Below, piece after piece: positions 1 to 63,994 of a stretch of DNA of 63,994 bases. The translations under genes and the position numbers were made by a program. The stretch is from assembly GCA_003696625.1 (NCBI GenBank), contig RFGR01000061.1, positions 1-63,994 on the forward strand, written 5' to 3'. The DNA is from Planctomycetota bacterium (GTDB lineage Bacteria; Planctomycetota; UBA1135). Within the stretch, counting starts at the first letter, position 1; every line of letters begins with the position of its first letter. A model generated the notes under the pieces. It did no database searches. It had not been told where the DNA came from and saw only the letters and a program-made list of their open reading frames with translations.

Positions 1-78
1 ACGATCACCCTCGCCGCCGGCGATCGGGTGCGGATCGCCACCCCGGGCGGCGGCGGCTGGGGCCGGAAGCGGGGCTAG
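1..78 (+). CDS. 3' end of hydantoinase B/oxoprolinase family protein (partial)
   Basis: Frame 1 reads TITLAAGDRVRIATPGGGGWGRKRG* with the C-terminal TPGGGG[WY]G motif; TAG at 76-78. Confidence 0.75.
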   Translation, partial: TITLAAGDRVRIATPGGGGWGRKRG

Positions 79-824
79 CCGGCGGCGGGCAGGGTCTCCG
101 GGAGCAGCCGGACGCGGCCGGCGCGGCCGCGGGGCGGCGCCTCCTCGACCGGATAAACCCGCACCGCCAGCAGTTCGATCTCGTCGTCGCCGGCGAGCAG
201 CGGCAACTGGAACAGGCCGACCCGGCCCCGGTCGCCGCCGAGCGCGGCTCGGCAGTCGGCCCTTGCCACCGCCGGCACCTGGACCTGGATGGAGTGCTTG
301 GATCCCGGCAACGCGCACTCTTGGATCACCATCCGCTCGATCTCGCTGCGATGGATGTCGAGGATGGCCGCGAAGCCGCCCTCCTTCGCCTGGTCGACCC
401 GGGCCCCGACCAGCAGACCGGTGCGCAGAGTGGCGACGGTCGGATCGGCCAGCGCCTGCTCCGCCAGGAGGCGGACGGCGTAGTCGGCGACGACGGCGGT
501 CTCGGAGAGGAGCGAGACCGAGGCCGGCTGTCCGGCCAGAACGATCAGGCTCGGCGAGGCGACCAGGCGCCAGTCCTGCGGCCGGTCGAAGGGGGAATCG
601 GCGTCAAGCGGGCCGCGCAGCAGGAGCAGGTCGAGCCGGTACTGGCCGCTGCGGGCGTCGGCCCCGGCGGCGGCCGCGGGCCGCCCGTCGAAACCGTGGT
701 CGAGGACGGACCAGAGATCCTGGCCCGGCCGGAGCGGGGTGCCTGCCCCGGCGGCGGCGCAGGCGGCCGGGACGAGGGCGACGAGAAGCGCCGCGAAGGC
801 GGGGGGGAAAGGGCGGGAGCGCAC
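75..824 (-). CDS. Exported protein with a secretin-C-like segment
   Basis: Hydrophobic N-terminus ending VPAAC; SPSLIVLAGQPASVS..VADY..ADPTV..G..V..R..IQVQVP resembles a secretin C-terminal domain. Start is GTG 824 or as far up as 860. Confidence 0.5.
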   Translation of the reverse strand: MRSRPFPPAFAALLVALVPAACAAAGAGTPLRPGQDLWSVLDHGFDGRPAAAAGADARSGQYRLDLLLLRGPLDADSPFDRPQDWRLVASPSLIVLAGQPASVSLLSETAVVADYAVRLLAEQALADPTVATLRTGLLVGARVDQAKEGGFAAILDIHRSEIERMVIQECALPGSKHSIQVQVPAVARADCRAALGGDRGRVGLFQLPLLAGDDEIELLAVRVYPVEEAPPRGRAGRVRLLPETLPAAG

Positions 825-876
825 GGCCGCCCTAGTCTCGCCGTGCGCTCCGGTTACCACCAGGACGCAGGTCGGC

Positions 877-1644
877 TCAGTAGAGGTGGTCTTCGCCGAG
901 CATGTGGTACTGATCCACCGAGCGGAGCAGCAGGTCGCTCAGGCTCTCGCGGAAGGCGCAGCACTCGAACTTGCAGCCCTTGGCCCGGACCGCCTCGGCG
1001 ACGTCGGCGAAGACGCCGTTGCCGCTGACGACGATGATCACGTCGACCTTCTCGGCGACGCGCAGCATGTCCATCGCCATGCCGAGTTCCCACTCGGCCT
1101 TGCGGGAGCCGTCGAGTCGTTCGATCACTTCGCGCTTCTTGACCTCGAAGCCGCAGTAGCGCAGGTGGTCGAGGAAGCTGACCTGGTCGATGCCCTCGCG
1201 GTCGATGACGTAGGCGATCGCCCGCACCAGCCGTCGGCTGCGGACGCACTGGCGCAGCATCTTGGCGTAGGAGAGGTTGCGGCCGTAGGTCTTCTTCGCC
1301 GAGTGGTACATGTTCTGCACGTCGATGAAGACCGCCACCCGCTGGCGCTTGAGGAAGCCGCCGGGGGAGGCGTAGCCGCCGTTGCTCGGCAGTTGGCCGG
1401 TCGCCGGGTTCAGGTTGAGCTGGCGCCGAAGCCGCCAGACCTCGTCCTTCAGATCGAGGTATTTGTCTTCCAGATCCTCACGCTCGAGTTCTTCGACGTT
1501 CTCGTTCTGGTCGATGAACGGGTGCTCGGTGGCCGGCGGCGCCGGCGTCGGCTTGTGCAGCGGATCCGGGTAGTCGGGCTGGGTCGTGGCCTTCGGCTTC
1601 TCCTCGACATCGCTGTCGGGAGTCAGGGTTTCCTTCTCGGACAT
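877..1644 (-). CDS. NYN (LabA/DUF88, PIN-like) domain protein with acidic N-terminal extension
   Basis: RVAVFIDVQNMY, RAIAY, KAEWELGMAMD, VSGNGVF, SDLLLRSVDQY motifs; typical codon usage. Confidence 0.85.
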   Translation of the reverse strand: MSEKETLTPDSDVEEKPKATTQPDYPDPLHKPTPAPPATEHPFIDQNENVEELEREDLEDKYLDLKDEVWRLRRQLNLNPATGQLPSNGGYASPGGFLKRQRVAVFIDVQNMYHSAKKTYGRNLSYAKMLRQCVRSRRLVRAIAYVIDREGIDQVSFLDHLRYCGFEVKKREVIERLDGSRKAEWELGMAMDMLRVAEKVDVIIVVSGNGVFADVAEAVRAKGCKFECCAFRESLSDLLLRSVDQYHMLGEDHLY

Positions 1645-1725
1645 GGTGGTTTCGGGGTTGAAAGAAAGGCCGTGGGGGATGACGGCCGTCGTGGTCCCGC
1701 CGATAGATACCGGGCGGGAGCCCGG

Positions 1726-1731
1726 ATTATA
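1726..1731 (-). promoter_or_regulatory. Sigma70-type -10 box (TATAAT) for the NYN gene
   Basis: Perfect TATAAT on the minus strand in an AT-rich patch about 80 nt upstream of ATG 1644. Confidence 0.6.
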
Positions 1732-1752
1732 TTGAAAACCGGGCCGGGATCC

Positions 1753-2598
1753 TCAAATCCCGCCGCGTGCGGTCGGTCGCCGGACCTCCGCCGGGGCCGC
1801 GTCCGGGCAGGCGTGGGCCCGGACCACCCGGTCGACCCGGTAGGACTTGTAGTGGCGATCCCGGTGGCAGAAGGCCTCCATGATCAGCGAGGAGCCCCGC
1901 CGGAAGAGGAAGCGCGGCGTCACCCGCAAGGGCACAAGCCTCTGGTCCCGCAGGAGATAGTCGATATCCAGGGCCTCGCCGCGGTCGGCCGCGTCGAGCA
2001 GGAAGCCGATCCGGCCCGAACTCCGGGGCCGATCCGGGGCGTAGCTCGCCAGGGGGCGGCCGCGACCGAGGGCGGCGGCCAGTTCCTCCTCGCCGGCCGA
2101 CTCCAGCAGGTGGAGGGCGAGCCGCCAGGCGTGGCCGGCGTCGTCCAGCGCCCGGTGGTGGCGGCTGGGCGGCAGGCCGAGATCCCGGACCAGATTTTCG
2201 AGGCTGTGCGAACGCCGACGCAGCAGTCGTCGGGAGGCGCGCAGGGTGCACAGGACCCGGTTCTCCGGCACCGGCAGGCGGAGCCGAACGCACTCGGCCG
2301 CGATCATGGCGGCGTCGAAGGCGGCGTTGTGGGCCAGCAGCGGCCGATCGCCGCACCAGGCCAGGAAGCGGGGCAGAACCTCGGCGGCGGTCTCGGCGTC
2401 GGCCACGTCCCGGTCGGTGATGCCGTGGACCCGGACGACCTCGGGCGGGATCGGGCACTCCGGGAAGATCAGGGCCGAGAACCGCTCGGCCACCGCTCGG
2501 CCGCGGATCCGCAGGGCGCCGATCTCGACCAGACGGGCGCCGGGGGGCGCCCCGGTGGTCTCGGTGTCGAGCACGACGAGATCGCGCGGCAGGGCCAT
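1753..2598 (-). CDS. DEDDh 3'-5' exonuclease (DnaQ-like) fused to a C-terminal WYL-like domain
   Basis: DTETTG, AHNAAFD and HRALDDA Exo I-III motifs; C-terminal IDY..LRVTP..MEAFCH..YKSYRVDRV fits the WYL pattern. Confidence 0.85.
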   Translation of the reverse strand: MALPRDLVVLDTETTGAPPGARLVEIGALRIRGRAVAERFSALIFPECPIPPEVVRVHGITDRDVADAETAAEVLPRFLAWCGDRPLLAHNAAFDAAMIAAECVRLRLPVPENRVLCTLRASRRLLRRRSHSLENLVRDLGLPPSRHHRALDDAGHAWRLALHLLESAGEEELAAALGRGRPLASYAPDRPRSSGRIGFLLDAADRGEALDIDYLLRDQRLVPLRVTPRFLFRRGSSLIMEAFCHRDRHYKSYRVDRVVRAHACPDAAPAEVRRPTARGGI

Positions 2599-2609
2599 CG
2601 CCGCCGAGT

Positions 2610-3290
2610 CTAGCAGCAGGCGCCGGCCTCGGTGCGCTCGAGCGCGAAGGGGCGGAGCAGCCAGGTGCCGAGGTAGAAGAACGGCGTGTCGGCCAGCGCG
2701 ACCAGGGCCTTGAACAGCCACAGGTCGAGGACGGTGTCGACGATCCGCTCGCCGCTCCACACCCCGGCGAAGAGGACCAGGACGACCAGGCTGGAATCGA
2801 GGAACTGCGACACCAGGGTCGAGCCGTTGTTGCGCAGCCAGAGGTGCCGTCCGCCGGTCAACCGTTTCCAGAAGTGGAAGAGGCGGATGTCGGCGAACTG
2901 GGCGGCCAGGTAGGCGGTCATCGAGGCCGCCATCACCCGCCAAGCCGAGTGGAACACCCGCTCGTAGGTGGCGTCGTCGACGATCGACCCCTCGACGGCC
3001 GGGAAGCGGGAGCCGAGCCAGAGGACGCCGAGCACGAACAGCGAAACGACGAAGCCGACCTGGACCACCCGGTCGGCCCGCCGGCGACCGTAGATCTCGC
3101 TCAGCAGGTCGGTGACCAGGAAGGTCAGCGGGTAGGGCAGGGCACCGGCCGAGAGGACGAAGGTCTTGAAACCGAGATCGACGGTCAGGAACTTGTTGGC
3201 GACCAGGTTGCAGACGATCAGGGAGCCGAGGAACAGACCGGCGAGGAGGAGATAGACCGCCTCCGAGCGTTCGCGAGGGTCGCCGGTCAC
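2610..3290 (-). CDS. yhhQ: Queuosine precursor transporter (YhhQ/VUT family)
   Basis: Multi-TM; NLVANK, YPLTFLVTDLLSEIYG, AQFADI, LWLRNNGSTLVSQFLD; GTG overlaps the upstream TGA (GTGA). Confidence 0.88.
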   Translation of the reverse strand: MTGDPRERSEAVYLLLAGLFLGSLIVCNLVANKFLTVDLGFKTFVLSAGALPYPLTFLVTDLLSEIYGRRRADRVVQVGFVVSLFVLGVLWLGSRFPAVEGSIVDDATYERVFHSAWRVMAASMTAYLAAQFADIRLFHFWKRLTGGRHLWLRNNGSTLVSQFLDSSLVVLVLFAGVWSGERIVDTVLDLWLFKALVALADTPFFYLGTWLLRPFALERTEAGACC

Positions 3291-4477
3291 TGGGCCGGAT
3301 AGGTGGCCAGGACCCAGGACCGCCAAGCCTCCTCGGCCTGGGCCAGCGTCCAGCCGAACAGATCCTTGAAGGCGGCGCGTTGGGCCGCGTCCAGGTTGCG
3401 GCCGTCGGGCATGCCGCGGGCGTCGCGCCGGGTCTTCAGCCGGGTCAGCCAGGCCGCCATCTTCTGCGGGTGCTCCTCGGCCAAGAACTGGAACTTGGAC
3501 CAGGAGACGAGGTGGTCCGGGAAGTCGAGTTCGGCCAAGGATTTCTTGCGCAGGAACTGGGCGAAGGAGGCGGCGCGGTCCTTCTCGACCAGCTTGCGGA
3601 CCTGGACCGCCCAGTCCTTGGCGGCCTTGCCGACGTCGAAGCTGCCCTCGATGGTGCAAAAGGTGTTGAAGCGATCGTCGAAGGCCCGTTCCGCCCAGTG
3701 GCCGATGCCGGTGTAGATCCAGACCGGCATCTCGTAGGAGTAGTGCATGTAGCCGTTGAGCAGGTTGTGGGCGACGTTGTGGACGACGACCGCGGCCAGG
3801 TGCTTGTCGTGGTGGATGTCCTCGGTCTGGAGGTTGACCCCGAACCACATGCAATCGCGGTCGACGTTGTTCCAGCACTGCGGCTTGAGATAGCCCAGGC
3901 CCCAGGTGTCGACCATGAACTCCCGGTAGGCCGAGGCCTCGGCGAAGACCATGACCTCGTACTTTTCCTTCTCGCCCAGGTAGCGGCCGACGCCGCGCTG
4001 CTCGTTGCGGGCCGGATCGAGGAACTCCTCGTCGCTGGTGCCGACCAGCTCGCAGAAGCGGTCGTAGAGGGCCTCGAGGCGCTCGCCGAGGAGGTGGATC
4101 CGGTACCAGCGGTCGAGGGTCCCCGGTTTCTCCTTGACCAGCGGCCAGCGGTCGCGGAGGGCGGCCAGTTCGGCCCGGTAGGCCTTGACTTCATCCATCG
4201 GGATCTTCCAGGCCGGGAAGTCGCCGAGGATCCGGAAGTGCTCGGTCTCGAGCAGGGTCGGCCGCCAGAGCCCCTGTTCGGCGATCCGGGTGCTGTCGGT
4301 GCGGGCGAAGGGGAACGGGCCGTGGCTCATGCCGTTGGCCGCCAGCACCTCCGGATCGTGGTCACAGAAGGTGCAGCGGTCCTTGCGTCGCTTCGGGCGT
4401 TCGCCCTGGGCCGGCGCCTGGGCGGCCAGGGCGGCGACGAGGCCGAGGACGAGGAGAAGCAGCGCCGGCCGCTTCAC
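3287..4477 (-). CDS. Exported protein with degenerate zincin/peptidase-MA-like motif
   Basis: Signal peptide; CTFC; HNVAH followed by PVWIYTGIGH; GTGA overlap with the upstream gene. Confidence 0.65.
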   Translation of the reverse strand: MKRPALLLLVLGLVAALAAQAPAQGERPKRRKDRCTFCDHDPEVLAANGMSHGPFPFARTDSTRIAEQGLWRPTLLETEHFRILGDFPAWKIPMDEVKAYRAELAALRDRWPLVKEKPGTLDRWYRIHLLGERLEALYDRFCELVGTSDEEFLDPARNEQRGVGRYLGEKEKYEVMVFAEASAYREFMVDTWGLGYLKPQCWNNVDRDCMWFGVNLQTEDIHHDKHLAAVVVHNVAHNLLNGYMHYSYEMPVWIYTGIGHWAERAFDDRFNTFCTIEGSFDVGKAAKDWAVQVRKLVEKDRAASFAQFLRKKSLAELDFPDHLVSWSKFQFLAEEHPQKMAAWLTRLKTRRDARGMPDGRNLDAAQRAAFKDLFGWTLAQAEEAWRSWVLATYPAQ

Positions 4478-5343
4478 CGGATCCGCCCCTCCCACTCGCG
4501 GCTCAGGCGGATGATCTCCATCACCGAGGCCTCGTCCACCGGTTCCTCGCCGGCCAGGGCTCGGCAGGCGTTGATCGCCGCCAGCTTGACCATGTGGTCG
4601 GGGTCGCCGAGCAGCGGCTTGACCGCGCCGAGCTGTGGCTCGGCCCCGACCAGGCCGAACAGGCGCAGCGAGGCCAGCCTGGCCTCGCGGCCCTGGGCGG
4701 CGCGGACCCTGGCCGCGGCCGCGACCGAGAGCGGTCCCCGCTCGATGCCAGCGAAGTCGGCTCGGATCCGGTCGCGGTCGTGGCGCCAGTCTCCGGTCAG
4801 GGCGGCCAGCAGCGGATCGAGAGCGCGCTCATCGCCGCGCAGGGCGAGGCCGCGGGCGGCCTCGTAGGCCTCGCGTCCGCCCGCCTCGGCCTCGGCCAGG
4901 CGGGCGGCCAGGAACTCGACGGCGTCCTCGCGGGCCGAGTCCGCCACCCGCCGGACCAGGTAGATCCGGGCGCCGGCGGCGGTCCGGGCGTCGACCTCCC
5001 GCCAGGCGAGGTCGAGGTCCCGGTCGGACAGGACCCGGTCGAGGACCGCCACGAGGTAGGGCAGGCGCTTCCCGCCGGTCCGGGCCCAGGCCCGCAGCGC
5101 CTCCGGAACCACCCCGGCCCCGAGCCCGATCAGGCCGTCGCGGGCGGCGGCGGCGGTCTCCTCCTTCTTGCCCGAACGGATGTCGTGGAGCCAGCCTCCC
5201 GCCTTCTTGCGGGCGGAGAGCGACAGGCGCGGGAAGGCCCGCCGGCGCTGGTCCTGCCGGGGCGCCGCCTCACGGGCGGCGGGCGCGGGTTCCTGGGGCG
5301 GGAGAGAGGCGGCGGGAAGGGCGAGGAGCAGGGCGGCGATCAT
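4474..5343 (-). CDS. Exported HEAT-repeat protein
   Basis: Signal MIAALLLALPAA; helical repeats AARGLALRGDERALDPLLAAL and LLGDPDHMVKLAAINAC; ATGA overlap. Confidence 0.7.
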   Translation of the reverse strand: MIAALLLALPAASLPPQEPAPAAREAAPRQDQRRRAFPRLSLSARKKAGGWLHDIRSGKKEETAAAARDGLIGLGAGVVPEALRAWARTGGKRLPYLVAVLDRVLSDRDLDLAWREVDARTAAGARIYLVRRVADSAREDAVEFLAARLAEAEAGGREAYEAARGLALRGDERALDPLLAALTGDWRHDRDRIRADFAGIERGPLSVAAAARVRAAQGREARLASLRLFGLVGAEPQLGAVKPLLGDPDHMVKLAAINACRALAGEEPVDEASVMEIIRLSREWEGRIR

Positions 5344-6011
5344 GAATCCCGGGCAAGACGGCCGTCGCGGAAGCGGAAGGGGAGCCGCTCGAGGCGTTCG
5401 GCGGAGCCGGCCAAGGGCAGTGTATTCCAGGCCTCGACCGCCCGCCGCCGGTCCTCCTCGCCGCCGACCGGGATCACGATCCGTCGGACCTGGACCGCGG
5501 CCCGGTTGCGGGGCACCGCGGCCCGGTCGAGGAGCTGGACCAGCTCCCAGCCCTGGATCGTCCGCAGCGGTCCGGCCCACTCGCCGGGCTCGAGGGCGGC
5601 GACGGCCGCCGCGACCCGGCCGCTGCCCAGTTCGAACGGGGTGGGCGCGAAGGGGCCGACCCCGGAGCCGGCGCCGCCCAGGGGCCGGCCGAGGTCGTGT
5701 TCGGCCGCGAGGTCGGCGAAATCCTCGCCGGCGCGCAGGCGGGCGGCCAGGATCTCGGCCTCGCGGCGGGCGGCCTCGCTCGCCGCCGCCAGCTCGTCGT
5801 GGAGGATCCAGGCCGGCCCCCAGCCCCCGTCGAGGATGGCCCAGGCCAGGGAATCCCGGCCCCACTGGGGGAAACTGCCCTTCATTTCGGTCACCGCACG
5901 GTCGATAGCAGGGCCGGGGATCCAGTGGTCCCCGACCGCGATGCCGTCGCCGCGGCCGGCGCAGCCGGCCAGCAGCAGCGGCAGCCACAGGTAGGATGCT
6001 GCGCCTCTCAC
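5340..6011 (-). CDS. Parvulin-type (PpiC) peptidyl-prolyl isomerase-like lipoprotein
   Basis: Lipobox LLAGC; GEDFADLAAEH and LEPGEWAGPLRTIQGWELVQL rotamase motifs. Confidence 0.7.
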   Translation of the reverse strand: MRGAASYLWLPLLLAGCAGRGDGIAVGDHWIPGPAIDRAVTEMKGSFPQWGRDSLAWAILDGGWGPAWILHDELAAASEAARREAEILAARLRAGEDFADLAAEHDLGRPLGGAGSGVGPFAPTPFELGSGRVAAAVAALEPGEWAGPLRTIQGWELVQLLDRAAVPRNRAAVQVRRIVIPVGGEEDRRRAVEAWNTLPLAGSAERLERLPFRFRDGRLARDS

Positions 6012-6076
6012 GGAATGCCATTATCGATCCCGGGTGGCGTCCGTAGAATGCTCCGTTCCGCCGGTTTCCGGAAACC

Positions 6077-7726
6077 ATGAAGACCCACCTCCGCACCCTC
6101 CTCGCCGCCGCTCTGGTGGGCGGCGCGCTCCTCTCCTCTCCGCTCGCCGCGGCCGCGCCCCAGGACCTGCCGATCTCGATCAGCGCCGAGGAGGCCGCCC
6201 GCAAGGGGCCGGACGGCATCCCCTACGGCGAGGACGTCCTCCGCGCCCTGGTCTACACCGCCGGCGCCCAGCAGGTGAACCAGATCGTCACCAGCGCCTT
6301 GATCGAGAGCGAGATCGAGCGCCGGCGCGAGGCCGGGATGCCGGTCGACCATTGCGTCGCCACGCCGGAGGAAATCGACGCCCGCATCGCCTCCCTGCAG
6401 GAGCAGTTCCAGAAGAACAACCCACAGCTCGACTTCTGGACCACCGTCGAGGCGATGGGCAACACCCGCGAGAGCTACCGGAAGGAGATCGAGCGGATGA
6501 TCCTGATCGACAAGCTGTTCTTCCCCGCCGATCCCGAGCGGTGGCCGCTCGACCTGCTGCGGGAGATCTTCGGGCCCAAGGAGCGGCCCGGCGCCCCGCC
6601 GCAGCAAGGCCAGGAGGGCGAAGAGCAGGCGCCGGCGATGACGCCGGACATCATGACCCAGACCGTCATGCCGACCTACGAGGAGGCGAAGCGGGCCAAG
6701 GAGGCGGGTGAGAAGTTCGAGGTCGGCGGCTTCGTCGCCCAGTACGTTCTCCGCCCCGGCGTGCTCCAGTGGCTGCGCCAGAACGCCGAGATCGTCGAGC
6801 CGTTCGACGGCCTGCCGGCCGGCGTCGCCCTGCGCGTGAACGGCCGCGACTTCCGCACCGCCGATCTCGCCGCCGGCATCGCCGACCTGGTCGGCCCGGT
6901 CGAGCGGGAGCGGGCGCGGATGCTGGTCGACACCATCTGGGCGACCGAGAAGGCGCTGGCCGAGAAGGGGGTTCTCCTGACCCCCGAGCAGTGCCGGCAG
7001 CGCATCGCCGAGGAACGGAAGGAGTACGTCAACTCCCCGATCAGCTATGAGCAGATGCAGCTCCAGTTCCTCGGCTATCCGTCGATGGAGGTCTTCCACC
7101 GGATCTACCGGCTGCGCCAGTCCTTCAAGGACCTGATGGGCGAGCCCGCCGCCGACGAACTCCAAGCCCACATCGAACGGCGCAAGAGCTTCCTCGGCCA
7201 GGGCAAGGTGGACGCCGAGGTGATCTACTTCGCCGCCCGCGACATGAAGACCGGCCTCTACCCGAAGGAGGGCGATCCCTTCGCCGAGGCGGAGAAGCGG
7301 GCCCGGCAGGCGGCCGGAGAGCTGGCCGCGGGCGCCGACTGGGCGGCGGTCCTGCTCAAGTACTCCGACCTGCCGGAGGCCTATCCGGGCACCCAGCCGG
7401 GCATGCCGACCCCGAATCGGGGCCGCTTCGGCGCCCTGCCGCGCAACCAGGTCCGCGACTTCCTGGGCGAGAACGACTACTTCGACTTCCTCTATGGAGT
7501 CTCGGTCGGGGATCTGATCTTCTTCGACGCCGAGCCGGGCACGATCTACGGCCCGGTGATGGGGCCGACCGGCTGGTGCATCTACAAGGTCAACCGGCGC
7601 CTCGATCCGGAGGTCGAGATCGACATCGCCAACAACCCGCGCCACGACTACCTCGTGCGGGACGACCTGCTCAACGTCCGCTTCTTCGCCTTCGTCGACG
7701 AGGTGATGAAGGCGCTGGAGGGCTGA
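6077..7726 (+). CDS. SurA/PrsA-like periplasmic chaperone/PPIase
   Basis: Signal peptide; long helical N-region; GADWAAVLLKYSD..GRFG..PGTIYGPVMGPTGWCIYKV parvulin domain. Confidence 0.7.
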   Translation: MKTHLRTLLAAALVGGALLSSPLAAAAPQDLPISISAEEAARKGPDGIPYGEDVLRALVYTAGAQQVNQIVTSALIESEIERRREAGMPVDHCVATPEEIDARIASLQEQFQKNNPQLDFWTTVEAMGNTRESYRKEIERMILIDKLFFPADPERWPLDLLREIFGPKERPGAPPQQGQEGEEQAPAMTPDIMTQTVMPTYEEAKRAKEAGEKFEVGGFVAQYVLRPGVLQWLRQNAEIVEPFDGLPAGVALRVNGRDFRTADLAAGIADLVGPVERERARMLVDTIWATEKALAEKGVLLTPEQCRQRIAEERKEYVNSPISYEQMQLQFLGYPSMEVFHRIYRLRQSFKDLMGEPAADELQAHIERRKSFLGQGKVDAEVIYFAARDMKTGLYPKEGDPFAEAEKRARQAAGELAAGADWAAVLLKYSDLPEAYPGTQPGMPTPNRGRFGALPRNQVRDFLGENDYFDFLYGVSVGDLIFFDAEPGTIYGPVMGPTGWCIYKVNRRLDPEVEIDIANNPRHDYLVRDDLLNVRFFAFVDEVMKALEG

Positions 7727-7745
7727 CCCCACCCCGCCCCGGGCC

Positions 7746-9608
7746 TTGGCCCGCGCCGCCGGCTTCCGCGCCACCTACCGTCGCATGCTGCCGTACCTGC
7801 GGCGGTACCGGCGGCAGGCGGCGTTGTCGGTGCTGCTCGGCGCCCTGGCGGCGCTCGGCTCGAAGGCCAACCTGGCCTTCGTCAAGCCGCTGGTCAAGCG
7901 GCTCTTCCCGATGGCGCCGCCGGCGGGGGCGGAGAGCACCGTCCTCGACCGCTTCGACCTGTGGATCGACCGGACCCTGGACGGCGCCTCCGTCTTCGGG
8001 CTGTCGCCGGACGCCTCGGCGGTGGTGCTGGTCGCCGGCTGCCTGCTGCTCAGCGCCCTGGTCTTCTCGCTGATCCAGTACGCCTTCCTGCGCCTGTCGC
8101 GGATGCTCGGCGTCTGGATGGTCGCCGACCTCCGCCAGGACCTGGCCGAGCACGTCCTCCGGCTGGGGATGCGCTATCACTCCGGCCGGCGCCTGGGCGA
8201 TCTCCTGTCGCGGCTGACGGCCGACGTCGGCACCAGCCTGCGCCTGCTGACGCTGGTGGTCGAGGAACTGGTCCAGGAGCCGTTCAACATCGCCGCCGCC
8301 TTCGTCATGGCCCTGATGGCGGCGCCGACCGCCACCCTCGGCATGCTCGTCTTCCTGCCGGTGCTGGCCCTGCCGATCGTCCTGCTCGGGCCGAAGGTGC
8401 GCAAGCGGAGCCAGAAGTCGCTGGCCAAGCTCGGCGACACCACCCAGGCCATGACCCAGATGTTCTCGGGCATCCGGGTGGTCAAGGCCTTCCGGATGGA
8501 GGACCGCGAGGCCGAGGAGTTCCGTCGGGTCAACCAGGAGTTCGTCCGTCAGACCGACCGGATGGTCCGGGCCCAGGCCACCAGCCTCGCCTGGACCAAC
8601 TTCCTGGCCCAGGGGGGCATCGGGGTGGCGATCGGATTGATCGCCCTGGCCAACCATCTCCTCGCCGGGGCGTTGTTCACCGACCCCAGCTCGATGATGG
8701 TCTTCTTCCTGGCCATCGGCTTCCTCTTCACCGGAGTCAAGCGGCTGACCAAGGCGGCGTCGGTGGTCTACAGCTCGATGGGCGCGACCAATCGGATCTT
8801 CGAGGTCTTTGACCTGGCGCCCGAGATCGTCGAGCGGAACGGCGCCCGGCCGTTCCCGGGCCTGCGCGAGGAGATCCGATTCGAGAACGTCGGCTTCGAC
8901 TACGGCGGCGGCGACGGCCCGGCTGTGACCGGCATCAGCTTCACCGTCCGCCGCGGCGAGCGGGTGGCGCTGGTCGGTCCGTCCGGGGCCGGCAAGAGCA
9001 CCCTGCTCGACCTCGTCGCCCGCTTCTACGACCCGACCGAGGGCCGCATCCTGGTCGACGGAGTGGACCTGCGCGAGCTGCGCTTGGCCGACTGGCTCGA
9101 TCGGCTGGCGATGGTCGGCCAGCGGCCGTTCCTGTTCCAGACCACGCTGCGTGAGAACGTCCGCTACGGCCGGCCCGGCGCCAGCGCCGAGGAGGTCGAG
9201 GCGGCCTGTGCCGCGGCCAACCTGCAGGACTTCGTCGACGCCCTGCCGGACGGTCTCGACACCCAGGCCGGGGAGGCCGGGGCGCGGCTGAGCGGCGGCC
9301 AGGCCCAGCGGGTGACCATCGCCCGGGCCATCCTTCGGGACGCCGACGTCCTGCTCCTCGACGAGGCCACCTCCGCCCTGGACTCGGAGTCGGAGCGGCG
9401 GGTCCAGGCGGCGTTGGAAAACCTGATGGCCGGCCGGACCTCCTTCGTGATCGCCCACCGCCTGAGCACGATCCGCTCCGCCGATCGGATCCTGGTCCTC
9501 GACCGGGGCCGGATCGTCGAGGAGGGGACGCACGAGCAGCTCCTGGACCGGAACGGGATCTACGCCCGGATGTGGCGGCTCCAGGCGGAGGGGGGCGCCG
9601 ACGGCTAG
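7746..9608 (+). CDS. ABC exporter, fused TMD-NBD (MsbA-like)
   Basis: Multi-TM N-domain; GPSGAGKS, LSGGQ, LLLDEATSALD, IAHRLST. Confidence 0.92.
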   Translation: MARAAGFRATYRRMLPYLRRYRRQAALSVLLGALAALGSKANLAFVKPLVKRLFPMAPPAGAESTVLDRFDLWIDRTLDGASVFGLSPDASAVVLVAGCLLLSALVFSLIQYAFLRLSRMLGVWMVADLRQDLAEHVLRLGMRYHSGRRLGDLLSRLTADVGTSLRLLTLVVEELVQEPFNIAAAFVMALMAAPTATLGMLVFLPVLALPIVLLGPKVRKRSQKSLAKLGDTTQAMTQMFSGIRVVKAFRMEDREAEEFRRVNQEFVRQTDRMVRAQATSLAWTNFLAQGGIGVAIGLIALANHLLAGALFTDPSSMMVFFLAIGFLFTGVKRLTKAASVVYSSMGATNRIFEVFDLAPEIVERNGARPFPGLREEIRFENVGFDYGGGDGPAVTGISFTVRRGERVALVGPSGAGKSTLLDLVARFYDPTEGRILVDGVDLRELRLADWLDRLAMVGQRPFLFQTTLRENVRYGRPGASAEEVEAACAAANLQDFVDALPDGLDTQAGEAGARLSGGQAQRVTIARAILRDADVLLLDEATSALDSESERRVQAALENLMAGRTSFVIAHRLSTIRSADRILVLDRGRIVEEGTHEQLLDRNGIYARMWRLQAEGGADG

Positions 9609-10087
9609 ATCGGCCCGACCAGGGCCACGGCCTGAACCTCGAGCCGGCCGCCGTCTCCGCCCTCGGTCGTCTTCCCCTTCAGGTTCACCCGGTCCGCCGC
9701 CAGGCCGAGCCGTTCGGCCAGGCGCCGGCGCAGCTCGGCGCGGTGGGGTGCCAGGCGGGGTCGGTCGCAGATCACGACCAGATCGACCGAGATCGGGCGC
9801 AGGCCGCGCTTGGCCAGCAGGCGGAGGGTCTCGGCCAGGAAACGGCCCGAGTCGGCGCCGGCCAGGCTCGGGTCGGTGTCCGGGAAGAGGGTGCCGAGGT
9901 CGTCGAGCCCGGCGGCGCCGAGGAGGGCGTCACAGAGCGCGTGGAGGACGGCGTCACCGTCGCTGTGACCGACCGGGCCGACATCGGAGGGCAGGTCGAC
10001 CCCGGCCAGCCGGCAGGGGCAGCCGGGCTCCAGGCGGTGCGCGTCCCAGCCGAGGCCGATCCGAAGGTGGGGGTCGGGCGAGGTCAT
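9605..10087 (-). CDS. ispF: 2-C-methyl-D-erythritol 2,4-cyclodiphosphate synthase
   Basis: RIGLGWDAH, GHSDGD, DLGTLFPD, NLKGKTTE. Confidence 0.95.
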   Translation of the reverse strand: MTSPDPHLRIGLGWDAHRLEPGCPCRLAGVDLPSDVGPVGHSDGDAVLHALCDALLGAAGLDDLGTLFPDTDPSLAGADSGRFLAETLRLLAKRGLRPISVDLVVICDRPRLAPHRAELRRRLAERLGLAADRVNLKGKTTEGGDGGRLEVQAVALVGPI

Positions 10088-10791
10088 CCGGTGGCGGTCC
10101 GGCCGGCCCGGGCGGCGAGCAGGGCCTCGGCCAGCTCGAGGTCGGCGGGGGTGGTGATCTTCCGGTTCGTGCTCGGGGCCTCGACCAGGACCGGTTGGTG
10201 GCCGGCAGCCTCGAGCAGGGAGGACTCGTCGGTCGGCAGGCCGCGGGCGGCGGGGTCCCAGGCCTCGAAGGCGGCCAAGAGCAGGTCGCGGCGGGCTCCC
10301 TGCGGGGTCTGGGCTGCCCAAATCCCCTCGCGGGAGAGGGTGCCTGAGGACCGTCCGTCCGGGGTCGAGCGCTTCAGGGTGTCGGCCACCGGCGCCGCGG
10401 CCAAGGCGGCGCCGTGCTCGCGGACCGCGGCGGCGACCGCTTCGAACAGCTCGGCTTCGACCAGGGCGCGGGCGGCGTCATGGACCAGGACGAACTCGGC
10501 GGTGGCCGCTGCGCAACCGGCGCGGCTGGATTCCCAGCGTTCGGCGCCGCCGGGGACGACCCGGTCGGCGCCGAAGGCCTCCGGCGGCCGGCCCCACCGC
10601 TCGGCGAAGGCCGCCGCGTCCCGCGGCGGCATGACCAGGACGACCTCGGAGGTGCCGGCCGCGGCGCGGGCCGCGCGCAGCGATCGCGCCAGCAGAGGTT
10701 CTCCGGCCAGTTCGAGCAGGGCCTTGTTGCCCCGGCCCAGGCGGCGCCCTCGTCCGGCGGCGAGGACGACGACGGCGGTGTCCGGCCTCAT
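10084..10791 (-). CDS. ispD: 2-C-methyl-D-erythritol 4-phosphate cytidylyltransferase
   Basis: LAAGRGRR..NK, GGAER, VHDAAR, AQTPQ, TDE, NRKITTPADL. Confidence 0.95.
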   Translation of the reverse strand: MRPDTAVVVLAAGRGRRLGRGNKALLELAGEPLLARSLRAARAAAGTSEVVLVMPPRDAAAFAERWGRPPEAFGADRVVPGGAERWESSRAGCAAATAEFVLVHDAARALVEAELFEAVAAAVREHGAALAAAPVADTLKRSTPDGRSSGTLSREGIWAAQTPQGARRDLLLAAFEAWDPAARGLPTDESSLLEAAGHQPVLVEAPSTNRKITTPADLELAEALLAARAGRTATG

Positions 10792-10834
10792 GGCAGGATT
10801 CTAGGCCGGAGACGGTCCCTGCTAGCATGGCCCC
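10792..10834. promoter_or_regulatory. Back-to-back leaderless promoters for ispD and ruvC
   Basis: Minus-strand TAGAAT (10803-10798) lies 6 nt before ispD ATG; plus-strand TAGCAT (10823-10828) lies 6 nt before ruvC GTG. Confidence 0.65.
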
Positions 10835-11377
10835 GTGCAGAACCGGCGGATCCTCGGCGTCGATCCCGGCACGCGGATCGCCGGTTGGGGGGTGGTGGTC
10901 GAGGAGGCGCCCGGTCGGCTTCGCCGACTCGCCTCGGGGGTCTGGCGGCTCGATCGGCGGCAACCGGCGGCGGTCCGCCTGGCCCGGTTGCAGGAACTCG
11001 CAGCCGCCGCCCTCCGCGAGTGGCGACCGGACCGGCTGGCGCTGGAAGCAGCCTTCTTCGGGCGCAACGCCCGCTCGGCGCTCCGGCTCGGCGAGGCGCG
11101 CGGCGTGATCCTGGCGGCGGCGGCCGCCGCCGGGGTCGAGGTGGTCGAACTTCCGCCGGCGCTGGTCAAGCGCCGGGTCGGCGGCGGAGGGGCGGTGAGC
11201 AAGGAGGGCCTGGCCGCACTGGTGGCGGCCCAGCTCGGTTTCGAACCGCGCTCCGGGCCGGCCGACGAGACCGACGCCCTGGCAGTGGCGCTTTGCGCCT
11301 TCCTTCAAGCTCCTGCGGAAACGAGAAAACCAGGACATAATGGCCGAGAGCTGCCGCCTGGGGCGGCGCTTCAGTGA
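10835..11377 (+). CDS. ruvC: Holliday junction resolvase
   Basis: ILGVDPG, ALEAAFF, LGEARGV, DETDALAVALC. Confidence 0.93.
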   Translation: MQNRRILGVDPGTRIAGWGVVVEEAPGRLRRLASGVWRLDRRQPAAVRLARLQELAAAALREWRPDRLALEAAFFGRNARSALRLGEARGVILAAAAAAGVEVVELPPALVKRRVGGGGAVSKEGLAALVAAQLGFEPRSGPADETDALAVALCAFLQAPAETRKPGHNGRELPPGAALQ

Positions 11378-11378
11378 G

Positions 11379-12077
11379 ATGGCTTCCCGATCCTCGTTCC
11401 GGAGCCTTCCGGTCGATCCCTGGCCGTGGGTGGATCGTCTCGAGCCCGGCCTTCGGCCGGGGCCGCCGCCGCCCGTGCCCGAGGCCGTGGGCGCGGTCGA
11501 CGCGCTCGGAGGGAGGGTCTGGATCTTTGCTCTCGGCGGCCCGCCGGCGCGGGCGGTGGACGAACTCCTGGATCTGGTCGAGCGTTCCGAGCGCGACGCC
11601 TCGGCCCCGGCGCGGCTGCTGGTCCTGCTTCCGGCCGAAGAGGAGGAACTCGTCCGCCGCCTTGGTCGGATCCGGCCGGCGCTCCGCCTTCGGCTCTACG
11701 CGTTGCCGAGCGGCGAGGGGGTGCCGGCGATCCTGGAGGAGCCAGCTCCTCCGGGCGGCGACCGGCGGCAGATTCTGGAGGAGGCCGGCCTGGAGGACGA
11801 GGCTCTCCGGCACGGCCGAAGGTTCCTGGCGGCGGCGGAGCGGTTGGATCCGCCGGTCCGGCTCGAGGGCGGCGCCTGGCCCTTGCTTCTTCGGACCCTT
11901 GACGGGACCCGTCTCGCCCTCCACCGCGGCCCTCGCTCCCTGGTCCTGGTCGAGGCCGTCGATCGGGCGGAGCCCCTCCGGATCGAGCTGGCCGACGACC
12001 GGGGGACGGACCTGGCGATCGACCGTCTGCTCCGTCGCCAGTACCCGGTCCGCCGCTCGCAACCGGAAGAGGCGTAA
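11379..12077 (+). CDS. Hypothetical protein
   Basis: ATG 1 nt after the ruvC stop; plausible composition; fills the gap before the next gene. Confidence 0.55.
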   Translation: MASRSSFRSLPVDPWPWVDRLEPGLRPGPPPPVPEAVGAVDALGGRVWIFALGGPPARAVDELLDLVERSERDASAPARLLVLLPAEEEELVRRLGRIRPALRLRLYALPSGEGVPAILEEPAPPGGDRRQILEEAGLEDEALRHGRRFLAAAERLDPPVRLEGGAWPLLLRTLDGTRLALHRGPRSLVLVEAVDRAEPLRIELADDRGTDLAIDRLLRRQYPVRRSQPEEA

Positions 12078-12107
12078 CCCCGCGCCATTGCTTCCGTCTT
12101 CCCGAGC

Positions 12108-12458
12108 GTGAAGGATCGCAGCCTGGCCACGCGGGCGGCCGGTGCCGTCCTCCTGGCGGCCTCGATCCGCACTCTCTTCTCCGGGATCGTCGCCGAACCC
12201 GCCGACCTGGCCGATCCGGTCCGCGGGGCGGAGGCCGTCCTGCCCGACCTACAACACGACGGCTGGCTCCGTTTGAGCTGGCTGCCCGGCTTGGGGCCGG
12301 AGCGGGCCCGGCAGGTGGTGGCCGCGCGCGCCAGGCTGTCGGTCCGGCTCACCCCGGAGAGGCTCGCCCTGCTGCCGGGGGTGGGGGAGCGGACGGCCGC
12401 CGAGATCGCCGCCTGGTACCGACGCGGCGGCCGGGGGCCGCCGGCAAGGCCGGGCTAG
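12108..12458 (+). CDS. ComEA-like helix-hairpin-helix DNA-binding protein
   Basis: N-terminal hydrophobic segment; two HhH motifs LPGLGPERA and LPGVGERTA. Confidence 0.75.
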   Translation: MKDRSLATRAAGAVLLAASIRTLFSGIVAEPADLADPVRGAEAVLPDLQHDGWLRLSWLPGLGPERARQVVAARARLSVRLTPERLALLPGVGERTAAEIAAWYRRGGRGPPARPG

Positions 12459-12468
12459 AATGCCGCGG

Positions 12469-13326
12469 ATGGAACCGGCGGGGGAGGTGCTGGAGACCGT
12501 TCGCGCGGCCCTCGAGGAGGACCGTGCCGACGCCGATCGGACCACCCGGGCCGTCGTTCCGGACGACCGGAAGGCCCGCGGCCGGATCCTTGCCCGGGCC
12601 GAGGGGGTCTTGAGCGGGGTCGCCTACGCGACCGCCGCCTTCCGGCTCTGCGATCCCGCGGTCGAGCTGGAATGGCTAGCCGAGGACGGCGACCGAGTCC
12701 AGGCGGGGGAGGTCGTCCTCCGCTGCTCCGGCCTCGCGGCCGGGCTTCTGGCGGCCGAGCGGACCGCCCTGAACTTCCTTCAGCAGCTCTCCGGGGTGGC
12801 CACCGCCACCGCCCGGATGGTGGCCGCGGCCGGCCCGGGACTGGAGCTGCTCGACACCCGGAAGACGGTGCCGGGGCTGCGCGCGGCCCAGAAGCAGGCG
12901 GTGGTCCACGGCGGCGGCCGCAACCACCGCCGCGATCTCGAGGACCAGCTCCTGCTCAAGGAGAACCACTTCGCTCTCTCCGGTCTGTCTTACGCCGAGA
13001 CCGTCCGCCAAGCGGTGGCGGCGGCCGAGGGCCGGGTGGTGGGGGTCGAGGCGGAGACCGAGGAGCAGGCCATCGCCGCGCTCGAGAACGGAGCCTCCTA
13101 CGTCCTGCTCGACGACTTCCCCGACGACACCCTGGCCGAGGTGATCGCCCGCCTCCGGCGGAGCCATCCCGGCGCCGTGATCGAGGTGAGCGGCGGGGTC
13201 CGCCTGGAGCGGGTGGCGCACCTCCGCCACAGCGGCGCCGACCGGATTTCGGTCGGCTGGATCACCCACAGCGCGCCCGCTCTCGATCTCTCATTCGGCC
13301 TCGAACGGGCGGCAGGACCATCCTGA
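12469..13326 (+). CDS. nadC: Nicotinate-nucleotide pyrophosphorylase (carboxylating)
   Basis: ERTALNFLQ, DTRKT, NHR, LKENH, VLLD, EVSGG, LDLS. Start placed at 12469 because of the -10 box 7 nt upstream; alternative ATG at 12460. Confidence 0.95.
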   Translation: MEPAGEVLETVRAALEEDRADADRTTRAVVPDDRKARGRILARAEGVLSGVAYATAAFRLCDPAVELEWLAEDGDRVQAGEVVLRCSGLAAGLLAAERTALNFLQQLSGVATATARMVAAAGPGLELLDTRKTVPGLRAAQKQAVVHGGGRNHRRDLEDQLLLKENHFALSGLSYAETVRQAVAAAEGRVVGVEAETEEQAIAALENGASYVLLDDFPDDTLAEVIARLRRSHPGAVIEVSGGVRLERVAHLRHSGADRISVGWITHSAPALDLSFGLERAAGPS

Positions 13327-13327
13327 G

Positions 13328-13753
13328 ATGGGCTGGTTCGCAGCCTTCTCCGCACCGGCCCGCGTGACGGATCTGCCCGGTCTCCGGCGACGCCTCCAGG
13401 ACCGGCTTCTCGCCGAGGGCCTCTCGTCGGCCCTGGTCGAACGAGCCGGCCTGGTGGTGAGCGAGCTGGCCCACAACGCCCTGGAGCACAGCGACCGCGG
13501 CGGCCGGATCCACGCCACCCTCCACGCCGGCGACGGCGGTCCGGTGCTCAGCGTCGCGTTCTACGGCGACCGGGACCTCCTGCGCCTCCTCCGCGGTCTG
13601 GAACGGTCTCGCTGCCGGCCGCCGGCGGACGCCGAGCGGGGACGGGGGCTCTGGCTGGTCCGGCAGTACGGCCGCGATCTGCGGGTGGAGTCCGGCCGAG
13701 ACGGCTGGGTCCGCGTGAGCCTGCGTCTCGCGGAGGAGGCGGCGGAAGGGTGA
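13328..13753 (+). CDS. Anti-sigma factor/RsbW-like HATPase_c protein
   Basis: VSELAHNALEH (N-box) and ERGRGLWLV (G2 box); the DxGxG box is not evident. Confidence 0.75.
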   Translation: MGWFAAFSAPARVTDLPGLRRRLQDRLLAEGLSSALVERAGLVVSELAHNALEHSDRGGRIHATLHAGDGGPVLSVAFYGDRDLLRLLRGLERSRCRPPADAERGRGLWLVRQYGRDLRVESGRDGWVRVSLRLAEEAAEG

Positions 13754-14253
13754 ACGGTTCGCTCTTCGCCCGAGCCGCCTCCCTGGCCTGGCCGGTCCGG
13801 CTGGCCATCTTCCTGGCCGCGGTCGGGCTGGTCGTTCTCGCCTCCTCGCTGAGCGGCCAGGAGGAGGCCCTCACCGCCCTGCCGCCCTATCTCGTCAATC
13901 TCGGCCACGGTCCGCTCTACGGCCTGCTCGCCCTCGGCCTGCTGCTCCTCCTCGGTCCGGCCGGCCCGCTGCGCACCGGCGGCCGGTTCGGCGCGGTCCT
14001 TCTGGTCTTCCTGGCCGGCCTCCTTGACGAGTGGCACCAGCTCGGCCTGCCCTCGCGCGGCTCGGACCTGAAGGACCTCGTCACCGACTTGCTCGGGGCG
14101 GTCTGTGCTCTGCTCCTGGCCGCCTGGGCGGCCCGCTTCCCGGTCGCTCCGGCCAGGCTGCTGCCGTTCGCGGCCGCTCTGGTGATCCTCCTGCTCTGGG
14201 CGGTGGTCGCCACCGAGGCGCCACCGGTCCCCCTGCCGTTGCCGGCCCCCTGA
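13750..14253 (+). CDS. VanZ-like membrane protein
   Basis: [25 protein letters not shown]. Confidence 0.8.
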
Positions 14254-14267
14254 CGCCGGCCTTCGCC

Positions 14268-15713
14268 ATGTCCACCTCCGATCCGCACTGCAGCTACACC
14301 TCCCCTCTGGCCCGGCGCTACGCCAGCCGGGCGATGCAGGAGAACTTCTCTCCCCGCCGGCGGGCCCTGGCCTGGCGCGACCTCTGGATCGCCCTCGCCG
14401 AGTGCGAGCGCGAACTTGGACTCGACATCGGCGAGGAGCAGATCCAGGCCCTGCGCGAGGCCCGCGACGACCTCGATCTGGAGCGGGTGGCCGAACTCGA
14501 GCGCGAGCTCCGCCACGACGTGATGGCGCACGTGCACGCCTTTGGCGAGAAGGCGCCGGCGGCGCGGGGCATCCTCCACCTCGGGGCCACCTCCTGCTAC
14601 GTGGCCGACGGTGCCGACCTGATCCTGATCCAGGAGGGGCTGCGGATCGTCCGGGCCCGACTGGTGGCGGTGGCCCGGTCCCTGAACGACTTCTGCCGAG
14701 CCCAGCGCGATCAGGTCGTCCTCGGTTTCACCCACTTCCAGCCTGCGCAGCCGACCACTCTGGGCAAGCGGGCCGCCCTCTGGCTCCAGGACTTCCTGCT
14801 CGACCTGGAGGAGGTCGAATCCGTGCTCGACCGTCTGCCCTTCCGCGGAGTGAAGGGAACCACCGGCACCCAGGCCTCGTTCCTGCAGCTCTTCGACGGC
14901 GATCACGACAAGGTCCGTCGGCTCGACCGGATGGTGACCGAGCGGGCCGGCTTCAGTCGTTCGATCCCGGTCTGCGGCCAGACCTATCCCCGGAAGTGGG
15001 ACGGGCTCGTCCTCCACGCCCTGGCGGGGATCGCGGCCTCGGCGGCCAAGATGGCCGTCGACCTCCGCCTGCTCGCCCATCGGCGCGAGGTCGAGGAGCC
15101 CTTCGGCCGCCGCCAGATCGGTTCCTCGGCGATGCCCTACAAGCGCAATCCGATGCGCTGCGAGCGGATCGGCGCCCTCGCCCGCTACCTGCTGCACCTG
15201 GCTCCGAACGGGCTCGACACCGCGGCTCATCAGTGGCTCGAGCGCACGCTCGACGACTCGGCCAACCGCCGGCTGGCGATCCCGGAGTCCTTCCTGGCGG
15301 CCGACGCGATCCTGCTCCTGGTCCAGGATGTCGCCTCCGGCCTGGTCGTCTACCCGAAGGTGATCGCGGCCTCCCTGGCTCGGGAGCTGCCCTTCCTGGC
15401 CACGGAATCGATCCTGATGGCGGCGGTCCGGGCCGGCGGCGATCGCCAGGAACTGCACGAGCGGATCCGGGTCCACGCGGTCGCGGCGGCCACCCGGATG
15501 AAGGAGGAGGACGGTGTGAACGACCTGCTCGAGCGCATCGCCGGCGACCCCGCCTTCGCCGCCGTCCGCGACCAACTGCCCGACCTGGTCGATCCCCGTC
15601 GTTTCTGCGGCCGGGCGCCGCAGCAGGTGGACGAGTTCCTGGCCGAGGTCGTGGCGCCGGTGCTGCGGGAGCGGGCCACCGTTCGTCCGCCCGAAGGATC
15701 GGTTCGGGTCTAG
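14268..15713 (+). CDS. purB: Adenylosuccinate lyase
   Basis: [32 protein letters not shown] signature. Confidence 0.96.
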
Positions 15714-15825
15714 CCCCGGTTCCGGTCGGCTCCTCGGCCGAGGCGGGCTGCTCGGGGCGGGCCAGGCAAGAAGCGGCGGGAGACCCGAGGGCCTCCCGCC
15801 GCGGGGGTGGCGGAAAACCGCCGAC

Positions 15826-17694
15826 TCAGCCGCGCGCGATCGCCTCCAGCATGTTCTCGATCCGCGTGAGCTGAGCCTCGAGTTCGACGATCCGGCGCTC
15901 GAGGGCTTCGATCCGGTCCCGGCGGGCGGCATCCTCCGTGGCGAGGGTGGCGTAGCCGAGGACCTCGAGCGGTTCGGTGATCCCGCCCTGGACCTCAGGG
16001 CGCGGGTGGTGTTCGGGTTCGGCCGGCGGTCGGAAGAGCATGGTGACGTCCCCGCGCCGGGGGGCCTGAACCTCGCACTCCTCCTGCTCGCATCCCTCGT
16101 CGCACTCCTGCTCGCACTCCTCCTCGTCGCAGGAGCCCCGATCGCAAGCGGACCCGCACTCCTTCTCCTCACAGGAACCCTGGTCACATTCGGCCTCGCA
16201 CCGGCCCCGCTCACAGGATTCCTCGCATTCGATTTCGATCCGGCAGTCGTCGTCCCCCCAGTCGCCGAAGCGCCGGGCTTGCCCGTCCGGACCGACCATC
16301 AGCCCGCGCATCCGGATCTTCATCCGGCCGCCTCGCTCGGCCGGCGGCATCGGCCGGCCGAAGGGGGCAGGACCGCGGCCGCGGAAGAAGGGCGGCGGGG
16401 CGTCGTGGGGCGGATGCGGCGCCAAGTTCGGGCCGTCTCCGCAGCGGGGGCCGTTCCTGCGGTGGCGCAGGGATCCGACTCGCTTGTCGCCGGCGGTCCA
16501 GCCGCGGCCCGCCCAGGCCCGACGCCGGGCGGCCTTCCAGGCCATCCTCTTCTTCGCCGCCCACATCTTGGCCTCGGCCATTTTCCAGGCCCGGCCCTTC
16601 TTTGCCTGGGCGCAGCAGCCACAGCAGCCGCCTTCGCAGGCCTCCTCGCACCTCTCGCCTTCCTCTTCGCAGTGCGGCGCCGCGAAACGCCCGCCGGCCG
16701 GGCCCTCGGCCAGCATTCGGCCGACCATCGGACCTTCGTCGCCGAGGAAGATCACCTCGTATTCCCGGGTGACCTCGCAGGGGTCGTCGTCCTCGCAGAC
16801 CTGGTCGCCGTCGCAAGCGCCGTCGCAGTCGTCCTCGTCGTCGCAGTCCTCGCAGGAAGGCGCCACCGGAGCGCAGGCCGGCTCGTCTTCGACCTTGCGC
16901 AGCCTGAGGAGACCGCCGGGGCCGCCATCGTGGAGGCGAAGGACGTGGGTCTGGCGACCTCGCCGCGGAGCGCCTTCCCCGCACTCGGTCTCGCACTCGT
17001 CGTCCTGCTGGATCCAGACCAGTTGGTGCGGATCGGCCTCGCCGATCTCGATGGCGATCGCCGCCGACTTGGCGCCGGCGCAGTCGTCGCAGGGCTGGTC
17101 GCAGTCGTCGCCCTCGCCCTCGCCTTCCGCGGTGCACTCTTCTTCACCGCCGCACTCCTCATCCGGGTCCTGGTTGCAGGCCTGCGGAGCGGCGGCCGCC
17201 GCGACCTGGAAGGACCGGATCGTCTCGGGGGTGTCCCGATCGCAGGCACCGGCCGGCTCATCCGGTTCGCAGGCGCGGATCGCCACGGCCGCGGTCCGGG
17301 CGGCGTCGGGGTCACAGGCGGCCTTCGCTTCCGGGTGGGCGGAGGAGGCCTTGTCGCAGGGGGAGGGTTCCTGAGCGTCCTGGCAGGAGGAGGCGGCGCG
17401 GTGGGCGGCCGCCTTCGGGGTGGTGGCGCAGCTTCCGGCCTTGCGGCCGCCCACCCGGGCGGCTTCGGCGCAACCACCGCCGGAGCGGGAGCCGGCGGCC
17501 ATCCTCTCGCACCAGCCGCGCGGGTGCGGGGCCGGAGCCTGGGAGGAGGTGACGATGGCGGCGCCGGCCTCAGCGCGGGCACACGCCTCGGTCTGAGCCT
17601 TGGCCCGGGCAGCGTCACAGTGGCCGGCCTCCTGAGCCGGAGCCGAGCCGGCCAGGGGGGCGAGGAGAAGAGTCAGGGTGAGGAAGGGTCTCAT
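15826..17694 (-). CDS. Secreted cysteine-rich, acidic low-complexity protein with C-terminal coiled coil
   Basis: Signal peptide MRPFLTLTLLLAPLAGSAPA; 46 Cys in 622 aa by hand count; heptad tail RIEALERRIVELEAQLTRIENML. Confidence 0.75.
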   Translation of the reverse strand: MRPFLTLTLLLAPLAGSAPAQEAGHCDAARAKAQTEACARAEAGAAIVTSSQAPAPHPRGWCERMAAGSRSGGGCAEAARVGGRKAGSCATTPKAAAHRAASSCQDAQEPSPCDKASSAHPEAKAACDPDAARTAAVAIRACEPDEPAGACDRDTPETIRSFQVAAAAAPQACNQDPDEECGGEEECTAEGEGEGDDCDQPCDDCAGAKSAAIAIEIGEADPHQLVWIQQDDECETECGEGAPRRGRQTHVLRLHDGGPGGLLRLRKVEDEPACAPVAPSCEDCDDEDDCDGACDGDQVCEDDDPCEVTREYEVIFLGDEGPMVGRMLAEGPAGGRFAAPHCEEEGERCEEACEGGCCGCCAQAKKGRAWKMAEAKMWAAKKRMAWKAARRRAWAGRGWTAGDKRVGSLRHRRNGPRCGDGPNLAPHPPHDAPPPFFRGRGPAPFGRPMPPAERGGRMKIRMRGLMVGPDGQARRFGDWGDDDCRIEIECEESCERGRCEAECDQGSCEEKECGSACDRGSCDEEECEQECDEGCEQEECEVQAPRRGDVTMLFRPPAEPEHHPRPEVQGGITEPLEVLGYATLATEDAARRDRIEALERRIVELEAQLTRIENMLEAIARG

Positions 17695-17817
17695 CGGGAG
17701 GCAGGTCGGGTCACGAGAAGGGTGGAGCCGGGGAGCCCGGACGTGCTAGGAATACTCCCCCTCCAGGAGGCCGTTGGCCGAAAAGGCCACCGGCGACGGA
17801 GAAATCTCAGGAAGAGC

Positions 17818-18711
17818 ATGGATCTTGCGTCCGGTTGGTTCGGCGGGCGTCCGGCGCTGGCCTCGGCCCAGCTTCGGCAGGCGCGGGATCAGGGCTGGAG
17901 CGGGGTCTCTCTGTTGCCGGAGGACCCGTCCCTCGAGTTGGAAGGGATCGAGGAGGCGAGGCGGGATCTCGGGCGAGGGTTCTCTGCCGCCGCCTGGGAC
18001 GCCCTCCAGGCCCCTGCCCATCGTACCGCGGCAGACGGCCACTCCTCGGCCGTTTCCACGACCCAGGAGGCCGCCCTGGCCCGGATCGGCGAGACGCTCC
18101 GCCGCCTGGAGCGGCTGGACGCGCCGTTGCTCGTGGTTGCCTCCGGGCTCGACGACGACCCCCGCCGCCGGGAGGAAGGCGAAGCCCTGCTCGGACGCCT
18201 CTCCTGCGGAGAGCGCATCGAGCCGGAGGAGGGGCCGGAACTGCACGACCGCCTGCCGCGCCAGGATCGGGAACGACAGCTGGAGGCCTTCGCCCGCTTT
18301 CTCTTCGAGCTGATCCACCGCGCCGGCGGCCGGCGGGTGGCGATCGCCGCCGCTCCCAGCCCGGCCGCCGTCCTCGATCCCGAGGGCCTGGCCCTCCTGT
18401 TCGGCGAACCCTCCCTGCGCGGCCTGGGCTACTGGCACCGGACCGGCGCGGTCCAGGCCCGGGCGGCTCTCGGCCTCGAGGAGCCCGGCGCCTGGCTCGA
18501 GGCCGGCGCCGCCGCCGCCGTCGGAGCCACCCTGGAGGATTGGGGCGAGGGCCGGGGACGGCTCTTTCCGGGCGAAGGGGAGGTCGATCTGCGTCTCCTG
18601 GCCGAATACCTGCCCCGGAGGGCGGTCCGGGTACTCTCCCTGGCTCCCGGTTATCCTGGGGCGGCCCTCCAGGAGGCCCGGGAGGCCCTGGAATCGCTCG
18701 GCCTCGGATGA
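17818..18711 (+). CDS. Xylose-isomerase-like TIM barrel (AP endonuclease 2 family), degenerate
   Basis: LGYWHRTG, PGEGEVD, RVLSL pattern; ATGA overlap with the DHH gene. Confidence 0.65.
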   Translation: MDLASGWFGGRPALASAQLRQARDQGWSGVSLLPEDPSLELEGIEEARRDLGRGFSAAAWDALQAPAHRTAADGHSSAVSTTQEAALARIGETLRRLERLDAPLLVVASGLDDDPRRREEGEALLGRLSCGERIEPEEGPELHDRLPRQDRERQLEAFARFLFELIHRAGGRRVAIAAAPSPAAVLDPEGLALLFGEPSLRGLGYWHRTGAVQARAALGLEEPGAWLEAGAAAAVGATLEDWGEGRGRLFPGEGEVDLRLLAEYLPRRAVRVLSLAPGYPGAALQEAREALESLGLG

Positions 18712-19763
18712 CGCCCCCCGATCTCGACCACCTGCATGCCGCCCTTCCGGCCGAAGGGCGGCTCGTGCTCTGCACGCACCGGCACCCCGACCCGGACGGT
18801 CTCGGGGCGATGGCGGGCCTCCAGTTCCTGCTCCGGGCCGCCTTCGGGGTCGAGGCGGATCTCGTCCTGGAGGGGAGGATCCGGCGGGCGGAGAACCTGG
18901 CCATGCGCCGGCTGCTCGGGATCGAAGCCCTGCCCAAGGGCGGGGTCGACCCCGTCCAACACAAGGCGGTGTTCATCGTCGATTCCCAGCCCACCTTCTC
19001 CCACACTTCCCCGCCCGGAGGAGTGCCAGTGGTCGGGGTCGTGGACCACCACCGCGGGACCGAGGCCAACGGCTCGGAGGAGGGGCTGGGGGGGATCCCC
19101 TTCGTCTGGGTGGACCCCGACTACGGCGCCACCTCGACCATGGTCTTCCGTCTGTTCGAGGCCGCCGGAGTCGAGCCGGATCAGCGGGTGGCGACCGCTC
19201 TCTTCTGCGGGGTCCGCTACGACACGAACGACCTCGCCCGGGACGCCGGGGAGGCCGACGAGCGGGCTTACGAGGCCCTCCACCGGCTGGCGGACCGGAA
19301 GCTGGTCGCGGCCATCGACCAGCCTTCCCTGAGCCGGGAGTACTTTCGCCAGATGGCCGAGTCGATCCATGCCTGCGAGACCTACGGGCCCCTGCTCCTG
19401 ATTTTGATGGGGGAGGTCTCGAGCCCGGAGGCGGTGGCCGAGATCGCCGACTGGTTCGTCCGGCTCGAGGGGAAGCAGTGGTCGCTGGCGGGAGGAGCCT
19501 GCGACGGGGTCTACCAGGTCTCGCTCCGCACTGACATGCCCGGAGCGGACGCCTATCCGGCCCTCCGCTTCATCCTCGGCGAGGAGGGGGCCTGCGGCGG
19601 CCACGGTCGGATGGCCGGCGGTCAGATCCCGCTGACCGACCGCTCCCTCGAGGAGGTCCAGGCCCTCGTCCGGTCCCGGGCCCTGGAGGTCTTCGGTCTG
19701 GGCGGGCAGACCGGTCGGGCCCTGGTCGGGGATCCCTCCGGCCGGCCGGCGGTCGCCGATTGA
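18708..19763 (+). CDS. DHH/DHHA1 phosphoesterase (NrnA-like)
   Basis: HRHPDPDG, IVDSQ, VDHH, YDT, GGHGRMAGG. Confidence 0.9.
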   Translation: MTPPDLDHLHAALPAEGRLVLCTHRHPDPDGLGAMAGLQFLLRAAFGVEADLVLEGRIRRAENLAMRRLLGIEALPKGGVDPVQHKAVFIVDSQPTFSHTSPPGGVPVVGVVDHHRGTEANGSEEGLGGIPFVWVDPDYGATSTMVFRLFEAAGVEPDQRVATALFCGVRYDTNDLARDAGEADERAYEALHRLADRKLVAAIDQPSLSREYFRQMAESIHACETYGPLLLILMGEVSSPEAVAEIADWFVRLEGKQWSLAGGACDGVYQVSLRTDMPGADAYPALRFILGEEGACGGHGRMAGGQIPLTDRSLEEVQALVRSRALEVFGLGGQTGRALVGDPSGRPAVAD

Positions 19764-19805
19764 CAGCCCGCCCCGGGCGCTCTATCCTTTCCGCCCCTCG
19801 ACCAC

Positions 19806-19880
19806 GCGGCCGTAGCTCAGTGGTAGAGCTCTACCTTGCCAAGGTAGATGTCGTGGGTTCAAATCCCATCGGCCGCTCCA
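19806..19880 (+). tRNA. tRNA-Gly(GCC)
   Basis: Acceptor GCGGCCG/CGGCCGC, D-arm AGCTCAGTGGTAGAGC, anticodon arm CTACC-TTGCCAA-GGTAG, T-loop GTTCAAATC, encoded CCA. Confidence 0.97.
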
Positions 19881-19886
19881 ACCCCC

Positions 19887-19929
19887 CGGGAAGGCCGGAT
19901 CCGCTCGGATCCGGCCTTCCCGCCGTTTT
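19887..19929 (+). terminator. Intrinsic terminator-like hairpin after tRNA-Gly, between convergent genes
   Basis: Perfect 16-bp inverted repeat CGGGAAGGCCGGATCC-GCTC-GGATCCGGCCTTCCCG followed by CCGTTTT. Confidence 0.75.
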
Positions 19930-20028
19930 CGGCCCTCCCGGCCCGGCTTCGCCCGATCGTGGCGGCGCGAAAAGAGCGGCGCGGCCCCCGGGCGGACGCC
20001 AGGAGGCCGCGCCGGCGCGTGGCGAGCC

Positions 20029-20295
20029 CTACTCGTCGTGGGCGGCGGCGAGATCGGCGTTGGCCTGGGTGAAGGCCGACCACTTCTCGGGGACGTCGTC
20101 CTCGGCGAAGATGGCATCCACCGGACACTCGGGTTCGCAGGCGCCGCAGTCGATGCACTCGTCCGGATGGATGAACATCGGCAGGTTGAGGGTGCCGGGC
20201 TGCGGCTCGGCTTCGTAGATGCATTCCACGGGGCACACGTCCACGCAGGCGGTGTCCTTCGTGTTCACACAGGGCTCGGCGATGACGTAGGTCAT
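20029..20295 (-). CDS. fdxA: 7Fe ([3Fe-4S][4Fe-4S]) ferredoxin
   Basis: [45 protein letters not shown]. Confidence 0.93.
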
Positions 20296-20409
20296 GTCTG
20301 TGGGTCGGGACCAGGGAAGGGGGCCGACGGGCCCGAGGGTCCCTGTTGATATAGGCTGCGGGGCCTTGGTCAAGGTTTTTTTTCCGGAGGGGGATATTCT
20401 TGGCCGGCG

Positions 20410-21009
20410 ATGGATCGGAACCTCCTGCTGGCCGCGGGGGCCGGCTACCTGTCCGGTTCGATTTCCTTCGCCCTGCTCGTGGCCCGGGCGAAGGGCGTCG
20501 ACCTGCGGGCCCACGGCAGCGGCAACCCCGGGGCCACGAACGCCGGTCGGGTCCTGGGCCGGAAGTACGGGGTTCTGGTCTACCTCCTCGACGCGCTCAA
20601 GGGCGCCCTGCCGGCCGGGGTGTCGCTGATCCTGGGCTGGCCGCCGTCGGCGGCGGTGCTCGGCGCCGCCGGGGCCTTCGCCGGTCACCTCTGGCCGATC
20701 TGGTTCGGGTTCCGAGGGGGCAAGGGGGTGGCGACCTACAGCGGCGCGATGCTGGTCCTTGCTCCCGGGGCGCTCCTGGCCGGCGCCGTCGCCTTCCTGG
20801 TCGTGGTCCTGGCCACCCGGGTGGTGGCGCTGGGCTCGCTCGCTCTGGGAATCGTCACTCCGGCCGCCCTCCGTTTGCTGGATCCCACCGCCGCCACTGG
20901 GGAGCGGGCGCCGGTGTTCGCGTTCGCCGCGGTCGGCGGCGCCCTGTTCTTCCTCACCCATCGCCGCAACCTCGCCCGCCTCCTCGCCCGGAGGAAGGAA
21001 GGAGCCTGA
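20410..21009 (+). CDS. plsY: Glycerol-3-phosphate acyltransferase
   Basis: [34 protein letters not shown]. Confidence 0.95.
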
Positions 21010-21010
21010 G

Positions 21011-22033
21011 ATGCCCGAAGCTCCGCAACGCAGCCTGGTCGTCGGGGACGGCGGCTGGGGCACCGCGATCGCTCTGTCCCTCCATCGCGCCGGACGTCCG
21101 GTCACGGTCTGGAGCCACGACCCCGACTACGCGGCCGAGGTGGCCCGCAGCCGGCGGAATCCGAAGTTCCTGCCCGGAGTCGAGATCCCGGGCGAGATCC
21201 GCTGGACCGCCGACCTCGAGGAGGCCGTGGCGGGCGCCGACATCTACTACTCCGTGGTGCCGACCCAGTTCCTGCGGGCGACCTTGCGGCGATTCGCCGG
21301 CGCCCTGGCCAATCTGCCGGCGGTCTCGGCCTCGAAGGGCCTGGAACTCGGCACTCTCAAGCGTCCGTCCGAGATCCTGGTCGAGGCGGCCGGAGCCCGG
21401 GCCGGGGTGGCGGTCTTGTCCGGGCCCAGTCACGCCGAGGAGACCGCCCGCGGCCTGGCCACCTCGGTGGTGGTGGCCAGCCGGGAACCCGGCCTCGCCG
21501 AACGGGTCCAGGCCGAACTCGGCAGCGCCTCCCTCCGCCTTTACACCGGTCAGGACCTGGTCGGGGTCGAGCTGGGCGGCGCCCTGAAGAACGTGATCGC
21601 GGTCGCGGCCGGGGTCGCCGACGGCCTCGGCCTGGGCGACAACGCCAAGGCGGCCCTGGTCGCGCGCGGACTGGTCGAGATGGCCCGCTTTGGGGTCCTG
21701 CACGGCGCCCGCCGGGAGACCTTCTTCGGCCTCAGCGGCGCCGGCGACCTGATGGCGACCTGCTACTCGCGCCATTCCCGCAACCGCGCCCTCGGCGAGC
21801 GGATCGGCCGCGGCGAGACCCTGGCCGAGATCCAGGCCTCGACCGAGAAGGTGGCCGAAGGCGTCTGGACCACCGAAGCCCTCCACGCCGCCGCCCGGTC
21901 CGAGGAGCTGGAGCTGCCGATCACCGAGCAGCTCCACGCCATCCTCTTCGAGGGCCGCGACTGTGCCGACGCGGTGCGCGAGCTGATGCTGCGCCCTTCC
22001 CGCCCCGAACAGGATTCCGCCCCGCCCGCCTGA
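21011..22033 (+). CDS. gpsA: NAD(P)H-dependent glycerol-3-phosphate dehydrogenase
   Basis: [40 protein letters not shown]. Confidence 0.95.
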
Positions 22034-22039
22034 ACGCCC

Positions 22040-23536
22040 ATGTCCGCCCTCGTCCTGAGCGCCCTTCTCTCCCTGGCCGCCTTTCCCGCTCGGCAGGAGC
22101 CGGACGGCTTCGCCGCCCTGGCCGAACGGGTGCGCGAGCGGGAACTGGCCAACGGCCTGCGGGTGATCGTCCTGCCCTACGGCGAGGCGCCGGTGGTCTC
22201 CTTCCACGTTCGGGTCGCGGTCGGCGCGATCGACGAACCGGTCGGACGGACCGGCCTCGCCCACTTCGCCGAACACATGGCCTTCAAGGGATCGCCGCGG
22301 ATCGGCAGCCGCGACTGGCCGGCGGAGCGGGCGGCGCTGGAGACCTGCGACCGGGCCTGGCGGGCCCTGGAGCGGGCGGAGGCGGTCGGCGCCCCGCCGG
22401 AACGCCGGGCCGAGCTGGAAGCCGCCTTCGAGGCCGCCCGGGCGGCGGCCGACCGTCTCACCGATACCGGCGCCTTCGACCGGGTGATGGAAACCGCCGG
22501 CGGCCGGAACTCGAACGCCTCGACCGGAGCGGATGCGACCGACTACTTCGTGTCGCTGCCGGCCGGCCGGATGGAGACCTGGTTCTGGCTGGCGCGGGAG
22601 ATGTTCGGCGCACCGGTGATGCGCGAGTTCTACAAGGAGCGGGACGTCGTGATCGAGGAGCGCCGGATGCGGACCGACGGCAGTCCGTTCGGCGCCGCCC
22701 TCGAGTCCCTCCTGCAGGCCGCCTTCGTCGCCCACCCCTACCGCGACCCGACGATCGGCCACCTCGACGACCTCCGCCATCTCGACCGTCCGGAGATGAT
22801 CGACTTCTGGCGCCGCCACTACACCGCCGACCGGATGATCCTGGCGGTGGTCGGCCGGGTCGATCCCGAGCGGGTCTTCGCCCTGGCCGAGACCTACCTC
22901 GGCGACCTGCCCCGCGGGCTGGAGCCCCGACCCCGGCGCACCGCCGAGCCGCCGCCGCGCGGCCCGCGCTCGGCCGAGGTGGTCCTCCAGGCCAGCCCGT
23001 TCGCTCTGGCCGCCTGGCCGGTGCCGGCCCTGACCGGGCGCCGGCACCTGCTTCATCTCGCGCTGGCCGATCTGCTCGCCGGCGGGCCGGCCTCGCGCCT
23101 TCACCGCGCCCTGGTCCAGGAGGCCGGTCTGGCGGTCGAGGTCGAGGCCATCGCCGGGTTCCCCGGCCGTCTGGATCCCACCCTCTTCGCCCTGCTTCTC
23201 GTGCCCGCCCCCGGGGTGTCGCCGGCGGACTGCGTCGAGCGGGCCCAGGCCGAGATCGACCGGTTGGCCGCCGAGGGGCCGAGCCCGGAGGAACTCGAAG
23301 CCGTCCGCCGGCGGACCGAGATCGCCTTCCTCGAAGCCGCCGAAGACGCGGCGGGCCTGGCCGCCGCCTTGGCCGAGGCTGAGGATCTGGACGGAGGGTG
23401 GCGGCAGCTCTTCCGCGCCCCGGCGATCCTGCACCGCTTTGGGCCGGAGGACTTCCGTCGGGCGGCCGGCCGGCTGAAGGCCGCCGCCCGGACCACCGTT
23501 CTCCTGGCGCCGCCGGCGGAGGAGGTCCAGGGATGA
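22040..23536 (+). CDS. M16 family zinc peptidase, catalytic subunit, exported
   Basis: Signal peptide; LANGL, HFAEHMAFKG (HxxEH), NAST, ERDVVIEERR. Confidence 0.9.
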   Translation: MSALVLSALLSLAAFPARQEPDGFAALAERVRERELANGLRVIVLPYGEAPVVSFHVRVAVGAIDEPVGRTGLAHFAEHMAFKGSPRIGSRDWPAERAALETCDRAWRALERAEAVGAPPERRAELEAAFEAARAAADRLTDTGAFDRVMETAGGRNSNASTGADATDYFVSLPAGRMETWFWLAREMFGAPVMREFYKERDVVIEERRMRTDGSPFGAALESLLQAAFVAHPYRDPTIGHLDDLRHLDRPEMIDFWRRHYTADRMILAVVGRVDPERVFALAETYLGDLPRGLEPRPRRTAEPPPRGPRSAEVVLQASPFALAAWPVPALTGRRHLLHLALADLLAGGPASRLHRALVQEAGLAVEVEAIAGFPGRLDPTLFALLLVPAPGVSPADCVERAQAEIDRLAAEGPSPEELEAVRRRTEIAFLEAAEDAAGLAAALAEAEDLDGGWRQLFRAPAILHRFGPEDFRRAAGRLKAAARTTVLLAPPAEEVQG

Positions 23537-25665
23537 GCGGACGGCCGCTCCCGATCGTCCTGGCACCGCTGCTGTTGGCGTTGCTGGCCGGCTGCGGCTC
23601 GGAGCCGCCGGTGGCCGAGGACGAGGGCGGCCCGGCCGCCGCGCCGGCGCCCTGGCCGCTGCCGCCGGCGACCTGGGACCGCCCCGATCGGGTCCCGATC
23701 GAGCCGACCCCGGCCTTCACGCCCCGGCTGCCGGACCGCCTCGAACTCTCCAACGGCATCGTCGTCCTGCTTCTGCCCGACCCGAGCCGGCCGCTGGTCC
23801 GGCTCGAACTCCGGCTCCGGGGCGGGGACTGGGCCGACCCGGTCGGCAAGGAAGGGCTGGCGGCCTTCACCGCCGCCGCCATCCGGGAGGGCGGCAGCGC
23901 CGCCTGGCCGGCCCCGCGGCTGGACGAGGAACTCGCCCGACTGGGCGCCGAGATCGACCTGGCGACCGGGCCCCTGCGGACCACCGCCCGGCTGAAGTGC
24001 TTGAGGGAGGATCTCGACCCGGTTCTGGGCATCCTGGCCGACCTCGTCCGCCGGCCGGCCTTCCCGACCGACGCGGTCGAACGGATCCGGGATCGGCTTC
24101 TGGCCGCGGTCGACCGCCGCGACGACCGGGCCGGGCCGGCCGCCGATCGCGAGGCGCGGCGGGCCTTCTACGGCCTGCACGATCCTCGGGTCCGGAGGAT
24201 GGAGCGGGCGTCGTTGGCGGCGATCCACGCCGAGGACCTGGCCGCCTTCCACCGCGAGCGCTACGGCAGCCGCGGCGCGCTCCTGGCGGTGGTGGGGGAC
24301 TTCGAACCAACCGCGTTGGCGGCGCGGCTCGAGGCCGCCTTCGGCGACTGGGGGGCGCAGGAGGCCGGGCCGGTCCAGGTGCCCGAGGAGGCCCCGGCTC
24401 CCGCCGGCCGCCGTGTCGTGCTCTGGGCACGGCCGGGCGCCGCCCAGGCCGAGATCCGTTTCCTGCTCGAGGGGGTGCGCCGGCGGCACCCCGACTGGCC
24501 GGCGCTCCAGTTCGCCTCCTGGGCCCTCGGCCGCGGCGGTTTCGGCTCCCGCATGGTCACCCGGATCCGGACCGAACTCGGGCTGGCCTACACCACCGGC
24601 GCCGGCTGGCAGCCGGGTTGGACCCAGCAGGGCCTGTTCCTGGCCTCCTGCGGAACCAAGGGCGCAACCGCCGTCCAGGCGACCCGGGAGATGCTGGCCG
24701 TGCTCGAGGAGTTCCTGGCCGAAGGCTTCCGGCCCGGCGAGTTCGAGCGGACCCGGGATCGGCTGCTCAACGCCCGGGTCTTCCTCAGCGACCAGCCGGA
24801 GGAGGTCCTGGCCCGGACCGCCGACCTGGAGTGGAACGGCTACCCCTGGAGCTTCCTCGAGCAGGAGGAACAGGCGCTGCGCGAACTGCGGCCGGAGCAG
24901 GTGCTCGACGCCTGCCGCCGCCACCTGGATCCCGAGCGCCTGCTGATCTTCCTCGCCGGTGATCCCGCCACCTTCGACCCCGGCCTGGAGGAGATCGGCC
25001 CGGTCGAGACCTGGTCGGCCGCGGCGCCGGCCGGCGGCGGCCGGGGCGGGGCCGACGATCCCGACCGGGCCCGCGGCGAGGACCTCGCGGGCCTGCTTCT
25101 CGCCAGTCACGGGGGAGCCGCGGCCTGGCTGGCGGTCGGCGCCACCGCCAGCCGAATCGAACGGGGCGGGGTTCCGGCCTTGGAGGCCGTCCTGGTTTGG
25201 CCCGGCCGCTTCCTGGTCCGGCTGGCCGACGAACCGGAGCGAGTGCTGTCCCTGGTCCGGGAGGACGCGGTCTGGGCGGCGGGCGCCGACGGCGGCCTGG
25301 CCGAACTCGGCCCGGAGGAGGCCGCCGCCGCCCGCTCCGGGGTGCAGGCCAAGCTGCCGCTGGTCCTGATGCGTCTGGCCCGCGGCGAGTACGAGGTCGA
25401 GGCCACCGGCGAGCGCCGGCTCCGGCTGCGGGACGAGGAGGGCACCGTGCTCGAACTCGAGCTGAACGAACACGGGCTCTGCGGGGCTCTGGTCGAGCCG
25501 GACGGCGCCCGCTACCGCTTCGGCTCCTACTCCCTGGTCGGCGGGGTCATGCTGCCGACCGAAGTCGTGGTCGAGGAGGAGGACGGTCCGGTCGCCTTCA
25601 CCTTCTCGTGGCGGGTGAATCCGCCGCTGGAGGCCGCCTGGTTCGAGCCGCCGGCCGACCGCTGA
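23533..25665 (+). CDS. M16 peptidase non-catalytic partner; lipoprotein with extra C-terminal domain
   Basis: Lipobox LLAGC; LSNGI; no HxxEH; SRMVTRIRTELGLAY motif; about 200-aa C-terminal extension. Confidence 0.85.
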   Translation: MSGRPLPIVLAPLLLALLAGCGSEPPVAEDEGGPAAAPAPWPLPPATWDRPDRVPIEPTPAFTPRLPDRLELSNGIVVLLLPDPSRPLVRLELRLRGGDWADPVGKEGLAAFTAAAIREGGSAAWPAPRLDEELARLGAEIDLATGPLRTTARLKCLREDLDPVLGILADLVRRPAFPTDAVERIRDRLLAAVDRRDDRAGPAADREARRAFYGLHDPRVRRMERASLAAIHAEDLAAFHRERYGSRGALLAVVGDFEPTALAARLEAAFGDWGAQEAGPVQVPEEAPAPAGRRVVLWARPGAAQAEIRFLLEGVRRRHPDWPALQFASWALGRGGFGSRMVTRIRTELGLAYTTGAGWQPGWTQQGLFLASCGTKGATAVQATREMLAVLEEFLAEGFRPGEFERTRDRLLNARVFLSDQPEEVLARTADLEWNGYPWSFLEQEEQALRELRPEQVLDACRRHLDPERLLIFLAGDPATFDPGLEEIGPVETWSAAAPAGGGRGGADDPDRARGEDLAGLLLASHGGAAAWLAVGATASRIERGGVPALEAVLVWPGRFLVRLADEPERVLSLVREDAVWAAGADGGLAELGPEEAAAARSGVQAKLPLVLMRLARGEYEVEATGERRLRLRDEEGTVLELELNEHGLCGALVEPDGARYRFGSYSLVGGVMLPTEVVVEEEDGPVAFTFSWRVNPPLEAAWFEPPADR

Positions 25666-25685
25666 CCGCGGCTATCCTGCCGCCG

Positions 25686-27413
25686 ATGGACGACAGCCGC
25701 CACCCGGCGCCGCCCCGGCGTTTCCTGCCGCCGGAGTGGGGCCCGACCGACTGGCCGGCGATCGCGGAGATCGTCGCCGAACTCGAACGGCGAGTGATCG
25801 CCGATCCGGCCGGCCTCGAGACCTGGTTGCTCGATCGCAGCGAGTTGGACTCCGCCGTCGCCGGCCGAGCTTCCCGGCTGGCGGTCGCCGCCGCCCGGGA
25901 CACCGCCGACGCCGCGGCCGAGGCCGCCCACCTCGTCTATCAGACCGAGATCCTGCCGGAGTACCACCGGGCCTCGGACCGCCTCGACCGGAAGTACCTG
26001 GCCTGCCCGGCCCGATCCGGTCTGGACCGGGAGCGCTGGCGGGTCCACGACCGCGATACCGAGCTGGCGGTGGAACTGTTCCGGGAGGAGAACGTCGAAC
26101 TCGAGGCCGAGGAGGAGAAGCTGATCACCGAGTACGGCCGGATCAGCGGCGGCATGACCGTGCCCTTCCGCGGCGCCGAGCGGACCCTGGCCGAGATGGC
26201 CCCCTTCGCCGAGGAGACCGATCGCGGGCTGCGCGAGGAGGCCTGGCGGGCGGTGGCGGCCCGGCGCCTGGGCGAACGGGAACGACTCGACGACCTCTTC
26301 GACCGGATGCTCTCCCTGCGGCGGCGGATCGCCGTCAACGCCGGCTTCGCCGATTACCGGGACTACAAGCACCGCGCCCTCGGCCGGTTCGACTATTCCC
26401 CGGCCGACTGCCTGGAGCTGCACCGCAGCGTCGAACGGCACGTGTTGCCGCTGGTCCGACGCCTGAGCGAGCGCCGCCGGCGGTTGCTCGGCCTCGAGCG
26501 GCTCCGCCCCTGGGACTTCGCGGTCGATCCGGAAGGTCGGCCGCCCTACCGGCCCTTCGCCGACAGCGCCGGCCAAGTCCGGCTCGCCGCCGAGCTGATC
26601 GGCCGGGTGGACTCCGGCTTCGCCGAGGAGCTGCGCTGGATGGAGCGGGCCGGTCTGCTCGACCTCGAGACGCGGCCGAACAAGAGACAGGGCGGCTTCA
26701 TGGACACCTTCGAGGACTGTCGCCACCCGTTCATCTTCGCCAACAGTCCCCACACCCACGCCGGGATCGAGACCCTCGTCCACGAGACCGGCCACGCCGT
26801 TCACGCCCTGCTCGCCCGCCACCTGGAGCCGGTCGGTTACCGTTCGGCGCCGCTCGAGTTCTGCGAAGTGGCGTCGATGGGCCTCGAGCTGCTGGCGCTC
26901 GAGCAGCTGCCGGCGGTCTACCCGGCCGTGGAGGCCCGCCGGGCGGCCCTCGATTCCTTCGAGGACGTCGCCGCCTCGCTGGCCTGGACCTGCACCGTGG
27001 ACGCCTTCCAGCACGAGGTCTACACCCGTCCGGAGTGCGGCGCGGAGGAACGGGCCAGGATCTGGCTCGACCTGCGGCGTCGCTTCGGGGCGCCGTGCGA
27101 CTGGACCGGCCTCGAGGAGGAGCGTCGCTTCGGCTGGCAGGCCCAGCTCCACCTGTTCGAGGTGCCGTTCTACTACGTGGAGTACGCCCTGGCCCAGATC
27201 GGCGCCCTTCAGCTCTGGTCGGCCTGGCGGCGGGATCCGGAGGGGGCGGTCGCCCGGCTTCGGCGGGGTCTGGCCTTGGGTGGATCCCGGCCGCTGCCTG
27301 ACCTCTATCGGGCCGCCGGCCTCCGTTTCGATCCGCGCGGCGAGACCCTCCCGGCCCTGGTCGGCGAACTCGAGGCGGCCTGGACGGAACTGGCCGGGGA
27401 GCCGGTCGGATGA
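25686..27413 (+). CDS. pepF: Oligoendopeptidase F (M3B)
   Basis: LRPWD, KRQGGF, HETGH, EVAS, HLFEVPFYYVEY. Confidence 0.9.
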   Translation: MDDSRHPAPPRRFLPPEWGPTDWPAIAEIVAELERRVIADPAGLETWLLDRSELDSAVAGRASRLAVAAARDTADAAAEAAHLVYQTEILPEYHRASDRLDRKYLACPARSGLDRERWRVHDRDTELAVELFREENVELEAEEEKLITEYGRISGGMTVPFRGAERTLAEMAPFAEETDRGLREEAWRAVAARRLGERERLDDLFDRMLSLRRRIAVNAGFADYRDYKHRALGRFDYSPADCLELHRSVERHVLPLVRRLSERRRRLLGLERLRPWDFAVDPEGRPPYRPFADSAGQVRLAAELIGRVDSGFAEELRWMERAGLLDLETRPNKRQGGFMDTFEDCRHPFIFANSPHTHAGIETLVHETGHAVHALLARHLEPVGYRSAPLEFCEVASMGLELLALEQLPAVYPAVEARRAALDSFEDVAASLAWTCTVDAFQHEVYTRPECGAEERARIWLDLRRRFGAPCDWTGLEEERRFGWQAQLHLFEVPFYYVEYALAQIGALQLWSAWRRDPEGAVARLRRGLALGGSRPLPDLYRAAGLRFDPRGETLPALVGELEAAWTELAGEPVG

Positions 27414-28102
27414 GCTCGACCTGGGTGATCGGCGACATCCACGGCTGCGCCGAAGAGCTGGCCGAGCTGCTCGAGCGGCTCCAGCCCGGCGGGGAGGATC
27501 GGGTGATCGCGGTCGGCGACCTCTACCACCGGGGGCCCGACCCGCTCGGCGTGGCCGCCCTCCTCGCCGGCGTCGGGGCCGAGATCGTCCTCGGCAACCA
27601 CGAACACGTGCTCCTGCGCCGTCTCGCCCTGCTCGGCGGGGGCGCGCCCTGGAGCGGGATCCCGGCCGAGGACCTGGCCGGCGACGGCGGCACGCCGCTG
27701 GCCCCCGTCGACCCGGCCCGCTCGGCCGAGCTGCTCGAGCCGCTGCGCGGTCGGCCCTACTTCCTGCGCGGCCAGGGGCCGGAGGGTCCGTGGCTGGTCG
27801 TGCACGCCGGCGTCCTGCCCGGCCGCCGACCGGAGGAGACCCCGCCGCGGCAGCTCGTCCGGCTGCGCCGGCTCCAGGGACTGCGTGGGGAGCCGTTCTG
27901 GTTCGAGGTCTGGGAGGGTCCGGAGCTGGTCCTGTTCGGGCACACGAGCGGCCGGGTGCCGCGGCGCCGGGTGGCGGGCGGCCGGTTGGTCGCGCTCGGA
28001 CTGGACACCGGCTGCGTCTACGGCGGCGCCTTGACCGCCTTTCGGATCGAGGACGGCGAGCTGGAGGCGGTGCCGGCCCGACGCCGCTACGCCGGCTCAT
28101 GA
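27410..28102 (+). CDS. Calcineurin-like metallophosphoesterase (ApaH/PrpE-like)
   Basis: GDIHG, GDLYHRGP, GNHE, VHAG, FGH, LDTGCVYGG. Confidence 0.9.
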   Translation: MSSTWVIGDIHGCAEELAELLERLQPGGEDRVIAVGDLYHRGPDPLGVAALLAGVGAEIVLGNHEHVLLRRLALLGGGAPWSGIPAEDLAGDGGTPLAPVDPARSAELLEPLRGRPYFLRGQGPEGPWLVVHAGVLPGRRPEETPPRQLVRLRRLQGLRGEPFWFEVWEGPELVLFGHTSGRVPRRRVAGGRLVALGLDTGCVYGGALTAFRIEDGELEAVPARRRYAGS

Positions 28103-29469
28103 ACCGACGGCTCCTCCATCCGCTGCTGGTCCTGGTCGCGGCCGCCCTGATCTGGCTGTTCCTGCCGGAGGCGGCGGAGAAGCGCCGGCCGGCGCCCTCG
28201 GTGGAGGAGATCGCGGTCGCCGAGGCGCCGGCGGCGGCCGCCGCGAGCGGCGATCGGCCGGACTCAGGCCGCGCGGCGGTCGCGGCCCCCGACCGGCCGG
28301 CGGCCGCCGGCGAGGGGGACGAGGGCCACCTGCTCGTCCTCCGCTTCCGGGCCGAGGACCCCGACGCCCTGGCCGGGGTGCGCTGCCGGCTGTTGCTCGA
28401 GCAGAGCTTCGATTTCGCCGGCGAGCCCCCGGTCGCCGACCGGGAGGGGATCCTGGCCCCGGACGGTCTCGTCCGCTTCCTGCTCCCGCCCGGTCGGGTG
28501 GTCCCCGTCCTGCTGGCCGGAGGCGAGGAACTCGACCTGCCCGGGTTTTGGATGCCCGACGCCGCGCACGAGGAGGAGTACGACCTCGGCCGGCGCCTGG
28601 ACCTGCGCGTGCGGGCGCTGGCGGAGGGGCGGCCGGTCCGCCCCTGCCGCTTCGAACTCTGGGGCGGGGTCGGGATCGACGAGCCGCAGCCGCTTCTCCG
28701 CGGCGCCGCCGGACCGGACGGATTCTGGCGGCCGCGGCTGGCCTTCGGCGTCCTCGACCACCTGCGGATTCGACCGGAGGTCCCCTGGTTGCGCCAGAGC
28801 TTCGGTCCCTTCCCCCTGGCCGGCGCCCCGGCCGAGTGGTCGGTCGAGCTGCCGCTGGCCCGGTTCTCGCTCGAGCCGCCTGTCGACGCGGCCGGGAGAC
28901 CGGCGGTGGAGCCGGGGCTGGAGCTGCACCGGCTGCCCCTGGCCGGCGCCCCGGCCGACGGCTCCGAGTTCGAGGCGATCCCGCTGGCCGAGGCCCTGGC
29001 CGCCGGACCGATCTGGGTGGCCACCGGCCCCTGCCGGCTGGCGCTGGGCGGTCCCGGCGCCGGGCTCTACCGGCTCGAGGGCGAGACGGTCCTGGCGGCC
29101 GGCGCCGCCGCCGATCTGCGGCTCCGCCGGCGGCCGAGCGGACGCCTGGTGGTCGAAATCCTCGGCCCGGGGCGGCCGGTGGAGCCGGCCGGGATCGAGA
29201 TCCGGCCCGAGGAAGGCGGCCTCGGGTCGATCGAGGCGCCGCCGGCCGAGACGACCGGAGCCGCGTTCCGCCGCGCCTACCGGGTTCCCGCCGGCCGGGT
29301 CCGGGTGGAGCTGCGCGGGCCGCTGCTGATCCTCGGCAGTCGCCCGCCGCGCTACCTCGGGAGCGAGGAGGACCGCGCCGCCCTGGAGCTTCGGGTGGCC
29401 CCCGGCGGCGAGGCCGTGGCCCGTTTCCGGGCCGACGCGGACGGCTTGAGGGCGGCGGCGGGCGGCTAG
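28099..29469 (+). CDS. Membrane-anchored hypothetical protein
   Basis: N-terminal TM, Ala/Pro linker, beta-rich remainder; ATGA overlap. Confidence 0.6.
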   Translation: MNRRLLHPLLVLVAAALIWLFLPEAAEKRRPAPSVEEIAVAEAPAAAAASGDRPDSGRAAVAAPDRPAAAGEGDEGHLLVLRFRAEDPDALAGVRCRLLLEQSFDFAGEPPVADREGILAPDGLVRFLLPPGRVVPVLLAGGEELDLPGFWMPDAAHEEEYDLGRRLDLRVRALAEGRPVRPCRFELWGGVGIDEPQPLLRGAAGPDGFWRPRLAFGVLDHLRIRPEVPWLRQSFGPFPLAGAPAEWSVELPLARFSLEPPVDAAGRPAVEPGLELHRLPLAGAPADGSEFEAIPLAEALAAGPIWVATGPCRLALGGPGAGLYRLEGETVLAAGAAADLRLRRRPSGRLVVEILGPGRPVEPAGIEIRPEEGGLGSIEAPPAETTGAAFRRAYRVPAGRVRVELRGPLLILGSRPPRYLGSEEDRAALELRVAPGGEAVARFRADADGLRAAAGG

Positions 29470-29481
29470 AATCCCCGCTCC

Positions 29482-30945
29482 ATGTCGAAGTCCACGACCG
29501 CCGTGATGGACAAGATCGTCTCCCTGTGCAAGCGCCGGGGATTCGTGTTTCCCGCCTCCGAGATCTACGGCGGCCAGGGCTCGACCTACGACTGGGGGCC
29601 GCTCGGCGTCGAGCTGAAGCGGCGGGTGAAGGAGGCCTGGTGGCGGAGCATGGTCTACGACCGCCAGGACGTGGTCGGGCTGGACTCGGCCATCATCCAG
29701 AGCCCGGAGGTCTGGCGCGCCTCCGGCCACGTCGACGGCTTCACCGACCCGCTGATCGACAACAAGACCTCCAAGCAGCGCTACCGGGCCGATCACCTGG
29801 TCGAGGCCAGGATCGAGAAGTACCGACGGCAGGGCAAGGAGGAGCGGGCGGCGGCCCTGCAGGAGAAGCTGACGGCGGCGCTGGGGGACAACCAGGCCCT
29901 GCGCCGGCTGATCCTCGAGGAGGGCATCAAGTGCCCGGTCTCCGGCACCGACGACTGGACGGAGGTGCGGCAGTTCAACCTCATGTTCCAGACCTGGGTC
30001 GGGCCGGTCCAGGACAGCGCCGCGGTCGCTTGGCTGCGCCCGGAGACCGCCCAGGGCATCTTCATCAACTTCAACAACGTCGTCACCGCCACCCGCAAGA
30101 AGCTGCCCTTCGGCATCGCCCAGATCGGCAAGAGCTTCCGCAACGAGATCACTCCGGGCAACTTCGTGTTTCGGACCCGCGAGTTCGAACAGATGGAGAT
30201 GGAGTACTTCTGCCGCCCGGAGGAGGCCGAGCGCTGGTTCGACTACTGGCAGCAGGAGCGGTTCCGCTGGTACCTCGACCTCGGCGTCGATCCGGAGAAG
30301 CTGCGGCTGCGCCAGCACACCTCGGACGAACTCGCCCACTACGCCGCCGGCTGCGGGGACGTCGAGTACCTCTTCCCGTTCGGCTGGTCGGAGCTGGAGG
30401 GCATCGCCAACCGGACCGACTACGACCTCAAGCGGCACACGGAGGCCTCCGGGGTCCAGTTGAGCTGGTTCGACCAGGAGCGGAATGAGCACATCGTGCC
30501 CTACGTGATCGAGCCGGCCGCCGGCTGCGACCGGACCGCGATGACCTTCCTGGTCGATGCCTATGACGAGGAGGGCGAGGGCAAGGACCGGCGGGTCGTC
30601 CTCCACCTTCATCCGCGCATCGCCCCGGTCACGGTGGCCGTCTTCCCGCTGGTCAAGAAGGAGGGGATGCCGGAGAAGGCGGCCGAGATCGAGCAGGAGC
30701 TGCGCCGCCGCTTCACCACCGCGATCGAGCTGAACCAGTCGATCGGTCGCCGCTATCGGCGCCAGGACGAGATCGGCACCCCGTTCTGCGTCACCGTCGA
30801 CGGCGACACCCTGGCCGACGACACGGTCACCCTGCGCGAGCGGGACAGCATGAGTCAGGAGCGGGTGCCGGTGTCCGAGCTGGCCGGGGTCATCGATCAG
30901 CGGATCGCCGACTGGCGGCGCCCGGAGAAGGCGTCCGTCGCCTGA
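29482..30945 (+). CDS. glyQS: Glycine--tRNA ligase, homodimeric type
   Basis: KRRGFVFP..EIYGG, LRPETAQGIF, GKSFRNEITP, FRTREFEQME, IGRRYRRQDEIGTP. Confidence 0.97.
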   Translation: MSKSTTAVMDKIVSLCKRRGFVFPASEIYGGQGSTYDWGPLGVELKRRVKEAWWRSMVYDRQDVVGLDSAIIQSPEVWRASGHVDGFTDPLIDNKTSKQRYRADHLVEARIEKYRRQGKEERAAALQEKLTAALGDNQALRRLILEEGIKCPVSGTDDWTEVRQFNLMFQTWVGPVQDSAAVAWLRPETAQGIFINFNNVVTATRKKLPFGIAQIGKSFRNEITPGNFVFRTREFEQMEMEYFCRPEEAERWFDYWQQERFRWYLDLGVDPEKLRLRQHTSDELAHYAAGCGDVEYLFPFGWSELEGIANRTDYDLKRHTEASGVQLSWFDQERNEHIVPYVIEPAAGCDRTAMTFLVDAYDEEGEGKDRRVVLHLHPRIAPVTVAVFPLVKKEGMPEKAAEIEQELRRRFTTAIELNQSIGRRYRRQDEIGTPFCVTVDGDTLADDTVTLRERDSMSQERVPVSELAGVIDQRIADWRRPEKASVA

Positions 30946-30946
30946 C

Positions 30947-32698
30947 GTGGCCCGGCTCGAGCTGAAAGGCACTCCGGTCAGTCCCGGCGTCGGGTTGGGG
31001 CAGGCCTGGACGATCGTCGATCCCGCCTCGCGCAGGATTCCGCGCCGTCACCTCGGCGCCGAGGAGCCGGAGGCAGCCCTGGCCCGGTTCGAGGCCGCCC
31101 GGCGGCGGGCGGTCGAGGATCTGAAGCGGATCCAGGCCGTCACCACCCGCGAGCTGGGAATCCAGGACGCCGCGATCTACGGCGCCCAGATCGCGGTGAT
31201 CCAGGATCCCGACGCCCGCCGCCAGATCGAGCGGTTGATCCTGGAAGAGCGGATCCAGCCCGAGTCCGCCATCCAGGAGCTGCTCGACCGCTTCGCCGGG
31301 CTGTTCGAGAAGCTCGAGGGCGGCGACATCAAGACCTGGGCCGCCGACCTGCGCGACCCCTGGCTCTGCGTCGTGCGCGAACTGGAGGCGGTCGAGGAGG
31401 AGCGGCTGGAACTCGGTCCGGATGCCCGGCCGGTGCTGATCGCCGAGGAGCTGACCCCGTCGCTGGTCACCCGCCACCACCGGCAGCCGCTGGCCGGCAT
31501 CGCTTGTACCCGCGGCGGCCGGTTCAGCCACGGCGCCCTGCTCGCCCGCTCTTTCGGCATCCCGACCGTGACCGGCCTGGATCAGGTCCACACCAAGGCG
31601 GTGGCCGGCGAGCACGTCGTCGTCCTGGCCGAGGAGGGCCGGGTCCTGTTCGGGATCGACGAGCGCGAGCGGGAGATCGCCGCCCGGATGGCGGCCGAGC
31701 GGGAGCGACTGCGGGGAGTCTTGCTCGAGGCGTCGGGAGAACCCGGCCGGACCGCCGACGGCGAGGCGCTCTCGGTCCTGGTCAACATCGAGTCGCCCCA
31801 GGATCTGGCGATGTTCGAACCGAGCCACGCCGCCGGGGTCGGCCTGTTCCGGACCGAGTTCGCCTTCATGGAGCGGCCTTCCTTCCCGGGCCGCGACGAG
31901 CAGCTCGAGGTCTACCGCTCGGTGCTCGAGCGCTTCCCGGGCAAACCGGTCGTCTTCCGCACTCTCGACATCGGCGGCGACAAACAGCTTCGCTACTTCC
32001 AGCACCCGCAGGAGGCGAACCCGGTTTTGGGCTGGCGGGGCCTGCGTCTGTCGCTGGAGTGGCGGGACCTGTTCCTGATCCAGCTCGAGGCGCTGGTCGC
32101 CGCCCGGGAGGCGGGGGACGCCCGGATCCTGCTGCCGATGGTGACGACGGTCGAGGAACTCCGCGAGGCCCGGCGGCTGGTCGCGCAGGTCTGCGGCGAC
32201 GGCCGGAGCATCCCGGTCGGCGTGATGATCGAGGTGCCGGCGGCGGCGATGGCCTTGCGCGAGCTGGCCAAGGAGGCCGATTTCGTCTCCGTCGGCACCA
32301 ACGACCTGACCCAGTACCTGTTCGCGGTCGACCGGGACAACCCCTGGGTCTCCGGCCTGTACCAGCCCTACCATCCGGCCCACCTGCGGGTGCTGCGTCA
32401 CATTGCCCGGACCTGCGCCGCGCTGGGCACGCCGCTGTCGGTCTGCGGCGAGATGGCCGGCCAGAAGACCGGCGCCCTGTTCCTGGTCGGCACCGGCTAT
32501 CGGCAGCTCTCGGTGGTCGCGGCATCATTACAAAAAGAAAAGGCCCTGCTGCGCGAGGTTCCGCAGCAGGAGCTGCGCCGACTCTCCCACGCCGCCGTCG
32601 GCGCCCATACAAGCTCGGAGGCTTTCGGGATTCTGCGGGAGGCTGCGGACCGGATTTGGGAGAGGGTCGCCGCCCGGTCCGAGGCCGATCCGGACTGA
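30947..32698 (+). CDS. ptsI: Phosphoenolpyruvate--protein phosphotransferase (PTS enzyme I)
   Basis: GGRFSH phospho-His, GVGLFRTEF, RTLDIGGDK, MIEVP, SVGTNDLTQY, CGEMAG; no GAF domain. Confidence 0.93.
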   Translation: MARLELKGTPVSPGVGLGQAWTIVDPASRRIPRRHLGAEEPEAALARFEAARRRAVEDLKRIQAVTTRELGIQDAAIYGAQIAVIQDPDARRQIERLILEERIQPESAIQELLDRFAGLFEKLEGGDIKTWAADLRDPWLCVVRELEAVEEERLELGPDARPVLIAEELTPSLVTRHHRQPLAGIACTRGGRFSHGALLARSFGIPTVTGLDQVHTKAVAGEHVVVLAEEGRVLFGIDEREREIAARMAAERERLRGVLLEASGEPGRTADGEALSVLVNIESPQDLAMFEPSHAAGVGLFRTEFAFMERPSFPGRDEQLEVYRSVLERFPGKPVVFRTLDIGGDKQLRYFQHPQEANPVLGWRGLRLSLEWRDLFLIQLEALVAAREAGDARILLPMVTTVEELREARRLVAQVCGDGRSIPVGVMIEVPAAAMALRELAKEADFVSVGTNDLTQYLFAVDRDNPWVSGLYQPYHPAHLRVLRHIARTCAALGTPLSVCGEMAGQKTGALFLVGTGYRQLSVVAASLQKEKALLREVPQQELRRLSHAAVGAHTSSEAFGILREAADRIWERVAARSEADPD

Positions 32699-32717
32699 AT
32701 TCCCTACGAAGATGGTC

Positions 32718-32746
32718 TTGGTCTGACGGCCGCTCCGGTCCATACT
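32718..32746 (+). promoter_or_regulatory. Sigma70-type promoter for the HTH-repeat gene
   Basis: TTGGTC, 17 nt, CATACT, about 65 nt before ATG 32812. Confidence 0.45.
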
Positions 32747-32811
32747 GGAAGAGGCCCCGCTATCCCCGCCGGAGCCCTCACCGGCCCCTTGACCCATCGC
32801 ACTTCCTTGGG

Positions 32812-33567
32812 ATGACCTCCGAGCCGCATTCGCCGAACCCGAAAGGCAACGGGCGCCGCAAGGGCCCCTGGTCGCAGCGTGAGATCGAGAAGCTGAAGCT
32901 GAAATTCGGGCTCGTTCCGCTTCAGCGCCTGAGCCAGGAACTCAACCGGAGCGTGGACAGCATCCGGCGGATGGTCCACCGGGTTTTCGACGGACCTCCC
33001 CGGACCGGCCCCTGGACCGCGGAGGAGGTTCTGCGTCTGAAGGAGTACATCGGCGCCGCCCAGACCGAGGACATCGCCCGGATCTTCCGGCGCACCCCGC
33101 AGGAGATTCGGCGCAAGGTCGAGGAACTGGAGAGCAGGATCCGGCCTTCGGCCTGGACTTCGGAGGACATCCAGCAGTTCAAGCGGCTCTACGGCAACCG
33201 CAGCGACACCGACCTGGCGGTGATCTTCGCCCACCCGGTCGAGGAGATCCAGGCGCTGGCCCGCGAACTCTGCCTGGCCAAGGACAAGGCGTTCCTCAAG
33301 CGGACCGGCCAGGAGCGGACCACGCGGATGCCGCGCTGGACCCCGGAGGAGATCCAGGAACTCCGGCGCCTCTATCCGACCCACAGCAACCTCGAGATCG
33401 CCCAGGCTCTCGGGAGGACCCAGAAGAGCGTCGTTTCGAAGGCCCACGACCTGGGCCTGCGCAAGTCCCCCGAGCGTCTGCGCCGGATGGGCGAGGAGAA
33501 CGTCCGGCGCCGCTACCGAGGTCGGCGCGGCCGCACCGGTCAGGAGGAAGCCGAGGCCGGCGCCTGA
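32812..33567 (+). CDS. Protein with four tandem Myb/SANT/GcrA-N-like HTH repeats
   Basis: Repeats begin KGPWSQREIEKLK, TGPWTAEEVLRLK, PSAWTSEDIQQFK, MPRWTPEEIQELR; the last continues EIAQALGRTQKSVVSKAHDLGL. Confidence 0.8.
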   Translation: MTSEPHSPNPKGNGRRKGPWSQREIEKLKLKFGLVPLQRLSQELNRSVDSIRRMVHRVFDGPPRTGPWTAEEVLRLKEYIGAAQTEDIARIFRRTPQEIRRKVEELESRIRPSAWTSEDIQQFKRLYGNRSDTDLAVIFAHPVEEIQALARELCLAKDKAFLKRTGQERTTRMPRWTPEEIQELRRLYPTHSNLEIAQALGRTQKSVVSKAHDLGLRKSPERLRRMGEENVRRRYRGRRGRTGQEEAEAGA

Positions 33568-33580
33568 GGTCCGGAGCGGG

Positions 33581-33901
33581 ATGGAGCGGCGCCTGATCGG
33601 CCTGGCCCGGCTCGCGGACGGCCTCCGCCTGAGCTGGGACGACGGCCTCGAGGCCAGGATCGGCTTCCGGGATCTCCGGCTGGAATGCCCTTGCGCCCAC
33701 TGTGTCTCCGAGGTCACCGGCCGCAGGCTGCTCGACCCGGCCACGGTGCCCGAAGACCTCGGGCTGCAGGACATGAAGCCGGTCGGCAACTACGCCTATC
33801 GCTGCCTGTTCAGTGACGGCCACGACAGCGGCATCTATCCGCTCGAGCTTCTGCGCGCCTTGAGCGAGGAGAGCGCCCGCGGGGTCCAGGCCCGGCGATG
33901 A
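33581..33901 (+). CDS. DUF971/GBBH-like N-terminal domain protein
   Basis: LRLECPCAHC, VGNYA, FSDGHDSGIY. Confidence 0.9.
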   Translation: MERRLIGLARLADGLRLSWDDGLEARIGFRDLRLECPCAHCVSEVTGRRLLDPATVPEDLGLQDMKPVGNYAYRCLFSDGHDSGIYPLELLRALSEESARGVQARR

Positions 33902-34305
33902 GTCCGCTCGCCTCGATCCTGCTGGCCGCCCTCTCGCCCTGGACCGTTCTGCCCGGTCTGCTGGTCGGGTGGTGGGCGGTCTGGTTCACGTTGGGCCGGA
34001 ACTTCACCCTCACCTCGCTGATGACCCTGGCCGCCCAGGCCGCCTCCCTGCTCCTCGCCGGCGGAACTCTCGCCAGCGGCGCCCTGGCCGAACCGGCGAT
34101 TGGCGACGGCCATCCCGTGCCGGCGGTCCGTCTGGCCGCCGCCGCGTCGATCTGGTTCGCCGCGCTCCTGGTTCTCGAGGCCCATCTCCTGCGCGCCTTC
34201 ATGCGTCGCCTTCGGCCCGGCTGGTCCTGGGATCCCTTCGATCTGCTGACCTACGGAGCCGCCCGCGTCCCGGCGGTGGCCCTCGCCGCCTGGCTGGTCG
34301 CCTAG
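33898..34305 (+). CDS. Small membrane protein
   Basis: About four hydrophobic segments; ATGA overlap. Confidence 0.6.
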   Translation: MSPLASILLAALSPWTVLPGLLVGWWAVWFTLGRNFTLTSLMTLAAQAASLLLAGGTLASGALAEPAIGDGHPVPAVRLAAAASIWFAALLVLEAHLLRAFMRRLRPGWSWDPFDLLTYGAARVPAVALAAWLVA

Positions 34306-35897
34306 CCCGCGGCCGCCGCCCGCTCGCCGGGGTCTTCCGGGGGATGGAAGGGCCGGGTTTCCTCGGGATCCCGGTCGAGGTTGCGGACCAGCGGCGGCGC
34401 ATCCGGCCGGCGGAGGACGACGAAGCGGCCGCGGCGTTCGACGACCAGGCCCGCCCCCACGTCCTGGATCCGGGCCGGGGGCGCCGGGGCCTCCGGGTCC
34501 AGGAGCGAGGGCGCCTGCGCCTCGAGGCCGAGGAAGGAGAGGATCGTCGCCGGCAGGGCGGCGGTGGAGATGGGCTCGGCCCGGCGGCCGCCGGCCGGGA
34601 TCGCGCGCGGAAGCCGGAAGGCGAGGGGGACCCGGGTCAGGCAGGAGCGGGCCGCGACCGGCTCGCCCTCGGGATGGACCGCGTGGAAGCAGGCGCCGCG
34701 GTCCGAGGTCACGACGAGCAGGGTCTCCTCGAGGAGGTCGCGGTCGGCGAGGCCGGTCGCCAACGCGGCCAGGGCCCGGTCGAGGTCCCGGATCGCCGCG
34801 TCGTAGCGCGCCCGTTCCTCGGCCAGGGCGTCGAGCGGGCCCTCGCCCGGTCCTCCCGGCAGGAATGCCGTGACCAGTTCCGGATCGGGCTCCTCGGTCA
34901 AGATTCCGTCCAGCTCGAGGAGCAGGAAGAAGGGACGGTCCGGGCGGCGTCGCTCGAGCCAGGCGAGCGCTCGCGCCACCGCCCGCTCCGCCCGGCTCGC
35001 CGCCGGCGCTCGCCGCACCGAGCCGAGCAGCCGAGGAAGGAGGAGCCGGTCGGCCGGCAGCGGCAGGTCCGGATCGCGGAAGCGGGTGAAGCCGGCCGGC
35101 CCGCCGGCGGCGGCGCGAACCCAGCTCCGGTCGCCGATGCCGGCGGTCTCGTAACCGGCCCGGCGGAGGCGTTCCGGCAGCGGCGGGTCGCCGCCGAGCA
35201 GGGCGGTCCGCACCTCCCGCGGCCGGACGGAGGGGACGTGGGCGTCCGTGAACAGGAGCCCTTCGGCGGCGACGGCGTCGAGGCCGGGGCTGGTCACGCG
35301 GTAGTAGCCGCCGCAGCCGAGATGGTCGAGGCCGACCCGGTCGAGGCAGACGAGGAGCACGCCCTGGACCGGCGCCTCGGCCGGAGAGGCGAGCAACGGC
35401 TCCGTCTCGGGGCCGGACAGGGCCGGCAGCAGCGCGCCGACGAGACCGGCGGCCAGGCCGGCCAGGAGGACCAGGACCGCGGTCAGCGGCGAGACGAAGG
35501 AGGCGAGCAGCCAGCCGAGCGGGCCGGGAGCCAGGCGCCGTCCGAGCTGCTGGACCGCCAGACCGGTGCCGGCCGCCAGGCCGATCCGGAGGGGGGCGGC
35601 GGCGCCGGCTGCGGCGACGGCGATGGCGGCCGCGGCGCCAGCGCCGGCCAGGACCGAGGCGAGCTGGAGGCCGGGCAGCCGGCGCCACTCCCGCTCCCGG
35701 GCCAGGAACGGCAGCACCAGCGCCGCGATCAGGCCGATACCGGCGCCGGCGGCTGCATCGATCGGCCAGACCGCGAGCCAGAAGCCGAGGTCCCGTTCGA
35801 AGGGATAGGCCCGCAGCGCCAGCGCCGCCTCGACCGCGCCGCCCAGGGAGAGGAGGGCGGCGCCGAGGAGGGCGCCGTGGAGGAGAAGCCGGATCAT
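34302..35897 (-). CDS. Membrane-anchored sulfatase-like/alkaline-phosphatase superfamily protein, degenerate active site
   Basis: N-terminal TM helices; VLLVCLD..DHLG..GY...SP.LD, RPFFL, YDAAI..LD, VVTSDRG. Confidence 0.7.
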   Translation of the reverse strand: MIRLLLHGALLGAALLSLGGAVEAALALRAYPFERDLGFWLAVWPIDAAAGAGIGLIAALVLPFLAREREWRRLPGLQLASVLAGAGAAAAIAVAAAGAAAPLRIGLAAGTGLAVQQLGRRLAPGPLGWLLASFVSPLTAVLVLLAGLAAGLVGALLPALSGPETEPLLASPAEAPVQGVLLVCLDRVGLDHLGCGGYYRVTSPGLDAVAAEGLLFTDAHVPSVRPREVRTALLGGDPPLPERLRRAGYETAGIGDRSWVRAAAGGPAGFTRFRDPDLPLPADRLLLPRLLGSVRRAPAASRAERAVARALAWLERRRPDRPFFLLLELDGILTEEPDPELVTAFLPGGPGEGPLDALAEERARYDAAIRDLDRALAALATGLADRDLLEETLLVVTSDRGACFHAVHPEGEPVAARSCLTRVPLAFRLPRAIPAGGRRAEPISTAALPATILSFLGLEAQAPSLLDPEAPAPPARIQDVGAGLVVERRGRFVVLRRPDAPPLVRNLDRDPEETRPFHPPEDPGERAAAAG

Positions 35898-36253
35898 CGC
35901 CCGCCTTCGGCCGGCCAGGCCAGATGGAGCCGGTCGCCCTCCGCCTCGCCCCAGACCCGCAGACCGCTCCAGGTCCCCTCCAGCTCCGAGATCCGTCGGC
36001 GGATGGCGTCCAGGATCATCCCGCGCAGGATGCCGGCTCCTGCGAGATTCCAGTCGTGCAGGATCCGCTCGCGCGGCCGGTCCAGAATCCGGGCGGTCAG
36101 GACGAACCGCCGCCCGAGCGGCGCCCGGAGAGCGATCTCGAGCCGGTCCCTGCAACAGTCGATCCCGTCCAGCCGGGTGCCGGAGGGAAGCGGCAGGGCG
36201 TCGGCCAGGGCCTCCTCCAGCCCTTCCAGGTCGAGATCGATGGAGACGCGCAT
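35894..36253 (-). CDS. Hypothetical protein
   Basis: MRVSIDLDLEG... of 119 aa; ATGA overlap with the downstream gene. Confidence 0.55.
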   Translation of the reverse strand: MRVSIDLDLEGLEEALADALPLPSGTRLDGIDCCRDRLEIALRAPLGRRFVLTARILDRPRERILHDWNLAGAGILRGMILDAIRRRISELEGTWSGLRVWGEAEGDRLHLAWPAEGGR

Positions 36254-36300
36254 CGAGGACGGGGCGTGACCGCCGGAATCCGGCCGATAGAGTAGCCGAG

Positions 36301-37599
36301 ATGCTCCTCCTGCTCCTGCCGGCGTTGCTCGGCCTCGCCCAGGCCGGCGCCCCCGCGCCGGCGCCAAGCCCGGCCGCCGCCCGGGCGCCGACCGTCGAGG
36401 AGATGATAGGGCGGATTCGGAGCCGTTGGGTGCCGTTCGAGGAGCGGATGGCCTGGCTCGAGCGTCTGGCCGGCAGCGGTCGCAGGCTCGAACTCGAGCA
36501 GGTGCGCCCGTTGCGGCGGTCGGCGCGGGGGGAATGGCTGGCCGACTACGCCCGTTGCCTGGCCTTGTGCGGGGCATCGGCGATCGAAGACCTGCGCGAG
36601 CTGGCCGAACGGCGGGACCCGGTGGTCCGGGCCGAGGCGGTCTACGCCCTGGTCCAGCTCGACGCGGCCGGCGGGGAGGCCTTCGGCCGGCGGATTCTGG
36701 CCGACCGGCGGCAGCCGGCCGAGGCGCGGGTGGCGGCGCTGCGCGGTCTGGACGCCCGCCGCTCGCCCTTCGCCCGGCCGGAGGCGCTCCGTTGGCTGGC
36801 GCAGTCCGACCAGTCCCTGCTCTGGGAATGCCTGGCCGTGCTGCGCCGGAATCCCGACCTCGCCGACGCTCCCTACCTCGTCGACCTGCTGCACCGGCGG
36901 AGCGGCCGGGCGGCCAACGAGGCGGTTCGCCTTCTCCAACGCCTGACCGGCTACAAGGTCGGCCGCGACCCGGAAGCCTGGCGCTACTGGCTCCTCAAAC
37001 ACGAGGCCGAAGGCACCCCCTTCCGCGCCCCGGCCGCCTCTGCGGACGACCAGACGGTCTCGGTCGCCTGGCACGGGATCCCGATCCTGGGCGAGAAGGT
37101 CGTCTTCGTCCTCGACTCTTCCGGTTCGATGGAGGCGCCCCTGGCGGAGAACCCCGGCGAGACCCGCGGTTCGCGAGCGGTGGCCGAACTGCTGCGGCTC
37201 CTGCCACAGCTGCCCGAGCGGGCCGAGTTCGACCTGATTTTCTTTGAGTCCTCCGTCCACAGCTTCGCCCACCGGCTCGTTTCCCGTCGACCGGAGACCC
37301 TGGCCGAGGCGGCCGCCTGGTTGCGGCGGCGGCGCTTCGCCGGCGCCACCAACCTCTCCGGCGGCCTGCGTGAGGCCTTCGCGCGGGAAGGGGTCGAGGA
37401 GATCTTCCTGCTCAGCGACGGCGAACCCTCGGCCGGCGAAGTGACCGATCCCGACCGGATCGCCGCGCAGGTCCGCCGCTGGAACCGCTGGCGCAACGTC
37501 CGCCTGAACACGGTCTCGTTCGGGGCGCCGGCCGCGGCGCGGGACTTCCTGGCCGACCTGGCCCGGAACCACGACGGAGTCTGCCGGACGATCTGGTGA
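36301..37599 (+). CDS. Exported HEAT-repeat + von Willebrand A domain protein
   Basis: Signal peptide; HEAT repeats; MIDAS VFVLDSSGSM, GATN, IFLLSDGEP. Confidence 0.85.
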   Translation: MLLLLLPALLGLAQAGAPAPAPSPAAARAPTVEEMIGRIRSRWVPFEERMAWLERLAGSGRRLELEQVRPLRRSARGEWLADYARCLALCGASAIEDLRELAERRDPVVRAEAVYALVQLDAAGGEAFGRRILADRRQPAEARVAALRGLDARRSPFARPEALRWLAQSDQSLLWECLAVLRRNPDLADAPYLVDLLHRRSGRAANEAVRLLQRLTGYKVGRDPEAWRYWLLKHEAEGTPFRAPAASADDQTVSVAWHGIPILGEKVVFVLDSSGSMEAPLAENPGETRGSRAVAELLRLLPQLPERAEFDLIFFESSVHSFAHRLVSRRPETLAEAAAWLRRRRFAGATNLSGGLREAFAREGVEEIFLLSDGEPSAGEVTDPDRIAAQVRRWNRWRNVRLNTVSFGAPAAARDFLADLARNHDGVCRTIW

Positions 37600-37615
37600 G
37601 CCGGCGGCTCCCCGC

Positions 37616-39316
37616 TCAGGGGACGATCTCGACCATCGCCGAGGCGCTGGCCAGGGACGGCGCGCCGCCCGGCGGGGCGGCGACCACCGCCGACCAGTAA
37701 CGGCGTCCGACCAGGCCGGGCGGGGCGCCGGGGGCGAGGTCGAAGGTGGCGACCGCGTCGCCGGCGGCGTCGAGGACCCCGCGGGCGCCGTTGAAGCCGG
37801 CGGGGTAGTTGCCGGCCTGGGTCCGGGAGAAGAGAGGATCCGCGGTCAACGGAATGTCGAGGCCCTGGATCGTGCTCGGTCCGGTGCCCGAGGCCGACAG
37901 GAGCACCGCGTAGGACTGACCGCCGGCGCCGGTCGGGAAGTCGATGTCCCAGCGGAGCCGGCCGCCGGCGGCGGCCGAGAGCCGCTGCGGGCCGAAGGCG
38001 ACCCAGGGATCGAAGGCGATCAGGTCGGCGCTGCCGAGATTGCCGTAGCCGCCGCCGTCCCGACCGGGGGCGCCGACGGCGAAGTCGGGATGGCCGTCGC
38101 CGTCGGCGTCGCCGCCGAAATCCACCCAGGCGCCGTACTCGTCCTGGGCCGCCTGTCCCTCCAGGACCCGGATCAGGCGACCATCGAGGCCGGCGTGCAG
38201 ATACACCGCCCCGACCTGGTTCAGGCCGTTGAGGTCGGTCTGCGGCGCCGACAGGGCGAGGTCGGCGTGGCCGTCCTGGTCCAGGTCGCCGGCGGCGGCG
38301 ACCGCCTCGCCGAGCTGTTGGCCGGCCTGGCTGCCGCGGAACTCGGCCAGCAGGGCGCCGGTGGCGCCGGACCAGAGCCGGACCACCCCGGCTTTGGCCT
38401 TGCCGCCGAAGGAGGCGGTGGGGGAGCCGCCGAGGATGTCCGGGGTGCCGTCGCCGTCGACGTCGCCGGCGCCGGCCAGGGCGGCGCCCATGTGGCCGCT
38501 GTCCCAGGAGCCGCCGAACTCGTGGATCAGGCTGCCGTCGGCGCCGGAGTGGACGAAGATCTTGCCGGCGTGGTGGATCGGGGTGTTGTCGGTCGGCGCC
38601 CCGGCCATCCAGTCGCAGAGGCCGTCGCCGTCGACGTCACCGGCGCGGGCGACGGCGAAGCCGAGTTCGGTGTGGAAGCCGGCGCCGGCGATGCCGAACA
38701 GGGTGGCGCCGGTGGCGCCGTCGAGGAGCGCGGCCATGCCGGCGTCGTAGACCCCGCCGACACCGGCCTGGAAGGCTCCGGCCAGGAGTTCGGCGGCGCC
38801 GTCGCCGGTGACGTCGTCGACGAAGGCGACCGAGACGCCCCATTTGCCGTGCTTGAAGGTGCCGTCGAGGCGGTGAATCCGGGCGCCGGTGGCGCCGGAG
38901 TAGAGGTCCACCCGGCCGGTGTCGGCCTGGCCGTTGACGACCACGAACGGCGCCCCGACGAGGATGTCCGGGACGCCGTCGAGATCGATGTCGTAGCCAC
39001 CGTCCACCGAGTAACCGGCCCAGCCGCCGGCGGCGTCGCCGTCGATCCGGAGCAGCTCGGAGCCGTCGGCGCCGGAGATCACCCGCACCGAGCCGGCCTG
39101 CGGCAAACCGTTCGGCGACGCGGTCGGCATGCCGACGATCAGGTCGTCGAGGCCGTCGCCGTTCAGGTCTCCGGCCCAGGCCAGGGACTCCCCGGCCCGC
39201 CCGTTCGGGTCCGGGCCGAGATCCTCGCGGATCCGGCTCCAGGAACCACCGGCGGCCTGGGCGAAGAGGGCGGGCGACAGGAGGAGGAGGAGGGAGAAGA
39301 GGGGAGCCTGGCGCAT
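37616..39316 (-). CDS. Secreted FG-GAP (integrin-alpha beta-propeller) repeat protein
   Basis: Signal peptide; seven GDxxxDGxxD..GAP-type repeats; extra C-terminal domain. Confidence 0.88.
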   Translation of the reverse strand: MRQAPLFSLLLLLSPALFAQAAGGSWSRIREDLGPDPNGRAGESLAWAGDLNGDGLDDLIVGMPTASPNGLPQAGSVRVISGADGSELLRIDGDAAGGWAGYSVDGGYDIDLDGVPDILVGAPFVVVNGQADTGRVDLYSGATGARIHRLDGTFKHGKWGVSVAFVDDVTGDGAAELLAGAFQAGVGGVYDAGMAALLDGATGATLFGIAGAGFHTELGFAVARAGDVDGDGLCDWMAGAPTDNTPIHHAGKIFVHSGADGSLIHEFGGSWDSGHMGAALAGAGDVDGDGTPDILGGSPTASFGGKAKAGVVRLWSGATGALLAEFRGSQAGQQLGEAVAAAGDLDQDGHADLALSAPQTDLNGLNQVGAVYLHAGLDGRLIRVLEGQAAQDEYGAWVDFGGDADGDGHPDFAVGAPGRDGGGYGNLGSADLIAFDPWVAFGPQRLSAAAGGRLRWDIDFPTGAGGQSYAVLLSASGTGPSTIQGLDIPLTADPLFSRTQAGNYPAGFNGARGVLDAAGDAVATFDLAPGAPPGLVGRRYWSAVVAAPPGGAPSLASASAMVEIVP

Positions 39317-39451
39317 GGAAAGAGGCGGCGCGGGGAAGGGAAGCCGGGAGGTGGGATGAGAGTCCTCGACCGTGGGTTCCCGCAAGGCTACCACGCGATC
39401 GGCGTTGCCGCCGGTCTCGGATCCGGCCGCCGCCTGTCCTAGGATGAGTTC

Positions 39452-40495
39452 ATGCGTGCGGTCCGGGTCCACGAACACGGCGATTTCGACGTCCTGCGGC
39501 TCGAGGAGCTGCCCGTACCCGAGCCCGGACCGGGCGAGGTCCGGATCCGGGTGGCCTGGGCGGCCCTCAACCACCTCGACACCTGGGTCCGGCGCGGGGT
39601 GCCGGGGCACCGCTTCCCGCTGCCGATCACCCTCGGGTGTGACTTCAGCGGCATCGTCGACGCCGCCGGACCGGGGGCCGACGACCTGTCAGTCGGCACC
39701 CGGGTGGCGGTGGCGCCGGGGCACGCCTGCGGCAACTGCCCCGCCTGCGCCAGCGGCCGGCACAACCTCTGTCGCCGGTTCGGGATCTACGGCGAGACCT
39801 GCGACGGCGGCGACGCCGACTTCGCGATCGTTCGGCGCGAGAACCTGCTGCCGGTGCCGGACGGCTTTCCGCTCGACCTCGCGGCCGCTTTCCCGCTCAC
39901 CTTCCTCACCGCCTGGCACATGCTGGTCGGGCGTTGCGCCCTCCGTCCGGGCGAGAAGGTGCTGGTCCACGCCGCCGGCAGCGGCGTCTCGGTGGCGGCG
40001 ATCCAGATCGCCCGACTCTGGGGGGCCCGGGTCATGGCCACCGCCGGCAACCCGGAGAAGCTCGAGCGCGCCCGCCGGCTGGGCGCCGAGCGGACCGCCG
40101 ACTACCGGCGTGAGGACTGGACCGAGGCGGCGCGGGACTGGGCCGGCCGCGGCGGCCTGGACGTGATCGTCGATCACGTCGGCGCCGACACCCTGCCGCG
40201 CGGGATCTGGCTGCTCGGCCGCGGCGGCCGTCTGGTCACCTGCGGCGTCACCAGCGGCGCCGAGATGAAGCTGAACTTCGCGCCGATCTTCTTCAAGTCC
40301 CTGAGCGTGCTCGGCAGCACGATGGGAGGCCTCGGCGACCAGCGGGAAGTGGCCGAGCACGTCTTCGCCGGCCGCCTGGAGCCGATCGTGGATTCCCGCT
40401 TCCCGCTCGAAGGGGTCGCCGACGCCCACCGCCGGGTGGCCTCGCGCGAGGTCTTCGGCAAGGTGCTGCTCGAGGTGGATCCCACGCTCGTCTGA
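39452..40495 (+). CDS. Zinc-binding medium-chain dehydrogenase/quinone oxidoreductase
   Basis: ALNHLD, structural Zn site CGNCPAC..C, AAGSGV, FGKVLL. Confidence 0.9.
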   Translation: MRAVRVHEHGDFDVLRLEELPVPEPGPGEVRIRVAWAALNHLDTWVRRGVPGHRFPLPITLGCDFSGIVDAAGPGADDLSVGTRVAVAPGHACGNCPACASGRHNLCRRFGIYGETCDGGDADFAIVRRENLLPVPDGFPLDLAAAFPLTFLTAWHMLVGRCALRPGEKVLVHAAGSGVSVAAIQIARLWGARVMATAGNPEKLERARRLGAERTADYRREDWTEAARDWAGRGGLDVIVDHVGADTLPRGIWLLGRGGRLVTCGVTSGAEMKLNFAPIFFKSLSVLGSTMGGLGDQREVAEHVFAGRLEPIVDSRFPLEGVADAHRRVASREVFGKVLLEVDPTLV

Positions 40496-40504
40496 GCGGC
40501 GGCC

Positions 40505-41098
40505 TCATGTCAGCTCGCGCAGGCGCAGCCGCCGCCACCAAACGCGGGTCCTGCCGCCGCCGTGGACCTGGAAGCCGATCCGGCCGCTGCGATCGCGCGG
40601 GTCGCGGAAGTCGGCGCAGGGAACGCCGTTGACCCAGCTCCGGATCCGGTCGCCGCGGCACTCGATCCGGTACCGGTTCCACTCGCCCAGCCGGAAGGCC
40701 CGACGCGCCTCCGGCTGGTCGTCGAGGGGATCCAGCCAGCCGCTCCGGGCTTCGTCGTACAACCCGCCGCTCCAGGCCCGGTCGCTGGGATCGATTTCGA
40801 TCTGGTAGCCGAAGACGGTGCCGTCCGGGCGCTGGTGGCTGCGGACCTGGATGCCGGAGTTGCCGCCGGGCTCGATCCGGACCTCGCACTCGAGGACGAA
40901 GTCGGAGTACTCGCGCGGCGAGAGCAGGAAGCTGTTCCGGGCGCCGGCGTCGTGGCCGGCGAGGACTTCGCCGTCGAACTCGAAGACTGCGTCGCCGACG
41001 CGGATCCAGTCCGCGAAGGACGCCCGGTCGAGGAGCGGGGCGGCGGCGGTGCAGCCGGAACAGGCCAGGGCCAGGAAGACGGCGCGGGCGCGGGCCAT
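40505..41098 (-). CDS. DUF1080 (3-keto-disaccharide hydrolase-like) lipoprotein
   Basis: SGC lipobox-like; YSDFVL, NSGIQVRS, GYQIEID, GEWNRY, GRIGFQVH. Confidence 0.88.
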   Translation of the reverse strand: MARARAVFLALACSGCTAAAPLLDRASFADWIRVGDAVFEFDGEVLAGHDAGARNSFLLSPREYSDFVLECEVRIEPGGNSGIQVRSHQRPDGTVFGYQIEIDPSDRAWSGGLYDEARSGWLDPLDDQPEARRAFRLGEWNRYRIECRGDRIRSWVNGVPCADFRDPRDRSGRIGFQVHGGGRTRVWWRRLRLRELT

Positions 41099-41173
41099 AG
41101 GGCCAGGATAGGGCGAGCGGTGGTTTTCTTCGCAAGGCCGGCACCCCCACCGGCCGATGGAGGGGAGACCGTC

Positions 41174-41944
41174 ATGCGCACCGCCGCCAGCCTCCTGTTC
41201 GCCTGCGCCTTCCTGCTTCCGGCCGCCGCCCCGGCCCAACAGCGGCCGGACTGGCTCGACCGGCTCGGCCGGGTCGAGGAACCGCGGACCGGCATCCCGT
41301 TCGCCGAGTACCGGCGCTTCCCCGGCGGGGAAGAGGAGCAGCTCCTGATCGGCACCGGCCTCTACACCAAGACCTTCCTCCGGATCAAAATCTACGCCTT
41401 CGGCTTCTATGTCGAGCCCGAGGGCGCGGCCGCCTCCCTGGGCCGTTGGCAGGGGCTGCCGGCCCGGCAGGTCGCTCGGGATCCCGAATTCTACCGCGCC
41501 CTCTGGGCCGGCGACTTCGCCAAGAGCGTGCGCTGGATCCTGTGCCGGGACGTTGACGGAGACGACGTCGCCGAGGCCTTCGACGACGTCCTCGGACCCC
41601 GCCTCGAACGGCTGGGGCGGCGGGCCGAGCCGGCGGCCCGGGCCGAGGCCGACCGAGCCCTGGCCGAGTTCCGCTCCTACTTCGAAACCGAACTCGAGAA
41701 GGGGATGGAACTCGTCTTCGCCTGGTACCCGGGCGGCCGGCTGGTCACGGTCCTGGGCGGCCGCGTGGCCGGCACCTTGCAATCCGAACTCCTGTGCCGG
41801 GCTCTCTTCGCCTGCTATCTGGACAATGATCCGCTCGACGAGGACGCCAAAGAGGGCTTCGCCTCCTGCGTCGACCGGATCCGCCTGGCCGCCGATACCG
41901 AGGCGGCCCGCCCTGCCCCGGACCGGGGCTCGGCAGTGGGTTAA
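41174..41944 (+). CDS. Exported chalcone-isomerase-like fold protein (paralog 1)
   Basis: Signal peptide; EPRTGIPF, GTGLYTK..IKIYAFGFY, LCRALFACYLDNDP. Confidence 0.78.
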   Translation: MRTAASLLFACAFLLPAAAPAQQRPDWLDRLGRVEEPRTGIPFAEYRRFPGGEEEQLLIGTGLYTKTFLRIKIYAFGFYVEPEGAAASLGRWQGLPARQVARDPEFYRALWAGDFAKSVRWILCRDVDGDDVAEAFDDVLGPRLERLGRRAEPAARAEADRALAEFRSYFETELEKGMELVFAWYPGGRLVTVLGGRVAGTLQSELLCRALFACYLDNDPLDEDAKEGFASCVDRIRLAADTEAARPAPDRGSAVG

Positions 41945-42068
41945 TCCCCCTTTTCGGGCGCCCTGCGGCGCCGTCTCCATCCCCGTTGCAGCGGCTCCGG
42001 GCTCCGGCTCGGAGCCGCATCTCCTTCCTCGGACGGCCGGGAGCGTATCCTCGGGGCGGAGGAAGACG

Positions 42069-42836
42069 ATGAGACGACCCCTGTTCCCGCTTCTGGCCGC
42101 CGCCCTGCTCGCCGTGCCCGCCCTCGCTCAGGATCCGTCCCAACCGGTCCCGACCGTCGAGGAGCCCCGCAGCGAGGTCGAGTTCCCGCGCTGGATGGAC
42201 TTCCCGGGCGGCAAGCAGCCGCTCCATCTCCTCGCCGTCGGGCTCCGCACCAAGACCATCTTCGCGGTCAAGGTCTACGCCTTCGGTCTCTACCTCGACG
42301 CCCGGGCGGCGGCGGCGGCGTTGCGCGACTACCGCGGCCTCCGGCCCAAGGACCGGCGCAAGAGCCGCGCCTTCTACCGCGCCCTCCTGAACGGCGATTT
42401 CAGCAAGGGCCTGCGCTGGGTGATGACCCGCGACGTCGACGGCGAAGACATCGCCGAGGCCTTCGCCGAATCCCTCGAGCCCCGACTGGAGAAACTGGCG
42501 CGGTCCGCCAAGCCGGAGGTGGTCGCGGCCGACCGGGCCGCCCTGGCCCGCTTCAAGACCTTCTTCAGCGACGAACTCGAGGAGGGGACCGAGCTGGTCT
42601 TCGCCTGGCATCCCGGCGGCCGGCTGGTGACCAGGATCGGCGGCAAGGTGATGGGCGAGGTGAAGTCCCACAACCTGGCCCTGGCCCTGTTCGACGTCTA
42701 CCTCGGCTCCGATCCGATCTCCGAGGACGCCAAGGAGGCTTTCGCCGACGCCCTGCCCGGGTTCCTGGACCTGGCCGCCGGGCTGCCGCCGCTTCCGGCC
42801 GCGGAGGAAGCGGCGGACGCCGGCGCCGACGGTTAG
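42069..42836 (+). CDS. Exported chalcone-isomerase-like fold protein (paralog 2)
   Basis: Signal peptide; GLRTKTIFAVKVYAFGLY, ALFDVYLGSDPIS..AK; GGAGG Shine-Dalgarno upstream. Confidence 0.82.
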   Translation: MRRPLFPLLAAALLAVPALAQDPSQPVPTVEEPRSEVEFPRWMDFPGGKQPLHLLAVGLRTKTIFAVKVYAFGLYLDARAAAAALRDYRGLRPKDRRKSRAFYRALLNGDFSKGLRWVMTRDVDGEDIAEAFAESLEPRLEKLARSAKPEVVAADRAALARFKTFFSDELEEGTELVFAWHPGGRLVTRIGGKVMGEVKSHNLALALFDVYLGSDPISEDAKEAFADALPGFLDLAAGLPPLPAAEEAADAGADG

Positions 42837-42848
42837 AATGCCGCCTCG

Positions 42849-43139
42849 GTGATCGTCTTCCTCCTCAGCTTCCTGGCCTTCGTCCTCGCGGTCGCCCTGA
42901 TGGCGGTCGGGGTGGTCGTGGCCGGCAAGCGGCTGCACGGTTCTTGCGGCGGCGTCGTCGGGCCGGACGGCGAGGAGATCGGTGACTGCCTCTGCGCCCG
43001 CAAGCAGGTCGGGATCTGCGCCTCCGCGGAGGGCAACGAGCTGGTGCAGCTGGCCGAGCTGGGCTACCCCCAGCGCAAGGACCACTTCGGCGTCCTCGCC
43101 CGCCGGCAGCCGCCCGGCCCGCCGCCGCTCTCGGTTTGA
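42849..43139 (+). CDS. nqrM: Na+-NQR maturation factor NqrM (DUF539-like)
   Basis: N-terminal TM ending MAVGV, then LHGSCGG and three more Cys; adjacent to the nqr operon. Confidence 0.75.
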   Translation: MIVFLLSFLAFVLAVALMAVGVVVAGKRLHGSCGGVVGPDGEEIGDCLCARKQVGICASAEGNELVQLAELGYPQRKDHFGVLARRQPPGPPPLSV

Positions 43140-43145
43140 GCCGGC

Positions 43146-44186
43146 TCAGCCGCCGGTCGGCGGGGCGGCGAGGAAGGCGCGGAAGCCGTCGCTCATCCGC
43201 TCGCTCAGGCTGCCGTCCTCGTTGCGGCTGACGAGCAGGACCTCGACCCCGTCCAGGCCGGCTGCGAATTCCCAGCCTTTCTCCGGGCCGAGGACGCTGA
43301 TCGCGGTCGCCAGCCCGTCGGCGTGCATGCAGTCGGCCGCGATCACACTGACCGAGGCCAGGGCGTGCTCGACCGGCCGACCGGTGCGCGGGTCGATGGT
43401 ATGCGAGAAGCGGCGGCCGTCGAAGTCGCGGAAGTTGCGGTAGTCGCCGCTGGTCGCCAGGGCCAGGCCGCTGAGTTCGACCACCTGCTCGATCCGCCGC
43501 CCCGGCGGCGCCATCGGCTCGGGCCGGTCGATGCCGATCCGCCAGGGGCCGCCCTGGACGTTGCTGCCCGAGCAGCGGACCTCGCCGCCGACCTCGACCA
43601 GCCAGTCCCGGCAGCCAAGCTCGAGCAGCCGGGCGGCGACCGCGTCGACCCCGTAGCCCTTGGCGATGGCACTCAGGTCGATCTGCAGATCGGGATCGCT
43701 CTTGGCCAAAGTGCCGGCGGCCCGGTCGAGGGTCAGCCGCTGCCAGCCGGTCCGGGCCAAGGCGCGCTCGATCTCGGCTTCCGCCGGCACGCCGGCGCGC
43801 GTTCCGGAAGGGCCGAAGCCCCAGAGATCGACCAGCGGCAGCACGGTCGGATCGAAGGCGCCGTCGCTCTTCTCGGCCAGATCGAGGGCCGCCGCCACCA
43901 CGTGCAGGAGTTCCCGCGGCAGCTTCTGGGGGCCGGTCTGGCGGTTGCGGTTGAACCGGGCCAGGGCCGAATCCGCCCGCCAGGTCGACATCGCGGCGTC
44001 GACCCGGTCGAGGACGGCGGTGATCTCGCGGTCGAGATCGGCGGCCGCGGCCGGCGGCGAAACCAGGCTGACCTGCCAGGTGGTGCCCATGGTCCGGCCG
44101 CTGAGGAGGACCAGCTCCCTCGCCTCCCGGCCGTCGCCGCAGGCGGCGGCCAGGAGGCAGGCGGCGGCCAGCGCCGGGCGGCTCAG
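43146..44186 (-). CDS. apbE: FAD:protein FMN transferase (lipoprotein)
   Basis: [45 protein letters not shown]; start inferred at CTG overlapping the nqrF stop. Confidence 0.92.
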
Positions 44187-45418
44187 CCGCCGAAGTCGTC
44201 GAGGAAGATGTTTTCCCGGTCGACTCCCAGGTCGTCCAGCATCTTCAGCACCGCCGCGTTCATCATCGGCGGGCCGCACATGTAGTACTCGCATTCCTCG
44301 GGTTCCGGGTGCTTCGACAGGTACTCGTCGTACAGGACCTGGTGGATGAACCCGGTCAGTCCGGTCCACTCATCCTCCGGTAACGGCTCGGAGAGGGCCA
44401 GATGCCACTCGAAATTCGGGAATTCTTCCTGGATGGCGTTGAAGTCTTCGATGTAGAAGGCCTCGCGCAGCGAGCGGGCGCCGTACCAGAAGCTGACCTT
44501 GACGTCGGTCTTCTCGGTGCGGAAGAGGTGCATCAGGTGCGAGCGCATCGGAGCCATGCCGGCGCCGCCGCCGATGAAGATCTTCTCCTTCTTGGTGTCG
44601 CGGAGGAAGAACTCGCCGTAGGGGCCGGAGATGACCGCCTTGTCACCCGGTTTGAGGCTGAAGATGTAGCTCGAGCCCTTGCCCGGCGGAATGCCCTCGG
44701 GGCCGCGCGGCGGCGGCGTCGCGATGCGGACGTTGAGCATCAGGACGTTGCCCTCGGCCGGGTAGCTGGCCATCGAGTAGGCCCGCACCACCGGCTCGTC
44801 GGTGACCGACCGGTAGCGCCAGATGTCGTACTTGTCCCAGTCCGGCCGGTACTCCTCGTCGATGTCGAAGTCCTTGAAGCTGACGTCGTGCGGCGGGATC
44901 TCGATCTGAATGTAGCCGCCGGAGCGGTATTCGATCGTCTCCCCGGGCGGCAGTTGCAGCCGCAGCTCCTTGATGAAGGTGGCGACGTTCCGGTTGGAGA
45001 GGACCTCGCACTCCCACTTCTTGACCGAGAAGACCTCGTCCGGGACCTGGATGCGCATGTCCCGCTTGACCTTGACCTGGCAAGCCAGGCGCCAGTGCTC
45101 CCGGGCCATACCGCGGGTGATGTGCCCTTCCTCGGTCGGCAGCAGGTCGCCGCCGCCTTCCAGCACCTTGACCTTGCACTGGGCGCAGGTGCCGCCGCCG
45201 CCGCAGGCGGAGGGGACGAACAGCTTCTGGTCGGCCAGGGTCGCCAGTAGGGTGCCGCCGGCCGGCGCGACCAAGGGCTTCTCTTCGTCGTTGTTGACGA
45301 CGATCCGGACGTTGCCGCTCTGCACCAGCTTGCTCTTGGCCCAGATCAGGATCAGGACCATGGCCAGGACCACGAAGCAGAACATGGCGACGCCGAGAGC
45401 GATGGTGGTGTAGTCCAT
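44183..45418 (-). CDS. nqrF: Na+-translocating NADH:quinone reductase subunit F
   Basis: [42 protein letters not shown]. Confidence 0.97.
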
Positions 45419-45431
45419 GCCGGATCCCTCC

Positions 45432-46043
45432 CTAGAGCTTGATGCCGCCGAAGAGCATGAACCCCATCGCCATCAGGCCGGCGGTGAGGAAGGTGATGCC
45501 GAGGCCGCGCAGCCCGTGCGGCACGTTCGAGTACTTCATCTTCTCTCGTACCGCGGCCAGGGCGAGGATCGCCAGCCACCAACCGAGGCCGGAGCCGAGG
45601 CCGAAGACCACGCTCTGGGCGAAGTCGTACTCGCGCTGGACCATGAACAGCGAGCCGCCGAGGATGGCGCAGTTGACCGCGATCAAGGGCAGGAACACGC
45701 CCAGGGTGGTGTAGAGCTTGGGCGCGAACCGGTCGATCGTCATCTCGACGATCTGGACCATGGCGGCGATGGTGGCGATGAAAGCGATGAAGCTCAGGAA
45801 GCTCAGGTCGACGCCGGCCAGGCTCGGGCTGATCCAGCTCAGGGCGCCTTCCTTGAGCAGCCAGGTGTAGATCAGGTTGTTGAGCGGCACCGTCACCGTC
45901 TGGACGAAGGTCACCGCCATGCCCAGACCCATCGCCGTCTCGACCTTCTTCGACACGGCCAGGAACGAGCACATGCCCAGGAAGAAGGCCAGGGCCATGT
46001 TCTCGACGAAGACCGACTTGACGAACAGGTTGAGGAGTTCCAT
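45432..46043 (-). CDS. nqrE: Na+-NQR subunit E
   Basis: [31 protein letters not shown]. Confidence 0.96.
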
Positions 46044-46046
46044 GCC

Positions 46047-46670
46047 CTACTCCTTCTCCTGCATGCTGGGGGAGATCGTGCGCTGGATCCAGATGATCAG
46101 GCCGATCAGGAAGAAGGCCCCCGGCGACAGCACCAGCAGGCCGTTCGGCTGGTACCAGCCGCCGTTGTTGACCGTTTCGAAGACGGTGTGGCCGAGGATC
46201 TTGCCCGAGCCGAACAGCTCCCGGCAGAAGCCGACGACCAGCAACAGCAGCGAGTAGCCGAGAGCGTTGCCGAGGCCGTCCAGCGCCGACTTGCCGACCG
46301 GGTTGGCCATGGCGAAGGCCTCGGCCCGGCCCATGACGATGCAGTTGGTGATGATCAGGCCGACGAAGACCGAGAGCTGCTTGCTGACGTCGTAGACGAA
46401 GGCCTTGAGGACCTGGTCGGCGACGATCACCAGCGAGGCGATCACCGCCAACTGGACGATGATCCGGACGCTGCCGGGGATCAGGTTGCGCAGTGCGGAG
46501 ATGACGGTATTGGAGCCGACCAGGACGAAGGTCAGCGCCGCCGACATGACCACCGCCGTCTCGAGCTTGGTCGTCACGGCCAGGGCCGAGCAGATGCCGA
46601 GCACCTGCAGCGTGACCGGGTTGTTGATGTGGAGCGGATCGACCAGGACCTTGCGCGTCTTCTTGTCCAT
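46047..46670 (-). CDS. nqrD: Na+-NQR subunit D
   Basis: [34 protein letters not shown]. Confidence 0.96.
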
Positions 46671-46673
46671 GGT

Positions 46674-47456
46674 TCAGGCCCTCCCGGTGTTGGCGCGGAG
46701 GAAGGCGCCGTAGCCGGCCTCGCCCAGCCACAGGCGCACGAAGTTGTTGACGGAGCGGCTGGTGATCGTTGCCCCGGAGATGCCGTCAACCTGGAAGTCG
46801 GGGTCGGCGGCCTTGCCGGCCTTGGTCACTTCGATCCGGAGGGCGCCGGCGTCGTCGAAGATGCGCTTGCCGCGCCACTGGGCCTTCCAGCGCGGATTGT
46901 CGACCTCGCCGCCGAGCCCCGGGGTCTCGCCGTGTTCGTAGAACGTGATGCCGCGGATCCGCTGCAGGTTCTCCTCGAGGGCCAGGAAGCCCTTCAAGGT
47001 CGACCACAGGCCGTTGCCCCAGATCGGCAGCACCCAGCCTTCCTTGCCGGGGACGGTGACGTGGAAGACCAGGAGCCGATCGGGCAGGAAGCCGACCCGG
47101 GAAGGGTCTTCGAGGCCGTCGACGGCCGAGGTCGGAGTGCCCTTGCCGGGGGTCTTGGCGTCGGCCATCAGGGCGGCGACGTCGTAGCCGGCCGGGGCCG
47201 GGCCGACCCGCTCGCCGGTCCGCCGGTCGTAGAGATCGGCCGAGATCGATTCGAACATCTTCGCCACCTCGGCCGGCGAGGGGTGCTGACCTTCCTCGAT
47301 CAGGCCGGCGACGGCCAGGATGTTGGTCTGTAGGTCGAGGCGCTTGTTGGCGTCCTGCCGCTCCCCGAGGCCGACCGCAAACAACGACACGACCAGCGAG
47401 CAGACCAGGCAGACCACCAGCGCGAAGCCGACGATGTACTTGTTACTGAACTCCAA
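46674..47456 (-). CDS. nqrC: Na+-NQR subunit C
   Basis: GLWS, HGETPGLGGE, FMN site DGISGATIT. Confidence 0.95.
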   Translation of the reverse strand: MEFSNKYIVGFALVVCLVCSLVVSLFAVGLGERQDANKRLDLQTNILAVAGLIEEGQHPSPAEVAKMFESISADLYDRRTGERVGPAPAGYDVAALMADAKTPGKGTPTSAVDGLEDPSRVGFLPDRLLVFHVTVPGKEGWVLPIWGNGLWSTLKGFLALEENLQRIRGITFYEHGETPGLGGEVDNPRWKAQWRGKRIFDDAGALRIEVTKAGKAADPDFQVDGISGATITSRSVNNFVRLWLGEAGYGAFLRANTGRA

Positions 47457-48603
47457 GGCGCTGCTCCCGACGCTTGACGTTGGCCTTGACCACGTAGTAG
47501 TCGATGACCGGTGCGAAGATGTTCATGAACAGGATGGCGAGCATCATGCCCTCGGGATAGGCCGGATTGACCACCCGGACGAGGACGGTGAGGACGCCGA
47601 TCAGAACGCCGTAGATCCAGCGGCCGGTGTCGGTCTGGGCGGCCGAGACCGGGTCGGTGGCCATGAAGACGGTGCCGAAGGCGAAGCCGCCGACGACCAG
47701 GTGCCAGTACCAGGGCAGGGCCAGGTAGTGCTCCGGCGACGGCGCCAGCAGGTTGAAGAGCGAGGCCGTGCCGGCCATGCCGAGCAGACAGCCGAGCATC
47801 ACCCGCCAGGAGGCGATGCGGGTGAAGAGCAGGATGGCGGCGCCGATCAGACAGCAGAGGGTGCTGGTCTCGCCGAAGGAACCGGGCATCAGGCCGAGGA
47901 AGGCGTCGCTCCAGCTCATGCCGGCGGTGGCGGCGGCGCCGTCGGCGTAGAAGTGGGCCAGCGGTGTGGCGCCGGAGAAGCCGTCGAGCCAGTGCTCGCG
48001 GCCGGCGACCCAGACCAGGTCGCCGGAGATCTGGGCCGGATAGGCGAAGAACAGGAAGACCCGGGTGGTCAGGGCCGGGTTGAGCACGTTCATGCCGGTG
48101 CCGCCGAAGACCTCCTTGCCGATGACGACTCCGAAGGCGGTGCCCAGGGCGAGCTGCCAGAGCGGGATGGTCGGCGGCACGATGAGCGGGATGAGCAGGC
48201 CCGTGACCAGGAAGCCCTCGTTGATCTCGTGCTTGCGGACCGCGGCGAAGACCGTCTCGATTCCGCCGCCGACCGCCATCACCACCAGGTAGCGGGGCAG
48301 GAACATCAGCAGGCCGGCCAGGAAGGCCTCGGCCGCGCCCGGATCCTGCCCGGCGGCGAGGCCGGCCTGGCGGCCGGCGTTCCACATCCCGAACAGGGCG
48401 CAGGGGAGAAGCGCCCAGACGACGGTCATCATCGTCCGCTTGAGGTCGATGCCGTCGCGGATGTGCGGACCCTCGCTGGTCCGGCGGCCCGGGGTGTAGA
48501 GGAAGCTGTCGGCCGCCTCGTAGAGCGGATAGAGCTTGTGCAGGCGACCGCCCTCCTCGAACAGGGGCGCGATCTTGTCGAGCTGTCGGCGCAGGAAGGA
48601 CAC
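47443..48603 (-). CDS. nqrB: Na+-NQR subunit B
   Basis: HIRDGIDLKR, KEVFGGTG, FMN site DGFSGATPL, FMATDPV, YPEG. Confidence 0.96.
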   Translation of the reverse strand: MSFLRRQLDKIAPLFEEGGRLHKLYPLYEAADSFLYTPGRRTSEGPHIRDGIDLKRTMMTVVWALLPCALFGMWNAGRQAGLAAGQDPGAAEAFLAGLLMFLPRYLVVMAVGGGIETVFAAVRKHEINEGFLVTGLLIPLIVPPTIPLWQLALGTAFGVVIGKEVFGGTGMNVLNPALTTRVFLFFAYPAQISGDLVWVAGREHWLDGFSGATPLAHFYADGAAATAGMSWSDAFLGLMPGSFGETSTLCCLIGAAILLFTRIASWRVMLGCLLGMAGTASLFNLLAPSPEHYLALPWYWHLVVGGFAFGTVFMATDPVSAAQTDTGRWIYGVLIGVLTVLVRVVNPAYPEGMMLAILFMNIFAPVIDYYVVKANVKRREQRLGVQ

Positions 48604-48607
48604 GGGA

Positions 48608-49966
48608 TCAGCCCTCCTTCTCGATCCGGTCGAGCATCTCCCGCAGCAGGCGGGTGACGGGGGTCTTCGAGGGGCAGACGTATTCGCAGAGGGCGACGTC
48701 CTCCTCGGCGAGTTCGAGGACGCCGAGCTTCTCGGCTCCCTCGAGGTCGTGGCTGGCCAGAGCCTTGATCAATTGCGTGGCCATGATGTCCATCGGCATC
48801 ACCCGCTCGTAGGAGCCGATCGGGACGATGGCCCGGTCGCTGCCGTTGCGGTCGGTGTCGAAGCGGAGCCGCCGGCGGACGAACTTGGCCAGGGCGGCGT
48901 TGGTGAAGGTGTGGCGGCGGCCGATCGGCTTCAGCCAGCCGAGGAACTCGCGCGCCGGGGCGTCGTCGAGGATCGTGACCTGGTTGTCGTAGCGGCCGAG
49001 GAAGCCGTAGGGACCGCCGGGCTGGGCGTTGCCGCCCGCGAGCGGGCAGCCGGAGACCACCCGGGCCTGCTCGACCCCGATCCGACCCGCGCACAACTCC
49101 TCGGTGGCGGCGCCGCGGCGGGTCCGGAGCAGCGCCGGCTCGCGCGCCGCCGGCCCGACCACGGCGATCAGGCGCCGGCTCGGAATGCGGCCGGTGGTCA
49201 GGAATTCGCCGATGTCGGCCACGTCCTGGTAGCCGACGTGCCAGACCGCCCGGCCGGGGCCGACCGGGTCGAGGGCGTTGATGTGGACGCCGGCGTTGCC
49301 GGCCGGATGGGGGCCGCTGAAGGCGGTGTGCTCGACGCCGTCGACCAGGAAGTCGTGCCAGTCCTCGCCGGCGGCGGTGCAGAGTCGGACCCGGCCGGAG
49401 GTGAGGCGGCCGAGGGCGACCAACCCGGCCCGGAACGCCGCCTGCCGGCCCTCGAGCAGGGCGAGCGGCGGCGGCGCCAGCGGCCGGGTGTCCATCGCCG
49501 TGACGAAGATCGAGCGCGGATCCCCCTCCGAGGGCGCCACCTTGTCGAAGGGGCGCTGGCGCAGGCAGGGCCAGAGGCCCGAGCGCAGCAGGTGGCCGCG
49601 GATGGTGTCGGCGTCGGCCTGCACCGGGTCGGCCGGCTCGAACGGGACCTGCTCCTCCTCGCCGGAAGCCGGATCGAGGCGGACGACCACCGACTGAACC
49701 ATCCGCCGTCGGCCGCGGTTGATCGCCACCACCTCACCGGCGCCGGGCGAGGTGAAGAGAACGTGCTCGTCCCGTCGGTCGTGGAACAGGGGGTCGCCGA
49801 GGCGGACCCTTTGGCCGATGTGGACGTGGAGCTTGGTCTTGATCCCCAGCGCTTCCTGGGGTTTCAGGGCCACGTGGTGGATCGGCGGGCCGTCCTGGGC
49901 CACGGTGGACTCCAGGCCGCCGGGGATCGGCACGTCGAATCCCTTTCGGATCTTGACGACGGACAT
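48608..49966 (-). CDS. nqrA: Na+-NQR subunit A
   Basis: KIRKGFDVPIPG, GPHPAGN, VMPMDI, ELAEEDVALCEYVCPSK. Confidence 0.95.
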   Translation of the reverse strand: MSVVKIRKGFDVPIPGGLESTVAQDGPPIHHVALKPQEALGIKTKLHVHIGQRVRLGDPLFHDRRDEHVLFTSPGAGEVVAINRGRRRMVQSVVVRLDPASGEEEQVPFEPADPVQADADTIRGHLLRSGLWPCLRQRPFDKVAPSEGDPRSIFVTAMDTRPLAPPPLALLEGRQAAFRAGLVALGRLTSGRVRLCTAAGEDWHDFLVDGVEHTAFSGPHPAGNAGVHINALDPVGPGRAVWHVGYQDVADIGEFLTTGRIPSRRLIAVVGPAAREPALLRTRRGAATEELCAGRIGVEQARVVSGCPLAGGNAQPGGPYGFLGRYDNQVTILDDAPAREFLGWLKPIGRRHTFTNAALAKFVRRRLRFDTDRNGSDRAIVPIGSYERVMPMDIMATQLIKALASHDLEGAEKLGVLELAEEDVALCEYVCPSKTPVTRLLREMLDRIEKEG

Positions 49967-50201
49967 CGGGCCAGCTCGGTTCGGATGGGGGGCCGCGGCC
50001 TCCGAGGACGGACCGCCCCCCTCGAGTTTCCGGGAGGGCGGACCGCGGTCAGGCCGGGATTGTAGGGATTCCGGACGCTGGGGGATAAGGCAGGGATCCG
50101 AGAATGCCAGTCCCGTCACGGCCGGTGCGGATGGATTCCCCGCCGGGGCTATCCTCTGCCCGTAGCCGGTCGGGGCGGCAGCCCCGCCCGCGCCCCTGCC
50201 C

Positions 50202-51323
50202 ATGCACCGACGCCCGCTCTCCCTGCTCCTCCTGGCCGTCGGCCTGGCCCTCGGCTTGGCCCTCGGCCTGGCCGCCCCGGCCCGCGGCGGCCGGCCCTCC
50301 ACGCCGGCCCAGTTGCTCGAATTCTCCGACGCCCTCGAGGATCTCGCCGCCCGGGTCCTCCGGGCCACCGTCCACATCCGGGTCGATTTCACCGCCGACG
50401 GCGAGCGCCGGGCCGGGACCGGCACCGGCTTCGTGGTCGACGCCATCCGCGGCATCGTGGTCACCAACAACCACGTGGTGAATCCGCCCAAGGATCGGCC
50501 GGATCAGGAGATCGGGGACGTCTTCGCCCGCGTGACCCTGGCCGACGGCCGGGTCTTCCCGGCGGACATCGTCGCCGCCGACCCCCGCATCGACATCGCC
50601 GTCGTCCGGATCCCGGAAGGTGAGGCCCGGCGCCAGCTCCCCTGGGGGGACAGCGACGCCCTGCGGCCCGGCGCCCTGGTCCTGGCGGTCGGCAACCCGC
50701 TCGGCCTGGTCGGTTCGACCAGCCTCGGGGTCATCAGCGGCCTCAACCGCTCGATCGGCATCCTGGCCCAGACCCCTGGCGGCTACGAGGATTTCCTCCA
50801 ACACGACGCCGTGATCGACCAGGGCAGCTCCGGCGGCCCGCTGGTGGACATGCGCGGCCGGGTGGTGGGGGTGAACACCGCCATCAGCCCCGATTCCCAG
50901 TTCAAGGCGGTCCACGGCCTCCATTCCTGGAACGGCGTCTCCTGGTCGGTGCCGGCCCGCCTGGCCCGCAAGGTGGCCGAGGACCTGGTCGAGTACGGTC
51001 GGGTCCGCCGCGGCTACCTGGGCGTGAACACGGATCAGCAGGAGATCTCCCCCGGCTTCGCCCGCCGGAGCGGCCTGCCACGGCCTTACGGCGCCCTGGT
51101 CACCGAGATCCTGGAAGGGACTCCAGCCGCCGCCGCCGGCGTTCGCAAGGGGGACATCATCCTCGAGGTGGACGGCCACGAAGTCACCGGTTGGCAGGCC
51201 CTCCGCGCTCGGATCAGCGCCTATTCGCCCGGCGATCGGGTGCGTCTCCGGCTCTGGCGCAACAAGCAGGCCTTGGAGGTGGAGGTCGAGCTGGCGGAGT
51301 TGCCGGCCGAGGCCGGAGGTTGA
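50202..51323 (+). CDS. HtrA/DegP-family serine protease with one PDZ domain
   Basis: TNNHVV, DIAV, GSSGGPL triad motifs; RGYLGV PDZ. Confidence 0.92.
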   Translation: MHRRPLSLLLLAVGLALGLALGLAAPARGGRPSTPAQLLEFSDALEDLAARVLRATVHIRVDFTADGERRAGTGTGFVVDAIRGIVVTNNHVVNPPKDRPDQEIGDVFARVTLADGRVFPADIVAADPRIDIAVVRIPEGEARRQLPWGDSDALRPGALVLAVGNPLGLVGSTSLGVISGLNRSIGILAQTPGGYEDFLQHDAVIDQGSSGGPLVDMRGRVVGVNTAISPDSQFKAVHGLHSWNGVSWSVPARLARKVAEDLVEYGRVRRGYLGVNTDQQEISPGFARRSGLPRPYGALVTEILEGTPAAAAGVRKGDIILEVDGHEVTGWQALRARISAYSPGDRVRLRLWRNKQALEVEVELAELPAEAGG

Positions 51324-51479
51324 GCCGGCGGCGAGAAGCGAGGCCGCCGGATCCTCCCCTCACGGACCCGGCGGCCTCCATCCCCTTGGAATCCCCCTGG
51401 AGACAGGTGCGATTACCGCGAGGGTCTAGCCGTTCGGAGGGCGGGCGGTAACCGGATTCCAGAGCAGATCATGGAATCC

Positions 51480-51654
51480 GGCCCGGATCGCTGCCCCCTG
51501 ATTGCCGGCGAACCCTAACCCGGACCCGGGTGCTCCGTCTTGCGGGGTGGCGGAACCTCCCAAGGGCGCCCCGGCGCCCCTGGGATCGCCCGGGGAAGGT
51601 CACCCACGAGCCGCTGGGATCCGATCGAGGCGGGGATGCAGGCGGTCGCCGGCC
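51480..51654 (+). ncRNA. Putative 6S RNA (SsrS)-like structured RNA
   Basis: About 175-nt rod folded by hand: closing stem GATCGCTGC/GCAGGCGGTC and CCCTG/CGGGG, central bubble, GGGTG(51528-32)/CACCC(51601-05), apical TCCCA..GGGCGCC/GGCGCCC..TGGGA. GAACC..GGGTGC..CACCCAC resembles 6S motifs from memory. Confidence 0.55.
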
Positions 51655-51742
51655 TCCTCCGGACGACGAAGCGGACCTTCCGGTCGGCCGCAAGCCGCCC
51701 CGGCTCCGAACCGGGGGCCAGGGAACCGGCCCGGATTCCGAA

Positions 51743-52561
51743 TCAGGCCGGGACTCCGGCCGGGCCGACCCCCAGGGCCATCCGCTCGGCGCCGTAGAAG
51801 GCGAGCGGGTTGTCCCAGACCAACCGCTGGATCACGGCCGGGTCGGCGCCGCGGGCCTCGAGCAAGGCGGCCGTCTTCGGCACGTTCAGCGGGTCCGACC
51901 GCCCCCAGTCGGCGCTCGAGTTCAGAGTGATCCGCTCGACCCCGCAGTCGAAGAAGATGTTCACGAAGCGCTCCGGCGTCAGCTTGGTCTCGGGATAGAC
52001 CGTGTGGCCGGCCCAGTAGCCGGCGTCGAGGATCATCCGGGTGGTCTCCTCGGTCGAGTGGTCGATGACCACCCGGTTCGGGTCCACGTCCAGGTCGGCG
52101 AGGACCTCGATCGTCCGCTTCGTGCCGCGGGCCTTGTCGCGGTGCGGGGTGTGGACCAGGATCGGCAAGTCGAACCCGCGGGCCATTTCGACCTGGGCGA
52201 TGAAAGCCTTCTCCTCGGCCGGGGTGATCGCGTCGTAGCCCAGCTCGCCGACCGCGACCACGCCGTCGCGCCCGAGGAACTCCGGCAGCATCTCCAGCAC
52301 CTCGGCCGCCAGCCGCTCGTCGTTGGCCTCCTTTGGGTTGAGGCCGATCGTACAGCGGTGCTCGATGCCGAAGCCGGCCGCGCGTTCCCGCTCCCATTCC
52401 AGGATCATCAGGAAGTAGTCGCGGAAGGTGCCGGCGCTGGTCCGGGGCTGGCCGAGCCAGAAGGAGGGTTCCACCACCGCCCGGACCCCGGCCAGGTACA
52501 TGGCCTGGTAGTCGTCGGTGGTCCGGGAGACGCAGTGGATGTGCGGGTCGATGTAGCGCAT
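51743..52561 (-). CDS. TatD-family metallohydrolase (EboB-like subfamily)
   Basis: DPHIH..SRTTDDY, FWLGQPRT, GLNPKEAN, VGELGYD, VHTPH, IDH, NSSADWG. Confidence 0.88.
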   Translation of the reverse strand: MRYIDPHIHCVSRTTDDYQAMYLAGVRAVVEPSFWLGQPRTSAGTFRDYFLMILEWERERAAGFGIEHRCTIGLNPKEANDERLAAEVLEMLPEFLGRDGVVAVGELGYDAITPAEEKAFIAQVEMARGFDLPILVHTPHRDKARGTKRTIEVLADLDVDPNRVVIDHSTEETTRMILDAGYWAGHTVYPETKLTPERFVNIFFDCGVERITLNSSADWGRSDPLNVPKTAALLEARGADPAVIQRLVWDNPLAFYGAERMALGVGPAGVPA

Positions 52562-52587
52562 GATCGAGTGGTGGTGGACCTGGCATT

Positions 52588-55056
52588 CTAGCCCTGCCCG
52601 GACTTGCGGCCGCCCTTGTCGTCCTTGCCGTCCCGAACCTTGTCGTAGCGGGCCAAGGCGGCCTCGACCCGGCCCATGACCGACTCCTGCGGCCAGCTGC
52701 CGTCCCGCCGCCGCCGGCCGGCCGGCAGGCCGGTCAGCAGGGCGATCCCCTGGTCGACCGTGTCGGCGGCCCAGAGGTGGAAGCGGCCGGCCCGCACCTC
52801 GCGCAGGATCGCCGGGTCGAGCATCAGATCCTCGACGTTGCTGGAAGGCAGGATGACGCCCTGGCTGCCGGTCAGGCCGCGGCGGGCGCAGAGTTCGAAG
52901 AAGCCGGCCACCTTCTCGTTGACGCCGCCGACGGCCAGGATCTCGCCCTGCATGTTGACGGCGCCGGTCACGGCCAGGTCCTGCCGCACGGGCAGGCCGG
53001 CGATCGCGGAGAGCAGGCAGTAGACCTCGGTCGAGCTGGCCGAGTCGCCGTCGATCGGGCCGTAGCTCTGGTCGAAGCTGAGGGCGGCCTTGATCGGCAG
53101 CGTGCGGTTCTGGCCGAAGCGGGCGCGCAGGAAGGATTCGAGCAGGAGCACCCCCTTGGTGTGGATCGGGCCGCTCAGCTCGACCTCGCGCTCGATGTTC
53201 AGGGTGCTGTCGTCGCCGACCGCCACCGAGGCCGAGACCCGGGCGACCCGGCCGAAGGAGAGCGGGCCGATCGAAACCACGGTCAAGGCGTTGACCGAGC
53301 CGATCCGGGTGCCGCTGGTCTGAATCTCGTAGACGCCGTCGAGGACCGCGCGCAGGTTCCACTCCGGCTCGGCCGCGTGCTGAAGGATGAAGGCCCGCCG
53401 CGCCTCCTCGACCGCCCGCCGGTCGATCCGCCGCCGGCCGGCGCGCTGGGCGTGGTAGGAGGCCTCCCGGGCGTAGTCGGCCAGGACCGGCAGCCGGGCC
53501 GACAGCCGGTTGCGGCGGCCGGCGTCCTCGACCGCCCGTTCGACCAGGCTCTGCAGACCGCTGGCGGCGAAGGGCAGCAGACCCTCGCGCCGACCGAGGT
53601 CGCGCAGGACCCGGACCAGGCGGCCGACGTTGGCCTTGGTCAGCGGCAGGTTGTCGTCGAACTCGGCCTTGGTCTTGAAGATCTCGGGGAAGTCGTGGTC
53701 GCTCTCGTGGAGCAGCTCGTAGAGCGCGTTGTCCCCGACCAGGATCACCTTGAGGTCGATCGGCACCGGTTCCGGCCGGACGCCGGTGACGCCGAGCGGG
53801 GACATCCCCTCGATCGTGTGGATCTGGAGCTGGTGGATCTGGAGGGTCCGCTTCAGGGAGCGCCAGACCTCGGCCTCCTGGAAGACGTCGCGGGCGTTCA
53901 GGACCAGCAGGCCGCCGTCGGCGGCCAGCAACGAGCCGGGGCGGACCGCGAGGTGGAAGTGGCCGGGGCCGGCGCTGAGCTGGCGCCGTTCGACCGTGCC
54001 GAACAGATTCGAGTAGTTCGGGTGGAGTTCGGTCACGATCGGACAGCGCCCCTCCTCGGCGCTGCGGACCACGTTCACCTCGAAGACCTCCAGCCCGAGC
54101 TTGTGGTCGCCGTCGCCCTCTTCCTGGTCGCTCTCTTCTCCGCCGCCCTCCGGGCCGCGGAAGAGGTGCAGGTTGGCGAGGGCGAAGCCGGCCGCGTCGC
54201 CGAGCCAGGCGCCGAGCGCCTCGTCGGCCTCGAGTTCCTCGGCGGTGGCGATGGTCAGGGCCTGGACCACCTCCCGGACTCGGTTCTCGTCCAAGGTCTG
54301 GACCTCGCGCAACAGCCGCAGGCCGATCTGGCGCGCCTGGAGCCTCGCCTTCCGGAGCTGGCTGACCAGGCCCTCGCGGGCCAGGAGCAGGCGGCGCAGG
54401 GCGGCGCCTCGGGGCCGAAGCTTCTCTTCGACCTCACCGAGCGCGTCCGGGGCGACCGCCTCCTCGCCGATCCGCAGCCAAATGTCCGGCCGCGGGCCGT
54501 CCTCGGCCTCGACCTGGACCAGGGCCAGACCGGCGGCGCGGGCCCGCCGGGCCAGCCGGCGGAAGAGCTGCTCCTCGGCGCTGGCGTAGCGGCGCAGGAG
54601 GCGGTCGCGGCGGGCGAGGTGCTCCTCGCTCGACAGCAGGCGCGGGATCTCGCGCCGCATCGCCCGCCGCCAGTTCCGCATCGCCTCGGCCAAGCGGACC
54701 CCCTTTCCGGCCGGCAGCGCCAAGTGACGGGGCCGGATCGGGTCGAGAAAGTTGTGGACGAAGACGTGGTCCTTGAGGAGCGGGCAGCTCAGTTGGACCT
54801 GCTCCAGGACCGCCCGCACCGTTTGGAAGCGCTCCGGTCCGCCGATGCCGGTGACGAAGACGTTGTAACCCGGCGCCTGGACCGCGAGGCCCATCCGGAG
54901 CGCCTCGATCGGCCGCTCCTGCCCGATCAGCCGGGAGACCGGATCTTGGCCGGTCGGGCGCCGGCGCGGCGCCGGGATCCAGCCGGCGGGGCAGGTCCAG
55001 CGGAGTTGGGAGGGGCGAAGCGGGCGCGGACGAAGGGCGCGGCGGTCGGCGGCCAT
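52588..55056 (-). CDS. Lon-like protease (LonC-type: AAA-like domain + Lon protease domain)
   Basis: IGQER, LFGTVE, PGSLLAADGG, catalytic DGDSAS and GGVNEK; Walker A degenerate. Confidence 0.88.
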   Translation of the reverse strand: MAADRRALRPRPLRPSQLRWTCPAGWIPAPRRRPTGQDPVSRLIGQERPIEALRMGLAVQAPGYNVFVTGIGGPERFQTVRAVLEQVQLSCPLLKDHVFVHNFLDPIRPRHLALPAGKGVRLAEAMRNWRRAMRREIPRLLSSEEHLARRDRLLRRYASAEEQLFRRLARRARAAGLALVQVEAEDGPRPDIWLRIGEEAVAPDALGEVEEKLRPRGAALRRLLLAREGLVSQLRKARLQARQIGLRLLREVQTLDENRVREVVQALTIATAEELEADEALGAWLGDAAGFALANLHLFRGPEGGGEESDQEEGDGDHKLGLEVFEVNVVRSAEEGRCPIVTELHPNYSNLFGTVERRQLSAGPGHFHLAVRPGSLLAADGGLLVLNARDVFQEAEVWRSLKRTLQIHQLQIHTIEGMSPLGVTGVRPEPVPIDLKVILVGDNALYELLHESDHDFPEIFKTKAEFDDNLPLTKANVGRLVRVLRDLGRREGLLPFAASGLQSLVERAVEDAGRRNRLSARLPVLADYAREASYHAQRAGRRRIDRRAVEEARRAFILQHAAEPEWNLRAVLDGVYEIQTSGTRIGSVNALTVVSIGPLSFGRVARVSASVAVGDDSTLNIEREVELSGPIHTKGVLLLESFLRARFGQNRTLPIKAALSFDQSYGPIDGDSASSTEVYCLLSAIAGLPVRQDLAVTGAVNMQGEILAVGGVNEKVAGFFELCARRGLTGSQGVILPSSNVEDLMLDPAILREVRAGRFHLWAADTVDQGIALLTGLPAGRRRRDGSWPQESVMGRVEAALARYDKVRDGKDDKGGRKSGQG

Positions 55057-55088
55057 GCCCCGGCATGGTAGGTCCGCCGACCGCCTGC

Positions 55089-57239
55089 TCAGCGGCGGAA
55101 CGGCCGCTCCTTCCGGTAGGCCTCGGCCTGGGCCCGCAGCGTCGACACCACCTCCTCCGGCGCACCGGTCGCGGCCGCCACCTCGGCGGCCTGGTCCTGG
55201 AGGTCCCCGGCCTCGGACCAGTGCCCGCCGGCGGCCGCCGCCATCGCCCGGGCCTCGAGCACCTCGACCACCTCCCGGGGAGTCGGCTCGGAGCGCCGGC
55301 GCAGGTCCGCCTCCAGCTCGGCGGCCAGCTCGGCGGCCCGATCCGGATCCCGCAGCTCCGGGGTTCGCGCGCCGGCCCGGATCCGGAGGAGGTCGAGCCG
55401 GGCCGGAGCGAGGCCGGGATCGTGCCGCAGGGCCTCCTCGAGCGCCTCGGTCGCCTCTCGTTCGTGATCGAGCGCCAGCTCGGCCTGGGCCAGGTTGAAC
55501 CAGGCCGGGGCCGAGTCGGGACGGGCCGCGACCGCCCGCCGGAGTTCGGTCACCGCCTCCTCCGGGCGGCCGGTCTCGAGGAGGACGCCGCCGAGTCCGG
55601 CGAGGGCCTCCCAGTCGCCCGGGTCGAGTTCGACCGCCCTCCGGAACGGTGCCTCGGCTTCGGCCGCCCGGCCGCTGCGGGCCAGGGCCGTGGCCAGCGC
55701 CCGCCAGCCGTAGGGGTCTTCCGGCCGGGCCTCGGCCGCCCGACGCAGCTCCGCCAGGGCCTCGGCCAAGCCGGCCGGGTCGTCGGCGGCCCGCTCGCTG
55801 CGGAGCCGGGCGAGGCTGGCGGCGGCCTGGGGGAAGCTGAGTTCCGCCGCCCGGCGGTAGGCGGCCTCGGCCCGTTCCGGTTCGCCGGCTCGTTCCCAGG
55901 CCTCGCCGAGCTTGTGCGCGAAGGCCGGCCGGAGGCGGTCGAGCGGCGGTTCGAGGGCGCCGCCGGCTGCCAGGGCGAGCAGGCCGCCGAGCCAGATCGC
56001 TCCGCGCCAGCGATGGCGCTGGGCGGCGACCCCGGCGCAGAGGGCCGCGGCCACCGGCAGCGCCGGCATCCGGTAGCGCGGGGAGTAGAAAAAGAGGGTC
56101 ACCACCAGAAGCGGCAGCAGGAGCAGCAGCGCCTCCGGGAAGACCGGTCGCCGCCGCCTCCAGGCGACGAACAGGGCGAGCAGGGCCGGGAGCAGGACCA
56201 GCGGCGCCGGCACGATTCCGGCCCAGGGCTGGAGTCCCGCCTGCCGCTCGAGTTCCGGCAGCGCGACGTCGCCGTAGGCGTGGGCGGTGAAGAACAACCC
56301 GACCTTGCGCGCGGCGGTGAGCAGGGCGGCGCCTGGATCGGCCGCCCACCAGGCCAGGCCGCGGGCGAAGAAGTGGCGGCTGGTCGCCCGCCAGCCCTCG
56401 ATCCCCGTCTCCTCGGCGGTCAGGCGCCAGGCGTCCCGGTTCTGCTTCAGGCGGCCGGTGCTGACGCCGGGGATCGGGTGGTAGGTGCCGTCCGCCCCGG
56501 GGGCGTTGCCGTGGGCGAAGGTGACTCCGGCCTGGGCGCTGATCAGGATCGGCTCGCCGCAGGCGGCGAGGTTGTGGGCCGTCGCGGGGGCGACGACCAG
56601 GGCCGCGGCCAAGACCAGGCGCGGCGCCGCCGGCCAGGAGGTTCGCCGGCCGCGCCAAGCGGCGACGATCGGCACCGCCAGCAGCATCGCCGGATTGGCG
56701 AGAGCGTTCAGGCCGAGCAGGGCGCCGAGGCCGAGGTCCCGACCGCCGCCGGGCCGATCCTCGGCCCGCTGCAGGCCCCGCCAGAGCAGGGCGACCAAGA
56801 AGAGCTGGAGGCTGCTGTTCAGCAGCCTCCCGGCGGCGTAGGAGGGGTCCGTGAGCAGCAGGAAAAGGGCCGCCGCCGCCAGGGCCGGACCGTCGGTGGC
56901 CAGGCGGTGCCGGGCGGCCCTTCCGACCAGCCAGCCGGTGGCGGCGTGGAGGAGGGCCTGCACGGCGTAGATCCCCGGCAGCCCGAAGCCGAGGGCGCGC
57001 AGGAGAGCGAGGAAGAACGGGTAGAGCGGCGCGGACAGAAAGGGCTCGCTGCCGATCAGCCTGCCGCCGGCGATCGCGCCGGCCCATTCCCAGTAGGCCT
57101 GGGCGTCGTCCAGCGGCACTCGGGCGAAGGGATCGTGCGGCCACTCCAGCCAGCGGCCGAGCGCCTCCAGGAGCAGCCCGATCAGGCACAGGCCGGCGAG
57201 GCGGCGGGAGAAGCGGCGGCCCGGCGGCGTCGGCGGCAT
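55089..57239 (-). CDS. GT-C (PMT-like) membrane glycosyltransferase with C-terminal TPR repeats
   Basis: DDAQAY..WA, PLYPFFLA, many TM segments, RYRMP, then TPRs (AYRRAAEL, FRRAVELDP, AWFNLA). Confidence 0.8.
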   Translation of the reverse strand: MPPTPPGRRFSRRLAGLCLIGLLLEALGRWLEWPHDPFARVPLDDAQAYWEWAGAIAGGRLIGSEPFLSAPLYPFFLALLRALGFGLPGIYAVQALLHAATGWLVGRAARHRLATDGPALAAAALFLLLTDPSYAAGRLLNSSLQLFLVALLWRGLQRAEDRPGGGRDLGLGALLGLNALANPAMLLAVPIVAAWRGRRTSWPAAPRLVLAAALVVAPATAHNLAACGEPILISAQAGVTFAHGNAPGADGTYHPIPGVSTGRLKQNRDAWRLTAEETGIEGWRATSRHFFARGLAWWAADPGAALLTAARKVGLFFTAHAYGDVALPELERQAGLQPWAGIVPAPLVLLPALLALFVAWRRRRPVFPEALLLLLPLLVVTLFFYSPRYRMPALPVAAALCAGVAAQRHRWRGAIWLGGLLALAAGGALEPPLDRLRPAFAHKLGEAWERAGEPERAEAAYRRAAELSFPQAAASLARLRSERAADDPAGLAEALAELRRAAEARPEDPYGWRALATALARSGRAAEAEAPFRRAVELDPGDWEALAGLGGVLLETGRPEEAVTELRRAVAARPDSAPAWFNLAQAELALDHEREATEALEEALRHDPGLAPARLDLLRIRAGARTPELRDPDRAAELAAELEADLRRRSEPTPREVVEVLEARAMAAAAGGHWSEAGDLQDQAAEVAAATGAPEEVVSTLRAQAEAYRKERPFRR

Positions 57240-57359
57240 CGGCGACGGCGAATGTAGCAGGGCCGGGCGGCATTCCTCCTTCCGCCCTTGAGCCGGCGGC
57301 CGGCGGTCCTAGAAGATGCCTCCTCCGGCCGCCGCCCGCGGCCGACCCTGGATTCCGAC

Positions 57360-57935
57360 ATGGCCTACGAACTCCCTGACCTGCCCTACCCGAAGGACGC
57401 CCTGGCGCCCCACATCAGCGCCGAGACCTTCGACTACCATCACGGCAAGCACCACGCCGCCTACGTCAACAAGCTCAACGAGCTGACCGGCGGTGACTCC
57501 TCGAAGAGCCTCGAGGAGCTGATCCGGACCGCCGAAGGCGGCCTGTTCAACCAGGCGGCCCAGGTCTGGAACCACAGCTTCTACTGGCAATGCATGAAGC
57601 CCGGCGGCGGCGGCGCCCCGAGCGGAGCCCTGGCCGAGGCGATCGCCCGCGACTTCGGTTCCTTCGAGGACTTCGTCGGCCGGTTCAAGGCCGCCGCCGC
57701 CGGCCAGTTCGGCTCTGGCTGGGCCTGGCTGGTCGAGGACGGCGGCAAGCTGGCGATCGTCACCACCGCCAACGCCGGCAACCCCATGACCGCCGGCCAG
57801 AAGCCGCTGCTCACCTGCGACGTCTGGGAGCACGCCTACTACATCGACTACCGCAACGCGCGGCCGAAGTATCTCGAGGTGTTCTTCGAGCACCTCGTGA
57901 ACTGGGACTTCGTCGCCGCCAACCTCGGCGCCTGA
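57360..57935 (+). CDS. sodB: Superoxide dismutase [Fe]
   Basis: HHGKHHAAY, FNQAAQVWNH (Fe-type), FGSGW, DVWEHAYY. Confidence 0.94.
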   Translation: MAYELPDLPYPKDALAPHISAETFDYHHGKHHAAYVNKLNELTGGDSSKSLEELIRTAEGGLFNQAAQVWNHSFYWQCMKPGGGGAPSGALAEAIARDFGSFEDFVGRFKAAAAGQFGSGWAWLVEDGGKLAIVTTANAGNPMTAGQKPLLTCDVWEHAYYIDYRNARPKYLEVFFEHLVNWDFVAANLGA

Positions 57936-57962
57936 GGCGCCGCCCGCCCGGCCCCTCCGGTC

Positions 57963-58778
57963 TCAGAAGACCACCCCGACGGCCAGGAAGGGGCCGGTCA
58001 GGTCGAGGCTGCTGTCGAACCGGCTGCCGCTGAAGGTGCCGTCGACGTCGATCGTGATGTAGCGGTAGCCGAGCAAAGCCTCGATGTTGGCGGTGAAGGC
58101 GTAGTGGACGGCGCCGGCGAAATCGAAGTAGCTGACGTCGGCGTCGCCGGTGCTGGCCGAGATCCCGCTCAGCTCGGCGCCGAGGCGGAAACCCTCTGGC
58201 AGGTCCAGGTCCGCGCGGGCGCCGACCATCGGCACGTAGACGGTCTCGTCCCGCAGGACGACCTGCTTGTCGCCCTTCTGGACCAGCCCGCCGAGGGCGT
58301 TGCGGTCGGCGGTCAGGCTGATCTCGTCGAAGGAGACCTCGTCGACCCCGAGCAGCAGCGCCAGGCGGAGGACACCGGTGCTGAACACGTCCAGGCCGAG
58401 CAGCAGCTTGCGCACCGCCATGTCCACGGTCGTGGTCGAGCGGAGGTCGGCGGCCAGGACGTTGCCGGCGAAGGTGCCGCCGGCGGCGAAGACGCTCGGG
58501 TTGGCGGTCCGCAGCGACAGGTCGCTGTAGACCAGCTCGAACGGGCTGACGCCGGCGCGGGCGCCGAAGTGGAAGACGTTGTCGGTGTCCGAGCCGAGGT
58601 CGACGTCGCCCTTCAGGTCGGCGCCGTGGCTGGTCGCCTTGACGTTGTTGACGGCGCCGTCGGTACTCGCCGCCATCATGCCGCCGAAGGCGCTGGCGTG
58701 GAGCCCGGACCAGGCGGCGTCGCCGGCACTGACACAGCCGGGAAGAAGGAGGAGGAGCGGAAGGAGGGGCTTGATCAT
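57963..58778 (-). CDS. Putative outer-membrane beta-barrel protein
   Basis: Signal with LPGC; alternating beta strands; LGYRY and terminal GPFLAVGVVF. Confidence 0.7.
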   Translation of the reverse strand: MIKPLLPLLLLLPGCVSAGDAAWSGLHASAFGGMMAASTDGAVNNVKATSHGADLKGDVDLGSDTDNVFHFGARAGVSPFELVYSDLSLRTANPSVFAAGGTFAGNVLAADLRSTTTVDMAVRKLLLGLDVFSTGVLRLALLLGVDEVSFDEISLTADRNALGGLVQKGDKQVVLRDETVYVPMVGARADLDLPEGFRLGAELSGISASTGDADVSYFDFAGAVHYAFTANIEALLGYRYITIDVDGTFSGSRFDSSLDLTGPFLAVGVVF

Positions 58779-59878
58779 GGTCTCAGATCGGCGGTGCGCC
58801 GGAGGAAGGCGAGGGTCTCGCGGGCGCAGCGCTGCCAGGTGAAGGTAGCGGCGCGGGCGATCGCCGCCGCGGCCCGCTCCCGCCGGAAGTGCGGATCGAC
58901 CAGGTAGCGATCGACGTGGCGGGCGAGGTCGCCCGGGTCGTAGGGATCGACCAGCGGCCAGGCGTCGCCGGTCACCTCCGGCAGGCAGGAGGTGGCGGCG
59001 GCGACCCCGGGGGCGCCGCAGGCCATGGCCTCGAGCAGAGGCAGGCCGAAGCCTTCGTAGTGGGAGGGGAAGAGGACGACCTCGGCCGCCGAGTAGAGGG
59101 CGGGCAGGTCCGTGAAGGCGGCCTGCTCGATCCAGCGCAGCCGATCAGCCAGACCGAGTTCCCGGGCCCGGCGCTCGCGGTCCTCGCGCATGCCCGGCAC
59201 CGCCCCGCCGGCGAAGACCAGCAGCAGCCCGGCCGCGGCGGCGTGGCTGTCCGCGAAACCCTCCAGGCTGAGGCGGGGGTTCTTGTGCGGCGCGAGCTGT
59301 CCGACCTGGAGCAGGAAGGGCCGGTCGAGGCCGTAGCGGGCCAGGACCGGGGCCGCTTCCGCCGCCGACCGCGGCCGGAACAGGTCGTGATCGACCCCGT
59401 GCGGAACGACCGCCACCCGGTCGGCCGGGAAGTCGGGGAAGTGGCGCCGGAGGCTGGCGCGCCCGTGCTCGCTCAGGCAGAGGATGGCGTCGGCCAGGCC
59501 GACCGTCTGGGCGGTGCGGGCCCGGCGGATCCGGACCCAGCGAGGATCCTCGGCCTGAGGCAGGTCGAAGACCCGCAGGTCGTGCAGGGTGAAGCTGCGC
59601 GGCGCCGGGCAGGAGGCCGGCAGCCGGACGCCGAGACCGTGGAACACGTCCACCCCGTGCGGTCGCAGCGGTCCGGCCAGCCAGCGGCGCGGGGCCTCGG
59701 GCAGGAGATCGGCGACCAGGCGACGCCGGAACCAACGGCCGTCACGGATGTGGAGAATCGGTTCCACCCCATCCAAGCGGGCGATCTCCGGGAGCAGCCA
59801 GCGGACGTAGGCGGCGATCCCGCGGCCGCGCCGCTTGACCGCGCTGGTGATGTCGAACCCGATCCTGAGGCGGCTCAC
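58775..59878 (-). CDS. GT4 glycosyltransferase
   Basis: TLHDL, VVPHGVD, HKN, PSHYEGFGLPLLEAMACG; GTGA overlap. Confidence 0.92.
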   Translation of the reverse strand: MSRLRIGFDITSAVKRRGRGIAAYVRWLLPEIARLDGVEPILHIRDGRWFRRRLVADLLPEAPRRWLAGPLRPHGVDVFHGLGVRLPASCPAPRSFTLHDLRVFDLPQAEDPRWVRIRRARTAQTVGLADAILCLSEHGRASLRRHFPDFPADRVAVVPHGVDHDLFRPRSAAEAAPVLARYGLDRPFLLQVGQLAPHKNPRLSLEGFADSHAAAAGLLLVFAGGAVPGMREDRERRARELGLADRLRWIEQAAFTDLPALYSAAEVVLFPSHYEGFGLPLLEAMACGAPGVAAATSCLPEVTGDAWPLVDPYDPGDLARHVDRYLVDPHFRRERAAAAIARAATFTWQRCARETLAFLRRTADLRP

Positions 59879-61341
59879 GCCCCGGCCTCCCCGGCCAGCA
59901 GCCGCCGGGGCCGCCAGCGATGGTCGCGGGCGGCGGCCTCCTCCAGGAGCGGCCGCACCCAGCGGCGCCACTCCGGGCGCGCGGTCAGCCGCGGATCGTA
60001 GGTCAGCAGGGCCCGGAGCCTCTCCGAGGCGCGGATCTCCGGCGGGAGACCGGCGTGGAGCGCGGCCAGGTCGCGGATGGCGAGCCGCCGGTCCACCGCC
60101 TCGGTCCGGAAGCGGTTGCGGTCGTGGTCGATCAGGACCAGGCGCCGGCCGGGCGGCGCCTGGGGGTCGGCGAGGAGGTTGCTCGGCTTGAGGTCGCGAC
60201 AGGCCACCCCGCACCGGTGCATCCAGGCGAGGTAGCGGGCGGTCTCGGCCAGGAGGTGCCCGCGCTTCGCCGGCTCCAGTTCGAGCAGAGCACGGTCCAG
60301 CGGGGCATGGCCGGGCAGGTCCTCGAGCAGGAGCCAGGAACCTCGGCCGGGCCGCGACCAGGCCGCCAGCGGCCGGGCGGCAGGGATGGAACGCCGCAGC
60401 AGCGACTCGGCGGCGAGTAGGCTCCGCACCGCCTTGGAGAACCCGAGCCGGTCGCGGGGGTCGGGTCGCCCGGTCGGCAGGTAGTGCTTGAGGATCGCCG
60501 TGCCGCGGCCGAGCAACACCCGGCCGACCCGGGACCGGGCGCCCTCCTTCAGCAGCGGCCGCTGCATTCTCTCGTCCGGATCCGGATCGTCGGCGAGGTC
60601 GGCGACCTCGGGCCGGGAGTCACGCAGCAGCCGGGGATGGGCACCCCGAACCAGCCGGCGCGCCCGGCGGTCGAGGTTGGCGTGATGCCGGCGCAGCCGC
60701 CGATACCCGGCCTCCTCGACTTCGTCGCAGAAGCTGGAACAAGCCGTCTCGGTGCCTTCGTAGGCCTCGGCGAAGCGGCACAAGGTCTCGTGGGCGGCCG
60801 GCAGGATCGAACCGACCAGGCGGCCCAGGTCCCGCATCCGGTCCCGGCGGGTCAGGCGCCGACGCCAGCGGGCCTTGGCGAAGTCGGCCAGGACCGGACT
60901 CCCATCCGGGCGTCGGAGGACGTTGTCGAGGTGGAGATCCCGATGGCAGAGGCCGGCCCGATGCATCGCCGCCACGGCGCGGGCGGTGGCCTCGAGCAGG
61001 CCGGGGCGCTCGAGGAACTCGTCGTGGGAGATGCCCGCCTCCGGCCCGAGATCCTCGAACAGGAGCAGGATCTCGTCTTCGTCCGCCCAGAGCGCCCAGG
61101 GGTGCGGGACCGGCACCTCGGCGCGGACCATGGCCTGGCCGACCGAGAACTCGTGCCGGGCCCGCCGGAGGCCGGCCGCCCCCGCAGCCAGGGCCTTGGC
61201 GAAGAGGGAGTCGCCCCAGGGCCCGACGGCCGCGAGCCGGCGGTAGTTGCGGCCGCGCAGGCCCTCGCCCAGCGGTTCGGCCGGGCCGGGCGGCCGGTCC
61301 AGCGCTCGCGGCCAGGCGGGGTCGGTGAGCAGGAAGGGCAC
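59875..61341 (-). CDS. Tandem-domain lipopolysaccharide kinase (Kdo/WaaP/InaA family)
   Basis: Two kinase modules: HRDLHLDN..ADF and CRDLKPSN..LIDHD. Confidence 0.8.
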   Translation of the reverse strand: MPFLLTDPAWPRALDRPPGPAEPLGEGLRGRNYRRLAAVGPWGDSLFAKALAAGAAGLRRARHEFSVGQAMVRAEVPVPHPWALWADEDEILLLFEDLGPEAGISHDEFLERPGLLEATARAVAAMHRAGLCHRDLHLDNVLRRPDGSPVLADFAKARWRRRLTRRDRMRDLGRLVGSILPAAHETLCRFAEAYEGTETACSSFCDEVEEAGYRRLRRHHANLDRRARRLVRGAHPRLLRDSRPEVADLADDPDPDERMQRPLLKEGARSRVGRVLLGRGTAILKHYLPTGRPDPRDRLGFSKAVRSLLAAESLLRRSIPAARPLAAWSRPGRGSWLLLEDLPGHAPLDRALLELEPAKRGHLLAETARYLAWMHRCGVACRDLKPSNLLADPQAPPGRRLVLIDHDRNRFRTEAVDRRLAIRDLAALHAGLPPEIRASERLRALLTYDPRLTARPEWRRWVRPLLEEAAARDHRWRPRRLLAGEAGA

Positions 61342-61362
61342 GCGGAGCTAAATTCTGCCGGC

Positions 61363-62166
61363 ATGGGCGGGGCAGACCAAATCGAGGGCGGGCGCCGGCC
61401 GCCGCTCAGCGTGTTCGTCATCGCCCAGGACGAGGAGGCGCACATCGCCGACTGCCTGGCCAGCGCCTCCTTCGCCGCCGAACTTCTGGTTCTGGACGGC
61501 GGCTCCCGCGACCGCACCCCGGAGCTGGCGGCGGCGGCCGGGGCGCGGGTGGAACGGAGGCCGTTCGACGGCATGAACAGCCAGAAGAACGCCGCCCTGG
61601 CCCTCTGCCGCCAGCCGTGGGTGCTGAATCTCGACGCCGACGAGCGCGTCTCGCCCGAGCTGCGCCGGGAGATCGAGGCACTGTTCGCCGCCGGCGAGCC
61701 GGCCTGCGCCGGCTACACGATGCCGCGGCGGGCCTGGCACCTCGGCCGCTGGATCCGCGGCGGCGGCTGGTACCCGGACCGCAAGCTGCGCCTGTTCCGG
61801 CGCGACGCCGGCCGCTTCGCCGGCTGCGATCCCCACGACAAGGTCGTGGTCGACGGTCCGGTCGGGCGGTTGCACGGCGACCTGCTCCACTACGCCTACC
61901 GGGACCTCGCCCATCACGAAGCGAAGATGGAAACCTACACCACCGCCGCCGCCCGCAGCGCGTTCGCCGCCGGCCGGCGGGCGCCGCTGCTGCGGATGGT
62001 TCTGTCGCCGCCGCTCCGGTTCCTCAAGTCCTACTTCTTGCGGGCCGGGTTCCGGGACGGCCGGGCCGGCCTGATCCTGGCCTGGATGGCCGCCCGCTAC
62101 GAGTGGCACCGCTGGCGGAAGCTGCGCCGACTGCGCCGCGGCGGTCAGCCCTCCGCCGACTGCTAG
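61363..62166 (+). CDS. GT2 glycosyltransferase (WaaE/KdtX-like)
   Basis: LSVFVIAQDEE, DGGSRDRT, QKN, LDADE, WYPD..LRLF, GFRDG. Confidence 0.9.
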   Translation: MGGADQIEGGRRPPLSVFVIAQDEEAHIADCLASASFAAELLVLDGGSRDRTPELAAAAGARVERRPFDGMNSQKNAALALCRQPWVLNLDADERVSPELRREIEALFAAGEPACAGYTMPRRAWHLGRWIRGGGWYPDRKLRLFRRDAGRFAGCDPHDKVVVDGPVGRLHGDLLHYAYRDLAHHEAKMETYTTAAARSAFAAGRRAPLLRMVLSPPLRFLKSYFLRAGFRDGRAGLILAWMAARYEWHRWRKLRRLRRGGQPSADC

Positions 62167-62175
62167 ACTCCGGCC

Positions 62176-63994
62176 ATGACCAGCGGCATCCTGGCCGGCG
62201 CCGGGCTGATCGCCCTCCTCGACCTGGTGGTGCGGATCCCGCTCCAGGTTCCGGGGTTCGCCCGGGAGGCCGCCCTGGTCGCCGCCGTCGGCGCTCTGCT
62301 CGGCGCTCTGCTCGCCCGCCTCGTGGCCTGGGCCCTGCCCCGCGGCCCCCGGCCGGCCGGCACCGGTTTCTGGCTCGGCCTGGCCGTGGCCGGGGTGCCG
62401 CTGTTCGGGTCCTTCCTGCCCCGGCACTCCTTCGGGCTGATCTTGGCGCCGATCGGCCTGCTGGCGGCCCGCCGCCTCGGGGAACGCTGGCAGCCGCCGG
62501 TCGCGCTGCGCCGGCTGCTTGCCGTCGTTCCGCCGGTCGGCGTTCTGATCGCCCTACTCCTGCCCGGGCTGCGGCCGCCGCAGCTTCCGCCGGAGGAGCC
62601 CGGCCCGTTCCCGGCGGGCCCCGACGTGCTTCTGATCTCCTGTGACACGCTGCGCGCCGACGCCCTCGAGGAACTGGCCGGCCGGCTGCCGAACCTGGAA
62701 CGCCTTCGTCGCCGGGCGCTCTGGGCCCCCTACGCCCTGGCCGCGTCCTCCTCGACCCGGCCCAGCCATACGACGATGCTCTCCGGCCTGCCGGTCGTGC
62801 AACACGCCGTGCGCAGCAACCAGTGGCGGATGGGGGAGGGGATCGAACTGATCTCCGAGCGGTTCCGGGCCGCCGGCTGGCGGACTGCGGCGGTGGTCAG
62901 CAACGCGATGATCAGCGCCGGAGCCGGCTTCGACCGCGGCTTCGAGGTCTTCGACGAGACCCCGATCGTCCGCCGCCACTTCCGGAACGAGGAACTGGCC
63001 GCCAGCAGCTTTTCCCTCGACCGCTTCCTCCTCGTCGCCCGCCGGGGCACCTGGGTGGGATGGCTGGGACTGTTCGGCCCAGCGGCGGAGGAGTGGGTCC
63101 TCCACGTCTGGAAGGGACTGCCGGTGAACCGCGGCAACGGTCGGGTCACCGCCGAGCGGGCGGCGGCACTGCTCGATCGGCTGTTGGTCGGCCGCGCTCC
63201 GTACTTCCTGTTCGTCCACCTGATGGACCCGCACACCCCCTACGCGCCGCCGGCGGGCGTGCCCGGCCTCCCCGGCCGGGCCGAGGAGGTCCCGGAGGCG
63301 TTCCGGGTCGGGGACTGGGGGCCCGGCGACTGGACGGTGCTGAACGAAGTGGGGGAGGCCCTGGCCTCGGATGACGAGGCGCGAGTCGCCGAAGCGCGCG
63401 CCTTCCTCGAGCAGGTCCGGCCGCTCTACCACGAGGAGGTCCTCTTCGTCGACCGAATCGTCGGCGAGCTGCTCGATCGAATCGAACGGGGTGGGCGCGA
63501 GACCGTGGTGCTCTTCACCTCCGATCACGGCGAACAGTTCGGCGAGCACGGCCTCGTCCTGCACTCCAACTCGCTCTACGAGGAGCTGCTGCGGGTGCCG
63601 TTCCTCCTCGCCGGCCCTGGAGTCGAACCGGGCCGACTGGAGGAGCCGCCGCAGCACATCGACGTCGCTCCGACCCTCCTGGCCCTGGCCGGGCTCGACC
63701 CGTCCGGTTTGCCCGGGCGGGTGCTGACCGCCGCCGGCGGGGCCGAACCGCGTCCGCACGTCGCCCGGTTCCACGAGTGGCTGGCGGTGCGCAAGGATGG
63801 TTGGAAGCTGATTCTCGAAGAGGACGGCGAGAACGGGTTCCGGCCGGTGGAGCTGTACCGGCTCGAGCGGGATCCGAGCGAGGGCGAGAACCTGCTCGAG
63901 GAGGTCCCGCCGATGCTGCCGGAGCTGGCTCGGCTGGCGGCGGCGGCCGCGGCTGCCGAGCGGGGGGCTCGGGGGGCGGAGTTGGATACGGGGG
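62176..63994 (+). CDS. Membrane-anchored sulfatase-like hydrolase/transferase (partial, runs off window)
   Basis: Not in the ORF track. ATG 62176, TM region, then VLLISCDTLRAD, STRPSHTTMLSG, VHLMDPHTPY, TSDHGEQFGEHG; no stop before the window end. Confidence 0.85.
   Translation, partial: MTSGILAGAGLIALLDLVVRIPLQVPGFAREAALVAAVGALLGALLARLVAWALPRGPRPAGTGFWLGLAVAGVPLFGSFLPRHSFGLILAPIGLLAARRLGERWQPPVALRRLLAVVPPVGVLIALLLPGLRPPQLPPEEPGPFPAGPDVLLISCDTLRADALEELAGRLPNLERLRRRALWAPYALAASSSTRPSHTTMLSGLPVVQHAVRSNQWRMGEGIELISERFRAAGWRTAAVVSNAMISAGAGFDRGFEVFDETPIVRRHFRNEELAASSFSLDRFLLVARRGTWVGWLGLFGPAAEEWVLHVWKGLPVNRGNGRVTAERAAALLDRLLVGRAPYFLFVHLMDPHTPYAPPAGVPGLPGRAEEVPEAFRVGDWGPGDWTVLNEVGEALASDDEARVAEARAFLEQVRPLYHEEVLFVDRIVGELLDRIERGGRETVVLFTSDHGEQFGEHGLVLHSNSLYEELLRVPFLLAGPGVEPGRLEEPPQHIDVAPTLLALAGLDPSGLPGRVLTAAGGAEPRPHVARFHEWLAVRKDGWKLILEEDGENGFRPVELYRLERDPSEGENLLEEVPPMLPELARLAAAAAAAERGARGAELDTG

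Follow-up and report, generated by a model that had tools for sequence, protein, structure and literature searches.

The locus raises the question whether TAnnnT hexamers immediately upstream of start codons are promoter elements that leave the mRNA without a leader. The window, i.e., the whole analyzed stretch of 63,994 nt from a Planctomycetota bacterium, contains 57 TAnnnT sites, 31 and 26 on the two strands, and 60 called genes. In the initial annotation, 14 genes with such a hexamer were listed and leaderless initiation was proposed as the dominant mode of this lineage.

Hexamers upstream of start codons in the window

All 14 hexamer/spacer pairs are present in the window as listed. The gene details had to be amended, in that the genes of the exonuclease (ATG 2598), ispD, DUF1080 and LonC lie on the minus strand, and the start codon of ruvC (10835) and 'nqrM' (42849) is GTG. 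A 15th gene, coding for a TPR protein, was added. Conservation was assessed in four genus relatives, and the counts given below refer to the ortholog starts covered.

2607..2612, minus strand: TAGACT, spacer 8 to ATG 2598 (DEDD exonuclease); TAG also terminates the upstream gene 2610-3290 (minus strand); kept in 4/4 relatives, spacer 7
10798..10803, minus strand: TAGAAT, spacer 6 to ATG 10791 (ispD); back to back with the ruvC box; kept in 3/3 relatives
10823..10828, plus strand: TAGCAT, spacer 6 to GTG 10835 (ruvC); 3/3 relatives have TAGGAT, spacer 6 and GTG
12456..12461, plus strand: TAGAAT, spacer 7 to ATG 12469 (nadC); TAG is the upstream stop
20395..20400, plus strand: TATTCT, spacer 9 to ATG 20410 (plsY); TATTCT at spacer 9 in 4/4 relatives
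25673..25678, plus strand: TATCCT, spacer 7 to ATG 25686 (M3 oligoendopeptidase, initially pepF); spacer 8 in 3/3 relatives
29467..29472, plus strand: TAGAAT, spacer 9 to ATG 29482 (glycine-tRNA ligase, glyQS); gene 28099-29469 ends with this TAG; spacer 9 in 4/4 relatives
36288..36293, plus strand: TAGAGT, spacer 7 to ATG 36301 (vWA-domain protein); TAATCT/TACGGT/TAAGGT, spacer 6-8 before ATG, in 4/4 relatives
39440..39445, plus strand: TAGGAT, spacer 6 to ATG 39452 (MDR-family dehydrogenase); TACAAT or TAGAAT in 3/3 relatives
41105..41110, minus strand: TATCCT, spacer 6 to ATG 41098 (PF06439 protein, initially DUF1080); spacer 5-8 in 4/4 relatives
42834..42839, plus strand: TAGAAT, spacer 9 to GTG 42849 (96-aa ORF, putative 'nqrM'); gene 42069-42836 ends with this TAG; 3/3 relatives have spacer 6 and GTG
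55065..55070, minus strand: TACCAT, spacer 8 to ATG 55056 (LonC-like protease); TAGGAT/TAACAT at spacer 8-9 in 2/2 relatives
57251..57256, minus strand: TACATT, spacer 11 to ATG 57239 (TPR protein, 15th gene); TACATT at spacer 9 and 11 in 2/2 relatives
61349..61354, plus strand: TAAATT, spacer 8 to ATG 61363 (GT2 glycosyltransferase); spacer 6 and 8 in 2/2 relatives
62164..62169, plus strand: TAGACT, spacer 6 to ATG 62176 (sulfatase, truncated by the contig end); TAG doubles as the GT2 stop codon; spacer 7 in 2/2 relatives

For the 14 initially listed genes, the box is kept in all 44 ortholog starts covered (12 of 56 were not covered). NCBIfam matches were obtained for the DEDD exonuclease, ispD, nadC, plsY, the M3 peptidase, glyS, MDR, the Lon-like protease and the sulfatase, and Pfam matches for vWA, PF06439, GT2 and LonC; ruvC is the best NCBIfam match of its gene, but under the cut-off, and the names 'WYL' and 'nqrM' found no match at E 1e-5. 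The start of nadC is ambiguous because an in-frame ATG (12460) overlaps the hexamer, and both ATGs are kept in 3/3 relatives. The MDR hexamer holds a Shine-Dalgarno(SD)-like AGGA that had been overlooked; with TACAAT or TAGAAT in the orthologs, TA..T is kept and AGGA is lost. The overlap with a stop codon in five of the genes had been overlooked as well.

Genome-wide counts of the start-adjacent box

In the whole genome, TAnnnT is located 5-11 nt before the start of 431 of 2,439 genes (17.7%), compared to 43 ± 6 (maximum 58) in 200 shuffles retaining base composition, which bears out the positional enrichment. Genes were predicted with a home-made caller that picks starts by coding score and codon prior only; its starts differ from the initially listed ones at nadC, glyQS and LonC, where ortholog alignments favour the latter. 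A gene-call-free test revealed the same peak with an abrupt onset at 6 nt: ATG follows at 5/6/7/8/9/10/11 nt in 24/145/89/76/87/46/45 of 3,223 TAnnnT sites, and offsets 12-40 give 13-37. GTG at 6 nt amounts to 87, whereas TTG has no peak at 6-7 nt (18 at 6 nt, the background level), and neither TAnnn[ACG] nor T[CGT]nnnT is followed by such a peak. Among the called genes with spacer 6 there are 104 ATG, 52 GTG and one TTG start, the AUG/GUG-not-UUG pattern expected of a 5′-terminal start codon.

The commonest hexamers are TAGAAT, TATCCT and TAGGAT (consensus cTAGAAT/TATCCT/TAGGAT), and a C precedes the start codon in 47-71% of the boxed genes irrespective of the spacer. No -35 signal was detected at the start-adjacent boxes of the 430 boxed genes, and TGn accompanies 35 of them. 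An SD-like 4-mer is also present at 63 of the 430, 53 overlap a stop codon and four have an in-frame ATG within the hexamer, while 320 show none of these features. The excess of start-adjacent sites, 96 per Mb, is inside the range of six Actinomycetota genomes (56-148). Actinomycetota loci have a similar long-spacer tail (68/69/68/40/39/30).

The box is present at 220 of 692 divergent first genes (31.8%), but only at 9 of 597 overlapped internal genes (1.5%; control 6; Fisher p 3e-55). With first genes defined by a 25-nt rule, 336 of 1,327 (25%) carry it. Overall, some 25-32% of first genes and about 18% of all genes are marked by a start-adjacent box. SD 4-mers are distributed the other way round, with 280 of 597 overlapped internal genes (47%) vs. 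69 in the control, and hardly any enrichment at divergent first genes (101 of 692, 15%, vs. 91, 13%, in the control).

Probable promoter function and competing explanations

The same hexamer also occurs at genes that are not translated. TAnnnT was found within 80 nt of 31 of 52 tRNA/tmRNA genes, and boxes not adjoining a start are preceded by a TTGAC peak at 16-17 nt (10 and 9, vs. 0-4 at other distances), so that the hexamer is paired with a -35 element at the 16-18 nt of a sigma-70 promoter. One such case lies in the window, where the hexamer would be the -10 box of a non-translated gene:

19760..19788, plus strand: TTGACA - 17 nt - TATCCT, full sigma-70-type promoter as judged from the sequence, before tRNA-Gly(GCC) 19806-19880

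One RpoD above the TIGR02393 cut-off is encoded in the genome. Because of the restriction to first genes, the conservation in orthologs and the same hexamers before tRNA genes with TTGAC, the hexamers are very probably sigma-70 -10 boxes, predicted to give mRNAs that are leaderless or have a leader of 1-5 nt; the leaderless-type geometry proposed initially is thereby supported.

In the sigma-70 geometry, +1 is located 6-7 nt past the -10 hexamer. The housekeeping sigma-70 would thus start transcription at the AUG/GUG or 1-5 bases before it. Judging by this geometry, spacers 6-7 (229 of 430) would yield a strictly 5′-terminal start codon, and spacers 8-11 (195 of 430) either a very short leader of a few bases or a +1 shifted onto the A. 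Since nearly half of the spacers are 8-11, compared to the 6-7 reported for D. radiodurans, many mRNAs may not be strictly leaderless. By analogy with other species, the ribosome would load on the 5′-terminal AUG/GUG together with fMet-tRNA, and such leaderless mRNAs would be translated without an SD. The genome would then use two modes: promoter-adjacent starts at first genes, and SD-assisted, probably coupled starts inside operons.

Alternatively, the hexamer could act in the RNA, as a non-SD ribosome-binding signal of leadered mRNAs comparable to group B of GeneMarkS-2, or as an A/U patch read by bS1. The box-to-start distance is about that of an SD, first genes with almost no SD enrichment need some other signal, and leaderless and RPS1 signals could not be separated in Planctomycetes by Nakagawa (2017). 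However, the group B motifs of GeneMarkS-2 are described at internal as well as at first genes (Lomsadze et al., 2018, PMC6028130), whereas the box falls from 31.8% at divergent genes to background at overlapped ones. The hexamers before tRNA genes with TTGAC and the missing TTG peak also speak against an RNA signal, which is considered very improbable.

Another explanation starts from the stop codons, as 53 of the 430 boxes, including 5 of the initial 14 (exonuclease, nadC, glyQS, 'nqrM' and sulfatase), begin with the TAG or TAA stop of the upstream gene, and TAG-N-ATG automatically yields TAnnAT, e.g., at nadC. The boxes could then be by-products of stops and short intergenic spacers in translational coupling, with no promoter involved. 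Against this, the 377 boxes free of stop overlap still peak at 6-9, 220 boxes are located at divergent genes, where no upstream stop exists, and TAnnn[ACG] gives no peak. Furthermore, where the hexamer begins with a TAG stop, its position 6 is a T in 100 of 270 tandem but only 9 of 217 convergent cases (p 2e-20), and for 49 of these 100 the next start follows 9-14 nt on. TAG is over-represented before such close starts (68 vs. 65 TGA, though TGA makes up 1,869 of 2,438 stops). A pure by-product is thus slightly less credible still than an RNA signal; in the promoter reading, the stop of the upstream gene would supply the first half of the -10 box in these 53 cases.

How much of the transcriptome would be leaderless is a question of amount, and a high share is compatible with the promoter reading. 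The claim of a dominant mode is not supported, as the box marks 17.7% of all genes, 25% of first genes and 32% of the divergent ones, and overlapped genes use SDs. The inspection of the 16S tail suggested initially gave a related result: the assembly contains no 16S of its own, but all 24 near-complete 16S loci from relatives, including that of the same-genus relative G002, retain the CACCUCC anti-SD, which counts against dominance. More than half of the primary transcripts could nevertheless be leaderless if degenerate boxes were missed by the strict pattern. In Deinococcus, the motif is found at about a third of genes, yet 60% of the D. deserti mRNAs are leaderless by dRNA-seq (PMC12340547, PMC4007540); moreover, unboxed first genes show a small excess of [ACG]AGAAT and CAnnnT at spacer 6-9, and SD enrichment is missing at first genes. 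But these degenerate variants contribute tens, not hundreds, of genes, and allowing alternative starts lifts the counts only to 395 of 1,327 first genes (controls 71-76) and 257 of 692 divergent genes (controls 42-43), an excess over control of about 24% of first genes. For divergent genes, the excess is 26-31%. A strong box 12-100 nt upstream is present at 258 of 991 unboxed first genes (a count without matched control), which suggests leadered transcripts. Dominance in this strong form is regarded as unlikely.

Spread in Planctomycetota and comparison with known systems

In G002, the box is found again at 72 of the 82 boxed genes, compared to 9 of 376 unboxed genes, and the spacer differs in 30 of the 72 pairs, mostly by 1-3 nt. 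The RpoB neighbours of the genome are Planctomycetota. With the same pipeline, four members of the family with 51-73% GC were positive, and G205 (63% GC) was negative with a box at 1 of 104 divergent genes. A phylum screen by a spacing test found 158 of 401 Planctomycetota genomes (about 40%) positive, from 37 of 105 families, while whole families were negative. The box trait is therefore not special to this genome and is common to many planctomycete families.

Binned by background, the screen was positive for 64 of 66 genomes at the lowest background and for none of 77 at the highest, as would be expected if the signal had been created by the gene calling or by the higher A/T content of intergenic DNA in a genome with 73% GC. 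Reduced sensitivity largely accounts for the falling positivity, as only in 229 of 401 genomes would an excess of 60 per Mb be detectable. An artefact is already largely refuted by the gene-call-free test, the composition-keeping shuffles (43 ± 6 vs. 431), the G002 orthologs and the family comparison, in which positive members have only 51-59% GC and the negative G205 has 63%, and it retains next to no probability.

The initial remark that leaderless initiation was not known to be described for Planctomycetota is partly wrong: no main-text description was found in the literature searched, but hints exist elsewhere. Table S4 of GeneMarkS-2 (Lomsadze et al., 2018, PMC6028130) places 2 of 52 PVC genomes in the leaderless group C, by subtraction planctomycetes and/or chlamydiae, as against 90% of Actinobacteria and 97% of Deinococcus-Thermus; of 16 Planctomycetes, 11 are assigned to group A and three to group X. 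One planctomycete was flagged 'leaderless mRNA and/or RPS1' by Nakagawa (2017). Planctomycetes are not named in the available text of Zheng et al. (2011, PMC3160421), and the single planctomycete of ProTISA is not classed TA-like in the corresponding text (PMC2238952).

The mechanism is already known, for which reason the window alone is unsurprising, and the breadth is the useful part, the phylum being under-reported for leaderless expression. Among the 61 genomes of the order, bS21 was detected throughout (61/61) and CarD_C never (0/61), while Thermus, Deinococcus and Corynebacterium controls show the reverse. Taken together, and tentatively, as a reading that falls somewhat short of probable, leaderless expression would be a major overlooked mode across much of the phylum, missing in the large family with the best assemblies, on which earlier surveys were probably based; in the family studied here, de novo initiation would be nearly SD-free, with 1-5-nt leaders on nearly half of the mRNAs and stops selected as -10 boxes. 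If true, Planctomycetota would be the third large bacterial group with leaderless initiation after Actinomycetota and Deinococcota, via a different toolkit in which bS21 is kept and CarD is seemingly missing. This could be used to test which ribosome and polymerase features leaderless expression needs, and the positive and negative families offer naturally occurring pairs of relatives, one leaderless-rich and the other leaderless-poor. If an SD is assumed in start annotation or expression-vector design for planctomycetes, the starts of up to one third of first genes would be misplaced.

As in group C (PMC6028130), a Pribnow box about 10 nt before the first genes of operons is combined with SDs at internal genes. 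The 25% of first genes, based on home-made calls, is at the low end of the 25-50% of transcripts predicted leaderless in that group. Deinococcus-Thermus likewise has TANNNT just before AUG/GUG, an unneeded -35 and dual TANNNT/GGAG signals (PMC12340547, PMC4007540). This geometry was validated by experiment (de Groot, 2014, PMC4007540; PMC12340547), and mutating conserved -10 bases abolishes transcription in D. radiodurans (PMC12340547). In Deinococcus-Thermus, about a third of genes have the motif, with spacers mostly of 6-7 nt and TACACT as the commonest hexamer (PMC12340547), whereas here it is 18% of genes, spacers 6-11 and TAGAAT/TATCCT/TAGGAT, for boxes predicted from sequence alone. The degenerate TAnnnT form at a GC above 60% resembles the TA-led genes of Zheng et al. 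(2011, PMC3160421), and 17.7% compares with their means of 19.2% in Actinobacteria and 13.3% in Acidobacteria. Huber et al. (2019, PMC6728339) described SD use for reinitiation, not de novo initiation, in haloarchaea, some Crenarchaeota and cyanobacteria, which is similar to the 47% of overlapped pairs and 15% of leading genes (13% control) found here. The same article assigns Planctomycetes to an E. coli-like type, in which overlapped and leading genes alike show intermediate SD use; this lineage does not fit that type.

Start-adjacent boxes in the window and their conservation

The window is contig C111 of an assembly of 3.04 Mb (186 contigs, 72.6% G + C, 90.5% complete). GlyQS turned out to be a poor lineage marker, its best 80 loci being mostly from Actinomycetota and Chloroflexota with two labelled Planctomycetota, and RpoB was therefore used instead. 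The RpoB search returned 41 relatives at 75–90% identity, separated by a gap from the next matches at ≤66%. Seven of the 41 carry a source label, in all cases Planctomycetota/Planctomycetes and in none another phylum, so the phylum originally given for this DNA stands. The RpoB identity matrix yielded no class names, and the families within the phylum are referred to by f-numbers.

The initial annotation had listed 14 window genes with a TAnnnT hexamer (box) 6–9 nt before the start codon. All 14 hexamers were found in the window at the claimed spacers, i.e., the number of nucleotides between hexamer and start codon. Four of these genes are located on the minus strand and two have a GTG start; a 15th window gene has a box at spacer 11. 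Among the gene names, ten match NCBIfam and four Pfam (LonC both), whereas “WYL” and “nqrM” are without a match. Judged from sequence, it is very probable that the boxes are start-adjacent sigma-70 promoters, from which leaderless or near-leaderless mRNAs would arise.

Four genus relatives share synteny with the window, their DNA identity to it being ~70–80%. For the 14 genes, a box is present at 44 of 44 covered ortholog starts (12 of the 56 gene-genome pairs are uncovered), with the boxed ATG of the vWA gene being the second-nearest start in three relatives. The mid-hexamer bases vary (TAGGAT to TACAAT, TACCAT to TAGGAT); T, A and T are constant. For 855 kb of the same-genus genome G002, starts were projected from alignments and 458 pairs were scored out of 656 sites, the unscored sites comprising 33 without a start in range and others that failed the identity or N-terminal coverage filters. 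A box is retained by 72 of 82 boxed genes (box at spacer 5–11), with a different spacer in 30 of the 72, and occurs at 9 of 376 unboxed genes. In three further family members, where numbers are small, 9/11, 8/12 and 2/3 boxed genes retain the box, and 6/52, 3/25 and 6/25 unboxed genes, respectively, have one. The start-adjacent box signal is thus real and conserved.

Several further observations concern the window. The 43-nt gap between ispD and ruvC (10791–10835) contains back-to-back boxes, which three relatives share; genome-wide, both genes are boxed in 48 of 346 divergent pairs, 13 of which have gaps of 17–26 nt. The nqrA gene (NCBIfam match) is the first of a six-gene run read as nqrA-F (43146–50064, minus strand), and its transcript looks leadered because TACAAT lies 92 nt upstream; several internal genes of the run are preceded by an SD-like GGAG. 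The glycine-tRNA ligase (29482–30945) is of the dimeric type, with 52–61% identity to its best 80 GTDB matches, from which close genomes are possibly absent. Two plus-strand ORFs with a good coding score, 6077–7726 (549 aa) and 42849–43139 (96 aa), were without a hit in Pfam and NCBIfam under the applied thresholds; the 96-aa ORF is conserved in four relatives.

Genome-wide enrichment and box architecture

Genes were called with a self-trained dicodon model blind to upstream sequence, which resulted in 2,557 genes, of which 2,439 were scored, namely those having a closed start plus 60 nt of upstream sequence. A genome-wide motif search had been proposed as a check, and TAnnnT proved clearly enriched: 431 genes (17.7%) are boxed, compared to 43 ± 6 over 200 shuffles; an offset spacer of 25–31 gives 74. 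Start codons were also tallied, free of gene calls, by their distance after all 3,223 TAnnnT sites of the genome. ATG occurs 24 times at 5 nt and 145, 89, 76, 87, 46 and 45 times at 6–11 nt, over a background of 13–37 per offset at 12–40 nt. GTG peaks at 6 nt (87), TTG has no peak at 6–7 nt, and control hexamers without the A or the final T give no comparable start-codon peak. Composition as the source of the pattern is excluded by the shuffles together with the comparison genomes.

For box details, 2,435 genes with 80 nt upstream were used, hence 430 boxed genes. The commonest hexamers are TAGAAT (81), TATCCT (55), TAGGAT (54), TAGGCT (34) and TAGACT (33), and C is located immediately 5′ of the box in 71%. 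An extended -10 (TGn) was considered and is present in just 35 of the 430 boxes. No clear -35 was found at start-adjacent boxes, where TTG is weakly enriched if at all (9 at spacer 17); boxes away from start codons show a TTGAC peak 16–17 nt before them. TAnnnT lies ≤80 nt upstream of 31 of 52 tRNA/tmRNA calls, mostly at 10–20 nt, and the window tRNA-Gly is preceded by TTGACA-17-TATCCT. A selenocysteine tRNA predicted by ARAGORN (contig C38 of the studied genome, 9569–9666) has TACCCT 10 nt upstream. One RpoD scores over the family cut-off.

The spacers of boxed genes are distributed as 6, 157, 72, 73, 67, 25 and 30 genes at 5 to 11 nt. In sigma-70 geometry, +1 is located 6–7 nt past the -10 hexamer; on this basis, strictly leaderless mRNAs are expected for 229 boxed genes, and for 195 either a displaced start or a leader of 1–5 bases. 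The breadth of the spacer is not a distinctive trait, since 59 Actinomycetota loci have a similar tail (68, 69, 68, 40, 39, 30). At spacers 6–9, boxed genes have G at -3 in 50–68% and C at -1 in 58–71%, with a GCCATG-like context at every spacer; GTG starts are enriched at spacer 6 only (52/157 vs. 35/212 at 7–9).

A by-product of upstream stop codons was considered as the source of the pattern, as an upstream stop supplies the TA[GA] of 53 of the 430 boxes, including 5 of the 14 listed genes. The remaining 377 boxes without stop overlap still show the peak, and stop codons do not explain the signal. The stop-derived boxes in the window are:

2610–2612, minus strand: upstream TAG forms the box start
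12456: upstream TAG forms the box start
29467: upstream TAG forms the box start
42834: upstream TAG forms the box start
62164: upstream TAG forms the box start

A TAG stop is followed by nnT at 100 of 270 tandem gene ends vs. 9 of 217 convergent ones. At gaps of 9–14 nt there are 68 TAG and 65 TGA stops, although TGA makes up 1,869 of all 2,438 stops. This looks like a double use of the same bases as stop codon and -10 box, and stop-codon choice appears to be driven by the promoter of the next gene; the literature search found no description of such stop codons. The start of nadC stays ambiguous because its TAGAATG includes an ATG in frame, which all three relatives share.

First genes, internal genes and expression machinery

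Divergent genes, which start a transcript, are boxed in 220 of 692 cases (31.8%, control 41), and overlapped genes, which are internal and overlap their upstream neighbour, in 9 of 597 (control 6). Shine-Dalgarno (SD) 4-mers precede 280 of the 597 overlapped genes (control 69) and 101 of the 692 divergent genes (control 91). Under the 25-nt rule of GeneMarkS-2, 336 of 1,327 first genes are boxed, or 395 if alternative in-frame starts are allowed (controls 71–76). The strict box signal thus covers about one quarter of first genes and one third of divergent genes, so that start-adjacent boxes are substantial but, by these counts, not dominant, and the leaderless “dominant mode” of the initial annotation was not upheld.

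An SD behind the start-adjacent signal might be suspected from the 63 boxed genes that carry an SD-like 4-mer, in most cases the AGGA within TAGGAT; however, the peak at 6 nt persists in the 320 boxed genes without SD-like 4-mer, stop overlap or embedded ATG. Were the motif instead acting at the RNA level, it would be expected at internal genes as well, but it is absent there.

No 16S rRNA was found in the own assembly, and those of relatives were used. All 24 near-complete loci, which come from 22 relatives including G002, retain the tail CACCUCC (6 partial loci left out). Three loci of family members (L088, L092 and L095 of genomes G035, G027 and G005) have the 16S 3′ end GGACCACCUCC rather than GGAUCACCUCC, with the CCUCC core intact. 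Ribosomal protein bS21 and CarD may be linked to leaderless expression. In the order sample, loss of bS21 is rejected as an explanation (present in 61/61 genomes), and no CarD to support -35-less promoters was found (CarD_C in 0/61); the single PF02559 match sits in a 1,223-aa frame, read as Mfd. This pattern is inverted in the controls (Thermus, Deinococcus and Corynebacterium).

Published classifications and distribution in the phylum

Earlier studies describe the same geometry for GeneMarkS-2 group C (PMC6028130), for the TA-led genes of Zheng (PMC3160421) and for the -10 motif of Deinococcus, for which dRNA-seq, proteomics and mutation provide confirmation (PMC4007540; PMC12340547). GeneMarkS-2 Table S4 assigns 11 of 16 Planctomycetes to group A and 3 to group X, and 2 of 52 PVC genomes to group C, the latter having 50.8% leaderless first genes (PMC6028130). 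Two planctomycetes and two chlamydiae remain for two group B and two group C places, and by subtraction the group C genomes may be planctomycetes (PMC6028130). One planctomycete is listed under “leaderless mRNA and/or RPS1” (Nakagawa 2017), the one planctomycete genome of ProTISA is outside the TA-like class, Planctomycetes are grouped with E. coli-like SD users (Huber 2019), and SD use is given as 46–48% (PMC10783764). The genome table of PMC12340547 includes planctomycetes, and its per-phylum shares may already show the phylum. The trait had been put forward as not known to be described for Planctomycetota: our search, with subscription papers mostly outside its coverage, found no description of leaderless mRNAs in the phylum, but the possible group C planctomycetes weaken this claim.

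The phylum was screened by comparing TANNNTN{6,9}ATG with frame-matched TANNNTN{18,21}ATG in 401 genomes. This offset control replaced a reversed-pattern control, whose baseline depends on the genome (about 0.45–1) and which masked many positives; a 60-genome set of relatives was scored by the reversed pattern alone. z > 5 was reached in 158 of 401 genomes, the studied genome included, and z < -3 in one, kin not being independent. Of the 229 genomes in which the screen could detect 60 excess sites per Mb, 148 are positive, and 37 of 105 families have at least one positive member. Mostly or wholly positive families are f10 (12/12), f29 (11/11), f33 (17/18), f62 (7/7) and f68 (10/11); f13 (0/21), f56 (0/13), f54 (0/10) and f83 (0/6) have no positives, and AT-rich families such as f40 (0/19) are beyond what the spacing screen can judge. 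Genome size and completeness prompt the guess that f13 represents the cultured Planctomycetia. The trait is not peculiar to the studied genome, which ranks 25th of the 158 positives by excess per Mb. Positives concentrate at high G + C content (64/66 in the lowest-background bin).

Gene-level checks were carried out with one simplified caller on samples of 100–800 kb per genome.

Table. Divergent genes with a start-adjacent box in comparison genomes
G002 (same genus, 73% GC): 55/194
G005 (59% GC): 16/48
G021 (51% GC): 9/30
G013 (53% GC): 6/16
G057 (same order): 17/100
G415 (distant family): 32/98
G205 (f13, 63% GC): 1/104

Across these genomes, the start-adjacent box is a lineage trait and not an effect of G + C content alone. 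Divergent first genes are without SD enrichment and overlapped genes are enriched in the studied genome, G002, G021 and G013; SD is used at first genes in G057, G205 and G415. Of interest to specialists are the patchy distribution over the whole phylum, first genes that lack SD, and the use of stop codons as part of -10 boxes.

Named comparators were scored as well: z > 5 was found in 5 of 6 Actinomycetota, with 56–148 excess per Mb vs. 96 in the studied genome, in 1 of 2 records labelled Planctomycetota and in 3 of 17 from the remaining phyla. A strong start-adjacent signal was seen for L042, L075 and L073 (453 vs. 142, 662 vs. 161 and 697 vs. 279), of which two are labelled Acidobacteriota and one Gammaproteobacteria by source.
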